64,000 bases of DNA. Source: Heterodontus francisci (Eukaryota). The DNA is taken from the NCBI RefSeq assembly GCF_036365525.1, contig NC_090393.1:54638488-54702487 (forward strand), written 5' to 3'. Each line of letters opens with the position of its first letter. Positions within the stretch are counted from its first letter, which is position 1. The translations under genes were made by a program, and so were the position numbers. The notes beneath the pieces were generated by a model, which did not search any database, was not told the DNA's origin, and worked only from the letters and a program-made list of their open reading frames with translations. Positions 1 through 64,000 of this stretch are shown here, piece by piece.

Positions 1-1019
1 GTAGGGATGGAGCTGAACCATTTGTCAGTGTTTATGACAAGAATTCAAAGCACTTGGTGCAAGTGTTTCTAAATCATCTGGTTACACAAATTCAGGGCAA
101 ACCCTGGGACCGCCTCTCTTTTGGAGACCCCGCACCTAACGCGGTGCAATTTCTGACACTGCATTCTTTTTTCAAAATTATCCGATGACATTAATTGGTC
201 AATAATGGTTAGATTGAATCAGGCTCTTTTAGAAGCAAGTCAAACAGTCATAACTAGAGATTCCTTGAGGCTTTTGACCGAAACCAGCTCATATAACAGT
301 TGCGCTTTTTAAATTCAGCCTCACACAAATCACCAACTCGGTGCAGTATCCGTTTGGTCTTCTTTGTTCAGACTGATGTAGGTCTACGGTACATAAATCG
401 TTAAAAGTAGCATTATTAGTTGTTAAGGCCATAGCGAGTGAAAACAAAGTGCCAGCTAATTTCTATTGGAATAGAATACAACAGCAGGGGGGTTTATGTT
501 AGATTTATACAGAACTGTGCTCAGCATTGGACTCCATACTACAAATGATACTGAAGGACTTGAGAAAGTGCCGAACGTATCTGCAATGTTGTTACTCGAA
601 TTGGGATGATGCAACTATCAGGTAAATTAGCATGTTGGGCAATTTTCCCTTATTATGAGAGGACTGAGTATAATTTAAAGAGGGCTTTAAAATTATGAAG
701 TGCGACAGGATTGACGTGCAGAAACTGTTTCCACGGTGCGTTAGACCAGAACAGAGAGGCGTAAATATCAGATCTGCACGTACCGATTAAATCAATAGTT
801 TACTTGAAGATACGGATTGGTGCTTGATTGGGAGGTAGGAGAGGGAGAATAAGCTTTCGTGTTTCATTCTCTGATTGGTTGGACGTGACAAACGGAATTC
901 CGAAGGGATTAGTTCTTCCAGCACAGCTTTTCGCCATATATATTAATGAAGTCATACAGAGTCATACAAGTCATAAACAAGTTGCAAATCACACCAAATT
1001 CGGAGGTCGAGTAACTTTT

Positions 1020-2460
1020 GCCTCTCCTCAATGGAAAAAAAACCCTCTCAGAAATATTGAAGAACCAAGGGACTAGCAAAAATGAGGAACTGAAAGAAAT
1101 TAGTATTCGTAAAAAAGTAGTACCAGGGAATGATTAGGACTGAAAGTTGATAAATCCCCTGGAACTGATGTTTAACATGCCACACTGTTGAAAGTGTTGG
1201 CTGGAGAGACAGTGGATGCGTTGGTGATCATCTTCCAAAATTCTATAGATTCTGCAATTGTTCCTGCAGATTGAATGGTAGCAAATGTAACCCTACTAAT
1301 TAAGAAAGGAAGGAGAGAGCAAATGGGAACCACAGACCTGTTTTCCTGACAGTAGTAGGGAAAATGCTAGAATCTAATATAAAGAATGTTATAACCGGAC
1401 AGTTACAAAATAATAGTAGGATTGGGCAGGGTCAATAGGGATCTGTGAAAGAGAAATCATTTGACAAACAGTTTTTGAGGATGTTACCAGCAGAATAGAT
1501 AAGGCGAAGCCATGGATGTGGTGTGTTTGAATTTTCAGAAGACTTTTGATAAGGTCCCATTCAGGTTAGTCAGCAAAATTAGAACACATGGGATTGGGGG
1601 TAATAGACTGACATGGATTGAGAATTGGTTAATAGACAGAAAACAGAGAGTAGGAAAAAATGGTCATTCTCAGGTTAGTAGGCTTTGGATCACTGCTTGT
1701 GTGCCGGCTAATCACAATCTAAATCAATGAATTGCCGCCAAGTCTGCTGACGACACAAAATCAGGTGGGAATGTGATTTGTGAGGAGGATGCAAAGAGTC
1801 TTCAAGGGGATGCAAACAGGTTAAGTGAGTGGGCAAGAATATGATTGATGGAATATAATGTGGAAAAATATGAGGTTATCCACTTTGTTAGGAAAAAACA
1901 GAAATGCAGAGTATTTCTTAAATGGTGAGAGATTGCGAAGTGTTGATGTCCAAAGGGACCTGGGTGACTTTGTTCATAAGTCATTGAATGCTAACATGCA
2001 GGTGCAGCAAGCAATTAGGAAGCCAAATGGTATGTTAGCCTTTACTGCTAGAGAACTTGAGTACAGGAGTAAAGAAGTCTTGCTGCCATTGTGTAGAGTC
2101 CTGGTGAGACCGCACCTGGAGTATTGTGCGCAGTTTTGTTCTTCTTACCAAAGGAGAGTGTCATAGAGGGAGTGCAATGAAGGTTCACCAGACTGATACT
2201 CAGGATGGCGGGATTGTCCTATGAGGAGAGATTGAGGAGACTGGGCCTATATTCTCTGGAGTTTAGAAGAATGAGAGGCGATCTCATTGAAGCTTACAAA
2301 ATTCTTACAGGGCTCAACCAAGTTGATGCAGGAAGGATGTTCCCCTGGCTGGCTGGGGGTGGGAGGCGGATGGTGGAGGGGGTCGGTGGTGGTCTACAAC
2401 CAGGGGACACAGTCTCAGAATAAGAGGTAGGTCATTTAGGACAGAGCTAAGGAGGAATTT
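1020..2460 (+). mobile_element. Degenerate CR1-clade LINE (RT region). Paralogs at ~29030-30860 and ~57910-59580
   Basis: ORF fragments DVVCLNFQKTFDKVP, QRDLG, LVRPHLEYCAQF, LSYEERLRRLGLYSLEFRRMRGDLIE, with many stops. Confidence 0.9.
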
Positions 2461-2869
2461 ATAGAAACTGCAGGTAATCTCGCCATTAATCAATCTTAAC
2501 CAAGACAGCATTCCAATCAAACCCCTCAAACACAACAGGAAGGAGAGTACAAGGGCTCTTTAGAAAATTCAGGGCTCACTATTCATTTACATAGATGTTG
2601 ATCAAGCAAAATAGGTGCTTGGAATTTCCTTGGGATTTATCCCACAAGTGATCAGAGGAGATGCGAGAGAAACGGCGTAAACGGCGGCCTCAGCGCCGTA
2701 TGTATAAAACATAAACGTTTCCATTAATTCGGGCACTAGCAAAAAGTCAAGTCGGGAAAATTGGGAAAAAGAACGTGCGACAAACGGGACTTTCGGCTAG
2801 ACTCTGTCTGGACGGTGTTGTTCCATGTGAGCAGTCCTCTTCATATTGCGTTCCGAAAAAGTGCTTCTG

Positions 2870-3403
2870 TTGATCTGATCGGCTCCTTCGAAAAAGCTTC
2901 AAATCTCTTGTTCGGTATATCAGCAGAATGGCCTGAATAACGGCGAGGATGAAGAGACCGATCTGGCACATCAGGGTAAAGTTATAGTAGCAGTTCTAAC
3001 AGAGGGAGAAAACATCATCCTCCGCTAGAGAGAACATCCGTCTGGCTCTGCAGCTCCACCTTTGAGGAGCAGTTTATTGTTCTTATACTGAGATTGGTCT
3101 TTCTGTTTGAGAAACCAGGATCTCAGGTAGAAGTGTTACAATCACAACTCCCTTCATGACTGACCAATGACACTCAAGTATTGCAGAGGTTCAAACATTC
3201 CATTGAGAATTGCAGATCATTTGCTCTTGTTCACTTTGATCTTGGTGAGGGTGGCCGCAAAATGCTTTGGAATTGTGCTTACATTCATTCAGCTCTTGAC
3301 AGCTGCAGTCCGTAAACGTCCCGGAAAGGCGGCAAAATTACCGGAACTGGAAGACCGCCACAGGAACTAAGAAGTCTTCTTGCCATTTCACTACTGGCAT
3401 CGG
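2870..3403 (-). pseudogene. GP1BB: Platelet glycoprotein Ib beta-like (single LRR + TM) pseudogene, unit A
   Basis: Manual translation across frameshifts and stops: FCRLSGTFTDCSCQELN/VSTIPKHFAATLTKIKVNKSK*SAILNGMFEPLQYLSVI...SCDCNT/FYLRSWFLKQKDQSQYKN/INCSSKVELQS/RRMFSLAEDDVFSLC*NCYYNFTLMCQIGLFILAVIQAILLIYRTRDLKLFRR. This gives LRRNT, one LRR, LRRCT (CDC..YLRxW..C), the LAED(E/D) motif and a Gln-containing TM helix as in GPIb-beta. Acceptor-like ctaattttcgtccag lies directly upstream. Confidence 0.8.
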
Positions 3404-4209
3404 CTGGACGAAAATTAGTGGGTTAGCTCGGGAAAAAAAAGCATTTACAAGCAATTGGGTGTGAGAAGGAAAAACAAATACACTAAACGTTAAGGCTACA
3501 TGTGGAAACTACAGGGCCCGGTAAAATATAGCCCGAGATACTTGCAAAAGTAGAATTGAATGTTTATCTGAAAGTTATAATCAAACTAATGAGACGTGAT
3601 GTTCAAACACAATGTCAGGTACAGAACACTGCCATAAATGTTAGATTTACTGTTCATTCCTTATAGCAAAATTACACGAATGTTCCATTTCTGTATTTCA
3701 AGATAGCGCAAGGGACCAGAAGATTAAGTTCACATCAAAACAGCTTTAAGGCAAAATCATTAAATGCAAGCACTAGAATATACTCCGAATATCTCAAATC
3801 TTGAAGGATCGGCCCAAACAAAAATTATTTCATGGAATAATTTAAATAGAAAAAATTGCCCCAAGTAACGTATAACCACACTTACACTTCCCTGCGTTCC
3901 AGCCTGTGGTCCTCCATTCAAGACAACATCTGCGCAGCTTCAATCTGTTGAAACACATCCTAACCTGGACCTTAAATGGTCTTTTCCACTTTAAAATCCT
4001 TACTCTCTTTCATCCCGGCCAGTCCTCTGCATGACCATCATCTGCACTCCCTTAAGACGAAGGGAGGAAGACTTGGAAAATTTATGGTGGACAATTGGTT
4101 TAGCCATACATTGCCAGATTTCATTGGACCACAGAATGCACTATCGGGTCTTGCTATCATCAGTCAAAACTGTTCATTATTCCACGATCGACCAGAATAC
4201 ATAGACATG

Positions 4210-5337
4210 TCGCATGGGGTCCAGGGTGTACTAGCTAGATGGATAAAGAACTGGCTGGGCAACAGGAGACAGAGAGTAGCAGTGGAAGGGAGTTTCTCAA
4301 AATGGAGACGAGTGACCAGTGCTGTTCCACAGGGATCCGTGCTAGGACCACTGTTGTTTGTGATATACATAAATGATTTGGAGAAAAGTATAGGTGGTCT
4401 GATTAGCAAGTTTGCAGACGACACTAAGATTGGTGGAGTAGCAGATAGTGAAGGGGACTGTCAGAGAATACAGCAGAATATAGATAGATTGGAGAGTTGG
4501 GCAGAGAAATGGCAGATGGAGTTCAATCCGGGCAAATGCGAGGTGATGCATTTTGGAAGATCCAATTCAAGAGTGAACTATACAATAAATGGAAAAGTCC
4601 TGGGGAAAATTGATGTACAGAGAGATTTGGGTGTTCAGGTCCATTGTTCCCTGAAGGTGGCAACGCAGGTCAATACAGTGGTCAAGAAGGCATACGGCAT
4701 GCTTTCCTTCATCGGACACGGTATTGAGTGCAAGAGTTGGCAGGTCATGTTACAGTTGTATAAGACTTTGGTTCGGCCACATTTGGAATACTGTGTGCAG
4801 TTCTGGTCACCACATTACCAAAAGGATGTAGATGCTTTGGAGAGGGTGCAGAGGAGGTTCACCATGATGTTGCCTGGTATGGAGGGCGCTAGCTATGAAG
4901 AGAGGTTGAGTAGATTAGGATTATTTTCATTAGAAAGACGGAGGTTGAGGGGGGACCTGATTGAGGTGTACAAAATCATGAGAGGTATAGATAGGGTGGA
5001 TAGCAAGAAGCTTTTTCCCAGAGTGGGAGATTCAATTACTAGGGGTCACGAGTTCAAAGTGAGAGGGGAAAAGTTTAGGGGGGATATGCGTGGAAAGTTC
5101 TTTACACAGAGGGTGGTGGGTGCCTGGAACGCATTGCCAGCGGAGGTGGTAGATGCGGGCACGATAGCATCTTTTAAGATGTATCTAGACAGATACATCA
5201 ATGGGCAGGAAGCAAAGAGATACAGACCCTTAGAAAATAGGCGACAGGTATAGATAGAGGATCTGGATCGGCGCAGGCTTGGAGGGCCGAAGGGCCTGTT
5301 CCTGTGCTGTAATTTTCTTTGTTCTCTTTGTTCTTTA
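4210..5337 (+). mobile_element. Young 5'-truncated CR1 LINE (RT C-terminal half, 3' UTR and tail), unit A only
   Basis: Uninterrupted frame with VPQGSVLGPLLF, KFADDTK and LVRPHLEYCVQFWSP, ending at 5253. Tail ttgttctctttgttcttt. Confidence 0.93.
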
Positions 5338-5339
5338 TA

Positions 5340-6540
5340 ACCCCTAGCTTCTGTTCTCAAATACAATCCATATTTTAAACCCCTCTTCCCTGCAACCACC
5401 ACCCTCACCTCCAACAATAGGTCACTGACTTTGGACATCCTTGCTGCTTCTCTCCATTTCCTTGGCCGACTTGGGCCAAATCTCCCCTGAAGTCCCACCT
5501 GCCCTAGCTCTGAATTTGCATGTTAGTCTCCTATTCTGCTCCTGCCCTCTCCAAGTTCATCTTGTCCATGAAACCAACTGCTGTCCTGAAACTATTCAAA
5601 TTAAACTGCTGAGCACGCAGTCTACCTCATCACAAGTTCTCTTGTCCTCTCCACTGTTTCTACTTTGTTATATTGCTTGTCCGACATTCAGTACTAGATG
5701 AGCGATAATTTCCTCCAACTAAATATTGGAAAGAGGGAAGCCATTGTCTTCCATCCTCATCACAACCTCCAGTCCATCGCCACCAGCTCCTTCCCTGTCC
5801 CTGGCAACTGTCTGAGGCTGAACCAAACTGTTCGTAACCTTGGTGTTGTATTTGAGCCTTCCAGGTGCTTGTGAACACATAATCCACCACAAGACTGTCT
5901 AATCCCACCTCCATAACATTGCCCGACTTCACCCCTGCTTCAGCTCATCTGAAACTGAAACCCTTATCCATTCCTTTATTACCTCTACACATGACTATTC
6001 CTACGCTCATCTGGGCAGCTTGCCATCTACCACACTACCTAAGTTTGACCTCATCCAAAATTCTGGTGCCCATATGCTACCTCGCACCAATTCCTTTTCA
6101 TCAATCTCCCCTATGCTCACTGGCCTATATTCAACAATGCCTTCATTTTAAAACTTTCATTGTTGTTTACAAATTTCTCCATGGCCTTGTCCCTTGCCAG
6201 TTCGGTAACTTTCTGCAATCATACAACCCTCTGAAATTTCTGAGCGCCTCCCATTCTGGCCACTTACACTGACCCGATTTTAATTGCTCCATTATTGACA
6301 GCGGTGCCTTCAGGAGATGAGGTCTTAAGCTCTGGACTTCTCTCTCTAGGCAGCACTGCCTCTCTTCCTCGATCTCCTCATTGAAGGGGCACCTTAAAAC
6401 CTATCTCTTTGATCAATCTTTTGGTCCCTGTTCGAACATCTTCTTTTGTTGTTCTCCATCAAAGTTTCTTAGACTATGTTCATATGAAACAGTTTGGGAT
6501 GTTTTACTGCCCTAAAGTACTCTTAATGCAAGTGGTTGTT
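5340..6540 (+). mobile_element. Degenerate L2-clade LINE. Paralogs at ~33700-35530 and ~60230-61290
   Basis: The unit B copy shows FLDRSSAFGTVN, GVPQYS, degenerate YADD (MNSDNIQV) and LQLNIGKREAIVF. L2-type 3' end gcaagtggttgttg. Confidence 0.75.
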
Positions 6541-8365
6541 GTTTTCATAGTCAAGTCAAGTCAGTCATTCCGATTTCTGATACATTGCTTGTCTATTGAT
6601 AAATCTAGTTTGCAGCTCATCCCTGCTTTGCTAAATCAATGAATAGGAGTAAAATATTATCCAAATTGGAGTTCTGGCAGCTTTCCCTCTGGGAAATTGA
6701 TCTCTTGTGAAGCTCACTGGCTAAATATGTCTCACAATGAGCTGGATTTTACATACAGTTTGAAGGCGGGTTCTTTGGCGTGGTGGGCCGGAGAATCAGC
6801 ACAAATGCATCTACCAAGGAACCTGATGCCTCATGCCGGATTCTGATTTCCTCGGAGGCGCCGAAGTTCCATGGTGGCACTGCCACCGCTCTGTGATGGG
6901 ACCGTAATTTAAATATGTTAAATACAATTTGGCATTAATTATCATATAATTCACTGCAATCCTACCAGTTGTTCGCAATCTTCTGCATGTCATGTGACAC
7001 CCACGTGCCTTCACTTTCCTGTCTCTGAAAAGCTGGCAACACCGAGGTGAGAGACCTTGGTGCCTGCAAAGGTTTGGTAAATTATGCGTGGTTCTCCTGT
7101 TGAACTTGTTTTAACTTCGGACATTACCACTAAGGTCAATCTGCAGATGTGATGGAAGCTTGGAATTCTGCAAGTAGATACTGTTGAGGAGGGGGAAGGG
7201 GGGAACTCTGCAAGTGGATACTGTTTGCGGGGAAGTGGGGAACTTTGCAAGTGGATCCATTGTTTGGGAGAGAGCAGAACACAGAAACTGTATCGGTTGT
7301 TTTTAATGGGGGTCCAGTGCAGGCAACTCAAATGATATTCTGATGGTCATGATGGCTTGCACTTATTTAAAAGTTGTGAGGGCAGCATCAATCCATACCA
7401 TAGAGCTCACGCTGGAACACTATGAAACTAGAAATTAACACAAATCTCTTCCCAAATAGGCGTAGTTGAACTTTGGAAGCAATCTGAAGTTACAAGGAGG
7501 ATAGAGATGGGTATGATTCATCCTGTATTCCTGAATCCCCTTGCTGTGATGACATCACTACTGGAAGCCGTCCCAAGAGACAGGTGTGGCTCACGAGGAA
7601 GCTCCTAGACATGAGCAGCAGAAGCCACCAAGGCGAAGAGGAGCCCAGATATGCTGTGAGTCCAAAGCACTCGGATGACATACCTGCAAATGTCTGAGCA
7701 CCCATGCCAGAGACAACTGTGAATGTCGAGAAAGGCTGCCACACACCTCTGTGCACTGTCGAATGATGATTGGCAACCAATGGGCTTTGGTGGTCACCCT
7801 ATGGCCGTGGCTCTCAAAATTACTGTATCCCTGAACTCTTATGCCTCTGGATGATTCCAGTGGTCCACCGATGACATGTGGGGGGGTCTCTCAATCCACA
7901 GTGCACCGCTGCATCAAGGAGGTGACTGATGCTCTGTTCAGGAGGGATGTCGACTATGTCTGTGACAGGAGAGGCCCAGAGAGTCAGGCCAAGAGCCCCA
8001 TTGGATTTGGGGCCATTGTAGGATTCGCACAGAGCCAAGGTATGATCGACTGCACACATCTGGCTATCAATGCTCCCATGGACTGATCAGCCACCTTCAT
8101 AAACATAAAAGAGGTTCATTCAATCCATGTCCAACTAGTGTGTGACCACAGAAAGTGCTTTTTACAAGTGTGTGCCTGTTTCCCAGGCAGCTGCCATGAC
8201 TTATACATAATTTGTCAGTCCCAGGTGTCAATACATTTCACTGCTCCCGGTCACCTTCACGGGTGGATTCTTGAGGATATGGTTTTTGACACCAGTGAGG
8301 TACTCCACCGTTGATGCTGAAGAGTGTTACAATGAATGCCAAGGCTCCACCCGAGTGATCATTGC

Positions 8366-11300
8366 TGTCATGGTCCTGTAGTTTTTTTGGGGGGAATATG
8401 CAGTTTGCTTTAAGGCTTGTAAAGGATCAGTATTGCTTTAAGAACCAGCAAACCTCAGGAGTTATTGGCAGGTGCATTTCCGTGACCTTAGAAACAGCCA
8501 TTTGGAGACTATGATTCAAAGGGTGCATTCTCATTATCATAGATACAGCCATTGAGAGTGAGTATGAAGTGATACACTTGTTACAATTCAATTTTGAACT
8601 GACTTTTTAGTTGAAGACAGATTGGTCCAGCAGAACACACACACACAGAGGACACACACAGACAGACAGCTGTGGTGTTTAGCCCTTGAAAAAGGCTCTT
8701 AATCATTTAAACTGAAGGAATAGGATTTTAGACTGTTAATTATTATCTCTCAAAATTCTAAAGAAGTCAAACCAAAACCGAGATCTCTGGTAATTTAAAC
8801 TGAAAGGAAGGAAGTTAGACTGTGACAATCTTTTATCCCTCAAAAAACTCTTATGTCAGATTGATTCTATTGAAAGTGTTCGCAAGTTGTGAATTGTTGA
8901 AATCCATCTCGGAAGAAGGAAAGCATCACCTGCTGCTGGAGTTAGACTACAGTCACTTCTACTGTGCAAGAACTTTTTTTCACATTGAACAGCTGTGAGG
9001 ACTTCAAGCAACATTGGACTGTAAATTTGCAAGGACACTATTTTTTTCTATTTTAAATGTTGTTTATATCTTCATAGTGTTTAAGAATTTAGTTCTTCTA
9101 ATTAAAGAGTTAATTTATTGATTTCAAGACACCTGGTTTGGTTAACCTCATTCAGGCGGTTAAAAGATGGTACAATTTGGTTGGTTCTTTCATTAATTTG
9201 GAAAGTTTTAAATGATATGTTAGGCCATCTGTGGAACGACGGGATTGAACTAACAGTGCAATTTTCCTACCACAATCAGAATCATATATTTTGATTGGGG
9301 GCTTTGACTGGAGTGGTCAGTCATAAGATATTTATTGGGGACTCCTCTGTGGTTTGAATAACATATTAATTGGGGGGTCACTCAAGATTTGAATAACATA
9401 TTAATTGGGGGCTCACAAGATTTGATTCACATATTAATTGTGTTTCTCATGATTTGAATCATATCTTTATTGGGGGCTCACTTGCAGTTGAATCTTATTT
9501 AATTCGGTGGCTCATGTCTGGGATCAGAGTCAGACAAATTTGGAGGGTGGGCATTTTAAATTACTCATCTCTGGGATAACATATTTAAATTGGGGTCTTG
9601 CATTTGGCATCAGGTTAATTGCTCTCGATTCCGGGATTTTATCAATTGGAAACTTGATTGTTGGAATCTAAATCTGACACCAAGTACAAAGAAATTAAAA
9701 GAACCAGGTCTCCTGAATAATAAGGTACAATCTATACCATTGTTATGGCATTAGTGGTTGCACAGAGATTTTGAGAAAGCAGAATGTTTCCCTGAGTGAC
9801 TTGATAACTTTAACTAAGAACAAATTCAAAGAATTGGCAGCGAAATTGGGGTTGAAATTGAAATCAGGTGCCAAAAAAGCAGAGATAATTGACATAATAG
9901 CCGAACATCTGGAATTAGGAGAAGATGATGATGATAATACAGATGTAGGGCAATACGAGGAACAAGAAGGTAGTAAGTCCGAGAGTGATGCAATGGTATT
10001 GGCTAGGCTTCAGTGAGAAACAAAAAAAACTTGAGGCAGAAAAAGAATTAAGAAATCTTGAACTGGAAAAAGAGGAAAGGGAAAAAGAAAAAGCAAGAGC
10101 ATGAAGAAAACTTGAACTTCAGAGAGAGAGTGAAAGAGAAGACAGGGAATTTAAATTAAAAGAAATGGAACTATGACAAAATAGTAGTCTTGAATCCAGG
10201 GAAATTTCGGGTCAGGAAGAATCTGAGTTTAGATCAGGACCCAGTGAGCAGTTGTTCAAATTTATATAGGCTCTTCCTAAGTTCGAGGAAAGGGATGTAG
10301 AGGCATTTTTCATATCTTCTGAAAAAATAGCCAAACAGATGAAATGACCGGAAGAAAGCTGGATATTGCTCATACACGCAGGCTGGTAGGCAGAGCTCAT
10401 GAAGCTTATGCCATGCTTTCTGAAGAGGCTTCTGCAGATTATGAGATGGCAAAAAAGGTTATTCTCGCTGCGTATGAGTTAGTCCCTGAAGCTTACCATC
10501 AGAGGTTTAGGAACTTACAGAGATTGACTAGGCAGAAATATTTCGAATTTGAGAGGGTGAAGCAAATGAATTTTGACCATTGTATATGGGCATTCAAGAT
10601 AGAAACCACATATGAGAACCTTCGAGAACTGATTCTCTTAGAAGAGTTTAAAAACTCCATTCCTCCGGTAGTGAGAACTCATATAGATAACCTGAAAGTT
10701 TTGAAAGCTAGGCAAGCAGCAGAGATTGCTGATGATTCAGAGCTTGTGAATAAGCCAACCTATTTTGTCCGTCAACCCCATAAACCCGAGAAGGATAGAA
10801 AGTGGAAGAGTGAAAGGAAGGCAAGAAGCCGGGGAGAAGAAGGAACAGCTGGGAATGCCCCAGCATCACCTCCTCAGGTCAGAAAGGATCGTGCTGGGGT
10901 AGAAGTGAGGTTCACAACCCAAGGTGTTATCATTGCAACAACAGGGGTCATCTTCGTTCAGACTACTGGAAATTGTGAGGAACTTGTTGGGGTACGCAAA
11001 GTTAGTGCAGAGGAAAAGACTCCCTGACTGAGAGTATAGAAGTCCAGGCTATAGCTTTAATGACAGCTGTGAATGTGAAGTCAGATACTAAAACTAAGAG
11101 GAGTGTAGAGGTTAAGCATAAAATACCTGAGAGTTATAATGATTTTATGACAAAGGGGAGAGTAACTCTGTATCCTGTAAGTGAGGCAGGAAATACTATC
11201 ATTAAACTCAGGGATACAGGAGCGACCCAAACACTCTTGCTGGGGAAATATATGAGGTTTTCACCAGAGAGCATCTTGAATGCTAAAGTTTTAGTAAATG

Positions 11301-12492
11301 GAATTGGCGGGGTGTGTATACTCGTACCTTTGCATAAAGTATGCCTAGAGAGTGACTTAATAACTGGGATAGTAATTGTAGGTGTTGTCCTGAGTTTACT
11401 AGTAAAGGGAATTGATCTACCCCTAGGAAATTATTTGACTGGATCAAAAATATCAGTTTCTCCTATAGTTACAGAGGAACCATGTGAAGTTAAGGAAATG
11501 GAGCAATTACAGGAGCAAGTTCCAGGAATATTTCCTGCATTACCCGAGCAATGGCTAAACAGGATCCATTGTTGGAGTTAAAAGGGACACCACAAATAGA
11601 TAATCAGGCATCTGAAACCTTATTTGGGGATTTAGATAATCCAAATCAGATGTTTAACAAATCGCCTATCATTGCAGCACAGGAAGCTGATCCAGAGATC
11701 TACCAAATAGTATAGACAGCTCTGTCAGAAACCGAGGTGAAAGGAGTTTTGGAAGGCTATTATATGGCAAATGGGGTTTTGTGGAGGAAATGGAGACCGC
11801 CTCACAGACATGCTGACAAAGACTGGACAGTTGTTGAACAGATAATGTACCACCTAATGTACCAATCGCCAAGGATTATTAAGGTTAGCACACGACATTC
11901 CCTTTTCAGGACATAGGGGAATTCAGAAGACCAAATCACACATAAGCAAACATTATTACTGGCCAGGTCTTACAAAGGTGTCAGACAATTTTGAAGGACA
12001 TGCCACACCCCTCAAACGGTGGGGAAACCACACCTACTATTGAAAGTGTTCGCAAGTTGTTAATTGTTGAAATCCATCACGGAAGAAGGAAAGCATCACC
12101 TGCTACTGGAGTTAGACTATGGACTGTTCGACTGTGGAAGAACCTTTTTTTTGCATCGGACGTCTGTGAGGACTTCAAGCAACATTGGACTGAAAATTTG
12201 CAAGGACTCTATTTTTTTCTATTTTAAATGTTGTTTATACCTTCATAGTGTTTAATAATTTAGTTCTTCAAATTAAAGAGTTAATTTAAAGACACTTGGC
12301 TTGGTTAACCTCATGTGGGGGGTTAATAGTTGGTCCAATTTTTTGGGGTCTTTCTTTAATTTGGAAACTTTTAAATGCTATGTTAGGCAATCTGTGGAGC
12401 AACGGGATTGAAATTAACAGTGCGTTTCTGCTACCACAATCAGAATCGTATATTTTGATTGGGGGTTTTGACTGGAGTGATCAGTCATAACA
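8366..12492 (+). mobile_element. Internally deleted Ty3/Gypsy LTR retrotransposon, Gmr1-like (gag-PR-INT order)
   Basis: TG...CA ends with 4-bp TSD ttgc/tcgc. 5' LTR 8366-9328; partial 3' LTR ~12036-12492. Gag (YELVPEAY..RFR, LILLEEFK, AAEIADD) with CxxC knuckle, protease LRDTGATQTLL, then integrase zinc domain (HDIPFSGH..YYWPG..C..C). RT and RNase H are missing. Confidence 0.88.
9324..9640 (+). repeat. Tandem array of ~6-7 degenerate LTR-end + tRNA-Pro PBS-like units (~33-36 bp)
   Basis: Consensus TAACATATTAAT-TGGGGGCTCAYNNNGATTTGAA, directly after the 5' LTR. Confidence 0.7.
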
Positions 12493-13189
12493 TCGCACAG
12501 GCCATTGGTATGCTGAAGATGCGCTTCCACTGCCTCAATAGATCTGCTGGAGCCCTACAGTATGCATCACACAGGTTTGCGTACATCATTGTAGTCTGCT
12601 GCGTTCAACACAACATCATTCTACAGAGCGGTATGGCCCTGCAAGATGAAGAAATATGGGAGCATGAGACATCCTCTGACAATGAGGACACAGAGGGCAA
12701 AACAAGGACAAGCACACATGGGTAATCAGAGAGCAGTGATGGATGCCAGACATGATAAGCAGCGAGCAAGGAAGGCAAGGCACAGACTGATAATTGTGTA
12801 TTTCCACAACCAACAATTTCAATAAAAATGTTTGCGAACAAAACTCACCATCGTGCATGCAGTCTCAAGTCCTGATCCTCCATTACGGTTATCTCTCCAG
12901 CATGACTGGCAGCAACAAACTGCGACATTGCCCATGTGACATCATACTTGCAATTAAACATCATCCATATTGGCATGCCAAAGATGTCAGTGGTCACATT
13001 GGCAATAATGTCAGGGTTATGATGTAATTGAAAGACACATAATTAGTGCGTGGTGGAATGTCGCTCGCAGAAAATAAAGGCTGATGATTGGCAGGAAATC
13101 GCATTTAATTAAAGTAAACATGATTTTATTCTCGCATCCTGAATATCCATATGTGTCAAGGTGTCTTTATAACACCTTTGTCATAAAGT

Positions 13190-14225
13190 CATAGAGTCAT
13201 AGCATCGTACAGCATAGAAACAGGCCCTTCGGCCCACCACGTCCATGCTGACCATAATGCCTAAATATACTAATCCCACCTGCTGCATTAATTCCATATC
13301 CCTCTATGCCGTGCTCATTCAAGTACCTGTCCAGATGCCTCTTAAATGTCGCTACTGAACCTGCCTTCACCACGTCCTCAGGCACCTCATTCCAGATATC
13401 CACTATTCTTTGTGTGAAAAATTTAACCTTTAAACCTCCTCCCTCTCACTTTAAATCTATGCCCTCTAAAAAAAATGTTTTTTTAATCGAAGCTGGCACT
13501 GACCCATCTAATCCATGAGCCTCGACTTTTTAACTAACCTTATCAAATGCTTTCTTAAAAACCATCTAGACAACCTTCACTGCATTCCATTCATCAACCT
13601 TCTATTTTACTTCATCAAAATTTCAAATAAATTAGTCAAATACGATCTGCATTTTACAAATCCATGCTGGCTCTCCTTCATCAGCTCAAACCACACCAAG
13701 ACCCTTTTGATTTATGTTCCTTGACTATTATTTCTAAAATGTTACCCACCACTGATGTTAAACTGATTGGCCTGTACTGACTAGGAATGTCCTTACACCC
13801 TTTCTTGAACTTTTGCCACTTTCCAATCCTCTGGCATCTCCCCCACATCTAGGGAAGATTGGAATGTTATGGCAAGACCTTCTGCTATCTCCACTCCCAG
13901 TTCCTTTAGCAACCTGGGACGAAAGCCATCTGGGCTAGGTGATTCATCCATAGCCAGCATTTCCAGTACATCCTGCTTATTAATTTTCACCACATCCATT
14001 TTCTCTACCATCTCCGTTTCTACTGATATTTTGTCAGCATCATCTTCCTTAGTAAACATCGAAGTACTCAATAGGTGGTCTAGCTTTTCCCTGTACCTCT
14101 AAGCATATGTCACCTTCTTTGTCCCGAATAGGCCTCACAGTGCCTCTTACTATTGCTTACTATTACATGTTGGTAGAAGATTTTTGGTTTCCCCATTATG
14201 TTAGCTTCCAGTCCCATCTCACCAT
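13190..14225 (-). mobile_element. CR1 LINE fragments (3' end of the element that is full-length in unit B, plus an older fragment)
   Basis: WNEVPEDVVKAGSVATFKRHLDRYL; SPSPDGFRPRLLKE...PEDWKVA. Confidence 0.85.
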
Positions 14226-14227
14226 TA

Positions 14228-15110
14228 TGTTATGACTGCGGCGGGAGCAACACATTGTCAATTCAGTCCCCTCACTCCACAGGTCGCAGCATACTATTAA
14301 GCTTTCAAACCCAATTGGAAAACAGCCAAATTAAACACTCTCGTAACCCAAGAATGAAACAGACCAAACTAGGTACCTTTAGAGAACAACAAATTAACTA
14401 TTTATTAAAACTAAATCTCAAATACTATTAAGATAAAACTATGGCGAAAGACTATATAACTTCTTATTTTAATCTAAATGCCCCATTCACACACATACAT
14501 TCAAAAACCAACAGTTAATCAGTTTTAAAAGTGGTGTATTTAAAATTAACTGTCTCTTAAGAATAAATAAAATAAGTAAGTTTTTGCAGGTTACGTTGCT
14601 GATGGTCTTCTAATGTGGAAATAGTCAAAGGCCACTCGAAGTCTTCATCTGGATTTGATGAAAATAGTCCTTCAGCAGATAGATATTCAACTCTTCAGCT
14701 GCAGCAAGCATTAAACAGTTCTTTGAATGATAAGCACAGCAATACAAACGGTTTCTTCCAAAATCAGGCTTTTCTTCTTTATTCAGGGAATTAACTTGGC
14801 TGGTAGCTCCTTGTCGAATTTTCTGCTGAGAGGAAATATACAGTTTTCTCTCTTCAGTACGCTTCACTGGAAAATCTCTGAAAACTAACTGGTTTCAGCT
14901 GGTTTCTGCCATTTCCACACACAGTCAAAGTGGAAACATCATACCATGTGAACTCTCTCTCCTGCTGTTGCCCAGGGCATCAAAAATGCAGCTGTGGCGC
15001 ACTGTGTCCCCAGACCTTTCTTTCCCTTAAAGGTGCACTGATTTAACAGAGTCTTAAAGGTCCACACACTGTTTTAATTCGAGGAGAAAAATATTTACAA
15101 GTCCGTGACA
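14228..15110 (-). mobile_element. Solo LTR related to the LTR at 8366-9328
   Basis: Begins tgttatgac (reverse complement of the LTR end gtcataaca) and ends ccgtgaca (reverse complement tgtcacgg vs LTR start tgtcatgg). Subterminal similarity is present; no matching TSD. Confidence 0.7.
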
Positions 15111-17730
15111 ACTGGAATTCAGCAGTTTAGTCCATGTTTGGACCAAGGCTGTAATTAGTTCTAGAGCCAATTGAGTGCCAGTGAGCAGGTTATTGCCAAG
15201 TACATACCACTTGACAGCACTGCTGACAACACCTTCCAGCAGCTTGCTGATGACTGAGAATAGACTGATAGGGTGGTAATTAACCAGGCTGATTTGCCCA
15301 GCTTTTGGTGGACAGGACATACCTGGGCAATTGGTAGATGCCAGTGTTGTGTCTGGACTGGAACAGCTTGGCTGGAGGTGCAACTAGTTCTGTGGCACAA
15401 GCCTTAAGTAATACAGCAGGGATGTTGTTACGGCCCATAGCCATTGTGGTATCCAGTGCCTTTAGCCATTTCTTGGTAGCAAATGGAATGAATCAAATTG
15501 GCTGAAGTCTGCCATCTTTTTATTTTATTCATTTCATGAGGTGTGTCTCTGGCAAGGGCAGCATTTGTTGCCCATCCCTAATTGCCCTTGAGAAAGTGGT
15601 GGCAAGCTTCCTTCTTGAACTGCTACAGTCCATCTGGTGGGGGTACTCACACAGTGCTATTAGGGATGGAGTTCCAGGATTTTTGTTCAGTGAAAGTGAA
15701 GGAACAGCGATATATTTCCAAGTTTGGAAGGAGTGTGGCTTGGAGGGGTGCTTACAGATGGTGGTGTTCCCACATGTCTGCTGCCTTTGTACTTCTAGGT
15801 GGGAGAGGTGGCGTGTTTGGAAGGTGCTATGGAAGGAGGCATGGGGAGTTGCTGCAGTGCATTTTGTAAATGGTACATCCTGCTGCCACTGTGCGCTGGC
15901 GGTTGAGGGAGTGAATGTTTAAGATGGTGGATGGGGTGTAAATCAAGCATGCTGCTTTATCCCGGATGGTGCCATGCTTCCTGAGTATTGTTGGAGCCGC
16001 ACTCATCCATGCAAGTGAAGAGTATACCATCACACTCCTGAATTGTGTCTCATAGATGGCGGACAGTCTTTGGGGAGTCAGGAGGTGGGTTACTCACCAC
16101 AGAAGTCCGAGCCTCTGACCTACTCTTGCAGCCACAGTATTTATGTGACTGCTCCAGTTCCGTTTCAGGTCAATTGTAACACTGAGGATGCTGATAGCAG
16201 GGGATTTTGTGATGGCAATGCCGTTCAAAGTCAAGGGGAGATGATTGGATTCTCTCTTGTTGGAGATTATTAATGACTGGCACTTCTGTGGTGCAGATGT
16301 GCAGATGTTACTTACCATTTATCAGCCCAAGCCTGAATGTTGTCCATGTCTTGCTGAATAAGGACATGGACTGCATCACTATCTCTGATGGTAGTGGCCT
16401 CAGGTAGAGGTTGATATGGATCAGCACTTCATGCTGAAGATTGTTGCAGTGCTTCAGCTTTGTCTTTGGCATTCTCACGCTGGCTTCTTTCCCCCCTTGA
16501 GGATTGGAATAGACATGAAGAATCCTCCTCCCATTCGTTGTCAACTTTGTTTACCACCATTCGCGACTGGATTGGGCAGGACTGCAGATTTTGGTCTGAC
16601 CCATTGATTGTGGGGTTGCTTAATTCTGTCCAAAGCATACTGCTTCTGTTGTTTAGCTTGCATGTAGTCCTGTGCTTCAGTTTCACCAGTCATACAGCTC
16701 ACTTTTAAGTATGCCTGGTGTTACCCGTGGCATGTTGCCCAACACTGCTAATTGAACCCGGATTTAGAGCATGGCCACCCAACCCGAACCCGACCAGAAC
16801 CGATGATATGTGTCAGGTTTGGGTCGGGTCGTATCTCTCTTCCAGGTCCGGCATTGGGGCTCGGGTCGGGTCCGGCTGGGTCGGACATAGTGCTGCCTTT
16901 TGATCAGGGAGGGAAAAGCTTCAAAATTTGAACAGCCAGGACATCAAGGCAGGAAATCTGCATCTGGGCTCTGCACTAGTCTGCAGTGCATGATTCCATT
17001 CAAGGTAGAGCACAACCTCGTTGATATAATCAACTTCATTCCAGCCTTCCTGTCGTGTCGGGTTGGGTCGGATCAGGCGCAGGAACAAATCAAAGGACTC
17101 AGGATGGATCGGATTCGGGTTGGATGTGGTTCTCTCGGGCCCCGGTCGGGTTTCAATTGCATACCTTTGCAGGCCTTTACCAGGGTTAGCCCTCTCGCCT
17201 AATGGTGATAGTAGAGTGTGGCCATGAGATTACAGATTGTGTTTGAATATAATTCTGCTGCTTTTGATGTCTCACAGTGCTTCAAGGATGTCCCGTTCTG
17301 AGCTTTTAGATCTGTTCTGCTTTATCCCATTTTGTATGGTGCTACTGGCAGGGAACATGATGGAGGGTTTCCTCAATGTGAAGGCAGGACTTTGTCTTCA
17401 CAAGGACTGTGTAGTGGTGACTCCTAACAACACTATCATAGACCGATGCATCTGCAACTGAGAGGCTGATGAGGACTGGCTCAGGTAGGTTTTCCAACAT
17501 GATTCTTCTCTCACTACCTGCTTCAGACCCAGTGTGGCAGCTATATGCTTCAGGACTCAGTCAGCTTCATCAGTAGTGGTGCTACTGAGCCACCTTTGGT
17601 GCTGGATATTTAGGTCCCTCACCCAGATTATATTCTGAGCACTTGCGACTATCAGTGCTTCTTCAGGTGGTGTTCAGCATAGAGGAGGACTTATTTATCA
17701 GCCGAGGGAGGGCTGTAGGTGATAATCAGC
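15111..17730 (-). mobile_element. Rearranged fragments of a CR1/L2-group LINE. A related + strand copy lies at ~43988-45095
   Basis: YHPISLFSVISKLLEGVV, ITALVQTWTK, YSSLAWMSAAPT. The other copy has EYSPLAWMGAAPTTLKKLDTIQDKAA. Confidence 0.75.
16765..17179. mobile_element. hAT-type MITE with AACCCGA/TCGGGT subterminal repeats
   Basis: Imperfect TIR tagag.../...cttta, degenerate 8-bp TSD cccggatt/ccagggtt, and clusters of aacccga/tcgggt at both ends. Interrupts the LINE. Confidence 0.65.
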
Positions 17731-19142
17731 CATAAGAATTTATGGAGCCGAAATTATTTTAAGGACTCCCAGGTTCAGTCCTTCCCAAGCATATACCAAT
17801 GCGCCTTCACCTCTGGTGAGTCTGGACGGACTTTTATGTTGGGCAGGAGGTCCCGCCCACCGGCCAAAAGTTCGAGGATGGGCCCACCTCTGCTGGGCCT
17901 GTGGGCCACGCCAGGATTTTACACTCCCCAGGCTCTTACTTGCCGCTGCTACCCCTCATAAAATTGCAGTGCCCATTTAGAACAGAGATGAGGAGAAAGT
18001 TTTTCTCTCAGAGGGTCGTAAGTCTTTGGAACTCTCATCCTCCAAAGGCGGTGGAAGAGGTACTTAGAATGGTGATAAACAAGGGGGTGAAAGGTTATTG
18101 GTGGTAGGCAGGAATGGGAAGTTGAGGTTACAATCAGATTAGCCATGATCTTGTTGACTGGCGGAGGAGGCACGAGCGGCCAGGTCGTCTACTGCAGCAC
18201 CGAATTCGTTTGTTCGGATGTTCGGATGTCATCCCTGTGTCATATGTTACAGCACCAGCAGGTGGCAATCTTGCACCACATTTATTTGGTACACAAATGT
18301 CAATGGCATCTCAGACATTTCTTATGAGTAAAGATAAGAATATTTTGTGATTAAATATATCACATTTTATCAAAATATTAACAACTTAAAGATATTTGTC
18401 TCTCAATTAGCCACAATTATTTACATCAAACCTTTGATACTTCCGAAATTGTCTTTAATATTTCCCGTTGCTTGGGTTTGGCTTGCAAAATGCGAACAAT
18501 ATAAATGAATCCTTGCAAAGCAGAGCAAGCACAGAACGATCGCGGATGTCATCCATCTGTGCAGTTGCCTTGTCAGCAAACGCAGCCCATCTAAACCTCT
18601 GGCTCTCAAACAGAGCTCCCCAGACCCCTGGGGTCCGCAGTGACCTTCTGTGCTGTCCGTGTGCGGGACAACCTTATAGTTGGACGGCTGTCCAGGGCAC
18701 CGTAACCAAGGGTATGCAAGTGAACGGCGATCGCAGCCGTGCTCTGCTGCATCGTGCTCCTCTAGTGTTTTTTTCCGTGATCTGCTTCCCCCGTGATGCG
18801 ATTCCCGCCATTCTCCTGCTCTCTCCGAGCTGCTGCCAATATTAGACAGACTATGCAGTGAGAAGCAGGCACTCCCATTGCACTGTTATCTATAAGTAAA
18901 TACCGGTCTTCTAAAAACCGTTCTTAAAAACAATTTTTACATGCATCACTTTCATATTTTGAGCTTTACATAGTATTATAATTGGGGCTGGGTGGGTGGC
19001 ATGATTACTAATCTATTAATCCATCAAAAGGAGTCCTTTAGTGAAAAAGATTTGAGAACCACTGGACTAGAGAAACTGGGGCTTCTCTCAGAGTAGAGCA
19101 CGTTAAAGAGAGATTTGTTCGAGGTGTTCTTGAAGGAACAGA

Positions 19143-21870
19143 AAAGCAAAATAGTGAGAATACTACAAATCTGAAATAGAAACAGAAAATGCTGGAAATA
19201 CTCAGCAGGTCTGCCAGCATCTGTGGAGAGAGGAACAGAGTTAACTTTTCATGTCGATGACCCTTCACTAGAACTGGTAAACGTTATAAATGTAAAAGAT
19301 TAAAAGTAGTACAAATGCGGGAGGGTGGAAATAGAACAAAATGGAAGGTCTGTGATAGGGTGGAAGTTGGAAGACATTGAATGACAAAGGAGTTGGTGAG
19401 GCAGAGTGAAAGGGAGTAGTAATGGCACAAGTAAAGAAACAAAATATGTGTCCAGAAGTGGTGTGAATGGCAGCATAATGAACAGCTACAATCCAAAAGC
19501 AAAAACAAGAGAAAACGTGCGAAAAACAAGATAGTCGAAACATGCAAAGAAAATGTATTAAAATTGGGGCAGAGATTAGTGTCTGGAATTGTTGAACTCA
19601 GTATTGAGTCCAGAGGGCTGTCGAGTGACTAATCAAAAGATGAGGTACTGCTCCTCAAAATTACGTTGAGCTTCATTGGAACACTGCAAAAGGCCGAGGA
19701 CAGAGATGTCAGCGTGAGAACATGATGGAGAATTAAAGTGGCAGGTCACTGGAAGCTTGGGGTCATGCTTGTGGCTGACCAGAGGTGTTCCACAAATTGT
19801 TCACCCAATCTGCATTTATTCTCCTTAATGTAGAGCAGATTCCATTGCGAGCAGCATAAACGGTGGATAGGTTACTAGGCTGCTTCCCCTCGCAGGAGTG
19901 TTTGAGGCCTTGGACAGTGAGACGAGATGAAGCAATGGAGCAGGTCTTGCATCTCCCGTGCTTGCATGGAAGGGGACAGGGTGTTGGGTGTGAGAGAGGA
20001 GTGGAGCAGGATTTCACGGAGGGAATGTTCCCTCCAGAATGCTGAATGGGGAGGGGAGCGAAAATGTGTTTGATGGTGGCATCAAGCTGGATGTGACAGA
20101 AATGGTGGAGTTGATCCATTGAATGTAGAAGCTGGTGGGGTAGAAGCTGAGGACAAGGAGAAACCTATTGTGGCTCTGGGAGGGACGGGAAGGGTTGACA
20201 GCAGAAGTGTGCGATATGGGTCAGACATGGTTGAGGGCCATGTCAGCCACGTTGGGAGGTGGGGAGTTGCGGGGATAGAATCCTTGGTTGAGGAAGAAGG
20301 GAGACATATCAGAAGCGCTGGTGTGGAAGGTTGCAGCATCAGAATAGAGATGGAGAAACTGGGAGAATGGAATGGAGTCCGTACAGGAACTAATGTGAGT
20401 AAGTGTAGTTGAGGTAGCTGAGCCAGTCAGTGGGCTTATTATGACTATTTTGTTTATCACCCATCACTATAAATGAAAACGGAGAGGCAAAGGAGGAGAA
20501 GCGGGGTTGGAGATTGATCATGAGAAGGTGAGAGAAGGGCAGAAATTGGAATCAAAGTTGATAAACATTTCCAGTTCAGAGCGAGAGCAGGGAATGACAC
20601 TGATACATTCATCAATGTACTGGAAATAGAGTTGAGGGACGGGGTACAAGGAATATTCCACATTTTCCACAAAAAGGCGGGTATAGCTAGGACCTATGTG
20701 GGTAGCCATAGCAACACCTTTTATCTGGAGGAAGTGAGATGAGTTAAAGAAGAATTTATTCAATGTGAGAACAAGTTCAAACGGGCATAAATGTATGGTG
20801 GTGGATGGAAACTAGTTGCACCTCCATTCAAAGAAGAAGTGGAGAGCCCTCAAACCATCCTGGTGGGGGATGGAGGTGTGGAGAGATTGGACGTCCATGG
20901 TGAAGAGAAGATGGTTATGGCCGGGAAATTGGAAACTGTTGAAGTGACAGTGGGCATCAGAAGAGTCACGGATGTAGGTAGGAAAGACTGGACAAGGGAA
21001 GAAAAAAATTGATCCGAGAGGAAGAAATCAGTTCAGTAGGGCAGGAACAGGTTGAAGCAATATATCTCTTTGGGTAGTCCTGTGTGTGGATCCTGGGAAG
21101 CAGGTGGACGTGGGCTTTTAGGGGTTGGGGAACTATGAGGTTCGAAGCTGTGGAGGGATGATCTCCAGTCGTGGAAATAATGGTTTGGTGTTTGGTGCTG
21201 TGGTTATTCTCCAGGGAGAGGTAGGAGGAAGTGTCAGAGAGTTGGTGTTCAGCATCTGCAAGGTAGAGGTCAGTTTGTCAGTCAACAATAGCACCATTCT
21301 TGTCAGCAGCTTTGATAATGATGTTAGGGTTGGACCTGAGACAACAGAATGTAGTCAGTTCAGAGGGAGATAGGTTACAGTAAGAGTGGGGTGCAGAGAA
21401 ATTGAGACGGCTAATGTGAGGTTGCATTTCGCAATGAAAAGATCAAGAGAGATAAGAGGCAGGGGAGGAGGGGGTGGGGGTGGGGGGGGGGGGGTGGTTG
21501 GCGTTGCTAGGTGGAGGGAGAATACTGGAAATGGGTAAACTGGTTTGATGTGTGAAGGGAGGACTCCTGGCCAAAGACGTCGGCGCAGAGGCAAAGACAA
21601 TGGAAAAAGAGCTCAATATCGTGCCGAGATCAAAATTCTTTGAGGTAGGCCGTAAGGGAATAAAGCTGAATCCTTTACGAAGAACCGATTGTTCAGGGTC
21701 AAGGAGGGGAATGTGGGAAGTTATTGTGAATACACGGCAAGAGGTGAGATTAGAAGAAGGGATGTTGTCAGAAGTAAGTGAAGGGGAGAAAGATCTGGAG
21801 GGGCATTCGTACCCCTGAGTTGTTTGAGCCTGCGATCTTTAACAACTGACATGAAGATAAAAACATTTCT
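19143..21870 (-). mobile_element. Penelope-like retroelement (RT + GIY-YIG remnant), unit A
   Basis: FFFNSSHFLQIKGVAMATHIGPSYTRLFV...YFQYIDE (PLE RT), thumb motif DSIPFSQFL, a Cys-rich/GIY-YIG-like remnant, and a 3' repeat containing a degenerate hammerhead. Confidence 0.85.
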
Positions 21871-22215
21871 TGAAGCAATTTGATAGAGTAAATAAGCAGA
21901 AAGTCTTTCCAGTGGCAGAGGGTTCGGCAACCGGAGGTCACAGATTTAAGGTAATTTGGGAAAAGAACAGAAGAGCAAGGAGGAAAACAAAGACACGCCA
22001 GTTGTTTTGATCTGGAATACATCAGCTGAAATGTTGGTGGGAGAAGATTTAATAATAACTTTCGAAAGGGAATTTGACAATCACTTGAAGTTGGGAAATA
22101 CAGAGTGTTCTGGAGAAAGACGAGGGCAGTGGATCTAATTTGATGGCTGCTTCACAGAGCCGACATAGGTGCTGTGGGCCGATTGGCTTCCTTCTGTGCT
22201 GTTTAATTCCATGAA
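21870..22215 (+). mobile_element. Old CR1 3' fragment (paralog ~51230-51575)
   Basis: ggtcacagatttaaggtaatt...gggccgattggcttccttctgtgctg matches a CR1 3' end. Confidence 0.7.
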
Positions 22216-22757
22216 TCTATGTACTATCTGAGACACTATCTGCAACCACGACGGCCAGTGCTCTCAGTGTACTGATTAGATCGTTATTTCTTGATCTCTC
22301 TCTGTGCCTTTCAGTTGGACAATGAGAATGGAATTTCGCACAACAGTGACATCGAACAGATGATTTCACTTTGCCGTTTTTCATAAATATCACAAGTCTA
22401 ATGAACAACTGTTATATTTGACTCATTTACCCTTCATTTTTCAATTCATTGGCATGACATTCTAAACCTCACCGTTTCCTGTGACACAAATAACTTGCCC
22501 GGATCCATTAATAAAACATCTTGCGGAAAGCACCATTTCCTCGTCCACATTTTTCTCACAAAGTTTAACTCACCAAGACTTCCCAAGAAGTGCACTATTG
22601 TCACCTCATTGCAGGGCAAGATGAAAATAAAACATTTCGATCTGTTTGTTAAACCTTCATTCATTTCCATGATCGATCGATCGATCGATCTATCTATCTA
22701 TCTATCTCTGATGTCAACAGGGACAGTGCCCAATTTCTTTAATTCCTTGCTGCAAAC

Positions 22758-23030
22758 TTGTGTGGAGTTTGCAAGTTCTCCCTGTGTCTGCGTGGGTTTT
22801 CTCCGGGTGCTCGGGTTTCCTCCCACAAGCCAAAAGACTTGCAGGTTGGTAGGTAAATTGGCCATTATAAATTGCCACTAGTATAGGTAGGTGGTAGGGA
22901 AATATAGGGACAGGTGGGGATGTGGGAGGAAAATGGGATTTGTGTAGGATTAGTATAAATGGGTGGTTGATGGTCGGCACAGACTCGGTGGGCTGAAGGG
23001 CCTGTTTCAGTGCTCTATCTCTAAACTAAA
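22758..23030 (+). mobile_element. 5'-truncated HE1-type SINE ~300 bp upstream of the gene 1 octamer; absent from unit B
   Basis: Core tgtggagtttgcaagttctccctgtgtctgcgtggg and CR1-derived tail gaagggcctgtttcagtgct..ctaaactaaa. Empty site tgcaaacaaatcaaat at 52141. Confidence 0.92.
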
Positions 23031-23305
23031 CAAATCAAATCTCAACTCATACTTTGCTTATCCAATGTGCTCTTCCCGAGGTCCATAGAGCTAATAAAGC
23101 ATTTACTATGCTCAAGTTTTCCTCTATTATAACCTTTACCCTTCCAAAACCCAAACATAATCGTTGTTTCATGTCTCGCTGCACCGTTTGTTTTGCCGTT
23201 TTCAATCATTCTCGTCATTGACGTTTTGTTTCTCTTTTTCTAAAATGGCTGACATGCGCGTAATTCAAATATCAGTCAACACAGGACATGGGATCCCGTG
23301 ACCTG

Positions 23306-23376
23306 ATTTACATGAATGGAAATTTGCATGCAAATGTAATATTCAATGACGTTGCGAAGGTTGAAGCTTTTTAAGG
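23306..23376 (+). promoter_or_regulatory. IgL gene 1 promoter: octamer, CRE-like and TATA-like elements
   Basis: ATTTGCAT at 23322-23329 overlaps ATGCAAAT at 23328-23335, ~125 bp upstream of the ATG. Also a variant ATTTACAT at 23306-23313, TGACGT at 23347-23352, and tttttaa at ~23368. Confidence 0.85.
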
Positions 23377-23452
23377 AGAGGTTTAGAAAGAGCCCAGAAC
23401 CACATTCGTGTCACGAACTATTCTCCATCAGACCCTCACTGGAACCTTCACC

Positions 23453-26400
23453 ATGACTGAATGGGTTCAAGTTCTTGCCGCACTGATGCTCTGTCTCCAC
23501 AGTAAGTACCGGCGTTAACCTTCATTATCGCTGCTGTTTGCATTGCTCGGAATTTTTTTTTTTGTGCTTGTGTTTAACAGACCTGAATTAGCAACAATAT
23601 TCACAATTGCAGAGTTTGACTGAACAATAACTTGTTATTTCACCAGGTACAAACGCGGATCCTGTCCTGACTCAGCCAGGATCCATCTCATCCACACCGG
23701 GGAGCACCGTCAAGATCACCTGCACCATGTCCGGAGGCAGTATCGGCAGCTACTACACGAGCTGGTACTGGCAGAAACCCAGCAGTGCCCCTGTATTGGT
23801 TTGGAGCGAGTACAGCGGTAAAGCTTCGGGGATTCCAGATCGATTTACCGGATCTGTGGAGTCATCGAGTAGCAAGTTGCTTTTAACCATCACCAAAGTG
23901 CAGTCGGAGGACGCCGCGGATTATTACTGTGCTGCCAGGAGTAGCAGTGCAGCTGCATATATTTTCGGGAGAGGAACCAAGCTGAACCTGGACAGTAAGT
24001 AACTTATTTCTACTGAGCTTTAACATTTTCAGGGTTAACATCGGAATATCAAAAATCACTTTAAAATCACTGGCTTGGTGGATTGGATGAGAGCAAAACA
24101 GGACTATTTCTCTTATATTTATCTAGAGCTTGTGAATCAGCGTCCGGTGACATTTAAAAGATCGGCATAACTGCGCCCAATTTGACGCAGGGTTTTCAGG
24201 TTGTAAGAGAGGACAGAGGCAATTTTTAAAGATGATACCAGTGCTGCAAGGTTTTAGTTGCAAGAGAACGAGAGTGAAGCTCGGTCTACTGCAAGTTTAC
24301 GGGATGATCTGCTTGAAATGAGCATAGTTCTGAGCAAAATGAAAACAGAGATTTTCACTGATCGGCCAGTCGGTAACCTGAGGACATCAATTGAATGTCA
24401 TTGGTAGAAGGGCGAAGGGACTGGATAGGATATTTTCTTTACCCAGTGGAGTGTTAGGACTGCAGTGTCCTACCTCAAAGAATAGGGCGAGCAGAATCAG
24501 ACTATCGTTTAAAAAGAAAGTGGATAAAACTTTGACAAAGGAAAAACAAATGGATGGGAAAAGGACTAAGTGGGCGCCTTTCAAAGGGTGCGATTGGCCT
24601 GTTTCTGGCCATGATTCCTGAATCCCACAGGGTCTTTGAGATCGGAATACCGCGGCCCTTTTCGGCACAAAAGGCATAAACACAAATTCAAAACTTTCAT
24701 TCTACTGAGAGTAGTACCGGAATTTAATCATCATTCTTGGATTGAGACTGCGGAAGGATAGTGTGGCGACTTGCTGTAAGTCACTCTCACTCGTCTCCAA
24801 ACTCAATGAAAACCGCTCAGTACATGATTCTCAGTCCGACATTTCGCATTAATCCCCGCTGACTATAGTAATCACACTGTTGAGCTCAGTTCAGCTGGTG
24901 ATAACCACACACACTGATCGATTTTCTGCATTCCGCAATAACAAACACCAATAATTGACATGATGCCTATTTTCTTAACAAGTCAGGGGCTCATTATCTT
25001 CCCGCCCAATCTATTGTGTAGCAATGTCTCGGAATCGGTATCAGATTCTTCCTGCTGCTCTTGTGCTCTCAATTGCGCTTTGCTGTCGGTTCTGTGGTTA
25101 GTGTGAGAGGAGTAATATGGAAAATGCACATACTCTATCGCTATTTTGACTTGGTTATTCGGTGGCATCACAGCAAAATGGGCGAAAATGAGATATAAAA
25201 CAGAACATGCCACAGAATATTTTCAATTATTCCTTTTCAAAACGATCGCTGCTATTAACTTTATCGTTCGTTGTTTACTTGCTTGCTCTCGCCATAATCC
25301 TAAAGGTCCAGAGGCATCTCTCCCCATTAGAGAGGCAGTTGGTGATACATAGTTTGAGGATCACCACTCTTCAAGTTTGGGACAAGCCTCCATGAGCTAA
25401 CACAGCCGGTAACGGGATTGAGCCCACGCTGTTGGCGTCATTCTGTCTCATATTCTAGCCGTCCACCCAGCTGACGCCCAGTTCGCTGCAAAACTCTTGT
25501 ATTTAGACAATAATATAAACTGATGGTAAAACCTGTGCAATAATCCCACGAGATTTCAGATATTTCAGTACCTGAATTTTCAGTTAAACTCCGGGTGAGG
25601 CTTGGAGATTATACAAACTCTGACAACAGGGGTTGGAGGCACTTGTCAGACTAATCGCAGTTTCAGTCTCCAAATTAATAACGTCAGGAAAGTGAGGCGA
25701 AGTTGTCGGTTCCAAGGCGAAACTCTCAGAATGGCAATAGATTGTTAAACCGTCACGGTCACATCTAGTGCTGTTGAGACGCGCCGATGTCGCTGACATC
25801 ACACCGCAACATCAGAACCAATTGCAGAGGCTCGGCCTCTCATTTTCGGATTGAAAAAAGTAGTGTTTCAACCTTTTCTTCGTTTCTTCACATTACATAA
25901 ACCATTTTACTGAGGTTTGTCATTGGCAGCTGGTGCTTGTAATACATGGTGCGAAGGGTTATTTAAAAGATATGAGATTCTGAGAGTTCGGCTTTAATCT
26001 TCTTACACTTGGTTATATTTCGTTGTTGCCTTCATGGGAATATTTCGATTGAAGAATAAGAAAAAAAAAGAACGAGCTTGCATTGTTATGCCGCCTTCCA
26101 CGACCTCAGGACATCTGAGCGCACTTCATAGCTAATTTCGTGCTTTTTAAAGGACAGTCACCCTTTGTAATGTATGAAACTCGGCAGCTTATTTGCGCAA
26201 AGTCCCACAAACATCACAGGCCAGATAATCTGTTTTAACGATGTTAGTTGAGGGATGAATATAAACCAGGTCAGGTTGGCTTTATTACTTGCAGATTGCA
26301 CTGCAGCCTCACAGCTCCAGGGACCCGGGTTCGATTCTGGGTACTGCCTGTGTGGAGTTTGCAAGTTCTCCCTGTGTCTGCGTGGGTTTCCTCCGGGTGC

Positions 26401-27644
26401 TCCGGTTTCCTCCCACATGCCAAAGACTTGCAGGTTGATAGGTTAAATTGGCCATTATAAATTGCCCCTAGTATAGGTAGGTGGTAGGGAAATATATAGG
26501 GACAGGTGGGGATGTGATAGGAATATGGGGTTAGTGTAGGATTAGTATAAATGGGTGGTTGATGGTCGGCACAGACTCGGTGGGCCGAAGGGCCTGTTTC
26601 AGTGCTGTATCTCTAAAACTAAAAAAAAATTGAGGTTATATTATTAGACAATATAGATATAATAGTTCACAATAACAGATGTTATTTAGAGGAAACAGTT
26701 TCCGTTTAGTGAAAACGTATGAATTGTGACCCACTGACCCCAAAGAAGTCCCCAAACAGCGTAATTAGAATGTGATAGAACAGTCTTCTGAGGTTTTAGG
26801 CAAAAGAGTCACCGTCGGACGAGCGGGAAACCTTGTGGCAGCGAGAAAGGAGCAAAGCGGCAGAAATCCAAATATTAGTTCAAGATTCACTTCCGTCAAA
26901 GCAAGTGCAAATCGTTGGTTTAACAGTTTGGCCTTAAATGTTTGGCCTTAAATATTGAACAATCTTTGCTGTCAGCATTGCCTTTAATATTCTCTAATAT
27001 GCCCTAATTCTGATTTATTGATTATTACGATTCTTTTTAATCTTTATCTTATTTTCTGAGCGCATTATTTTGGTTAGATTCAAATTTCTCTTAAGAATTT
27101 GTATGCGTTTCTTGCCTTAAGGAAAAGTAGGAATCTTTTCTCAGGTTATATATTCCCCGGGACTGTTGGCCCCAGCTTTTGGACTCTAACGGGATTCCGT
27201 TCTGTTAAACTCATTATAGCTATTTAATGTAATTTTAAAAGTTTTCAAAAATGTCAAACATTGATTCCGACTTTTATGTGGATGAAGAATGGATCTACTT
27301 CAATTTATTTCTGATTTTCAGATCCACGGGTCCCCTCGGTTTCGGTCCTTCCGCCTTCATCAGATCAAATCGCAGCAAAGAACACGGCGACCCTGGTGTG
27401 TTTGGTGAGCGGGTTTAACCCGGGAGCTGTGGAGATTGAGTGGACTGTAGATGACAGTGTGAGAGGGAATGGTGTTGAGACCAGTCGGATCCAGCAGGAG
27501 ACGGACAGCACGTTCAGTGTGAGCAGTTATCTGACTCTGCCAGCCTCAGAGTGGAACTCACACGAGCTTTACTCCTGTGTGGTTAAACACGAGACTCAGG
27601 CAAATCCGCTAAAAACAAGTATCTCGAGGTCCAGTTGTATCTGA
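23453..27644 (+). CDS. IGL: Immunoglobulin light chain, shark type II/lambda, germline-joined VJ, gene 1. Exons 23453-23501 (leader), 23647-23994 (leader end + V-J), 27322-27644 (C); 239 aa
   Basis: ATG 23453 gives MTEWVQVLAALMLCLH-A|GTAAGT. Acceptor caccag at 23646 gives S-TNA-DPVLTQPGSISSTPGSTVKITCTMSGGSIGSYYTSWYWQKP...DAADYYCAARSSSAAAYIFGRGTKLNLD-A|GTAAGT. Acceptor ttttcag at 27321 gives NPRVPSVSVLPPSSDQIAAKNTATLVCLVSGFNPG...YSCVVKHETQANPLKTSISRSSCI*. Both introns are phase 1 and the exons sum to 720 nt in frame. Canonical Cys/Trp/Cys, FGXG and penultimate Cys are present. Confidence 0.96.
25300..25475 (-). mobile_element. Old tRNA-derived SINE in the J-C intron (paralog ~54430-54605)
   Basis: Minus strand tcagctgggtggacggct...gtgggctcaatcccg has A/B-box-like spacing. 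Confidence 0.5.
26070..26270 (-). mobile_element. Deu-SINE/L2-tail-like remnant in the J-C intron (paralog ~55200-55400)
   Basis: gcttgcattgttatgccgccttccacgacctcaggacatc...cccacaaac...gttgagggatgaatat resembles a shark Deu-SINE 3' part in reverse. Confidence 0.5.
26299..26628 (+). mobile_element. HE1-type SINE in the gene 1 J-C intron; absent from gene 2
   Basis: B-box gggttcgattc, core and tail present. attg is duplicated at the flanks. Empty site gcagattgaggtt at 55422. Confidence 0.92.
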
Positions 27645-27858
27645 TTCAAAATCTTATGTATTGATTTGTTATTCCAGCAGCAAAGTTTCTTTACAAATAT
27701 ATTCCGCAAACGGCCATTACATGCTTGCTTTTCAGTGGAACATTTCAAATCAGAACAGTGGTGCAGTTTATCCGGTGGATTCCGCTGTCTGTTTTTTTAC
27801 AGTGTGTTCACCCTGAACTGATCAAAGTTTCAGTGTAACCTTACAAACATCACAGTTT

Positions 27859-27864
27859 AATAAA
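27859..27864 (+). terminator. Polyadenylation signal, IgL gene 1
   Basis: AATAAA ~215 nt after the stop, followed by a GT/T-rich element (tgtgttgttattttt). Conserved in gene 2. Confidence 0.8.
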
Positions 27865-29409
27865 ACGACTATTCCGCTATCTCATGTGTTGTTATTTTTC
27901 TGTGCCGTTGGGTCTGAAACAATTGTTAGCAACTTCCTACATGTGATTAAATAGCGGTTTTATTTTTGCAACATTCTGCACATTTTGTGTAAAGCCTTTG
28001 CCATCAGTCAAAATAATCAGATTATGTACACGAAGACGTGGAAGTAATCTGGCAACATATTTTCAAAGATAGACCTGGCTGAATTTTGTTCCTGTCGGGA
28101 TGGAGCTGAACCATTTGTCAGTGTTTCTGACACGAATTCAAAGCACTTGGTGCAAGTGTTTCTTAATCATCTGGTTACACAAATTCAGGGCAAACCCCGT
28201 GACCGCCTCTCTTTTGGAGACCCCGCACTTAACGCGCGGTGCAATTCCTGACACTGCATTCTTTTTTCAAAATTATCCGATGACTTTAAGTGGTCAATAA
28301 TGGTTAGATTGAATCAGGTTATTTTAGAAGCAAGTCATAACTAGAGATTCCTTGAGGCCTTTGACCGAAACCAGCTCATATAACAGTCGCGCTTTTTAAA
28401 TTCAGCCTCACACAAATCACCAACTCGGTGCAGTATCCCTTTAGCATCTAGCCTTCTTTGTTCAGACTGATGTAGGTCTACGGTACATAAATCGTTAAAA
28501 GTAGCATTATTAGTTGTTAAGGCCATAGCGAGTGAAAACAAAGTGCCAGCTAATTTCTATTGGAATAGAATACAACAGCAGGGGGGTTTATGTTAGATTT
28601 ATACAGAACTGTGCTCAGCATTGGACTCCATACTACAAATGATACTGAAGGACTTGAGAAAGTGCCGAACGTATCTGCAATGTTGTTACTCGAATTGGGA
28701 TGATGCAACTATCAGGTAAATTAGCATGTTGGGCAATTTTCCCTTATTAAGAGAAGACTGGGTATAATTTATAGAGGGCTTTAAAATTATGAAGTGCGAC
28801 AGGATAGACGTGCAGAAACTGTTCCGACGGTGCGTTAGACCAGAACAGTGAGGCGTAAATATCAGATCTCCACGGTCCGATGACATCAATAGTTTACTTG
28901 AAGATACGGATTGGTGCTTGATTGGGAGGTCTTCCAGCCCAGCTTTTCGCCATATATATTAATGAAGTCATACAGAGTTATATAAACAAGTTGCAGATCA
29001 CACCAAATTCGGAGGTCGAGTAACTTTTGCCTCTCCTCAATGGAAAAAAAACCCTCTCAGAAATATTAAAGAACCAAGGGGCTAGCAAAAATGAGGAACT
29101 GAAATAAATTAGTATTCGTAAAAATGTAGTACTGGGGAATGATTAGGACTGAAAGTTGATAAATCCCCTGGAACTGATGTTTAACATGCCACACTGTTGA
29201 AAGTGTTGGCTGGAGAGACAGTGGATGCGTTGGTGATCATCTTCCAAAATTCTATAGATTCTGGAATTGTTCCTGCAGATTGAATGGTAGCAAATGTAAC
29301 CCCACTAATTAAGAAAGGAGGGAGAGAGCAAACGGGAACCACAGACCTGTTTTCCTGACAGTAGTAGGGAAAATGCTAGAATCTAATATAAAGGATGTTA
29401 TAACCAGAC

Positions 29410-29446
29410 AGTTCCGAAGAAGGGTCACTGACCCGAAACGTTAACT
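29410..29446 (+). ncRNA. Minimal type I hammerhead ribozyme motif in a 131-bp Penelope-derived insertion (29414-29544)
   Basis: agtt-CCGAAGA-a-gggtc-act-gaccc-GAAA-CG-TT-aact: stem I agtt/aact, perfect stem II gggtc/gaccc, palindromic ACGT in place of stem III. The core has a U4C variant and one extra A. Confidence 0.65.
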
Positions 29447-31562
29447 CTGCTTCTCTTTCCACAGATGCTGCCAGACCTGCTGAGTGAATCCAGCATTTCT
29501 TGTTTTTGTTTCAGATTTCCAGCATCCGCAGTATTTTGCTTTTAAGTTAAAAAATAATGGTAGGATTCGGCAGGGTCAATAGGGATCTGTGAAAGAGAAA
29601 TCATGTGACAAACCTATTAGTCTTTGAGGATGTATCCAGCAGAATAGATAAGGCGGAGACATGGATGTGGTGTGTTTGAGTTTTCAGAAGGCTTTTGATA
29701 AGGTCCCATACAGGCTGGTCAACAAAATTAGAACACATGGGATTGGGGGTAATATACTGGCGTGGATTGAGAATTGGTTAATGGACAGAAAACAGAGAGT
29801 AGGAAAAAACTGGTCATTCTCAGGTTAGTAGGCTTTGGATCACTGCTTGTGTACCAGCTAATCACAATCTAAATCAATGGTTTGGATGTGGGGGCTGAAT
29901 GCAATATTTGCAAGTTTGCTGATTAGACAAAACCAGGTGGGCATGTGATTTGTGAGGAGGATGCAAAGAGTCTTCAAGGGGATGCAAATTGCTTAAGTGA
30001 GTGGGCAAGGATATGGTTGATGGAATATAATGTGGAAAAATATGAGGTTATCCACTTTGTTCGGAAAAAACAGAAACGCAGAGTATTTCTTAAATGGTGA
30101 GAGATTGCGAAGTGTTGATGTCCAAAGGGACCTGGGTGACTTTGTTCATAAGTCATTGAATGCTAACATGCAGGTGCAGCAAGCAATTAGGAAGCCAAAT
30201 GGTATGTTAGCCTTTATTGCAAGAGAATTTGAGTTTAGCAGTAAAGAAGTTTTGCTGCAATTGTGTAGAGTCCTGGTGAGACCGCACCTGGAGTATTGTG
30301 CGCAGTTTTGATCTTCTTACCAAAGGAGAGTGTCATAGATGGAGTGCAATGAAGGTTCACCAGACTGATACTCAGGATGGCGGGATTGTCCTGTGAGGAG
30401 AGATTGAGGAGACTGGGCCTATATTCTCTAGAATTTAGAATAATGAGAGGCGATCTCATTGAAGCACACAAAATTCTTACAGGGCTCAACCAAGTTGATG
30501 AAGGAAGGATGTTCCCCTGGTTGGCTGGGGGTGGGAGGGGAATGGTGGAGGGGGTCGGCGGTGGTCTACAACCAGGGGACACAGTGTCAGAATAAGAGGT
30601 AGGTCATTTAGGGCAGAGCTAAGGAGGAATTTCTTCACTCAGAGGGTGATAAATGTGTGGAATTCACTGGCCCAGAATGCTTGGTCATGAGTATCTTCAA
30701 GACAGAGAGTGATAGATTTCTAGACATTATTAATATCAAGGGATATGGGAATAGTGCAGCAAAATGGCATTGTGGTCGAAGATCAGCCATGATCTAGAAT
30801 AGTGGAAGACCAGGATCGAAGGGCGCTGTGGCCTACTCCTGCTCCTATGTCCTTTGATCCTAAGGTTGAAATTGAATGCTGACAAGCTCAGAAGTTTAGT
30901 TTATGTTTAGTTTAAAGATACAGCTCAATTGATCGGTTGCTATGCCCTCGATTCTTCGTAGTAACAAATAGTGAGAAATTATTAAAATTACATGATCGAG
31001 TCACAGATTAATATCGACCTGATTACAAATATGTTGCGAACACACAGCGTGAAAGTTGTTTTCAGTCAGCATACCTGTTTGTGCACATTGTTTCATGTCT
31101 ACTGCTAAGATAAACAGCTAGTGCATGTATTAGATATTATCATTCACGTAGCTGCCGCCCAACCCCCACCTGCAGTAGGATACCAAACAATTTGATAGGG
31201 CCTTGGTGAGCAATTTCTTCACTCAATCTTCATAATTCTGTACCCCAGAGGGCTGTGACTGCTCAGTAGTTGAGCTTATTTAAGACAGAAATCGATAGTT
31301 TTTTGGATACTGAAAGAATCAAGGAATTTAGGAGTAGGGCTGGAAAGTGTATTTGATGTGGAAGATCAGGCAGGAAAATCATTGAATGGCGGAACAGGCT
31401 CAAAAGCCCAAATGGCGCGATGCAATTTCTATTTCTTTTGTTGCTTTGTTCTCATTTCTTTGTTTTGTAGCACCACAGTGGGCAGTCTGAGTGAAAGAGA
31501 TTTCCCTTCTCTTCCCAGCAGTGTTGCTGTGGAGCAGCCCGTAGGCAACCGCCCCACCATGA

Positions 31563-32190
31563 CAAAAGCAAAATACTGCGGATGCTGGAAATCTAAAACA
31601 AAAACAGAAAGTGCGGAAATACTCAGCAGGTCTCGCAGCATCTGTGGAGAGAGAAGCAGAATTAACATTTCAGGTCTGTGACCTATCATCAGACTGGCAA
31701 ATATTAGAAATGTAATCAGTTTTAAGCAAGTAGAGCGGGGTGGGGGTAAAGAGAACAAAAGGGGAGGTGTGTGATAGGACAGAGGGCCGGAGAAATTTAC
31801 TGACAAGAATGTCATGGAGCAAAGGCAAAGAGAGCGGGCGAATGGTGTGGTGAAAGACAAAGCATTAATGCAGAAAGAGTGTCAATGACAGAATAATGAG
31901 CAGCCCTAGCCAAAAGCACAAACGTGAAAAATCCATTTTAAGGCAGGCACATGGTTAAAAAAAAGATAAAACAAAATATAACAAAATAATTATAAAAAGG
32001 TGGCCAGTCATGCTCTGAAATTATTGCACTCAATGTTCAGTCCTGGTGCCGAATCAGAAAATGAGGTGCTCCTCCTCAGTGTTGCTTTGATGTTCACTGG
32101 AACACTGCAGCAGGCCCAGGACAGAAATGTGGGCATGGGAGCAGGGGTGTGTGTTGAAATGGCAAGCAACCGGAAGCTGGCCGACTGAAC
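31563..32190 (-). mobile_element. Penelope-like element 3' fragment with hammerhead core
   Basis: Same terminal repeat (ctccacagatgctg...ccagcatccgcagtattttgctttt) on the minus strand, plus a GIY-YIG C-terminal remnant. Confidence 0.8.
31660..31695 (-). ncRNA. Minimal hammerhead ribozyme motif (Penelope terminal repeat)
   Basis: Minus strand: agt-CTGATGA-t-aggtc-aca-gacct-GAAA-TG-TT-aatt. Core and stem II intact; stem I weakened. Confidence 0.55.
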
Positions 32191-32356
32191 GGAGATGTTC
32201 CGCTGTTTCACCTCTGGGTTAATTTTCTGCGAGCCTTCATCAGTTGTCTCCTTTTCTGGTACTTGTGATTTCAAGCCAGTATTCTGATGTACTTGTACCA
32301 GTTATACGAAACGTAATCAAAATCTCCAGTTAACGTTAACCATAACTGCAGGTAAT

Positions 32357-32538
32357 AAAAAACAAAGTGTTGTAAATAGCAGCTCTGGCAACATCAGAAC
32401 AGTTCTGATGAAAATCCACAGACCTGAAACGTTAACTCTGCTTCTCTCTCCACAGATGTTGCCAGACCTGCTGAGTATTTCCAGCACTTTCTGCTCTTAT
32501 TTCAGATTTCCAGCATCCGCAGTATTTTGCTTTTATAA
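32357..32538 (+). mobile_element. Short Penelope terminal-repeat insertion with degenerate hammerhead, flanked by a 13-bp direct repeat
   Basis: aactgcaggtaat at 32344-32356 and 32539-32551. Inside: agtt-CTGATGA...GAAACGTT-aact at 32401-32437. Confidence 0.7.
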
Positions 32539-32709
32539 AACTGCAGGTAATCTCGCCATTAATCAATCTTAACCAAGACAGCATTCCAATTAAACTCCTC
32601 AAACACAACATGAAGGAGAGTACAAGGGCTCTCTAGAAAATTCAGGGCTCACTATTCATTTACATAGATGTTGGAATTTCTTTGGGATTTATCCCACAAG
32701 TGATCAGTG

Positions 32710-33226
32710 GATCGGCTCCTTCGAAAATCTCTTGTTCGGTCTATCAGCAGAATGGCCTGAATAACGGCGAGGATGAAGAGACCGATCTGGCACATCAGGG
32801 CAAAGTTATAGTAGCAGTTCTAACAGAGGGAGAAAACATCATCCTCCGCTAGAGAGAACATCCGCCTGTCTCTGCAGCTCCGCCTTTGAGGAGCAGTTTA
32901 TTGTTCTTATACTGAGATTGGTCTTCCTGTTTGAGAAACCAGGATCTCAGGTAGAAGTGTTACAATCACAACTCCCTTGATTACTGACCAATGACACTCA
33001 AGTATTGCAGAGGTTCAAACAATCCATTGAGAATTGCAGATCATTTGCTCTTGTTCACTTTGATCTTGGTGAGGGTGGCCGCAAAATGCTTTGGAATTGT
33101 GCTTACATTCATTCAGCTCTTGACAGCTGCAGTCCGTAAACGTCCCGGAAAAGCAACAAGTTACCGGAACTGGAAGACCGCCACAGGAACTAAGAAGTCT
33201 TCTTGCCATTTCACTATTGGCATCGT
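32710..33226 (-). pseudogene. GP1BB: GP1BB-like pseudogene, unit B
   Basis: Paralog of 2870-3403 sharing most lesions (gaat duplication, TGA in the LRR, TAG before the TM). An extra ~220 bp deletion affects the tail and 3' region. Confidence 0.78.
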
Positions 33227-36137
33227 CTGGACGAAAATTAGTGGGTTAGCTCGAAAAATAACGCATTTACAAGCAGCTGGTTGTGACAAGGAAAAACAAA
33301 TACACTAAACGTTAGGGCTATATGTGGAAACTACAGGGCCCGGTAAAACATAGCCCGAGATACTTGCACAAGTAGAATCGAATGTTTATCTGAAAGTTAT
33401 AATCAAACTAATGAGACGTGATCTTCAAACACAGTGTCAGGTACAGAACACTGCCATAAGTGTTAGATTTACTGTTCATTCCTTACAGCAAAATTACACT
33501 AATGTTCCATTTCTGTATTTCAAAATAGCGTTTGAGACCAGAAGATTAAGTTTACATCAAAACAGCTTTAAGGCAAAATAATTAAATACAAGCACTAGAA
33601 TATACTCCGAATATCTCAAATCTTGAAGGATCAGCCCAAACAAAAATTATTTCATGGAATAATTTAAAGAGAGAAAAATCCCCCAAGTAACGTATAACCA
33701 CATTTACACTTCCCAGCGTTCTAGCCTATGACCCTCCATTCAAGACAACCAATTCTGCTTAATCACATCCTAACCTGGACCTTAAATGGTCTTTATCACT
33801 TTAAAGTCCTTACTCTCTTTCATCCCGGCCAGTCCTCGGTATGGCCATCATGTGCACTCCCTGAAGTTCACACCTGCCCTAGCTCTGAACTTGCATCTTC
33901 GTCTCCTATTCTGCTCATGCCCTCTCCAAGTTCATCTTGTCCATGAAACCAACTGCTGTCCTGAAACTATTCAAATTAAACTGGTGACCACGCAGTCTAC
34001 CTTCCTGGCCCCGATGTTGTTTGATATTGTGAGTGGTTCTCTCTCCTCAGGTACTTTCCCCATCTTCAAACCTATCGTCAGCATCCGTCTTCTAAAACAA
34101 TCACCCTTACCCTCTGTCCTTGCAAACTGCTGACCCATCTTCAACCACCCTACCTCTCTGAACTCCTCAAGTGTGTTGTCACCTCCCACATCCATGGCTA
34201 GCTTTCCAGCAACTGGACATTTGAGTTGCTCCAATCAGATTGCTGCCCCTGCCACAGTAAACACCCTCATCAAAATCACAAATGGCATCATTTGTCATTG
34301 TGACCACGGTAAACTATTCCTGTTCATCTTTCTCGACCGGTCTTCAGCCTTTGGCACAGTTAACCAACCATCTGCCTCCAACACCTTTCCATCGCTATCC
34401 AGCTGGGTGGGGCCGCCCTCACCTCGTTCTATTCTTATCCATCCTGCCGTAGCCGGAGAATAACCTGCAATAGCTCTCTTCTCACTCCCATGCATTATCG
34501 CTGGCGTACCCCAATACTCTATCCTTGACTCCCTCCTATTTCTCATCTATATACTGCCTGTTGGGGACTTCATCTGGAAATACCATGTCTGGCGCCACAT
34601 GAACTCTGATAACATCCAGGTCTGCCTCATCACTCGCTCTCTTGTCCTCTCCACTGTTTCTACTTTGTTATATGGCTTGTCCGACATTCAGCACAAGATG
34701 AACGATAATTTCCTCCAACTAAATATTGGAAAGAGGGAAGCCATTGTCTTCCATCCTCATCACAAATTCCAGTCCATCGCCACCAACTCCTTCCCTGTCC
34801 CTGGCAACTGTCTGAGGCTGACCCAAACTGTTTGTAACCTTGGTGTTGTATTTGAGCCTTCCAGGTGCTTGTGAACACACAATCCGTCACAAGACTGTCT
34901 AATCCCACCTTAACATTGCCCGACTTCACCCCTGCTTCAGCTCATCTGAAACTGAAACCCTTATCCATTCCTTTATTTCCTCCAGACATGACTATTCCTA
35001 CTCTCATCTGGTCAGCTTTCCATCTACCACACTACATAAGCTTGACTTTATCCAAAATTCTGGTGCCCATATGCTACCTCGCACCAATTCCTTTTCACCC
35101 ATCTCCCCTATGCTCACTGGCCGACATTCAACAATGCCGTAATTTGAAAACTTTCATTGTTGTTTACAAATTTCTCCATGGCCTTTTCTCTTGCCTGTTC
35201 CATAACATTCTGCAATCATACAACCCTCTGAAATTTCTGAGCGCCTCCCATTCTGGCCACTTACACTGACCCGATTTTAATTACTCCATTATTGACAGCA
35301 GTGCCTTCAGGAGATGAGGTCTTAAGCTCTGGACTTCTCTGTCAAGCAGAACTGCCTCTCTTCCTCTATCTCCTCCTTGAAGGGGCACCTTAAAACCTAT
35401 CTCTTTGATCAACAAACCCTGTTCGAACATCTTCTTTTGTTGTTCTCCATAAACTTTTGTTAGACTATGTTCATATAAAGCAGCTGGGATGTTTCACTGC
35501 CTTAAAGTACTCTATAAATGCAAGTGGTTGTTGTTTTAATAGTAAAGTCAAGTCAGTCATTGCGATTTCTGATACATTGCTTGTCTATCGATCACTCTAG
35601 TTTGCTTGTCAGCCCTGCTTTGCTAAATCAATGAATAGGAGGAGAATACTACCCAAACGGGACTTTTGGCAGCTTTCCCTTTGGGAAATTGATCTCTTGT
35701 GAAGCTCATTGGCTAAATATGTCTCACAGTGAGCTGGATTTTACATTCAGTTTGAAGGCGGGTTCTTTGGCGGGTTGGGCCGGAGAATCAGCACAAATTC
35801 ATCTACCAAGGAACCTGATGCCTCCTGCCGGATTCTGATTTCCTCGGAGGCGCCGAAATTCCATGGTGGCACTGCCACCGCTCTGTGATGAGACAGTAAT
35901 TTAAATATGTTAAATACAATTTTGCATTAATTATCATATAATTCACTGCAATCCAACTAGCTGTTAGCAATCTTCTGCATGACATGTGGCACTCGCGTGC
36001 TTTCACTTTCCTGTCTCTGAAAAGCTGGCAGCACCGAGGTGTGAGACCTTGGTGCTTCCAAAGGTTTGGTAAATTATGCGTTGTTCTCCTGTTGAACTTG
36101 TTTTAACTTCGGACATTACCACTAAGGCCAATCTGCA

Positions 36138-38750
36138 AAGATAATTGCCATAACAGCCGAACATCTGTAATTAGTAAAAGATGATGATGATAATACAGAT
36201 GTAGGGCAATATGATGAACAACAAGGTAGTAGGTCCGAGAGTGATGCAGTGATATTGGCTAGGATTCAGTTAGAAACACAATAAACTTGAAGCAGAAAAA
36301 GTATGAAGAAATCTTGAATTGGAAAAAGAGGAAATGGAAAAAGAAAAAAGCAATAGCATTAAGAAAACTTGAACTTCAGAGTGAGAGAGAGAGTAAAAGA
36401 GAAGACAGGGAATTTAAATTAAAAGAAATGGAACTATGACAAAAGAGTAGGCCTGAATCCAGGGAAAATTCAGGTCAGGAAGAATCTGAGTTTAGATCAT
36501 GACTCAGTGAGAAGTTGTTCAAATTTATATAGGCCCTTCCTAAGTTCGAGGAAAGGGACGTTGAGGCATTTTCCATATCTTTTGAAAAAATAGCCAAACA
36601 GATGAAATGACCGAAAGAAAGCTGGACATTGCTCATGCACGCAGGCTGGTAGGCAGAGCTCATGAAGCTTATGCCATGCTTTCTGAAGAGGCTTCTGCAG
36701 ATTATTAGATGGCAAAAAAGGCTATTCTCACTGCGTATGAGTTAGTCCCTGAAGCTTACTGTCAGAGGTTTGAGAACTTACAGAGAATGACTAGGCAGAC
36801 ATATTTAGAATTTGAGAGGGTGAAGCAAATGAATTTTGACCGTTGGATATGGGCATTCAAGATAGAAACCACATATGAGGACCTTCGAGAATTAATTCTC
36901 TTAGAAGAGTTGAAAAACTCCATTCCTTCCGTAGTGAGAACTCATATAGATAACCTGAAACTTTTGAAAGCTAGGCAAGCATCAGAGATTGCTGATGATT
37001 CTGAGCTTGTGAATAAGCCAACCTATTTTGTCCATCACCCCCATAAACCCGAGAAGGATAGAAAGTGGAAGAGTAAAAGGAAAGCAAGTAGCCGGGCACA
37101 AGAAGGAACAGCTGGGAATGCCCCAGCATCACCTTCTCAGGTCAGAAAGGAACGTGCTGGGGTAGAAGTGAGGTTCACAACCCAAGGTGTTATCATTGCA
37201 ACAACAGGGGTCATCTTCATTCAGAGAACTGGAAATTGCGAGGTAAATGCATGGGACTTGTTGGGGTAAGCAAAGTTAGTGCAGAGGAAACATTCCCCGA
37301 CTGAGAGTACAAAGACCAGGCTTTAATGACAGCTGTGAATGTGAAGCCAGATACTAATACTAAGAGGATTGTAGAGGTTAAGAATAAAATACCTAAGAGT
37401 TGTAATGATCTTTTGACAAAGGGGAGAGTAACTCTGTATTCTGTAAGTGAGGCAGGAAATCCTATCATTATACTCAGGGATACAGGAGCGACCCAAACAC
37501 TCTTGCTGGGGAAAGATAGGTGGTTTTCACCAGACAGCATCTTGAATGCTAAAGTTTTAGTAAATGGAATTGGTGGGGTGTGTATACCCGTACCTTTGCA
37601 TGGAGAGTGACTTAATAACTGGGATAGTAACTGTTGGTGTTGTCCAGAGTTTAATAGTAAAGGGAATTGATCGACTCCTCGGACATGATTTGGCTGGATC
37701 AAAAATATCAGTTTTTCCTATAGTTACAGAGGAACCATGTAAAGTTAAGGAAATGGAGCAATTACAGGACCACATTCCAGGAATATTTCCTGCATTACCC
37801 GAGCAATGGCTAAACAGGATCCATTGTTGGAGTTAAAAGGGACACCACAAATAGATAATCAGGCATCAGAAACCTTATTTGGGGCTTTAGATAATCCAAA
37901 TGAGATGTTTAACAGATGGTCTATCATTGCAGCACAGGAAGCTGATCCAGAGATCTACCAAATAGTATCAACAGCTTTGTCAGAGGCCGAGGTGAAAGGA
38001 GTTTTGGAAGGTTATTATATGGCAAATGGGGTTTTGTGGAGGAAATGGAGACTGCCTCACAGACATGCTGACAAAGACTGGACAGTTGTTGAACAGATAA
38101 TGTACCACCTAATGTACTTATCGCCAAGGATTATTAAGGTTAGCACACGACATTCCCTTTTCACGACATAGGGGAATTCAGAAGACCAAATCATACATAA
38201 GCAAACATTACTACTGGCCAGGTCTTATAAAGGTGTCAGACAATTTTGTAGGACATGCCACAAGCCCTCAAACAGTGGGAAATCCACACCTACAATTGAA
38301 AGTGTTCTCAAGTTGCTAATTGTTGAAATCCATCGTGGAAGAAGGAAAGCATCACCTGCTACTGGAGTTAGACTATGGACTGTTCTACTGTGGAAGAACC
38401 TTTTCTTTTTGCATCGGACGGGTGTGAGGACTTCAAACAACATTGGACTGTAAATTTGCAAGGACTCTATTTTTTTCTATTTTATATGTTGTTTATATCT
38501 TCATAATGTTTAAGAATTTAGTTCTTCTAATTAAAGCGCTAATTTAAAGACACCTGATTTGGTTAACCTCATGCGGGGGGTTAATAGATGGTACAATTTG
38601 CCTGGGTCTTTCTTTAATTTGGAAAGTTTTAAATGCTATGTTAGGCAATCTGTGGAGCAACGGGATTGAAATTAACAGTGCGTTTCTGCTACCACAATCA
38701 GAATCGTATATTTTGATTGAGGGTTTTGACTGGAGTGATCAGTCATAACA
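36138..38750 (+). mobile_element. Unit B copy of the Gmr1-like Gypsy element (5' LTR deleted)
   Basis: Same gag, PR and INT remnants and the same INT/3'-LTR deletion junction as in unit A. Confidence 0.87.
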
Positions 38751-39202
38751 TCGCACAGGCCATTGGTATGCTGAAGATGCGCTTCCACTGCCTCAATAGA
38801 TCTGCTGGAGCCCTACAGTATGCACCACACAAGTTTATGATCATCGTTGCAGTCTGCTGTGTTCAACACCACATCATGGCCCTGCAAGATGAAGAAATAT
38901 GAGAGCATGAGACATCCTCTGACGATGAGGACACAGAGGGCAAAACAAGGACAGGCACAGATGGGTAATCAGACAGCAGTGATGGAGGCCAGACATGATG
39001 AGCAGCGAGCAAGGAAGGCAAGGCAGAGACTGATAATTGTGCATTTCCACAACCAACAATTTCAATAAAAATGTTTGCGAACAAAACTCACCATCGTGCA
39101 TGCAGTCTCAAGTCCTCATCCTCGATTACGGCTATCTCTCCAGCATGACTGCGACCCTGAATATCCATATGTGTCAAGATGTCTTTATAACCCGTTTGTC
39201 AT

Positions 39203-42200
39203 AAAGTCATAGAGTCGTAGCATCGTACAGCATAGAAACAGGCCCTTCGGACCACCGCATCCATGCTGACCATAATGCCTAATTATACTAATCCCACCAG
39301 CCTGCATTAATTCCATATCCCTCTATGCCTTGCTCATTCAAGTACCTGTCCAGATGCCTCTTAAATGTCGCTACTGAACCTGCCTCCACCACCTCCTCAG
39401 GCAGCTCGTTCCAGATATCCACTATTCCTTGTGTGAAAAATTTACCCCTTTGATCCCCTTTAAACCTCCTCCCTCTCACTTTAAATCTATGCCGTCTAGT
39501 TTTATTCACCCCTACCATGGGAAGCAGACTCTGGATCTACCCTATCTATGCCTCTCACAATTTTATATACCTCTATCATGTCCCCTGTCAGCCTCATTCG
39601 CTCCAGGGAAAACAGACCCAGCCTATCCAATCACTCTTTATAACCCAAACCAGGCAACATCCTTGTGAATCTTTTGTGCACCCTCTCTAGCTTAATCACA
39701 TCTTTCTTGTAGTGCGGCGACCAGAACTGCACACAATACTCCAAATTGGGCCTCACCAACGTTCTGTACAACTGTAACATGACGTCCCAACCCTTGTACT
39801 CAATGTCTTGGCTGATGGAGGCAAGCATGCCATATGCCTTCTTCACCACCCTATCTACCTGTGTTGCCACTTTCAGGGAACTATGTACTTGCACCCCAAG
39901 GTCTCTCTGCTCAAGAACACTGCCCAGGGCCTTGCCATTCACTGTCTGTGTCCTGCCCTGGTTTAACTTCCCAAAATGCTTCACTTCACACATGTCTCCA
40001 TTAAATTCCATTTGCCACTCTCTTGCCCACTTTCCCAGTTGATCTATATCCTGTGGTAACCTTAGACAACCTTCTTCACTGTCCACCATACCACCAATTT
40101 TGGTGTTATCTGCAAACCTACTAATCATGCCGCTTACATTCACATTCAAGTCATTAATATATATGACAAACAGAGGGCCCAGCACCGATCCCTGCAGCAC
40201 ACCACTGGTCACCGGCCTCCAATCTGAAAAACAACCCTCCACTACCACCTCTGCCTCCTATCGCCAAGCCAATTTTGGATCCAATTTGCGAGGTCACCCT
40301 GGATCTCATGTGTTCGAACAATCTGGACCAGCCTACCATGCGGGACCTTGTCAAAGGTCTTGCTAAAGTCCATGTAAAGGACATCCATCGCCCTGCCCTC
40401 GTCAATTCTCTTGGTCACCTCCTCGAAAAACTCAATCAAATTCGTGAGACATGATTTCCCATGAGCAAAGCCTTGCTGACTTTCCCTAATCAGACCATGC
40501 CTTTCCAGATGCATATAAATCCTGTCTCTCAGAATCCCTTCCAATAGATTTCCCACCACTGATGTAAGGCTCACCAGCCTGTAGTTCCCTGGCTTATCCC
40601 TGCTGCCCTTCTTCAATAAGGGCACAACATTAGCTATCCTCCAGTCTTCCGGTACCTCACCCGTGGCTAACAATGATACAAAAATCTCTGCCAGGGCCCC
40701 AGCAATCTCCTCCCTTGCTTCCCATAGCATCTTAGGATGCATCTGGTCAGGCCCTGGGGATTTATCCACCTTATGCACTTCAAAACCTCCCACACATTCT
40801 CCTTTCTAATGTTGATATGCTCCAGGATATCGCTGTTCCCTCCCTTGAACTCACTCGCTTCCATGACCTTCTCCACGGTAAATACGGACGAGAAATATTC
40901 ATTTAAGACTTTGCACATTTCCCATGGCTCCACACATTCATTACCACACTGATCCTTAAGGGGATCTACTGTCTCCCTAGCTACCCTTTTACTCTTAGTA
41001 CACTTATAGATTCTTTTAGGATTCTCCTTTATCTTATCTGCCAGGGAAATCTCAAGGCCCCTTTACGCCCTCCTAATTTCTTTCTTAAGCATAGTCTTTT
41101 ATCCCCTATACTCCTCGAGGGACTCATTCGATCCCAGCTGCCTATACCTGACATCTGCCTCCTTCTTTGTCCTGACCAGTCCCTCAATATCCCTCGTCAA
41201 CCAAGGTTCCCTCAACTTGCCAGCCTTGCACTTCCATCTAACAGGAACATGCCAGCCCTGAATTCTTCCTATCTCACTTTTAAAAGCCTCCCACTTGCCA
41301 GACGTCCCTTTACCTGTAAACAGCCTCTCCCATTCAACTTTTGAGAGTTCCTGTCTGATGCCATCGAAATTAGTCTTCCCCCAATTTAGGACTTCAACCT
41401 GAGGACCAGTCCTATTCTTTTCCATAACTATCTTGAAGCTAATAGAGTTATGGTCACTGGTCCCAAAGTGCTCCCCCACTGACACATCAACCACCTGCCC
41501 ATCCTCATTTCAGAAGAGGGGGTCGAGTGTAGCCCCTTCTCTAGTAGGGCCATCCACATACTGCTTCAGAAAACTATCCTGGACACACTTAATAAGTTGT
41601 TCCTCATCTGATCCCTTGGCACTAAGGCAGTCCCAGTCAATATTAGGAAAGTTAAAGTCACCTACGAATGCAACCCTATAATTCCTACACTTATCTGTGA
41701 TTTCCCTACATATATGCTCCTCCACTTCCCTCTGACTATTGGGGGGCCTATAGTGTAATCCTATCAAAGTGATCACCCCTTTCTTATTTCTAAGTTCTAC
41801 CCATATGGCCTCGCTGGGCATTCCCCCCCCCCCCCCCCCCCCCGGGATATCCTCTCTAAGTACTGCCGTGATGTCCTCCCTAATCAATAGTGCAATTCAC
41901 CCTCCTCTCTTACCTCCAGCTCTGTCATGCCGGAAGGATCAGTACTCCAGAACATTGAGCTGCCACTCCTGCCCATCCCTTAACCACGTTTCCATAATAG
42001 CTATAATATCACCATCCCATGTGCTGATCCATGCACTGAGTTCATCTGCCTTACCTGTAAGGCTTCTTGCATTAAAGTAAATGGAGTTTGGCCAATCAGA
42101 CTTTCCATGCTCCCTGTCCTGCCCCTGCCCGGTCTGCCTACTGGACTTGTTTGCTTTAACCTCTATGTTTGCCTCAACTATCTCATCAGAGAGACTACTA

Positions 42201-43480
42201 TTTTGGATCCCACCCCCTCCCACCCCCCACAAGACTAGTTTAAACTCTCCCAAGTAATACTCGCAACCTCCCCGCAAGAATATTGGTCCCCTTCCAGTTT
42301 AGATGCAACCCATCCTTCTTGGACAGGTCACCTCTGCACAAGAAGGGATCTCAATGATCCATGTAGCTGAAGCCTACACTAGCTCTTCAGCCACACATTC
42401 ATTTGCTTAATCCTCCTATTCCTACCGTCACGTGGCACAGGGAGTAATCCTGAGGTTACAACCCGAGAGGTCCTGCTTGCTAACCTTCTACCTAACTCCC
42501 TATATTCACTTTGCAGGACCTCATTTCTCTTCCTGCCTATGTCGTTAGTAGCAGTATGGACCACGACCTCTGGCTGCTCACCCTCCCCTTTCAGAATGTC
42601 CTGCAGCCGCCCCGAGACATCCTTGACCCTGGCACCAGGGAGGCAACATACCATCATGGAGTCTCTTTTGAGGCCACAGAAATGTCTATCTGCACCGCTT
42701 ACGATAGAATCCCCTATCACTACAGCTCTTCCAACCCTTTTCCTCCCCTGCTGTGCAGCAGAGCCCTCCGTGGGGCCACAAACTTGGCTGCTGCTGCTTT
42801 CCCCTGGGAGGTCATGCCCCCCAACAGTATCCAAAGTGATCTATCTCTTTGCAAGGGAGTTGGCCAAAGGGGACTCCTGCTCTACCTGCCTGCGCCTACT
42901 ACTCTGTCTGGTGGTCACCCATCTCTTTTTTGCCTGTGCAGCCATTACCTGTGGTATCACCACCTCACTAAACATGCTATCCACGACGTCCTCAGCATCA
43001 CAGATGCTCCACAGTGAATCCACCTGCAGCTCCAGCTCTGTCATGCGGATAGCCAGTAGCTGCAGCTGGATACACTTCCTGCACACATGGTCGTCAGGGA
43101 CACAGGAAGCGTCCCTGATTTCCCATGAAGCGCAGGAGGAGCATATCACAGGGCTGAGTTCTCCTGCCATGACTTACCCTTAGATTAATTATTTACTCCC
43201 CTAATTAAAAGATACTAATTACACTAACGGCCTTGTTCTACCCACTTCAATCTAAAGTCATTAAAAAAAAAACACTTTCATAGTACTCACCTTATCACCA
43301 GAGGTTTTTTTCCAACAAAAAAAAGCAACTTTCCCCTTATTTTTTTAAGATATTCTGACAGCTGATACTCAACCTTGCAGCTCTCCTCTGACGTCACTGT
43401 GGGCTTTTTTTTTTCAAAACTCCTGCGCGCTGGAAGAGGTTCGACTGCTTTCCGCTCCCGGGAAGGTGTGTGCTTCTTCT
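39203..43480 (-). mobile_element. Near full-length CR1 LINE with ORF1 and ORF2, disabled
   Basis: ORF1 has CxxC fingers (VICSSCASW..HVCRKC) and a GDSL/SGNH esterase (VIGDSIV). ORF2 has APE endonuclease (YFNARS, YRPPN, GDFNFP) and RT (DFSKTFDKVPH, QGSVLGP, FADN). Several stops and frameshifts. Confidence 0.93.
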
Positions 43481-44631
43481 CCATGCACCCTCTTTGCTAA
43501 CAGCTGGACTGGAGGCAAGCTGTTGATCAGGATGCTTTTTGGCCTGGGATGACTTCGGCGGTCATCTTAAATACTTCAATCAAGTCTCCTCTCACTCCAG
43601 TGAAAACACGCCCAGTCTGTCCAACACTTCCTCATAAGACAACCCACTAATTCCAGATATCAATCCAGTAAACCTCCTCTGAACCGCCTCCAACACATTC
43701 ACATCCTTCCTGAAATTAAATCAAACCTGCACTCAGTGCAGATGGTATGAGTTTCTATAGATACTTATAAAAGAAAAGAGTTAACACAGTGACCGTTGCT
43801 CTTATTGAAAGTGAGCCTGGGGAATTAATAAGGGAAAGTAAGGAGATGGCAGATGAATTGAACAGGTATTTTGCATTGGTCTCCATTATAGAGGATATAA
43901 CTATCATCCCAGAAATAGCTGTAAATCAGGAAATGGAAAGGAGAGAGAAATGCGGCAAGACCAGGACAATATCCAGTAGCAAGTAACATTCGTGCCAGGC
44001 AATGACCATCTCCAACAAGAGAGGATCTAACGATTTCCCCTTGACATTCAATGGCATTACCATTGCTGAATCCCCCACTATCAACATCCGAGGGGTTACC
44101 ATTGACCAGAAACTGAACTGGAGTAGCCATGTAAATACCATGGCTACAAGAGCAGGTCAGAGGCTAGGAATCCCGTGGCGAGTAACTCACCTCCTTACTC
44201 CCCAAAGCCTGTCCACCATCGAAAAGGTACATGTCAGGAGTGTGATGGAATACTCTCCACTTGCCTGGATGGGTGCAGCTCCAACAACACTCAAGAAGCT
44301 CGACACCATCCAGGACAAAGCAGCCCACTTGACGGGCCATCAACAAACATTCACTCCCTCCACCACCGACGCACAGTGGTAGCAGTGTGTACCATTAACA
44401 AGATGCACTGCAGCAACGCATCAGTGTTTCTTCGACAGCACCTTCTAAATCCGCGACCTCTACCAACTAGAAGGACAAGGGCAGTAAATGCATGGGAATA
44501 CCACCACTTGCAAGTTCTCCTCCAAGTCACCCACCATCCTGACTTGGAACTACATCGCCATTCCATCATTGTCGCTGGGTCAAAATCCTGGAACTCCCTT
44601 CCTAACAGCACTCTGGGTGTACCTATCCCAT

Positions 44632-44982
44632 ATTAGATTAGAGATACAGCACTGAAACAGGCAGTTCGGCCCACCGAGTCTGTGCCGACCATCAACCACC
44701 CATTCATACTAATAGTACACTAATCCCATATTCCTACCAAACATCCCCACCTGTCCCTATATTTCCCTACCACCTCCCTGTACTAGTGACAATTTATAAT
44801 GGCCAATTTACCTACCAACCTGCAAGTCTTTTGGCTTGTGGGAGGAAACCGGAGCACCCGGAGAAAACCCACGCAGACACAGGGAGAACTTGCAAACTGC
44901 ACACAGGCAGTACCCGGAATCGAACCCGGGTCCCTTGAGCTGTGAGGCTGCAGTGTTAACCACTGCGCCACTGTGCCGCCCC
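44632..44982 (-). mobile_element. Full-length HE1-type tRNA-derived SINE nested in a LINE
   Basis: Minus strand head ggggcggcacagtggcgcagtggtt (A box), gggttcgattcc (B box), core and tail. Confidence 0.93.
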
Positions 44983-45099
44983 TGCTACGGTTCAAGAAGG
45001 CAGCTCACGGCCACCTTCTCAAGGGCAATTAGGGATGGACAATAAATGCTGGCCTGCCTAGCGACTCCCACATCCCATGAATGAATAAAAAATAAACTC

Positions 45100-46700
45100 A
45101 AGCAAATTACAACTACCAGGGAATTGGTGCTGAACAGATTGTTGGAGCTGTTGGTTGAAAACCCCCCAGATTCTGATGAACTTCATCCTCGGGTCCTAAA
45201 AGATGTGGCTAGTGAGATAGTTGACGCATTGGTTTTAATTTTCCAAAATTCCCCAGATTCAGGAGAGTTGCCACGAGATTGGAAAATAGTAAATGTAACT
45301 CCTTTATTCAATAAGGAAGGAAAAGAGAAAGCAGCAAACTACAGGCACTTTAGTTTAACATCTGTCATAGAGTAAATATTAGAAGCTTTTTTAAAGACCT
45401 TACAGTACGGCACTTAGAAAAATTCAACGTCATCAGGCAGAGAGAACATGGTTTTGTGAAAGGGAAATCATGTTTAACCAATTTATTGGACTTCTTTGAA
45501 GAAGTTGCTGGTGCTGTGGATAAAGGGGAAGCGGTCGATGTATTGTACTTAGATTTCCAGAAGGCATTTGATCAGATGCCACATCAAAGGTTATTGTGGA
45601 AAATAAAAGTTCATGGAGTAACATATTTGCATGGATAGAAGATTGGCTAACTACCAGGAAACAGAGAATAGGCATAAATGGGTTACTTTCAGGTTGGCAG
45701 GATGTAACGAGTGGTGTGCCACCGGGATCAGTGCTGGGACCTCAACTTTTTACAGTTTATATAAATGACTTGGATGAAGGGACAAAGATATGGTTGCTAA
45801 ATCTGCTGATGACACAAAGATAGGTTGGAAAGCAAGTTGCAAAGAGAACATAAGGAGGCTACAAAGGGATGTAGATAAGTTAAGTGAGTGGCCAAAAATC
45901 TGGCAACTGGAGTATAGTGCGGGAAAATGTGAAGTAGTCCATTTTGGCAGGAAGAATAAAAGAAGAAGCATATTATCTAAATGGTGAGAGAATGCAGAGC
46001 TCTGAGATGCAGAGGGATCTGGGTGCCCTCGTGCATGAATCGCAAAAGATTAGTATGCAGGTACAGCAAGCAATTAGGAAAGCTGATAGAATGTTATCAT
46101 TTATTGTGAGGTGAATTGAATACAGAAGTAGATACATTATGCTTCAGTTGTACAGGACACAGGTGAGACCACATCTGGAGTACTGTGTACAATATTGGTC
46201 TCCTTACTTAAGGAAAGATGTTAATGCGTTGGAAGCAGTTCAGAGAAGGTTTACGGGACTAATACCTGGAATGGGTGGGTTGTCTTATAAGGAAAAGTTG
46301 GATAGGCATGGTTTGTATCCGCTGGAGTTTAGGAGAGTAAGAGGCAACTAGATCACAACATATAAGATCCTTAGAGGTCTTAACAGGCTGGTTGTGGAAA
46401 GGGCGTCTCTTCTTGTGGGAGAATCTAGAACTAGGGGTCACTGTTCAAAAATAAGAAGCTGCCCATTTAAGACAGCGATGAGAAGAAAGTTTTTCTTTCA
46501 GAGGGTCTAAGTCTTTGGAACTCTCATCCTCCAAAGACGGTGGAAGAGGTACTTCGAATCTTGATAAACAAGAGGGTGAAAGGTTATTGGCGGTAGGCAG
46601 GAATGGGAAGTTGAGGTACAATCAGATTAGCCATGATCTTGTTGAATGGTGGAGGAGGCACGAGGGGCTGGGTGGTCTGCTCCTGCACCTAGTTCGTATG
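45100..46700 (+). mobile_element. Degenerate CR1 LINE RT region and 3' end (3' tip also at ~17968-18220)
   Basis: [52 protein letters not shown]. Confidence 0.9.
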
Positions 46701-46763
46701 TTCGATTATCATCCCTGTGTCATATGTTGCAGCACCAGCAGGTGGCAATGTTGCACCACATTT

Positions 46764-47953
46764 CTTTGGGCCTCCTAATCTCGAGAGACAATGGATACGC
46801 GCCTGGAGGTGGTCAGTGGTTTGTGAAGCAGCGCCTGGAGTGGCTATAAAGGCCAATTCTAGAGTGACAGGCTTTTCCACAGGTGCTGCAGAGAAATTTG
46901 TTTGTCGGGGCTGTTGCACAGTTGGCTCTCCCCTTGCGCCTCTGTCTTTTTTCCTGCCAACTACTAAGTCTCTTCGACTCGCCACATTTTAGCCCCGTCT
47001 TTATGGCTGCCCGCCAGTTCTGGCGAACGCTGGCAACTGACTCCCACGACTTGTGATCAATGTCACAGGATTTCATGTCGCGTTTGCAGACGTCTTTACA
47101 GCGGAGACTTGGACGGCAGGTGGGTCTGATACCAGTGGCGAGCTCGCTGTACAATGTGTCTTTGGGGATCCTGCCATCTTCCATGTGGCTCACATGGCCA
47201 AGCCATCTCAAGCGTTGCTGACTCAGTAGTGTGTATAAGCTGGGGATGTTGGCCGCCTCGAGGACTTCTGTGTTGGAGATACGGTCCTGCCACCTAATGC
47301 CAAGTATTCTCCGGAGGCAGTGAAGATGGAATGAATTGAGACGTTGCTCTTGGCTGACATACGTTGTCCAGGCCTCGCTGCCATAGAGCAAGGTACTGAG
47401 GACACAGGCCTGATACACTCGGACTTTTGTGTTCCGTGTCAGTGCGCCATTTTGCCACACTCTCTTGGCCAGTCTGGACATAGCAGTGGAAGCCTTTCCC
47501 ATGCGCTTGTTGATTTCTGCATCTAGAGACAGGTTACTGGTGATAGTTGAGCCTAGGTAGGTGAACTCTTAAACCACTTCCGGAGCGTGGTCGGCAATAT
47601 TGATGGATGGAGCATTTCTGACATCCTATCCCATGATGTTCGTTTTCTTGAGGCTGATGGTTAGGCCAAATTCATTGCAGGCAGCCGCAAACCTGTCGAT
47701 GAGACTCTGCAGGCACTCTTCAGTGTGAGATGTTAAAGCAGCATCGTCAGCAAAGAGGAGTTCCCTGATGAGGACTTTCCGTACTTTGGACTTCGCTCTT
47801 AGACGGGCAAGGTTGAACAACCTGCCCCCTGATCTTGTGTGGAGGAAAATTTCTTCTTCAGAGGACTTGAACGCATGTGAAAGCAGCAGGGAGAAGAAAA
47901 TCCCGAACAGTGTGGGTGCGAGAACACAACCCTGTTTCACACCACTCAGGATA
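46764..47953 (-). mobile_element. 5'-truncated RTE-clade LINE, unit B only
   Basis: KQGCVLAPTLF, LLFADDAAL, TLLYGSEAW, LRWLGHV and a C-terminal zinc finger. 11-bp TSD gcaccacattt at 46753-46763 and 47954-47964. Empty site at 18273. Confidence 0.93.
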
Positions 47954-48744
47954 GCACCACATTTACTTGGTACACAAATATCAATGGCATCTCAGACATT
48001 TCTTATGAGTAAAAATAAGACCATTTTGAGATTAAATATATCATATTTTATCAAGATGCTTGCAAAATGCTCACAGCATAACTGACTCCTTGCAACGCAG
48101 AGCAAGCACAGAGCGATCGCGGATGTCATCAATCTTTGCCAGCTTGCCAGTATGAATGCGCGGTTGCCTTGTCAGCAAACTCAGCCCATCTAAACCTGTG
48201 GTTCTCAAGCAGAGCTCCCCGGATCCCTGGGGTCTGCAGTGACCTTCTGTGCTCTCCGTGTGCGGGACAACCTTGGAGTTGGACGGATGTCCAGGGCACC
48301 GTAACCAAGAGTATGCAAGTGAACGGCGATCGCAGCCGTGCTCTGCCCTCTCGTGCTCCTCTGGTGTTTTTTTCCGTGATCTGCTTCCCCCGTGAGGCGA
48401 TTCCCGCCCGTTCCTGTTCTCTCCAAGCTGCTGCCAAGAATAGACAGACGATGCAGTGAGAAGCAGGCACTGCCGTCGCACTGGTATCCATAAGTAAAGA
48501 CCGGTCTTCTAAAAACCGTTCTTAAAACAATCTTTACATGCAACACTTTCATATTTTGAGCTTTTTATAGTATTATAATTGGGGCGGGTGGGGGGGGGGG
48601 GCATGATTACTAATCCATTAATCCATTAAAAAGGAGTCCTTTAGTGAAAAAGATTTGAGAACCACTGGACTAGAGAAACTGGGGCTTCTCTCAGAGCAGA
48701 GCACGTTAAAGGGAGATTTGATCGAGATGTTCTTGAAGGAACAC

Positions 48745-51230
48745 AAAAGCAAAATAATGAGGATACTACAAATCTGAAATAGAAACAGAAAATCTGGAAA
48801 TACTCAGCAGGTCTGCCAGCATCTGTGGAGAGAAGAAGAGTTAACTTTTCATGTCGATGATCCTTCATTAGAACTGGGAAACTTTATTAATGTAAAAGAT
48901 TTAAAGTAGTACAAATGCGGGAGGGTGGAAATAGAACAAAATGGAACGTCTGTGATAGGGCGGAAGATTGGAGACATTGAATGACAAAGGAGTTGGTGAG
49001 GCAGAGTGAAAGGGAGTAGTAATGGAACAAGTAAAGAAACAAAATATGTTTCCAGAGGAGGTGTGAATGGCAGCATAATGAACAGCTACAATCCAAAAGC
49101 AAAAACAAGCGAAAACGTGCGAAAAACAAGATTACAGTCGAAACATGCAAAGAAAATGTATTAAAATGGGGGCAGAGGTTAGAGTCTGGAACTGATGAAC
49201 TCAGTATTGAGCCCAGAGGGCTGCAGAGTGACTGATCAAAGATGAGGTGCTGTTCCTCAAAATAACATTGAGCTTCATTGGAACACTGCAGTAGGCCGAG
49301 GACAGTGATGTCAGCGTGAGTGCAAGATGGAGAATTAAAGTGGCAGGTCACTGGAAGCTTGCGGTCATGCTTGTGGATGACCAGAGGTGTTCCACAAATT
49401 GTTCACCCAATCTGCATTTATTCTCCTTAATGTAGACCTGATTGCATTGTGAGCAGCATAAACGGTGGATAGGTTACTAGGCTGTTCCAGCTCGAAGGAG
49501 TGTTTGAGGCCTTGGACAGTGAGGCGAGAGGAGGCAATGGGGCAGTTCTTGTATCTCCTGTGCTTGCATGGAAGGGGACAGGGTGTTGGGTGTGAGAGAG
49601 GAGTGTAGCAGGGTGTCACGAAGGGAATGGTCCCTTCAGAATGCTGAATGGGGAGGGGAGGGGAAATGTGTTTGTTGGTGGCATCAAGCTGGATGGGGCA
49701 GAAATGGTGGAGTTGATCCATTGAATGTGGAAGCTGGTGAGGTAGAATGTGAGGACAAGGGGAAACCTATTGTGGCTCTGGGAGGGACGGGAAGGGTTGA
49801 CAGCAGAAGTGTGCGATATGGGTCAGACATGGTTGAGGGCTATGTCAGCCACGTTGGGAGATGGGGAGTTGCGGGGATAGAATCCTTGGTTGAGGAAGAA
49901 GGGAGACATATCAGAAGCGCTGGTGTGGAAGGTTGCAGCATCAGAATAGAGATGGAGAAACTGGGAGAATGGAATGGAGTCCGTACAGGAACTAATGTGA
50001 GTAAGTGTAGTTGAGGTAGCTGAGCCAGTCAGTGGGCTTATTATGACTATTTGTTTATCACCCATCACTATAAATGAAAACGGAGAGGCACAGGAGGAGA
50101 AGCGGGGTTGGAGATTGATCATGAGAAGGTGAGAGAAGGGCAGAAATTGGAATCAAAGTTGATAAACATTTCCAGTTCAGAGCGAGAGCAGGGAATGACA
50201 CTGATACATTCATCAATGTACTGGAAATAGAGTTGAGGGACGGGGTACAAGGAATATTCCACATTTTCCACAAAAAGGCGGGTATAGCTAGGACCTAGGT
50301 GGGTAGCCATAGCAAAACCTTTTATCTGGAGGAAGTGAGATGAGCTAAAGAAGAATCTATTCAATGTGAGAACAAGTTCAAACGGGCATAAATGTATGGT
50401 GGTGGATGGAAACTGGTTGCACCTCCATTCAAAGAAGAAGTGGGCTCTTGTCTCTTTGGGTAGTCCTGTGTGTGGATCTTGGGAAACAGGTGGATGTGGG
50501 CTTTTAGGGGTTGGGGAACTATGAGGTTCGAAGCTGTGGAGGGATGATCTCCAGTCCTGGAAATAATGGTTTAGTGTTTGGTGCTGTGGTATAGTCCAGG
50601 GAGAGGTAGAAGGAAGTGTCAGAGGGTTGATGTTCAGCATCTGTGAGGTGGAGATCAGTTTGTCAGACTACAACAGCACCATTCTTGTCAGCAGCTTTGA
50701 TAATGATGTTAGGGTTGGACCTGAGAGAACAGAGTGCAGTCAGTTCAGAGGGAGATAGGTTAAAGTGAGTGTGGGGAGCAGAGAAATTGAGACGGCCAAT
50801 GTCAGGTTGCATTTCGCAATGAAAAGATCAAGAGAGATAAGAGGCAGGGGAGGGTGGTGGGGTTACTAGGTGGAGGGAGAATACTGGAAATGGGTAAACT
50901 GGTTTGATGTTTGAAAGGAGGACTCCTGGCCAAAGAAGTCGGCGCAGAGGCAAAGACAATGGAAAAAGAGCTCAACATGGTGCCGAGATCAAAATTCTTT
51001 GAGGTAGGCCATAAGGGAATAAAGCTGAACCCTTTACGAAGAACAGATTGTTCAGGGTCAAGGAGGGGAATGTGGGAAGTTATTGTGAATACACGGCAAG
51101 AGGTGAGATTAGAAGAAGGGATGTAGTCAGAAGGAAGTGAAGGGGAGAAAGATCTGGAAGGGTATTGGTACCCCTGAGTTGTTTGAGCCTGCGATCTTTA
51201 ACAACTGACATGAAGATAAAAACATTTCTT
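48745..51230 (-). mobile_element. Penelope-like retroelement, unit B copy
   Basis: HFLQIKGFAMATHLGPSYTRLFV...QYIDE. Colinear with 19143-21870 except for an internal deletion near 50446. Confidence 0.85.
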
Positions 51231-52029
51231 GAAGGAGTTTGATAGAATAAATAAGCAGAAAGTCTTTCCAGTGGCAGAGGGTTCGGCAACCGGAGGTCAC
51301 AGATTTAAGGTAATTTGGGAAAAGAACAGAAGAGCAAGGAGGAAAACAAAGTCACGCCAGTTGTTTTGATCTGGAATACATCAGCTGAAATGTTGGTGGG
51401 AGAAGATTTAATAATAACCATCGAAAGGGAATTTGACAATCACTTGAAGTTGGGAAATACAAAGTGTTCTGGAGAAAGACGAGGGCAGTGGATCTAATTT
51501 GATGGCTGCTTCACAGAGCCGACATCGGCGCTATGGGCCGAATAGCCTCCTTCTGTGATGTTTCATTCCATGAATCTATGAACGATGTGAGACACTATCT
51601 GCAACCACGACGGCCAGTGCTCTCAGTGTACTGATTGAATCGTTATTTCTTGATCTCTCTCTGTGCCTTTCAGTTGGACAATGAGAATGGAATTTCGCAC
51701 AACAGTGACATCGCACAGATGATTTCACTTTGCTGTTTTTCATAAATATCACAAGTCTAATGAACAACTGTTATATTTGACTCATTTACCCTTCATTTTT
51801 CAACTCATTGACATGACATTCTAAACCTCATCGTTTCCTGTGACACAAATATCTTACCTGGATCTATTAATAAAACATTTTGCGGAAAAAACCATTTCTT
51901 CGTCCACATTTTTCTCACAAAGCTTAACTCACCAAGACTTCCCAAACTGCTCACTGTGACACTTAATTGCAGGGCAAGATGAAAATAAAACATTTCGCTG
52001 TGTTTGTTAAACCTTCATTCATTTCCATG

Positions 52030-52095
<66 letters not shown>
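52030..52095 (+). repeat. (TATC)n microsatellite upstream of gene 2; shorter (GATC)n(TATC)n version at 22670-22708
   Basis: About 16 tetranucleotide repeats are directly visible. Confidence 0.95.
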
Positions 52096-52435
52096 GTCTG
52101 ATGCCAATAGGGACAGTGCCCAATTTATTTAATTCCTTGCTGCAAACAAATCAAATCTCAACTCATACTTTGCTTATCCAATGCGCTCTTCCCGAGGTCC
52201 ATAGAGCTATTAAAGCATTTACTATGCTCAAGTTTTCTTCTATTATAACCTTTACCCTTCTAAAACCCAAACCTAATCGCTATTCCATGTCTCGCTGCGC
52301 CGTGTATTTTGCCGTTTTCAATCATTCTCCATTTGGATCCGATCTCATTGACGTTTTGTTTCTCTTTTTCTAAAATGACTGACATGCTCGCAATTCAAAT
52401 ATCAGTCAACGCAGGGCATGGGAGCCCGTGACCTG

Positions 52436-52506
52436 ATTTACATGAATGGAAATTTGCATGTAAATTTAATATTCAATGACGTTGCGAAGGTTGAAGCTTC
52501 TTAAGG
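52436..52506 (+). promoter_or_regulatory. IgL gene 2 promoter: octamer and CRE-like elements
   Basis: ATTTGCAT at 52452-52459 followed by ATGTAAAT. Upstream ATTTACAT and downstream TGACGT are conserved with gene 1. Confidence 0.85.
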
Positions 52507-52582
52507 AGAGGTTTAGAAAGAGCACAGAACCACATTCGTGTCAGGAACTATTCTCCATCAGACCCTCACCAGAACCTTCACC

Positions 52583-55500
52583 ATGACTGAATGGGTTCAG
52601 GTTCTTGCCGCACTGATGCTCTGTCTCCACAGTAAGTACAGGCGTTAACCTTCATTATCGCTGCTGTTTGCATTGCTCGGAATTTTTTTTTTGTGCTTGT
52701 GTTTAACAGACCTGAATTAGCAACAATATTCACAATTGCAGAGTTTGACTCATCAATAATTTGTCATTTCACCAGGTACAAACGCGGATCCTGTCCTGAC
52801 TCAGCCAGGATCCATCTCAACCACACCGGGGAGCACCGTCAAGATCACCTGCACCATGTCCGGAGGCAGCATCGGCAGCTACTACACGAGCTGGTACTGG
52901 CAGAAACCCAGCAGTGCCCCTGTGTTGGTTTGGAGCGAGTACAGCGGTAAAGCTTCGGGGATTCCAGATCGATTTACCGGGTCTGTGGAGTCATCGAGTA
53001 ACAAGTTGCTTTTAACCATCACCAAGGTGCAGTCGGAGGACGCCGCGGATTATTACTGTGCTGCCCTGCTTGGCAGTACAGCTGCATTTATTTTCGGGAG
53101 AGGAACCAAGCTGAACCTGGACAGTAAGTAAATTATTTCTACTGAGCTTTAACATTTTCAGCGTTAACATCGGAATATCAAAAATCACTTTAAAATCACT
53201 GGCTTGGTGGATTGGATGAGAGCAAATCAGGACTATTTCTCTTATAACATATGTATACAGAGCTTGTGAATCAGCGTCCGGAGACATTTAAAAGATCGGC
53301 ATAACTGCGCCCGATTTTACGCAGGGTTTTCAGGTTGTAAGAGAGGACAGAGGCAATTTTTAAAGATGATACCAGTGCTGCAAGGTTTTAGTTACAAGAG
53401 AACGAGAGTGAAGCTCGGTCTACTGCAAGTTTACGGGATGATCTGCTTGAAATGAGCATAGTTCTGAGCAAAATGAAAACAGATATTTTCACTGATCGGT
53501 CAGTCGGTAACCTGAGGACATCAATTGAATGTCATTGGTAGAAGGGCGAAGGGACTGGATAGGATATTTTCTTTACCCAGTGGAGTGTTAGGACTGCAGT
53601 GTCCTATCTCAAAGAATAGGGCGAGCAGAATCAGACTATCGTTTAAAAAGAAAGTGGATAAAACTTTGACAAAGGAAAAACAAATGGATGGGAAAAGGAC
53701 TAAGTGGGCGCCTTTCAAAGGCGATTGGCCTGTTTCTGGCCATGATTCCTGAATCCCACAGGGTCTTTGAGATCGGAATACCGCGGCCCTTTACGACACA
53801 AAAGGCATAAACACAAATTCAAAACTTTCATTCTACTGAGAGTAGTACCGGAATTTAATCATCATTCTTGGATTGAGACTGCGGAAGGATAGTGTGGCGA
53901 CTTGCTGTAAGTCACTCTCACTCGTCTCCAAACTCAGTGAAAACCGCTCAGTACATGATTCTCAGTCCGACATTTCGCATTAATCCCCGCTGACTATAGT
54001 AATCACACTGTTGAGCTAAGTTCAGCTGGTGGTAACCATCCACACTGATCGATTTTCTCCATTCCGCAATAACAAACACCAATAATTGACATGATGCCTA
54101 TTTTCTTAACAAGTCAGGGGCTCATTATCTTCCCGCCCAATCTATTGTGTAGCAATGTCTCGGAATCGGTATCAGATTCTTCCTGCTGCTCTTGTGCTCT
54201 CAATTGCGCTTTGCTGCATGTTCTGTGGTTAGTGTGAGAGGAGTAATATGGAAAATGCACATACTCTATCGCTATTTTGACTTGGTTATTCGGTGGCATC
54301 ACAGTAAAATGGGCTAAAATGAGATATGAAACAGAACATGCGACAGAATATTTTCAATTATTCCTTTTCAAAACGATCGCTGCTACTAACTTTATCGTTC
54401 GTTGTTTACTTGCTTGCTCTCGCCATAATCCTAAAGGTCCAGAGGCATCTCTCCCCATTAGAGAGGCAGTTGGTGATACATAGTTTGAGGATCACCACTC
54501 CTCAAGTTTGGGACAAGCCTCCATGAGCTAACACAGCCGTTAAATGGATTGAGCCCACGCTGTTGGCGTCTTTCTGTCTCATATTCTAGCCGTCCACCCA
54601 GCTGACGCTCAGTTCTCTGCAAAACTCTTGTATTTAGACAATAATATAAACTGATGGTAAAACCTGTGCAATAATCCCACGAGATTTCAGATATTTCAGT
54701 ACCTGAATTTTCAGCTAAACTCTGGGTGAGGCCTGGAGATTATACAAACTCTGACAACAGGGGTTGGAGGCACTTGTCAGACTAATCGCAGTTTCAGTCT
54801 CCAAATTAATAACGTCAGGAAAGTGAGGCGAAGTTGTCGGTTCCAAGGCGAAACTCTTAGAATGGCAATAGATTTTTAAACCGTCACGGGTACATCTAGT
54901 GCTGGTGAGACGCGCCGATGTAGCTGACATCACACCTCAACATCAGAACCAATTGTAGAGGCTCGGCCTCTCATTTTAGTATTGAAAAAAGTAGTGTTTC
55001 AACCCTTTCTTCATTTCTTCACATTACATAAACCATTTTACTGAGGTTTGTCATTGGCAGCTGGTGCTTGTAATACATGGTGCGAAGGATTATTTAAAAG
55101 ATATGAGATTCTGAGAGTTCGGCTTTAATCTTCTTACACTTGGTAATATTTCGTTGTTGCTATCATGGGAATATTTCGATTGAAGAATAAGTAAAAAAAA
55201 GAACGAGCTTGCATTGTTATGCCGCCTTCCACGACCTCAGGACATCTGAGCGCGCTTCATAGCGAATTTCGTGCTTTTTAAAGGACAGTCACCCTTTGTA
55301 ATGTATGAAACTCGGCAGCTTATTTGCGCAAAGTCCCACAAACATCACAGGACAGATAATCTGTTTTAACGATGTTAGTTGAGGGATGAATATAAACCAG
55401 GTCAGGTTGGCTTTATTACTTGCAGATTGAGGTTATATTATTAGACAATATAGATATAATAGTTCACAATAACAGATGTTATTTAGAGGAAACAGTTTCC

Positions 55501-56444
55501 GTTTAGTGAAAACGTATGAATTGTGACACTGACCCCAAAGAAGTCCCCAAATAGCGTAATTAGAATGTGATAGAACAGTCTTCTGAGGTTTTAGGCAAAA
55601 GAGTCGGACGAGCGGGAAACCTTGTGGCAGCGAGAAAGGAGCAAAGCGACAGAAATCCAAATATTAGTCCAAGATTCACTTCCGTCAAAGCAAGTGCAAA
55701 TTCGAAATTATTTAATAGTTGGTTTAACAATTTGGCCTTAAACGTTTGGCCTTAAATATTGAACAATCTTTGCTGTCAGCATTGCCGTCAATATTCTCTA
55801 ATATGCCCTAATTCTGATTTATTGATTATTACGATTCTTTTTCATCTTTATCTTATTGTCTGAGCGCAATATTTTGCTTAGATTCAAATTTCTCTTAAGA
55901 ATTTGTATGCGTTTCTTGCCTGAAGGAAAAGTAGGAATCTTTTCTCAGGTTATTCCCCGGGACTGTTGGCCCCAGCTTTTGGACTCTAACGGGATTCCGT
56001 TCTATTAAACTCATTATAGCTATTTAATGTAATTTTAAAAGTTTTCAAAAATGTCAAACATTGATTCCGACTTTTATGTGGATGAAAAATGGATCTACTT
56101 AAATTTGTTTCTGATTTTCAGATCCACGGGTCCCCTCGGTTTCGGTCCTTCCGCCTTCATCAGATCAAATCGCAGCAAAGAACACGGCGACCCTGGTGTG
56201 TTTGGTGAGCGGTTTTAACCCGGGAGCTGTGGAGATTGAGTGGACTGTAGATGACAGTGTGAGAGGGAATGGTGTTGAGACCAGTCGGATCCAGCAGGAG
56301 ACGGACAACACGTTCAGTGTGAGCAGTTATCTGACTCTGCCAGCCTCAGAGTGGAACTCACACGAGCTTTACTCCTGTGTGGTTAAACACGAGACACAGG
56401 CAAATCCGCTTAAAACAAGTATCTCGAGGTCCAGTTGTATCTGA
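52583..56444 (+). CDS. IGL: Immunoglobulin light chain, shark type II/lambda, germline-joined VJ, gene 2. Exons 52583-52631, 52776-53123, 56122-56444; 239 aa
   Basis: Same exon sizes (49/348/323 nt) and GT-AG sites as gene 1. V-J reads ...DAADYYCAALLGSTAAFIFGRGTKLNLD. C differs from gene 1 by one residue (TDST vs TDNT). No stops or frameshifts. Confidence 0.96.
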
Positions 56445-56657
56445 TTCAAAATCTTATGTATTGATTTGTTATTCCAAAAGCAAAGTTTCTTTACAAATAT
56501 ATTCCGCAAACGGCCATTACATGCTTGCTTTTAAGTGGAACATTTCAAATCAGAACAGTGGTGCAGTTTATCCGGTGGATTCCGCTGTCTGTTTTTTACA
56601 GTGTGTTCACCCTGAACTGATCAAAGTTTCAGTGTAACCTTACAAACATCACAGTTT

Positions 56658-56663
56658 AATAAA
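56658..56663 (+). terminator. Polyadenylation signal, IgL gene 2
   Basis: AATAAA plus downstream GT-rich element at the homologous position. Confidence 0.8.
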
Positions 56664-56892
56664 ACGACTATTCCGCTATCTCGTGTGTTGTTATTTTTCT
56701 GTGCCGTTGGGTCTGAAACAATTGTTAGCAACTTCCTACATGTGATGAAATAGCGGTTTTATTTTTGCAACATTCTGCACATTTTGTGTAAAGCCTTTGA
56801 CATCAGTCAAAATAATCAGATTATGTACACGAAGACGTGGAAGTAATCTGGCAACATATTTTCAAAGATAGACCTGGCTGAATTTCGTTCGT

Positions 56893-59800
56893 GTCGGGAT
56901 GGAGCTGAACCATTTGTCAGTGTTTCTGACACGAATTCAAAGCACTTGGTGCAAGTGTTTCTAAATCATCTGGTTACACAAATTCAGGGCAAACCCCGTG
57001 ACCGCCTCTCTTTTGGAGACCCCGCACTTAACGCGCGGTGCAATTCCTGACACTGCATTCTTTTTTCAAAATTATCCGATGACTTTAAGTGGTCAATAAT
57101 GGTTAGATTGAATCAGGTTATTTTAGAAGCAAGTCATAACTAGAGATTCCTTGAGGCCTTTGACCGAAACCAGCTCATATAACAGTCGCGCTTTTTAAAT
57201 TCAGCCTCACACAAATCACCAACTCGGTGCAGTATCCCTTTAGTATCAAGCCTTCTTTGTTCAGACTGATGTAGGTCTACGGTACATAAATCGTTAAAAG
57301 TAGCATTATTAGTTGTTAAGGCCATAGCGAGTGAAAACAAAGTGCCAGCTAATTTCTATTGGAATAGAATACAACAGCAGGGGGGTTTATGTTAGATTTA
57401 TACAGAACTGTGCTCTGCATTGGACTCCATACTACAAATGATACTGAAGGACTTGAGAAAGTGCCGAACGTATCTGCAATGTTGTTACTCGAATTGGGAT
57501 GATGCAACTATCAGGTAAATTAGCATGTTGGGCAATTTTCCCTTATTAAGAGAAGACTGGGTATAATTTATGGAGGGCTTTAAAATTATGAAGTGCGACA
57601 GGATAGACGTGCAGAAACTGTTTCCACGGTGCGTTGGACCAGAACAGAGAGGCGTAAATATCAGATCTCCACGCACCGATGACATCAATAGTTTACTTGA
57701 AGATACGGATTGGTGCTTGATTGGGAGTTAGGAGAGGGAGAATAAGCTTTCGTGTTTCATTCTCTGATTGGTTTCTACGTGACAAACGGAATTCCGAAGG
57801 GATTAGTTCTTCCAGCCCAGCTTTTCGCCATATATATTAATGAAGTCATACAGATTTATATAAACAAGTTGCAGATCACACCAAATTCGGAGGTCGAGTA
57901 ACTTTTGCCTCTCCTCAATGGAAAAAAAACCCTCTCAGAAATATTAAAGAACCAAGGGACTAGCAAAAATGAGGAACTGAAATAAATTAGTATTCGTAAA
58001 AATGTAGTACTGGGGAATGAATAGGACTGAAAGTTGATAAATCCCCTGGAACTGATGTTTAACATGCCACACTGTTGAAAGTGTTGGCTGGAGAGACAGT
58101 GGATGCGTTGGTGATCATCTTCCAAAATTCTATAGATTCTGCAATTGTTCCTGCTGATTGAATGGTAGCAAATGTAACCCCACTAATTAAGAAAGGAGGG
58201 AGAGAGCAAACGGGAACCACAGACCTGTTTTCCTGACAGTAGGAGGGAAAATGCTAGAATCTAATATAAAGAATGTTATAACCGGACAGTTACAAAATAA
58301 TGGTAGGATTGGGCAGGGTCAATAGGGATCTGTGAAAGAGAAATCATGTGACAAACCTATTAGTTTTTGAGGATGTATCCAGCAGAATAGATAAGGTGGA
58401 GCCGTGGATGTGGTGTGTTTGAATTTACAGAAAGCTTTTGATAAAGTCCCATGCAGGCTGGTCAACAAAATTAGAACACATGGGATTGGGGGTAATATAC
58501 TGGCGTGGATTGAGAATTGGTTAATGGACAGAAAACAGAGAGTAGGAAAAAACTGGTCATTCTCAGGTTAGCAGGCTTTGGATCACTGCTTGTGTACCAG
58601 CTAATCACAATCTAAATCAATGATTTGGATGTGGGGGCTGAATGCAAGTTTGCTGATGACACAAAACCAGGTGGGCATGTGATTTGTGAGGAGGATGCAA
58701 AGAGTCTTCAAGGGATGCAAATTGCTTAAGTGAGTAGGCAAGGATATGGTTGATGGAATATAATGTGGGAAAATATGAGGTTATCCACTTTGTTAGGAAA
58801 AAACAGAAACGCAGAGTATTTCTTAAATGGTGAGAGATTGCGAAGTGTTGATGTCAAAAGGCAACTGAGTGTCTTTGTTCATAAGTCATTGAATGCTAAC
58901 ATGCAGGTGCAGCAAGCAATTAGGAAGCCAAATGGTATGTTAGCCTTTATTGCAAGAGAATTTGAGTTTCGGAGTAAAGATGTCTTGCTGCAATTGTGTC
59001 GAGTCCTGGTGAGACCGCACCTGGAGTATTGTGCGCAGTTTTGTTCATCTTACCAAAGGAGAGTGTCATAGAGGGAGTGCAATGAAGGTTCACCAGACTG
59101 ATACCCGGGATGGCGGGATTGTCCTACGAGGAGAGATTGAGGAGACTGGGCCTATATTCTCTAGAGTTTAGAATAATGAGAGGCGATCTCATTGAAGCTT
59201 CCAAAATTCTTACAGGGCTCGACCAAGTTGATGCAGGAAGGACGTTCCCCTGGCTGGCGGGGGGTGGGAGGGGAATGGTGGAGGGGGTCGGCGGTGGTCT
59301 ACAACCAGGGGACACAGTCTCAGAATAAGTGGTAGGTCATTTAGGACAGAGCTAAGGAGGAATTTCTTCACTCAGAGAGTGGTAAATGTGTGGAATTCAC
59401 TGGCCCAGAACTGCTGTGGAGGCTTGGTCATGAGTATCTTCTAGACAGTGATAGATTTCTAGACATTAACAATATCAAGGGATATGGGAATAGTGCAGCA
59501 AAATGGCATTGTGGTCGAAGATCAGCCATGATCTAGAATAGTGGCAGACCTACTCCTGCTCCTATGTCCTTTGTTCCTAAGGTCGAAATTGAATGCTGAC
59601 AAGCTCAGAAGGCTGAATTGACCGGTTGCTATGCCCTAGATTCTTCGCAGTTACAAATAGTGAGAAATTATTAAAATAACATGATCGAGTCACAGATTAA
59701 TATCGACCTGATTTCAAATATGTTGCTAACACACAGCGTGAAAGTTGTTTTCAGTCAGCATACCTGTTTGTGCACATTGTTTCATGTCTACTGCTAAGAT

Positions 59801-62800
59801 AAACCGCTAGTGCGTGCATTAGATATTATCATTCACGTAGCTGCCGCCCAACCCCCACCTGCAGTAGGATACCAAACAATTTGATAGGGCCTTGGTGAGC
59901 CCATACTTGTACTGTGAGTAGTTTTGATATCCTTACCTGAGGAGGGATATACTTGCCTTTGAGACATTGCAACACATGTTCAATAGACTGGTTCTTGGGA
60001 TGAAGGGAATTGAGTAAACTATGCTTATATTCCCTAGAGATGAGCAAAATGAGAGGTGAACTCAGTGAAACGCATATCATTTTAAGGGGCTTGACAGGAT
60101 AGATATTGGGAGGTTTTTTCACCTGGCTGGTGAGTCTCGAACTAGGAGACACAGTCCCAAAATAAGAGGCAGCTATTTTGGACTGAGATGAAGAGCAATT
60201 TCTTCACTCAATCTTCAGAATTCTGTACCTGCAATAGCTCTCTTCTCACTCCCATGCATTACGTCTGGCGTACCCCAATGCTCTATCCTTGCCTCCCTCC
60301 TATTTCTCATCTATATACTGCCTGTTGGGGACTTCATCTGGAAATACCATGTCAGGCGCCACATGAACTCTGATAACATCCAGGTCTGCGTCATCACAAG
60401 CTCTCATGTCCTCTCCACTGTTTCTACTTTGTTATATGGCTTGTCCGACATTCAGTACCAGATGAGCGATAATTTCCTCCAACTAAATATTGGAAAGAGG
60501 GAAGCCATTGTCTTCCATCCTCATCACAAATTCCAGTCCATCGCCACCAACTCCTTACCTGTCCCTGGCAACTGTCTGAGGCTGAACAAAACTGTTCGTA
60601 ACCTTGTTGTTGTATTTGAGCCTTCCAGGTGCTTATGAACACATAATCCATCACAAGACTGTCTAATCCCACCTCCATAACATTGCCTGACTTCACCCCT
60701 GCTTCAGATCATCTGAAACTGAAACCCTTATCCGTTCCTTGATTACCTCCAGACATGACAATTCCTATTCTCATCTGGTCAGCTTTCCATCTACCACACT
60801 ACCTAAGCTTGACCTCATCCAAAATTCTGGTGCCCATATGCTACCTCGCACCAATTCCTTTTCACCAATCTCCCCTTTGCTCATTGGCCTACATTCAACA
60901 ATGCCTTCATTTTAAAACTTTCATTGTTGCTTACAAATTTCTCCATGGCCTTGTCTCTTGCTAGTTCTGTAACTTTCTGCAATCATACAACCCTCTGATA
61001 TTTCTGAGCGCCTCCCATTCTGCCCACTTACATTGACACGATTTTAAATGCTCCATTATTGACAGCGGTGCCTTCAGGAGATGAGGTCCTAAGCTCTGGA
61101 CTTCTCTCTCTTGCAGCACTGCCGCTCTTCCTCTATCTCTTCCTTGAAGGGGCACCTTAAAACCTATCTCTTTGACCTGTTCTAACATCTTCTTTTGTGG
61201 TTTGCCATTAAATTTTGTTAGACTATGTTCATATAAAGCAGCTGGGATGATTCACTGCCTTAAAGTACTCGAGAAATGCAAGTGGTTGTTGTTTTAATAG
61301 TAAAGTCAAGTCAGTCATTGCGACTTCTGATACATTGCTTGTCTATCGATAAATCTAGTTTGCCGCTCATCCCTGCTTTGCTAAATCAATGAATAGGAGG
61401 AAAGTATTATCCAAATGGGAGTTATGGCAGCTTTACCTTTGGGAAATCGATCTCTTGTGAAGCTCACTGGCTAAATATGTCACACAGTGAGCTGGATTTT
61501 ACATTCAGTTTGAAGGCGGGTTCTTTGGCGTGGTTGGCCGGAGAATCAACGCAGATTCAGCTACCAAGGAACCTGATGCCTAATGCCAGATTCTGATTTC
61601 CTAGGAGGCGCCGAAATTCCATGGTGGCACTGCCGCCGCTCTGTGATGAGACTGTAATTTAAATATGTTAAATACAATTTTGCATTAATTATCATTAAAT
61701 TCACTGCAATCCTAACAGCTGTTTGCAATCTTCTGCATGACAGGTGGCACCCACGTGCTTTCACTTTCCTCTCTTGAAAAGCTGGCAACACCGAAGTGTG
61801 AGTCCTTGGTGCTTGCAAAGGTTTGGTAAATTATGCGTTGTTCGCCTGTTGAACTTGTTTTAGCTTCGGACATTACCACTAAGGTCAAGCTGCAAATATA
61901 ATTGACATAATAGCCGAACAGCTGTAATTAGTAGAAAATGATGATGATAAAACAGATGTAGGGCAATATGATGAACAACAAGGTAGGAGGTCCGAGAGTG
62001 ATGCAGTGATATCGGCTAAGATTCAGTTAGAAACAAAAAAAACTTGAGGCAGAAAAAGTATTAAGAAATCTTGAATTGGAAAAAGAGGAAAGGGAAAAAG
62101 ATAAAAACAATAGCATTAAGAAAACTTGAACTTCAGAGAGAGAGAGAGTGAAAGAGAAGACAGGCAATTTAAATTAAAAGAAATGGAACTATGACAAAAG
62201 AGTAGTCTTGAATCCAGGGAAAATTCAGGTCAGGAAGAGTCTGAGTTTAGATCAGGACTCAGTGAGAAGTTGTTCAGGTTTATATAGGCTCTTCCTAAGT
62301 TCGAGGAAAGGGATGTAGAGGCATTTTTCATATCTTTTGAAAAAATAGCTAAACAGATGAAATGACCGAAAGAAAGCTGGACATTGCTCATGCACGCAGG
62401 CTGGTAGGTAGAGCTCATGAAGCTTATGCCATGCTTTCTGAAGAGGCTTCTGCAGATTATTAAATGGCAAAAAAGGCTATTCTCACTGCGTATGGGTTAG
62501 TCCCTGAAGCTTACTGTCAGAAGTTTAGGAACTTACAGAGAATGACTAGGCAGACATATTAAGAATTTGAGAGGGTGAAGCAAATTAATTTTGACCGTTA
62601 GATATGGGCATTCAAGATAGAAACCACATATGAGGACCTTCGAGAATTGATTCTCTTAGAAGTGTTTAAAAACTCCATTCCTTCAGTAGTGAGAACTCAT
62701 ATAGATAACCTGAAACTTTTGAAAGCTAGGCAAGCAGCAGAGATTGCTGATGATTCTGAGCTTGTGAATAAGCCAACCTATTTTGTCCGTCACCACCATA

Positions 62801-64000
62801 AACCCGAGAAGGATAGAAAGTGGAAGAGTAAAAGGAAGGCAAGTAGCCGGGCACAAGAAGGAACAGCTGAGAATGCCCCAGCATCACCTTCTCAGGTCAG
62901 AAAGGAACGTGCTGGTGTAGAAGTGAGGTTCACAACTCAAGATGTTATCATTGCAACAACAGGGGTCATCTTCATTCAGAGAGCTGGAAATTGCGAGGTA
63001 AACGCATAGGACTTGTTGGGGTAAGCAAAGTTAGTGCAGAGGAAAGACTCCCTGACTGAGAGTACAGAAGACCAGGCTATAGCTTTAACGACAGCTGTGA
63101 ATGTGAAGCCAGAACTAAAACTAAGAGGATTGTAGAGGTTAAGAATAAAATAGCTGAGAGTTGTAATGATTTTTTGACAAAGGGGGAGTAACTCTGTATC
63201 CTGTAAGTGAGGCAGGAAATCCTCAGGGATACAGGAGCGACCCAAACACTCTTGCTGGAGAAAGATATGAAGTTTTCACCAGACAGCATCTTGAATGCTG
63301 AGGTTTTAGTAAATGCAATTGGCGGGGTGTGTATACCCATACCTTTGCATAGAGAGTGACTTAATAACTGGGATAGTAACAGTAGGTGTTGTTCAGAGTT
63401 TACTAGTAAAGGGAATTGATCGACTCCTAGGAAATGATTTGGCTGGATCAAAAATATCAGTTTTTCCTATAGTTACAGAGGAACCATGTGAAGTTAAGGA
63501 AATGGAGCAATTACAGGAGCACATTCCAGGAATATTTCCTGCGTTACGAGCAATGGCTAAACAGGATCCATTGTTGGAGTTAAAAGGGACACCACAAATA
63601 GATAATCAGGCATCTGAAACCTTATTTGGGGATTTAGATAATCCAAATCAGATGTTTAACAGATTGTCTATCATTGCAGCACAGCAAGCTGATCCAGAGA
63701 TCTACCAAATAGTATAGACAGCTCTGTCAGAAGCCGAGGTGAAAGGAGTTCTGGAAGGCTATTATATGGCAAATTGGGTTTTGTGGAGGAAATGGAGACC
63801 GCCTCACAGACATGCTGACAAAGACTGGACAGTTGTTGAACAGATAATGTACCACCTAATGTACCAATCGCCAAGGATTATTAAGGTTAGCACACGACAT
63901 TCCCTTTTCAGGACATAGGGGAATTCAGAAGAACAAATCATACATAAGCAAACATTATTACTGGCCAGGTCTTACAAAGGTGTCAGACAATTTTGTAGAA
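56893..64000 (+). repeat. Tandem segmental duplication, unit C (partial)
   Basis: Matches the starts of A and B. The window end (ctggccaggtcttacaaaggtgtcagacaatttt) corresponds to ~11990 in A and ~38248 in B. Confidence 0.95.
61895..64000 (+). mobile_element. Unit C copy of the Gmr1-like Gypsy element (5' LTR deleted, runs off the window)
   Basis: Gag, PR and INT remnants homologous to 9885-11990. Confidence 0.87.

What the first reader, a model, noticed from the sequence alone, without database searches (positions are those of the whole stretch)
1..64000. Head-to-tail array of ~28-29 kb cassettes, each carrying one ready-made (germline-joined) lambda light-chain gene
Seen: three colinear unit starts (1, 28094, 56893) and two intact L-VJ-C genes in the same orientation, with no RSS or V-J intervening DNA. 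Known: shark Ig genes are organised as multiple clusters and type II/lambda clusters are germline-joined. Inferred: these genes were amplified by tandem duplication of one pre-joined gene, since CDR3 length and J are the same. This makes an innate-style multigene antibody array that needs no RAG for assembly. The window starts ~450 bp after where another C-exon stop should lie and ends mid-unit, so at least four genes are predicted.
Basis: partly seen in the sequence, partly recalled or inferred. Interest (0 to 1): 0.75.

Follow-up and report, generated by a model that had tools for sequence, protein, structure and literature searches.

The report
Tandem pre-joined shark antibody light-chain genes
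This is a tandem run of ready-assembled lambda antibody light-chain genes in a horn shark, a gene class known for decades, whose copies appear to have traded their main antigen-contact loop with one another.

Summary
Observation confirmed. Three colinear units (offsets 28,093 and 28,799 bp; about 95% identical where aligned) carry two intact, same-strand leader-VJ-C genes with octamer promoters, GT-AG introns and no RSS at V or J. Both match RefSeq Heterodontus francisci lambda light chains exactly in V-J and C. Public runs show both predicted splice joints at family level. Three mutually diverged copies with private transposon insertions argue against mis-stacked haplotypes. Nine H. francisci lambda proteins share one 83.7-Mb record length, which supports a larger array. 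All chondrichthyan lambda (type II) genes are reported germline-joined and clustered, so the class is already known. 'One joined ancestor' holds for this subfamily only, since the species' lambda CDR3s are 5, 9 and 11 residues long in old V lineages. 'RAG-free, innate antibody' overstates: the heavy chain normally still needs RAG, and shark V regions hypermutate. One addition: the copies are mosaics. Genes A and B differ by 2.5% overall but at 7 of 33 CDR3 bases, and two CDR3 types occur on both of two V-body types among paralogs. That points to germline gene conversion reshuffling CDR3.

The parts
1..28093 (+). Repeat unit 1 (phase arbitrary): 3' flank of an unseen upstream gene, transposon-rich spacer, gene A
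28094..56892 (+). Repeat unit 2: 3' flank of gene A, spacer, gene B
56893..64000 (+). Repeat unit 3 (partial): 3' flank of gene B and start of the spacer
23322..23335 (+). Gene A promoter octamer, here two overlapping octamers in opposite orientation
23453..23501 (+). Gene A leader exon
23647..23994 (+). Gene A germline-joined V-J exon; V-J and C are contained exactly in P0100 (XP_067911702.1)
23931..23963 (+). Gene A CDR3 (11 codons), 'R-type', one residue from paralog P0099
27322..27644 (+). Gene A C-lambda exon including stop; poly(A) signal at 27859
52452..52459 (+). Gene B promoter octamer (single perfect copy)
52583..52631 (+). Gene B leader exon; splice joint 52631>52776 seen in runs X5 and X6
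52776..53123 (+). Gene B germline-joined V-J exon; V-J and C are contained exactly in P0006 (XP_067911420.1)
53060..53092 (+). Gene B CDR3 (11 codons), 'L-type', same peptide as paralog P0098
56122..56444 (+). Gene B C-lambda exon including stop; splice joint 53123>56122 seen in X5, X6, X7; poly(A) signal at 56658
23500..29413 (+). Tract of raised A/B identity (about 97-98% against 91-96% in the spacer) extending about 1.8 kb past the C stop: inferred conversion or recent crossover tract; left edge approximate
22758..23027 (.). SINE-like insertion private to unit 1, just upstream of the gene A promoter region, with an apparent 4-bp target duplication
26299..26628 (+). SINE-like insertion private to gene A's J-C intron, A-rich tail, apparent 4-bp target duplication; a further copy at about 44633-44955 on the minus strand
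39499..46459 (.). Largest unit-2-specific block: LINE with RT and GDSL-esterase-like ORFs, plus other repeat fragments
13469..17969 (.). Largest unit-1-specific block (repeat fragments; not classified in detail)
9879..12908 (+). Decayed SCAN-domain element (likely an LTR retrotransposon remnant) shared by all three units, so it predates the duplications; copies at 36135-39151 and 61892-64000
   Evidence: class assignment from my own knowledge

Best explanation
The window is part of the horn shark Ig lambda (type II) light-chain locus. Each 28-29-kb unit holds one complete mini-cluster whose V and J were joined in the germline long ago. SHOWN: intact gene anatomy, absence of RSS, exact match to annotated lambda proteins, family-level splicing of both introns. 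INFERRED FROM KNOWN BIOLOGY: the octamer promoter drives B-cell transcription without RAG action at this locus; the chain pairs with a heavy chain that is usually RAG-assembled; somatic hypermutation supplies most light-chain diversity. INFERRED FROM SEQUENCE: the array grew by unequal crossing-over of whole units, units then gained private retroelements and deletions, and ectopic recombination or gene conversion kept homogenising C exons and gene flanks while moving CDR3 between V bodies.
For: Gene models and motifs. V-J and C of A and B are contained exactly in RefSeq H. francisci lambda-like proteins P0100 and P0006. Named sandbar shark lambda chains are 74-79% (V) and 86-90% (C) identical. 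GT..AG joints at the exact predicted sites: 7 and 11 contigs for intron 1 (X5, X6); 17, 20 and 3 contigs for intron 2 (X5, X6, X7); 0 in DNA run X1. Three copies differ pairwise by 6.7-7.3% at 5620-7145 and carry private insertions. Recombination: three-way private-substitution counts vary along the unit (chi2 34.1, df 8, p 4e-5; 34/10/8 at 1-1400 vs 46/47/55 at 5620-7145). 24 of 55 informative residue pairs among 6 close paralogs fail the four-gamete test; 15 of the 24 pair V-body residues 22, 33, 100 with CDR3 residues 114-121, while pairs among 22, 33, 100 and pairs within CDR3 are compatible. The C tree groups 8 of 9 H. francisci rows (SH-aLRT 95), whereas the V tree scatters them into cross-species clades (species changes 28 vs 44). 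Literature: PMC5192425 and PMC4279169 (passages) state all lambda genes are germline-joined and in clusters.
Against: Flanks and long reads could not be examined, so tandem contiguity rests on the assembly. All four runs laid come from one sample, are short contigs laid at 85% likeness, and cannot assign joints to gene A or B or phase CDR2 with CDR3. The four-gamete result uses proteins only, and all six come from what is probably one assembly. An equally dense 7-in-33 cluster of differences lies upstream of the promoter, and the scan-wide permutation p for a cluster of 7 is only 72 of 5,000. The trees are quick trees on 93 and 107 columns with about half the forks open. No kappa or sigma sequences were in the trees.
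Confidence: 0.9

Rival explanations
1. The units are haplotypes or assembly duplicates stacked in tandem (false duplication).
For: Units are highly similar around the genes (97-98%). No long reads were available, and no listed contig spans even one gene.
Against: Three distinct versions of the same segment occur (5,957 three-way columns), more than a diploid offers for one locus. Spacer divergence is 4-7% with multi-kb private insertions, far above usual vertebrate heterozygosity (my own knowledge). Nine different lambda proteins share the same record length.
Confidence: 0.04
2. The array is real, but CDR3 divergence between A and B comes from point mutation under positive selection only, with no exchange between copies.
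For: All 7 CDR3 differences lie in 5 codons that all change the residue, whereas 8 of the 11 other changed codons in the CDS are silent. Replacement bias in CDRs was reported for germline-joined skate light chains (PMC2192082, abstract). CDR2 and CDR3 are the most variable regions among paralogs (0.63 and 0.45 vs 0.01-0.09).
Against: It needs the same five CDR3 residues to arise twice (B and P0098), or three V-body residues to arise twice. It does not explain the topology shift in non-coding DNA or the V/C tree discordance. Selection and conversion are compatible; only 'no exchange' is disfavoured.
Confidence: 0.15
3. Each gene arose by an independent germline RAG joining event in a duplicated split cluster, as shown for nurse shark kappa (NS4).
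For: Differences concentrate at the junction (7 of 33 bases). Repeated germline joining is documented for NS4 (PMC2193156, passages). CDR3 length classes of 5, 9 and 11 residues in the species could reflect several ancient joins.
Against: A and B have identical junction length and differ only by substitutions. No split lambda gene is reported in any chondrichthyan studied (PMC5192425, passage). No RSS or orphan V/J lies in the window.
Confidence: 0.04
4. The mosaic genes are assembly chimeras of neighbouring paralogs rather than biological recombinants.
For: Near-identical 28-kb repeats are hard to assemble. All genomic paralogs compared probably come from one assembly (same record length).
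Against: The V/C discordance also appears in other species' records (7 of 8 Heptranchias C rows group at SH-aLRT 98). A gene-B-type CDR3 is found letter for letter in run X7 (71 nt, 0 differences), though not phased with CDR2.
Confidence: 0.08

Closest known systems
Chondrichthyan Ig lambda light chain (horned shark type II, nurse shark NS3, sandbar shark lambda)
   Same: Same isotype and, by exact protein match, the annotated H. francisci genes XP_067911702.1 and XP_067911420.1. One V-J-C per cluster, germline-joined, several clusters (PMC5192425, PMC4279169, PMC5985310 Table 2; passages).
   Different: Nothing in kind. I found no description of the 28-29-kb head-to-tail unit structure or of CDR3/V-body mosaicism in the papers that searches returned, but the primary lambda papers were not held.
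Skate (Raja erinacea) type I / sigma-2 light chains
   Same: Multigene family of wholly germline-joined clusters (at least 89), expressed, potentially somatically mutated, with replacement changes concentrated in CDRs (PMC2192082, abstract only).
   Different: Different isotype. Sigma-2 CDR2 is 7 residues (PMC5985310, passage); here it is 3 by my IMGT-style count.
Nurse shark NS4 (kappa) germline-joined genes
   Same: In-frame joined VJ with octamer promoter, expressed (PMC2193156, passages).
   Different: A minority among split genes, from at least five independent joins. Here no split relative is seen, and A and B share one junction.
Chicken Ig diversification by gene conversion from germline-joined pseudogenes
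   Same: Templated exchange of V-region patches between paralogs (PMC2193156, passage on chicken).
   Different: Somatic, directional and using pseudogene donors in chicken. Here the inferred exchange is in the germline, between intact genes, over evolutionary time.

Membership tests
Chondrichthyan Ig lambda (type II/NS3) | Leader, one V-set domain, J motif, one C1-set domain ending in the interchain cysteine | tested here: met
Chondrichthyan Ig lambda (type II/NS3) | Closest sequence relatives are named shark lambda chains | tested here: met
   Exact containment in P0100 and P0006; sandbar shark lambda 74-79% V and 86-90% C; no kappa-named hit among the 96 V hits or the 120 C hits listed of 132. 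RefSeq '-like' names are automatic; GenBank names (P0101, P0010, P0022, P0031) agree.
Chondrichthyan Ig lambda (type II/NS3) | Groups with lambda rather than kappa, sigma or sigma-2 in a tree holding all four isotypes | not tested
   Trees held lambda-like rows only; no kappa or sigma sequence was fetched.
Chondrichthyan Ig lambda (type II/NS3) | CDR1/CDR2 lengths in the lambda range (3-9 / 3-7), unlike sigma (CDR2 9-10) and sigma-2 (8/7) | tested here: met
   8 and 3 by my IMGT-style count; ranges from PMC5985310 (passage). Lengths alone do not exclude kappa.
Chondrichthyan Ig lambda (type II/NS3) | V and J joined in genomic DNA, no flanking RSS | tested here: met
   a DNA-run contig of a diverged paralog also runs across V-J into the intron (X1 record 2)
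Chondrichthyan Ig lambda (type II/NS3) | Multiple one-V-J-C clusters | tested here: met
   Two in the window; 9 distinct proteins with the same record length
Chondrichthyan Ig lambda (type II/NS3) | Octamer promoter and spliced transcript | tested here: met
   Octamer; GT..AG joints in X5, X6, X7 and not in X1. Family-level, one sample.
Chondrichthyan Ig lambda (type II/NS3) | Somatic hypermutation in B cells | tested here: inconclusive
   4,460 and 5,224 contigs of X5 and X6 were laid, with depth concentrated on the exons and many at 90-99% identity. Paralogs, alleles, errors and hypermutation are not separated.
Chondrichthyan Ig lambda (type II/NS3) | Pairs with an Ig heavy chain in serum or on B cells | not testable with these tools
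   Needs protein or single-cell data
Fully RAG-independent ('innate') antibody such as IgM1gj with a joined L chain | Partner heavy chain also germline-joined and expressed | not testable with these tools
   No IgH in the window. Expression of joined H genes was not detected in horned shark (PMC2193156, passage); the IgM1gj partner is sigma-2 (PMC4279169, passage).

The most novel reading that the evidence does not exclude
Because these cassettes cannot rearrange, the tandem array regains combinatorial diversity in the germline: short ectopic conversion events swap the CDR3 block between near-identical neighbouring cassettes at the FR3/CDR3 border, where RAG would otherwise join V to J, while longer tracts homogenise C exons and flanks. 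Selection then keeps new CDR1/2-CDR3 combinations. The array would be an evolutionary-time substitute for V-J combinatorics, possibly helped by germline AID-type lesions (two of the CDR3 differences are tandem two-base substitutions, the pattern reported for shark hypermutation).
Probability: 0.35. Interest if true: 0.55.

Novelty: already known. Interest (0 to 1): 0.25.

Why it matters
The class is textbook shark immunology and both genes are already annotated, so the finding as stated adds mainly the physical layout: 28-29-kb head-to-tail units. The layout has two uses. First, several intact, octamer-driven, in-frame light-chain genes side by side with distinguishing CDR3s make light-chain exclusion without rearrangement testable by single-cell sequencing. 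Second, the mosaic paralogs suggest how a non-rearranging antibody family renews its antigen-contact loops, which bears on how much diversity can be kept without RAG.

Tried and rejected
No whole genome is held, so the flanking dot-plot could not be run. The run search listed no holder on record as RNA; this is not evidence either way, and X5-X7 are tool-guessed RNA. RSS scan: 6 stringent hits, rejected as repeats of three chance sites with 13- or 24-bp spacers away from V and J. tblastn for extra V, J or C remnants: none beyond the two genes. Rfam at gathering score: 0 matches. TRF: 8 short arrays, none related to the units. PDB search returned antibody chains only, uninformative beyond light-chain identity. 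AID-hotspot check: 6 of 13 A/B differences in the V exon fall on a hotspot C/G in either gene, against 16% of positions in gene A alone; too few sites and not a like-for-like baseline, so not used as evidence. A micro-inversion origin of the CDR3 differences was considered by eye and rejected because the reversed loop does not match. CDR3 length classes as clean ancient clades: not supported, 23 changes on the V tree. The first tree script failed on a mis-parsed row. The final trees used 74 hand-picked rows of about 199 proteins held. Four rows without a parsable J motif (P0150, P0041, P0072, P0172), the mis-parsed P0071 and many near-duplicates were left out. Earlier findings of this scan: none returned. 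Papers not held: the sandbar shark lambda genomic clone, the shark IgL exclusion paper and the four-isotype paper; PMC2192082 was abstract only with no supplements. These unseen texts may already report cluster spacing or conversion.
Full report
Observation. Self-comparison shows three colinear plus-strand units, with base 1 matching 28094 and 56893. Units 1 and 2 align over 18,050 of 28,093 bases at 94.9% counting substitutions only. Sixteen blocks totalling 19,944 bp have no colinear partner, and several contain reverse-transcriptase or esterase ORFs. The unit 'starts' are only the phase set by the window edge. Two genes are intact: A (23453-27644) and B (52583-56444). Each has a 49-nt leader exon, a 348-nt V-J exon and a 323-nt C exon, giving 239 residues in frame, with GT-AG introns, an octamer 131 bp upstream and a poly(A) signal about 215 bp downstream. 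Pfam confirms V-set and C1-set domains. V continues into J without a break. The six stringent RSS-like hits (0-3 in 20 shuffles) are three sequences repeated with the units, with 13- or 24-bp spacers and away from V and J. No further Ig exon lies in the window. The flanks themselves could not be read.

Identity. The V-J and C of gene A are contained exactly in P0100 (XP_067911702.1) and those of gene B in P0006 (XP_067911420.1), both RefSeq 'immunoglobulin lambda-1 light chain-like' of Heterodontus francisci. GenBank-named sandbar shark lambda chains are 74-79% identical in V and 86-90% in C. Nine distinct H. francisci lambda-like proteins carry the same longest-contig length, 83,741,193 bases. 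I infer one chromosome and a larger locus; their positions were not shown. Horned shark type II equals lambda (PMC5985310, Table 2 passage). Two reviews state that all lambda genes are germline-joined and lie in one-V-J-C clusters in all cartilaginous fish studied (PMC5192425; PMC4279169; passages only).

Expression. Of 17 runs listed, four were laid on gene B at 85% likeness. The leader intron joint 52631>52776 (GT..AG) is in 7 contigs of X5 and 11 of X6. The J-C joint 53123>56122 (GT..AG) is in 17, 20 and 3 contigs of X5, X6 and X7. DNA run X1 shows neither. One X7 contig matches gene B across CDR3 with 0 differences in 71 nt. Another has 7 differences over 53036-53108, the number by which A differs from B there, but its letters were not shown. 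All four runs are one sample, are contigs, and take in paralogs, so this shows spliced expression of the family, not of each gene. The thousands of contigs laid from X5 and X6 fit hypermutation but do not prove it.

Real array or artefact. A diploid locus has two haplotypes, but three versions of the same segment are present (5,957 three-way columns) and differ pairwise by 6.7-7.3% at 5620-7145. Unit 1 has two private SINE-like insertions with apparent 4-bp target duplications. A decayed SCAN-domain element is shared by all three units and so predates the duplications. False duplication is unlikely, though only long reads can close the point.

The copies are mosaics. A and B differ at 152 of 6,033 aligned bases (2.5%) from promoter to 3' flank, but at 7 of 33 CDR3 bases; CDR1 and CDR2 peptides are identical. 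For CDR3 chosen in advance the binomial p is 1.5e-5. Scanning the whole region gives 72 of 5,000 permutations with a cluster as dense, and a second such cluster lies upstream of the promoter. Among six close genomic paralogs, B's CDR3 peptide is identical to that of P0098 and A's is one residue from P0099, yet A and B share a V body that P0098 and P0099 do not. 24 of 55 informative residue pairs fail the four-gamete test. Fifteen of them pair residues 22, 33 and 100 with CDR3 residues 114-121; pairs among 22, 33 and 100, and pairs within CDR3, are compatible. In non-coding DNA the three-unit topology shifts: private substitutions are 34/10/8 at 1-1400 but 46/47/55 at 5620-7145 (p 7e-5; all five segments p 4e-5). 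The 3' flanks of A and B were therefore homogenised more recently than the spacers. Across species, on 74 hand-picked rows, the C tree puts 8 of 9 H. francisci rows together (SH-aLRT 95), while the V tree places P0144 and P0047 in cross-species clades (97 each); species labels need 28 changes on C and 44 on V. These are quick trees on about 100 columns with many open forks.

How it most likely works. Shown: anatomy, absence of RSS, identity, family-level splicing. Inferred from established biology: the octamer promoter allows B-cell transcription with no rearrangement at this locus; the chain pairs with a heavy chain that is normally RAG-assembled (PMC2435157, passages); somatic hypermutation, including tandem substitutions, diversifies V regions (PMC4279169, passage). 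Inferred from sequence: unequal crossing-over multiplied whole units, retroelements and deletions individualised them, and gene conversion homogenised C and flanks while moving CDR3 between V bodies, probably with positive selection on CDR2 and CDR3 (mean pairwise difference 0.63 and 0.45 against 0.01-0.09 elsewhere).

One joined ancestor is right for A and B, but H. francisci lambda CDR3s are 5, 9 and 11 residues long and the V lineages are old. Whether these reflect several ancient joins or later indels is open. 'No RAG needed' is true of the light chain only; expression of germline-joined heavy chains was not detected in horned shark (PMC2193156, passage).

Novelty. The system is already known and the genes are annotated. 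Seven literature searches returned no description of the unit spacing or of CDR3 mosaicism in lambda clusters; I judged most hits from the listing only. Three primary papers were not held, and PMC2192082 was abstract only, so this is weak evidence of absence. One review mentions 'some evidence' of gene conversion in cartilaginous fish V regions, and C-domain conversion within species is reported for UrIg2 (PMC12227049, passage). The VGP preprint did not distinguish fish light-chain types (PMC13320880, passages). Interest 0.25. The germline CDR3-shuffling reading has about 0.35 probability and would deserve about 0.55.

Noticed in passing
window 23322-23335 vs 52452-52465: Gene A has two overlapping perfect octamers in opposite orientation; one base change leaves gene B with a single perfect octamer. 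The promoter region differs by 5.9% against 2.5% for the gene overall, which could give unequal expression.
   Followed up: no
window 23937-23941 vs 53066-53070: Two of the CDR3 differences are adjacent two-base substitutions, the pattern reported for shark somatic hypermutation, here seen between germline paralogs.
   Followed up: partly
proteins P0035, P0031, P0032, P0039, P0068, P0080, P0145, P0184, P0192: A lambda form with a very short CDR3 (5 residues) occurs in chimaera, sharks and rays, but these rows do not form one clade on the V tree.
   Followed up: partly
window 8867-9329, 12037-12493, 38295-38751: A 460-bp direct repeat (87%) flanks the decayed SCAN-domain element in unit 1, like a pair of LTRs. 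Units 2 and 3 both lack 7146-9878, including the 5' copy: a shared deletion.
   Followed up: partly
window 46770-47953: Unit-2-specific insertion with a 251-codon minus-strand ORF resembling the C-terminal part of an RTE-type LINE (class from my own knowledge).
   Followed up: no
window 519, 28613, 57412 (minus strand): An RSS-like site with a 13-bp spacer is kept in all three units about 970 bp after the C stop; another with a 24-bp spacer lies in both J-C introns (24910, 54041). Treated as chance.
   Followed up: partly
window 54414-54564 and 55320-55470: Two short high-copy repeats in the J-C intron draw many contigs in DNA run X1.
   Followed up: no
proteins P0107, P0111: Annotated 551-556-residue products with two VJ-C units in Chiloscyllium and Rhinoraja, probably fused gene models of adjacent lambda clusters, which suggests tandem layout in other species too.
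   Followed up: no

What the first reader, a model, noticed from the sequence alone, without database searches (positions are those of the whole stretch)
23937..23960. Germline divergence between paralogs is concentrated in CDR3 and is entirely non-synonymous
Seen: gene 1 AGG AGT AGC AGT GCA GCT GCA TAT (RSSSAAAY) versus gene 2 CTG CTT GGC AGT ACA GCT GCA TTT (LLGSTAAF, 53066-53089). That is 7 substitutions in 24 nt, changing 5 of 8 residues, none silent. The preceding ~290 nt of the exon has only 6 differences by eye (4 silent, plus S>T in FR1 and S>N in FR3). CDR1 and CDR2 protein and J are identical. Inferred: genes that lost junctional diversity are regaining CDR3 variety at the inherited level, by diversifying selection, targeted germline mutation or short-tract conversion among cassettes.
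Basis: partly seen in the sequence, partly recalled or inferred. Interest (0 to 1): 0.85.

Follow-up and report, generated by a model that had tools for sequence, protein, structure and literature searches.

The report
Shark antibody genes swap CDR3 patches
Two neighbouring ready-joined antibody light-chain genes of the horn shark differ almost only in the CDR3 binding loop, but each version of the loop also sits in another, more distant copy of the gene, so the difference looks like a swapped patch between gene copies, a variation on a pattern known since the 1990s.

Summary
Gene 1 (23937-23960) and gene 2 (53066-53089) differ at 7 of 24 bases and 5 of 8 residues. The surrounding 3.3 kb differs by 3.2%. 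Seven of the 13 exon differences fall in CDR3 (P=8e-6; scan statistic P=0.003).

The window is from Heterodontus francisci. It holds two tandem 29-kb cassettes of the germline-joined type II (lambda) light chain. The exons match the annotated proteins XP_067911702.1 and XP_067911420.1. RNA contigs show that this gene family is spliced and very highly expressed.

Both CDR3 versions already exist elsewhere. Another lambda gene on the same chromosome (P0116) has gene 2's CDR3 exactly. A further one (P0117) has gene 1's with one change. The rest of the protein rejects both pairings (AU test p=0.017 and 0.012).

So the CDR3 has a different history from the gene body. I read this as patch-wise gene conversion among cassettes, not fresh mutation. 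Across the family CDR2 is as variable as CDR3. Close lambda paralogs of seven groups from six other sharks and rays also vary most, or nearly most, in CDR3.

CDR-focused germline divergence of joined light-chain genes was published in 1993-95. The DNA of the other cassettes could not be fetched, so the tract ends are unproven. Other notes of this scan on this window cover the array and the tandem substitutions; one on other DNA of this genome (s1-873602, not examined) reports CDR3-confined germline variability.

The parts
23322..23329 (+). Ig octamer ATTTGCAT about 125 nt upstream of the ATG of gene 1 (gene 2 has it at 52452-52459)
23453..23501 (+). Leader exon of gene 1 (lambda cassette 1)
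   Evidence: The ATG is read. RNA contigs join 23501 to 23647 across a GT..AG intron. The translation is contained in P0118.
23647..23994 (+). Germline-joined VJ exon of gene 1 (FR1 to FR4 in one exon, no RSS)
   Evidence: Pfam V-set, E=1.7e-14. No heptamer in or near the exon. Exon ends come from RNA contigs. Exact match to XP_067911702.1 = P0118.
23937..23960 (+). The finding: eight CDR3 codons of gene 1, R-type (RSSSAAAY). All 7 differences from gene 2 lie at 23937-23959.
   Evidence: A near-identical CDR3 (RSSSAVAY) is in paralog P0117.
27322..27644 (+). Constant-region exon of gene 1, with its stop codon
   Evidence: Pfam C1-set, E=3e-20. The loose ends of RNA contigs behind 23994 match 27322 onward.
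52583..52631 (+). Leader exon of gene 2 (lambda cassette 2)
   Evidence: and homology with gene 1
52776..53123 (+). Germline-joined VJ exon of gene 2
   Evidence: Pfam V-set. 100% identical to XP_067911420.1 = P0052.
53066..53089 (+). Eight CDR3 codons of gene 2, L-type (LLGSTAAF)
   Evidence: The CDR3 of paralog P0116 is identical in protein. The L-type letters also stand in DNA contigs of a more diverged paralog.
56122..56444 (+). Constant-region exon of gene 2
23028..29413 (+). Gene-body tract of cassette 1 that is 2.5% diverged from cassette 2 (52144-58291), against 5.8% in the cassette flanks. It looks homogenised.
   Evidence: chi-square P=1.5e-20

Best explanation
The 24 bases are the CDR3 of a germline-joined type II (lambda) immunoglobulin light-chain gene of the horn shark. 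The gene sits in a head-to-tail array of about 29-kb cassettes, each made of a leader exon, a VJ exon and a C exon.

The two neighbouring cassettes carry two different CDR3 versions that already exist in the family: an R-type and an L-type. Each version recurs in another, more distantly related cassette on the same chromosome. The rest of the gene gives a different genealogy.

The difference therefore most likely arose by non-reciprocal exchange (gene conversion) between cassettes. The simplest form is one short tract of 23 to 105 nt laid over CDR3, in a gene body that is otherwise kept similar between neighbours.

Shown: the clustering of differences, the identity of the genes, their expression, the recurrence of both CDR3 versions, and the conflict between CDR3 and gene body. 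Inferred: that conversion is the process, its tract length and direction, and that selection on antigen-binding loops keeps CDR2 and CDR3 versions distinct while frameworks and C exons stay uniform.
For: Clustering: 7 substitutions in 23 nt with none in the 39 nt before or the 43 nt after. The nearest other differences are at 23897 and 24003. P=0.003 to 8e-6.

Family alignment: gene 2 and P0116 have 0 differences in CDR3 and 7 in the rest of V. Gene 1 and P0117 have 1 and 11. Gene 1 and gene 2 have 5 and 2. Fisher tests give p=0.021 and 0.0095.

The AU test on all columns except CDR3 rejects a {gene2, P0116} clade (p=0.0165) and a {gene1, P0117} clade (p=0.012). It recovers {gene1, gene2} with support 80/81. 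All four combinations of CDR2 type and CDR3 type exist.

DNA contigs of the sequenced animal: two contigs read CTGCTTGGCAGT after 23936. A separate contig (X1 record 6) has 49 mismatches and 15 gap letters over 419 nt against gene 1, yet carries the L-type letters at 23940, 23949 and 23959. So the same patch sits in a much more diverged background.

The gene body is 2.5% diverged against 5.8% in the flanks, which fits ongoing homogenisation. The mosaic lies within a single exon, so chimeric gene models cannot produce it.
Against: Donor identity at silent sites, tract ends and direction are therefore untested. Only three diagnostic bases and a 12-nt clip are known for a second L-type copy.

The AU groups were named after the alignment had been seen, although they were named from columns left out of the tree. 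Support for {gene1, gene2} is only 80/81.

CDR3 is hypervariable, so some parallel change is possible. A history of old R and L lineages with later body homogenisation fits the protein data equally well; that too is conversion, with a different tract.
Confidence: 0.6

Rival explanations
1. The CDR3 lineages are old and inherited by descent. A two-gene block [R-type, L-type] was duplicated. Long conversion tracts between neighbours later homogenised promoter, frameworks, introns and C exon, but left CDR3 unconverted, either through patchy mismatch repair or through selection against converted CDR3.
For: The gene body is 2.5% diverged against 5.8% in the flanks. R and L types recur in other cassettes. 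The CDR3 divergence of 29% far exceeds even the flank divergence, so the two versions are older than the cassette duplication or evolve much faster.
Against: It needs two tract ends, each within about 40 nt of CDR3 on either side, or a discontinuous tract. The intron beside the L-type CDR3 in the other L-type copy is at least 12% diverged from gene 1, so that copy shows no trace of close kinship with the gene 1/gene 2 pair outside the patch. The order of genes along the array is not known.
Confidence: 0.22
2. The divergence arose in place. After gene 1 and gene 2 duplicated, new point substitutions accumulated in CDR3 under diversifying selection. The match with P0116 and P0117 is convergence.
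For: CDR3 dN is 0.49, against dS 0.055 in the rest of the exon and 3.2% in the introns. That gives P(6 or more replacement changes) between 3e-5 and 6e-4. CDR-focused replacement excess is published for skate joined genes (PMC2192082). CDR3 is the most variable region, or nearly so, in all seven paralog groups of the six other species.
Against: It requires five residues to converge exactly on P0116's CDR3, and the same Leu, Gly and Ser codons in a second contig. Nd against Sd inside CDR3 is not significant (p=0.13 to 0.63). No gradient of single changes is seen: 5 of the 7 changes lie in 7 adjacent bases.
Confidence: 0.08
3. There is a targeted germline mutation process resembling shark somatic hypermutation (AID plus an error-prone polymerase). 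It produces tandem multi-base changes at CDR hotspots in germ cells.
For: Two tandem AG>CT changes lie at 23937-38 and 23940-41. A second clustered patch lies in the CDR2 of a paralog: 4 changes in 7 nt, including three adjacent bases, with 0 in the other 94 nt. RGYW/WRCY density is 17-21 per 100 nt in the CDRs, against 3-7 in FR1 and FR3. Tandem non-templated mutation is a known shark somatic signature (PMC4279169).
Against: The L-type patch exists as a possible template in another cassette, so the change need not be untemplated. FR2 (16.7 per 100 nt) and FR4 (13.3) have similar hotspot densities yet no differences in this pair. Nothing here shows that AID acts in germ cells. Selection on two-step codon changes gives the same look.
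Confidence: 0.05
4. The two genes come from independent germline V-J joining events, and the CDR3 difference is fossil junctional diversity.
For: RAG-type joining in germ cells is documented and recent for nurse shark NS4 genes (PMC2193156). CDR3 length varies across the wider horn-shark family, from 5 to 11 residues. An unchecked note of this scan reports an unjoined lambda-type cluster 1.24 Mb away.
Against: Both genes have the same CDR3 length and the same 3' half, with the central GCAGCTGCA motif and identical J codons. Five of the 7 differences lie in the V-side codons rather than at the joint. The flanks are 97% identical, with no trace of RSS. Lambda is joined in every cartilaginous fish studied, so the join is old (PMC5192425, PMC4279169). 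The 2-codon shorter paralog is explained by loss of one GCAGCT unit.
Confidence: 0.03
5. The difference is an assembly artefact or somatic variation picked up from lymphocyte DNA.
For: The array is repetitive (92-98% identical). The DNA runs that hold the stretch come from the same sample as the assembly, so they are not independent.
Against: Both versions lie in one contiguous window. Both are seen in DNA contigs and in RNA contigs. Both recur in other annotated genes. A 23-nt patch inside otherwise matching long reads is not how collapsed repeats fail. A somatic clone would not reach the consensus.
Confidence: 0.02

Closest known systems
[quoted passage not shown] 1995, PMC2192082)
   Same: Many L-VJ-C clusters, all joined in the germline. 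Predicted differences fall preferentially in CDRs, and replacement changes exceed silent ones. The joined genes are expressed.
   Different: The isotype differs (type I / sigma-2, not lambda), and so does the species. As far as I could read (abstract only), that work did not report the same CDR3 recurring on different gene bodies.
Sandbar shark lambda light-chain genes (Hohman et al. 1993 PNAS 90:9882, listed as reference 10 in PMC2193156; not readable here)
   Same: Closest named proteins: P0001, P0043 and P0048 are 75-82% identical. The isotype and the fused VJ exon are the same. The title itself speaks of diversity without rearrangement.
   Different: The genus differs. The content beyond the title is from my memory and was not checked.
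Nurse shark NS4 germline-rearranged genes (Lee et al. 2000, PMC2193156)
   Same: Joined VJ genes in a cluster family, with octamer and splice signals intact. The joints are analysed as fossils of RAG action.
   Different: NS4 has both split and joined members, and several recent independent joins. The pair here shares one joint, and the difference lies mostly on the V side of CDR3.
Chicken pseudo-V gene conversion of the rearranged light and heavy chain genes
   Same: Short templated patches copied from paralogous V donors into a V(J) exon, diversifying the CDRs.
   Different: In chicken the process is somatic, AID-driven and runs from pseudogenes into one functional gene. Here the exchange is in the germline, over evolutionary time, and between functional cassettes.
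Concerted evolution with patch exchange in tandem immune gene families (V gene segments, MHC, protocadherins)
   Same: Homogenised bodies with mosaic variable patches, and conflict between trees from different segments.
   Different: Here the exchanged module includes a pre-formed V-J junction, which in other vertebrates is made somatically.

Membership tests
Cartilaginous-fish type II (lambda) germline-joined Ig light-chain cluster | Cluster of one leader exon, one fused VJ exon and one C exon, with no RSS or spacer between V and J | tested here: met
   The exons were read and bounded by RNA joints. No heptamer lies in or near the VJ exon.
Cartilaginous-fish type II (lambda) germline-joined Ig light-chain cluster | A V-set domain followed by a C1-set domain, with closest similarity to shark lambda chains | tested here: met
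   Pfam V-set and C1-set. Sandbar shark lambda is 75-82% identical. The exons are contained exactly in the H. francisci 'immunoglobulin lambda-1 light chain-like' proteins.
Cartilaginous-fish type II (lambda) germline-joined Ig light-chain cluster | Transcribed and spliced as a light chain | tested here: met
   Depth in two RNA runs covers exons only. There is a GT..AG joint from 23501 to 23647, and the loose ends behind 23994 equal the C exon start. The contigs cannot be assigned to single cassettes.
Germline gene conversion among tandem paralogs | A segment whose genealogy conflicts with that of its flanks | tested here: met
   The AU test on all non-CDR3 columns rejects the CDR3-defined pairs (p=0.0165 and 0.012). 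The Fisher tests on difference counts give p=0.021 and 0.0095. This is protein-level evidence only.
Germline gene conversion among tandem paralogs | A donor copy identical to the recipient over the tract at nucleotide level, silent sites included | tested here: inconclusive
   P0116 has the identical CDR3 protein. A second DNA contig background carries L-type letters at 3 diagnostic sites, and two contigs share the 12-nt start of the patch.
Germline gene conversion among tandem paralogs | Mapped tract breakpoints | not testable with these tools
From the window alone the tract is between 23 and 105 nt.
Positive (diversifying) selection at antigen-binding sites | dN greater than dS at CDR codons | tested here: inconclusive
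   CDR3 has Nd 6.5 over 18 sites and Sd 0.5 over 6 sites. This is not significant alone (p=0.13 to 0.63), and the contrast with the rest of the VJ exon gives p=0.02 or 0.10 depending on rounding. CDR3 dN exceeds the neutral rate (P below 6e-4), but conversion gives the same signal.
Positive (diversifying) selection at antigen-binding sites | Site-model support across the gene family | not tested
   There are no nucleotide sequences for the other cassettes. Protein variability is highest in CDR2 and CDR3.
Shark-type tandem hypermutation acting in the germline | Untemplated contiguous multi-base substitutions | tested here: inconclusive
   Tandem AG>CT occurs twice, but a possible template carrying the same patch exists.
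Independent RAG-mediated germline joins (as in nurse shark NS4) | Joints that differ by trimming or P/N addition, with closely related split genes present | tested here: not met
   The pair shares CDR3 length, joint motif and J codons. No split lambda gene lies in the window. The literature reports lambda joined in all species (PMC5192425).

The most novel reading that the evidence does not exclude
Pre-joined lambda cassettes may use germline cassette-to-cassette swapping of CDR2 and CDR3 modules as an evolutionary-time substitute for the combinatorial and junctional diversity they gave up. The exchange may be started in germ cells by the same enzymes that act on these hotspot-rich loops in B cells. 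That would also explain the tandem multi-base differences.
Probability: 0.15. Interest if true: 0.7.

Novelty: new member of a known kind. Interest (0 to 1): 0.4.

Why it matters
Lambda light chains of sharks and rays cannot make junctional diversity, so their primary repertoire is whatever the germline array encodes. If binding-loop versions are shuffled between cassettes while frameworks are kept uniform, that would show how a non-rearranging antibody locus builds and keeps variety. It would be a germline parallel to somatic gene conversion in birds. Chromosome-scale shark and ray genomes now make this testable across many species. It does not change the known picture that joined genes differ mainly in their CDRs.

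Tried and rejected
No DNA of the other six cassettes could be read, so GENECONV-type tests and site-model dN/dS were not run.
- The exon ORFs of the window are not in the protein collection as such.
- The first protein search with the 116-aa exon could not reach the full-length chains because of the length window. Searching with the 161-aa sandbar shark hit solved this.
Each exon translation was compared separately with the annotated proteins.
- The search of earlier findings by sequence gave a blank.
- PMC7094790 and PMC47676 are not held. Only the abstract of PMC2192082 could be read.
- A small inversion as the cause of the AG>CT pairs is rejected. By my hand comparison, the reverse complement of gene 2's stretch matches gene 1 worse (16 of 24) than the direct alignment does (18 of 24).
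- No copy of either 24-nt patch lies elsewhere in the window, even allowing 3 mismatches. Any donor lies outside.
- No second Heterodontus species was found among the protein hits, so I could not test whether the CDR3 types are shared across species.
- Independent V-J joins, a somatic origin and assembly error were considered and given low odds (see the rivals).
Full report
**What is in the sequence.**
The window holds a head-to-tail repeat with a period of about 29 kb: two full units and the tail of a third (self-comparison). Each full unit carries:
- an Ig octamer (23322-23329 and 52452-52459);
- a leader exon (23453-23501 and 52583-52631);
- one exon that encodes a whole V domain with its J already attached (23647-23994 and 52776-53123);
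- about 3.3 kb downstream, a constant exon (27322-27644 and 56122-56444).

Pfam calls V-set for the VJ exon and C1-set for the constant exon. No recombination-signal heptamer lies in or near the VJ exon.

A pairwise alignment of 23028-26298 with 52144-55429 has 103 substitutions in 3,267 columns (3.2%). Seven of them lie at 23937, 23938, 23940, 23941, 23943, 23949 and 23959. There are none in the 39 nt before this stretch or the 43 nt after it.
- The chance that 7 or more of 13 exon substitutions fall in the predefined 24 nt is 8e-6.
- A scan statistic over the aligned block gives P=0.003. Five substitutions in 7 nt gives P=0.001.
- Over the whole cassette alignment a 23-nt window with 7 substitutions is not rare (P=0.12), because the flanks are more diverged. 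Within the 6-kb gene body it is the only such cluster.

Nei-Gojobori counting gives Nd 6.5 and Sd 0.5 in CDR3. 'None silent' is therefore slightly too strong, since AGG>CGG is a silent step. The rest of the VJ exon has dN 0.008 and dS 0.055. The C exon has dN 0.004 and dS 0.041. Within CDR3 the replacement excess is not significant on its own. The replacement rate does exceed the local neutral rate (P between 3e-5 and 6e-4).

**Identity of the genes.**
- The closest named proteins of the VJ exon are sandbar shark lambda light chains, at 75% identity.
- A search with one of those hits reached full-length annotated chains.
- Gene 2's VJ exon is 100% identical to XP_067911420.1 of Heterodontus francisci (P0052). 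All three exon translations of gene 1 are contained in XP_067911702.1 (P0118); for gene 2 the VJ and C exons are contained in P0052, while its leader check failed on a one-base offset slip of mine and was not repeated.
- I compared each exon separately and did not build a joined model.

So this is the horn shark type II (lambda) light-chain array. [quoted passage not shown]

**Expression.**
Two runs from the same animal behave as RNA. Their depth covers exons only, they join 23501 to 23647 across a GT..AG intron, and their loose ends behind 23994 equal the start of the C exon. The depth is very high. Letters of both CDR3 versions occur in many RNA contigs. The contigs cannot be assigned to single cassettes.

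**The key result: both CDR3 versions pre-exist.**
The 90% protein cluster of P0052, with three further representatives, gives eight genomic lambda genes on the same 83.7-Mb chromosome and one cDNA.
- P0116 has gene 2's CDR3 exactly (LLGSTAAF).
- P0117 has gene 1's with one change (RSSSAVAY).
- Outside CDR3 the grouping is the other way round. Gene 1 and gene 2 share DPVLTQ, the CDR2 SEYSGKAS and KVQSED. P0116 and P0117 share DAVLTQ..STSPG and NVQSED, and each has its own CDR2.

Difference counts for the pairs:

| Pair | V domain without CDR3 | CDR3 |
|---|---|---|
| gene 1 / gene 2 | 2 | 5 |
| gene 2 / P0116 | 7 | 0 |
| gene 1 / P0117 | 11 | 1 |

- These counts are heterogeneous (Fisher p=0.021 and 0.0095).
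- A maximum-likelihood tree of all columns except CDR3 recovers gene 1 with gene 2 (support 80/81).
- The AU test rejects gene 2 with P0116 (p=0.0165) and gene 1 with P0117 (p=0.012).
- All four combinations of CDR2 type and CDR3 type exist.
- Because FR1 to FR4 lie in one exon, chimeric gene models cannot produce this mosaic.

**Support at the DNA level, limited.**
The tables of the one reads call had to serve instead.
- In the DNA contigs of the sequenced animal, two contigs continue after 23936 with the first 12 letters of the L-type patch.
- A separate 419-nt contig (X1 record 6) differs from gene 1 by 49 letters and 15 gap letters, mostly in the J-C intron. Yet it has the L-type letters at 23940, 23949 and 23959. 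The same patch therefore sits beside an intron that is at least 12% diverged, whereas gene 2's intron differs from gene 1's by under 4%.
- A third paralog, matching P0053, has a CDR3 two codons shorter. The missing six letters are one GCAGCT unit of the GCAGCTGCA motif. That looks like slippage rather than a separate join.
- A contig matching P0116's CDR2 shows 4 substitutions in 7 nt (23808 and 23812-23814) and none in the other 94 nt. Clustered patches are therefore not peculiar to CDR3.

**How I read it.**
- The gene body (23028-29413) is 2.5% diverged between the two cassettes, against 5.8% in the flanks. This fits homogenisation between neighbours.
- Inside that homogenised body sits a sharply bounded patch whose two versions are family-wide alleles.
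- The simplest account is one short conversion tract over CDR3. From the window alone it is 23 to 105 nt long. If P0116 itself were the partner it is at most 82 nt, because gene 2 lacks P0116's N in FR3 and M in FR4.
- The main rival is descent of old R and L lineages with later body homogenisation that spared CDR3. That is also conversion, but it needs two tract ends close to CDR3 or a patchy tract.

Other accounts rank lower:
- Fresh substitution under selection would need exact convergence on five residues and on the same codons.
- Independent V-J joins do not fit the shared length, joint motif and J codons, nor the position of most differences on the V side.
- A germline hypermutation-like process is suggested only by the two tandem AG>CT changes and the hotspot-rich loops, and a template for the patch exists.

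**How general and how new.**
- Across the eight horn shark genes, differences per site are 0.54 in CDR2, 0.59 in CDR3, 0.09-0.16 in the frameworks, 0.11 in CDR1 and 0.03 in C. So the concentration in CDR3 alone holds for this pair only.
- I also compared seven groups of close lambda paralogs (90% or more identical) from six other species: Mustelus, Rhinoraja (two groups), Hemitrygon (two groups), Hypanus and Hemiscyllium. In five of the seven, CDR3 is the most variable region of the V domain; in the other two CDR1 is slightly higher.
- CDR3 types recur on different bodies there too. In one Rhinoraja group, an FR3 motif and the CDR3 type show all the combinations expected from exchange.
- CDR-focused, replacement-biased germline differences among joined clusters were published for skate (PMC2192082). 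The sandbar shark lambda paper is titled for diversity without rearrangement (reference 10 in PMC2193156).
- What may be new is the explicit evidence that the pre-formed CDR3 moves between cassettes. I found no paper in the held library that says so, but the library lacks most of the older primary papers.

**Limits.**
- Only two DNA sequences of the family were available.
- The recombination evidence is at protein level, plus a few diagnostic bases from contigs of the same animal.
- The AU groups were named after the alignment had been seen.
- The order of genes along the array is unknown.
- An unchecked note of this scan reports an unjoined lambda-type cluster 1.24 Mb away. If true, it would keep recent germline joining possible for other members of the family.

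Noticed in passing
window 22758-23027 and 26299-26628: Two insertions of about 270 and 330 nt from one repeat family. They are 93% alike, and another copy lies on the minus strand at 44633-44955. They are present in cassette 1 only, in the same orientation, and they bracket the leader and VJ exons. They were inserted after the cassettes duplicated.
   Followed up: partly
window 23948-23957: A perfect 10-nt palindrome, TGCAGCTGCA, lies at the centre of gene 1's CDR3 (gene 2 keeps 6 nt of it). The chance of one in a random 36-mer is about 0.025. It may be a fossil of P nucleotides from the original germline join, or just three Ala codons.
   Followed up: partly
window 23028-29413 against 52144-58291: The gene body is 1.7-3.2% diverged while the rest of the cassette is 4.2-5.8% diverged. 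The low-divergence tract ends at the 131-bp insertion near 29413-29545.
   Followed up: partly
window 23808-23814: A DNA contig matching paralog P0116 differs from gene 1 by 4 substitutions in 7 nt of CDR2 (EYS to QLG, with three adjacent bases changed). It has none in the other 94 nt it covers.
   Followed up: partly
window 23402-24013 (RNA runs X5, X6): About 2,600-2,800 RNA contigs per run lie on the two exons, many at 90-99% likeness. That is far more variants than there are genes, which may reflect somatic hypermutation of the joined genes.
   Followed up: no
window 23632-23794 and 23972 onward: A 1,611-nt DNA contig (23 mismatches) matches 23632-23794 and then jumps to 23972, skipping 177 nt that include CDR2, FR3 and CDR3. 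It is possibly a deleted pseudogene copy elsewhere in the genome.
   Followed up: no
window 27496-27510 (C exon) and protein P0115: Gene 1's constant domain has ETDSTF where six of the seven other genomic lambda genes have ETDNTF. The only other gene with S is P0115. This is a further hint of exchange between cassettes.
   Followed up: no
proteins P0171 and P0203-P0209 (Rhinoraja longicauda): Three CDR3 types recur among eight near-identical skate lambda genes. The FR3 motifs VSARF and VPDRF occur with more than one CDR3 type, the same mosaic pattern as in the horn shark.
   Followed up: partly
protein P0076 (horn shark, CDR3 of 5 residues): In the tree without CDR3 this gene groups with a Scyliorhinus lambda chain (support 83/91), not with the other horn shark genes. 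It is an older lambda sub-lineage. It probably matches the scan's note of a 5-residue CDR3 gene 200 kb beyond the window.
   Followed up: partly
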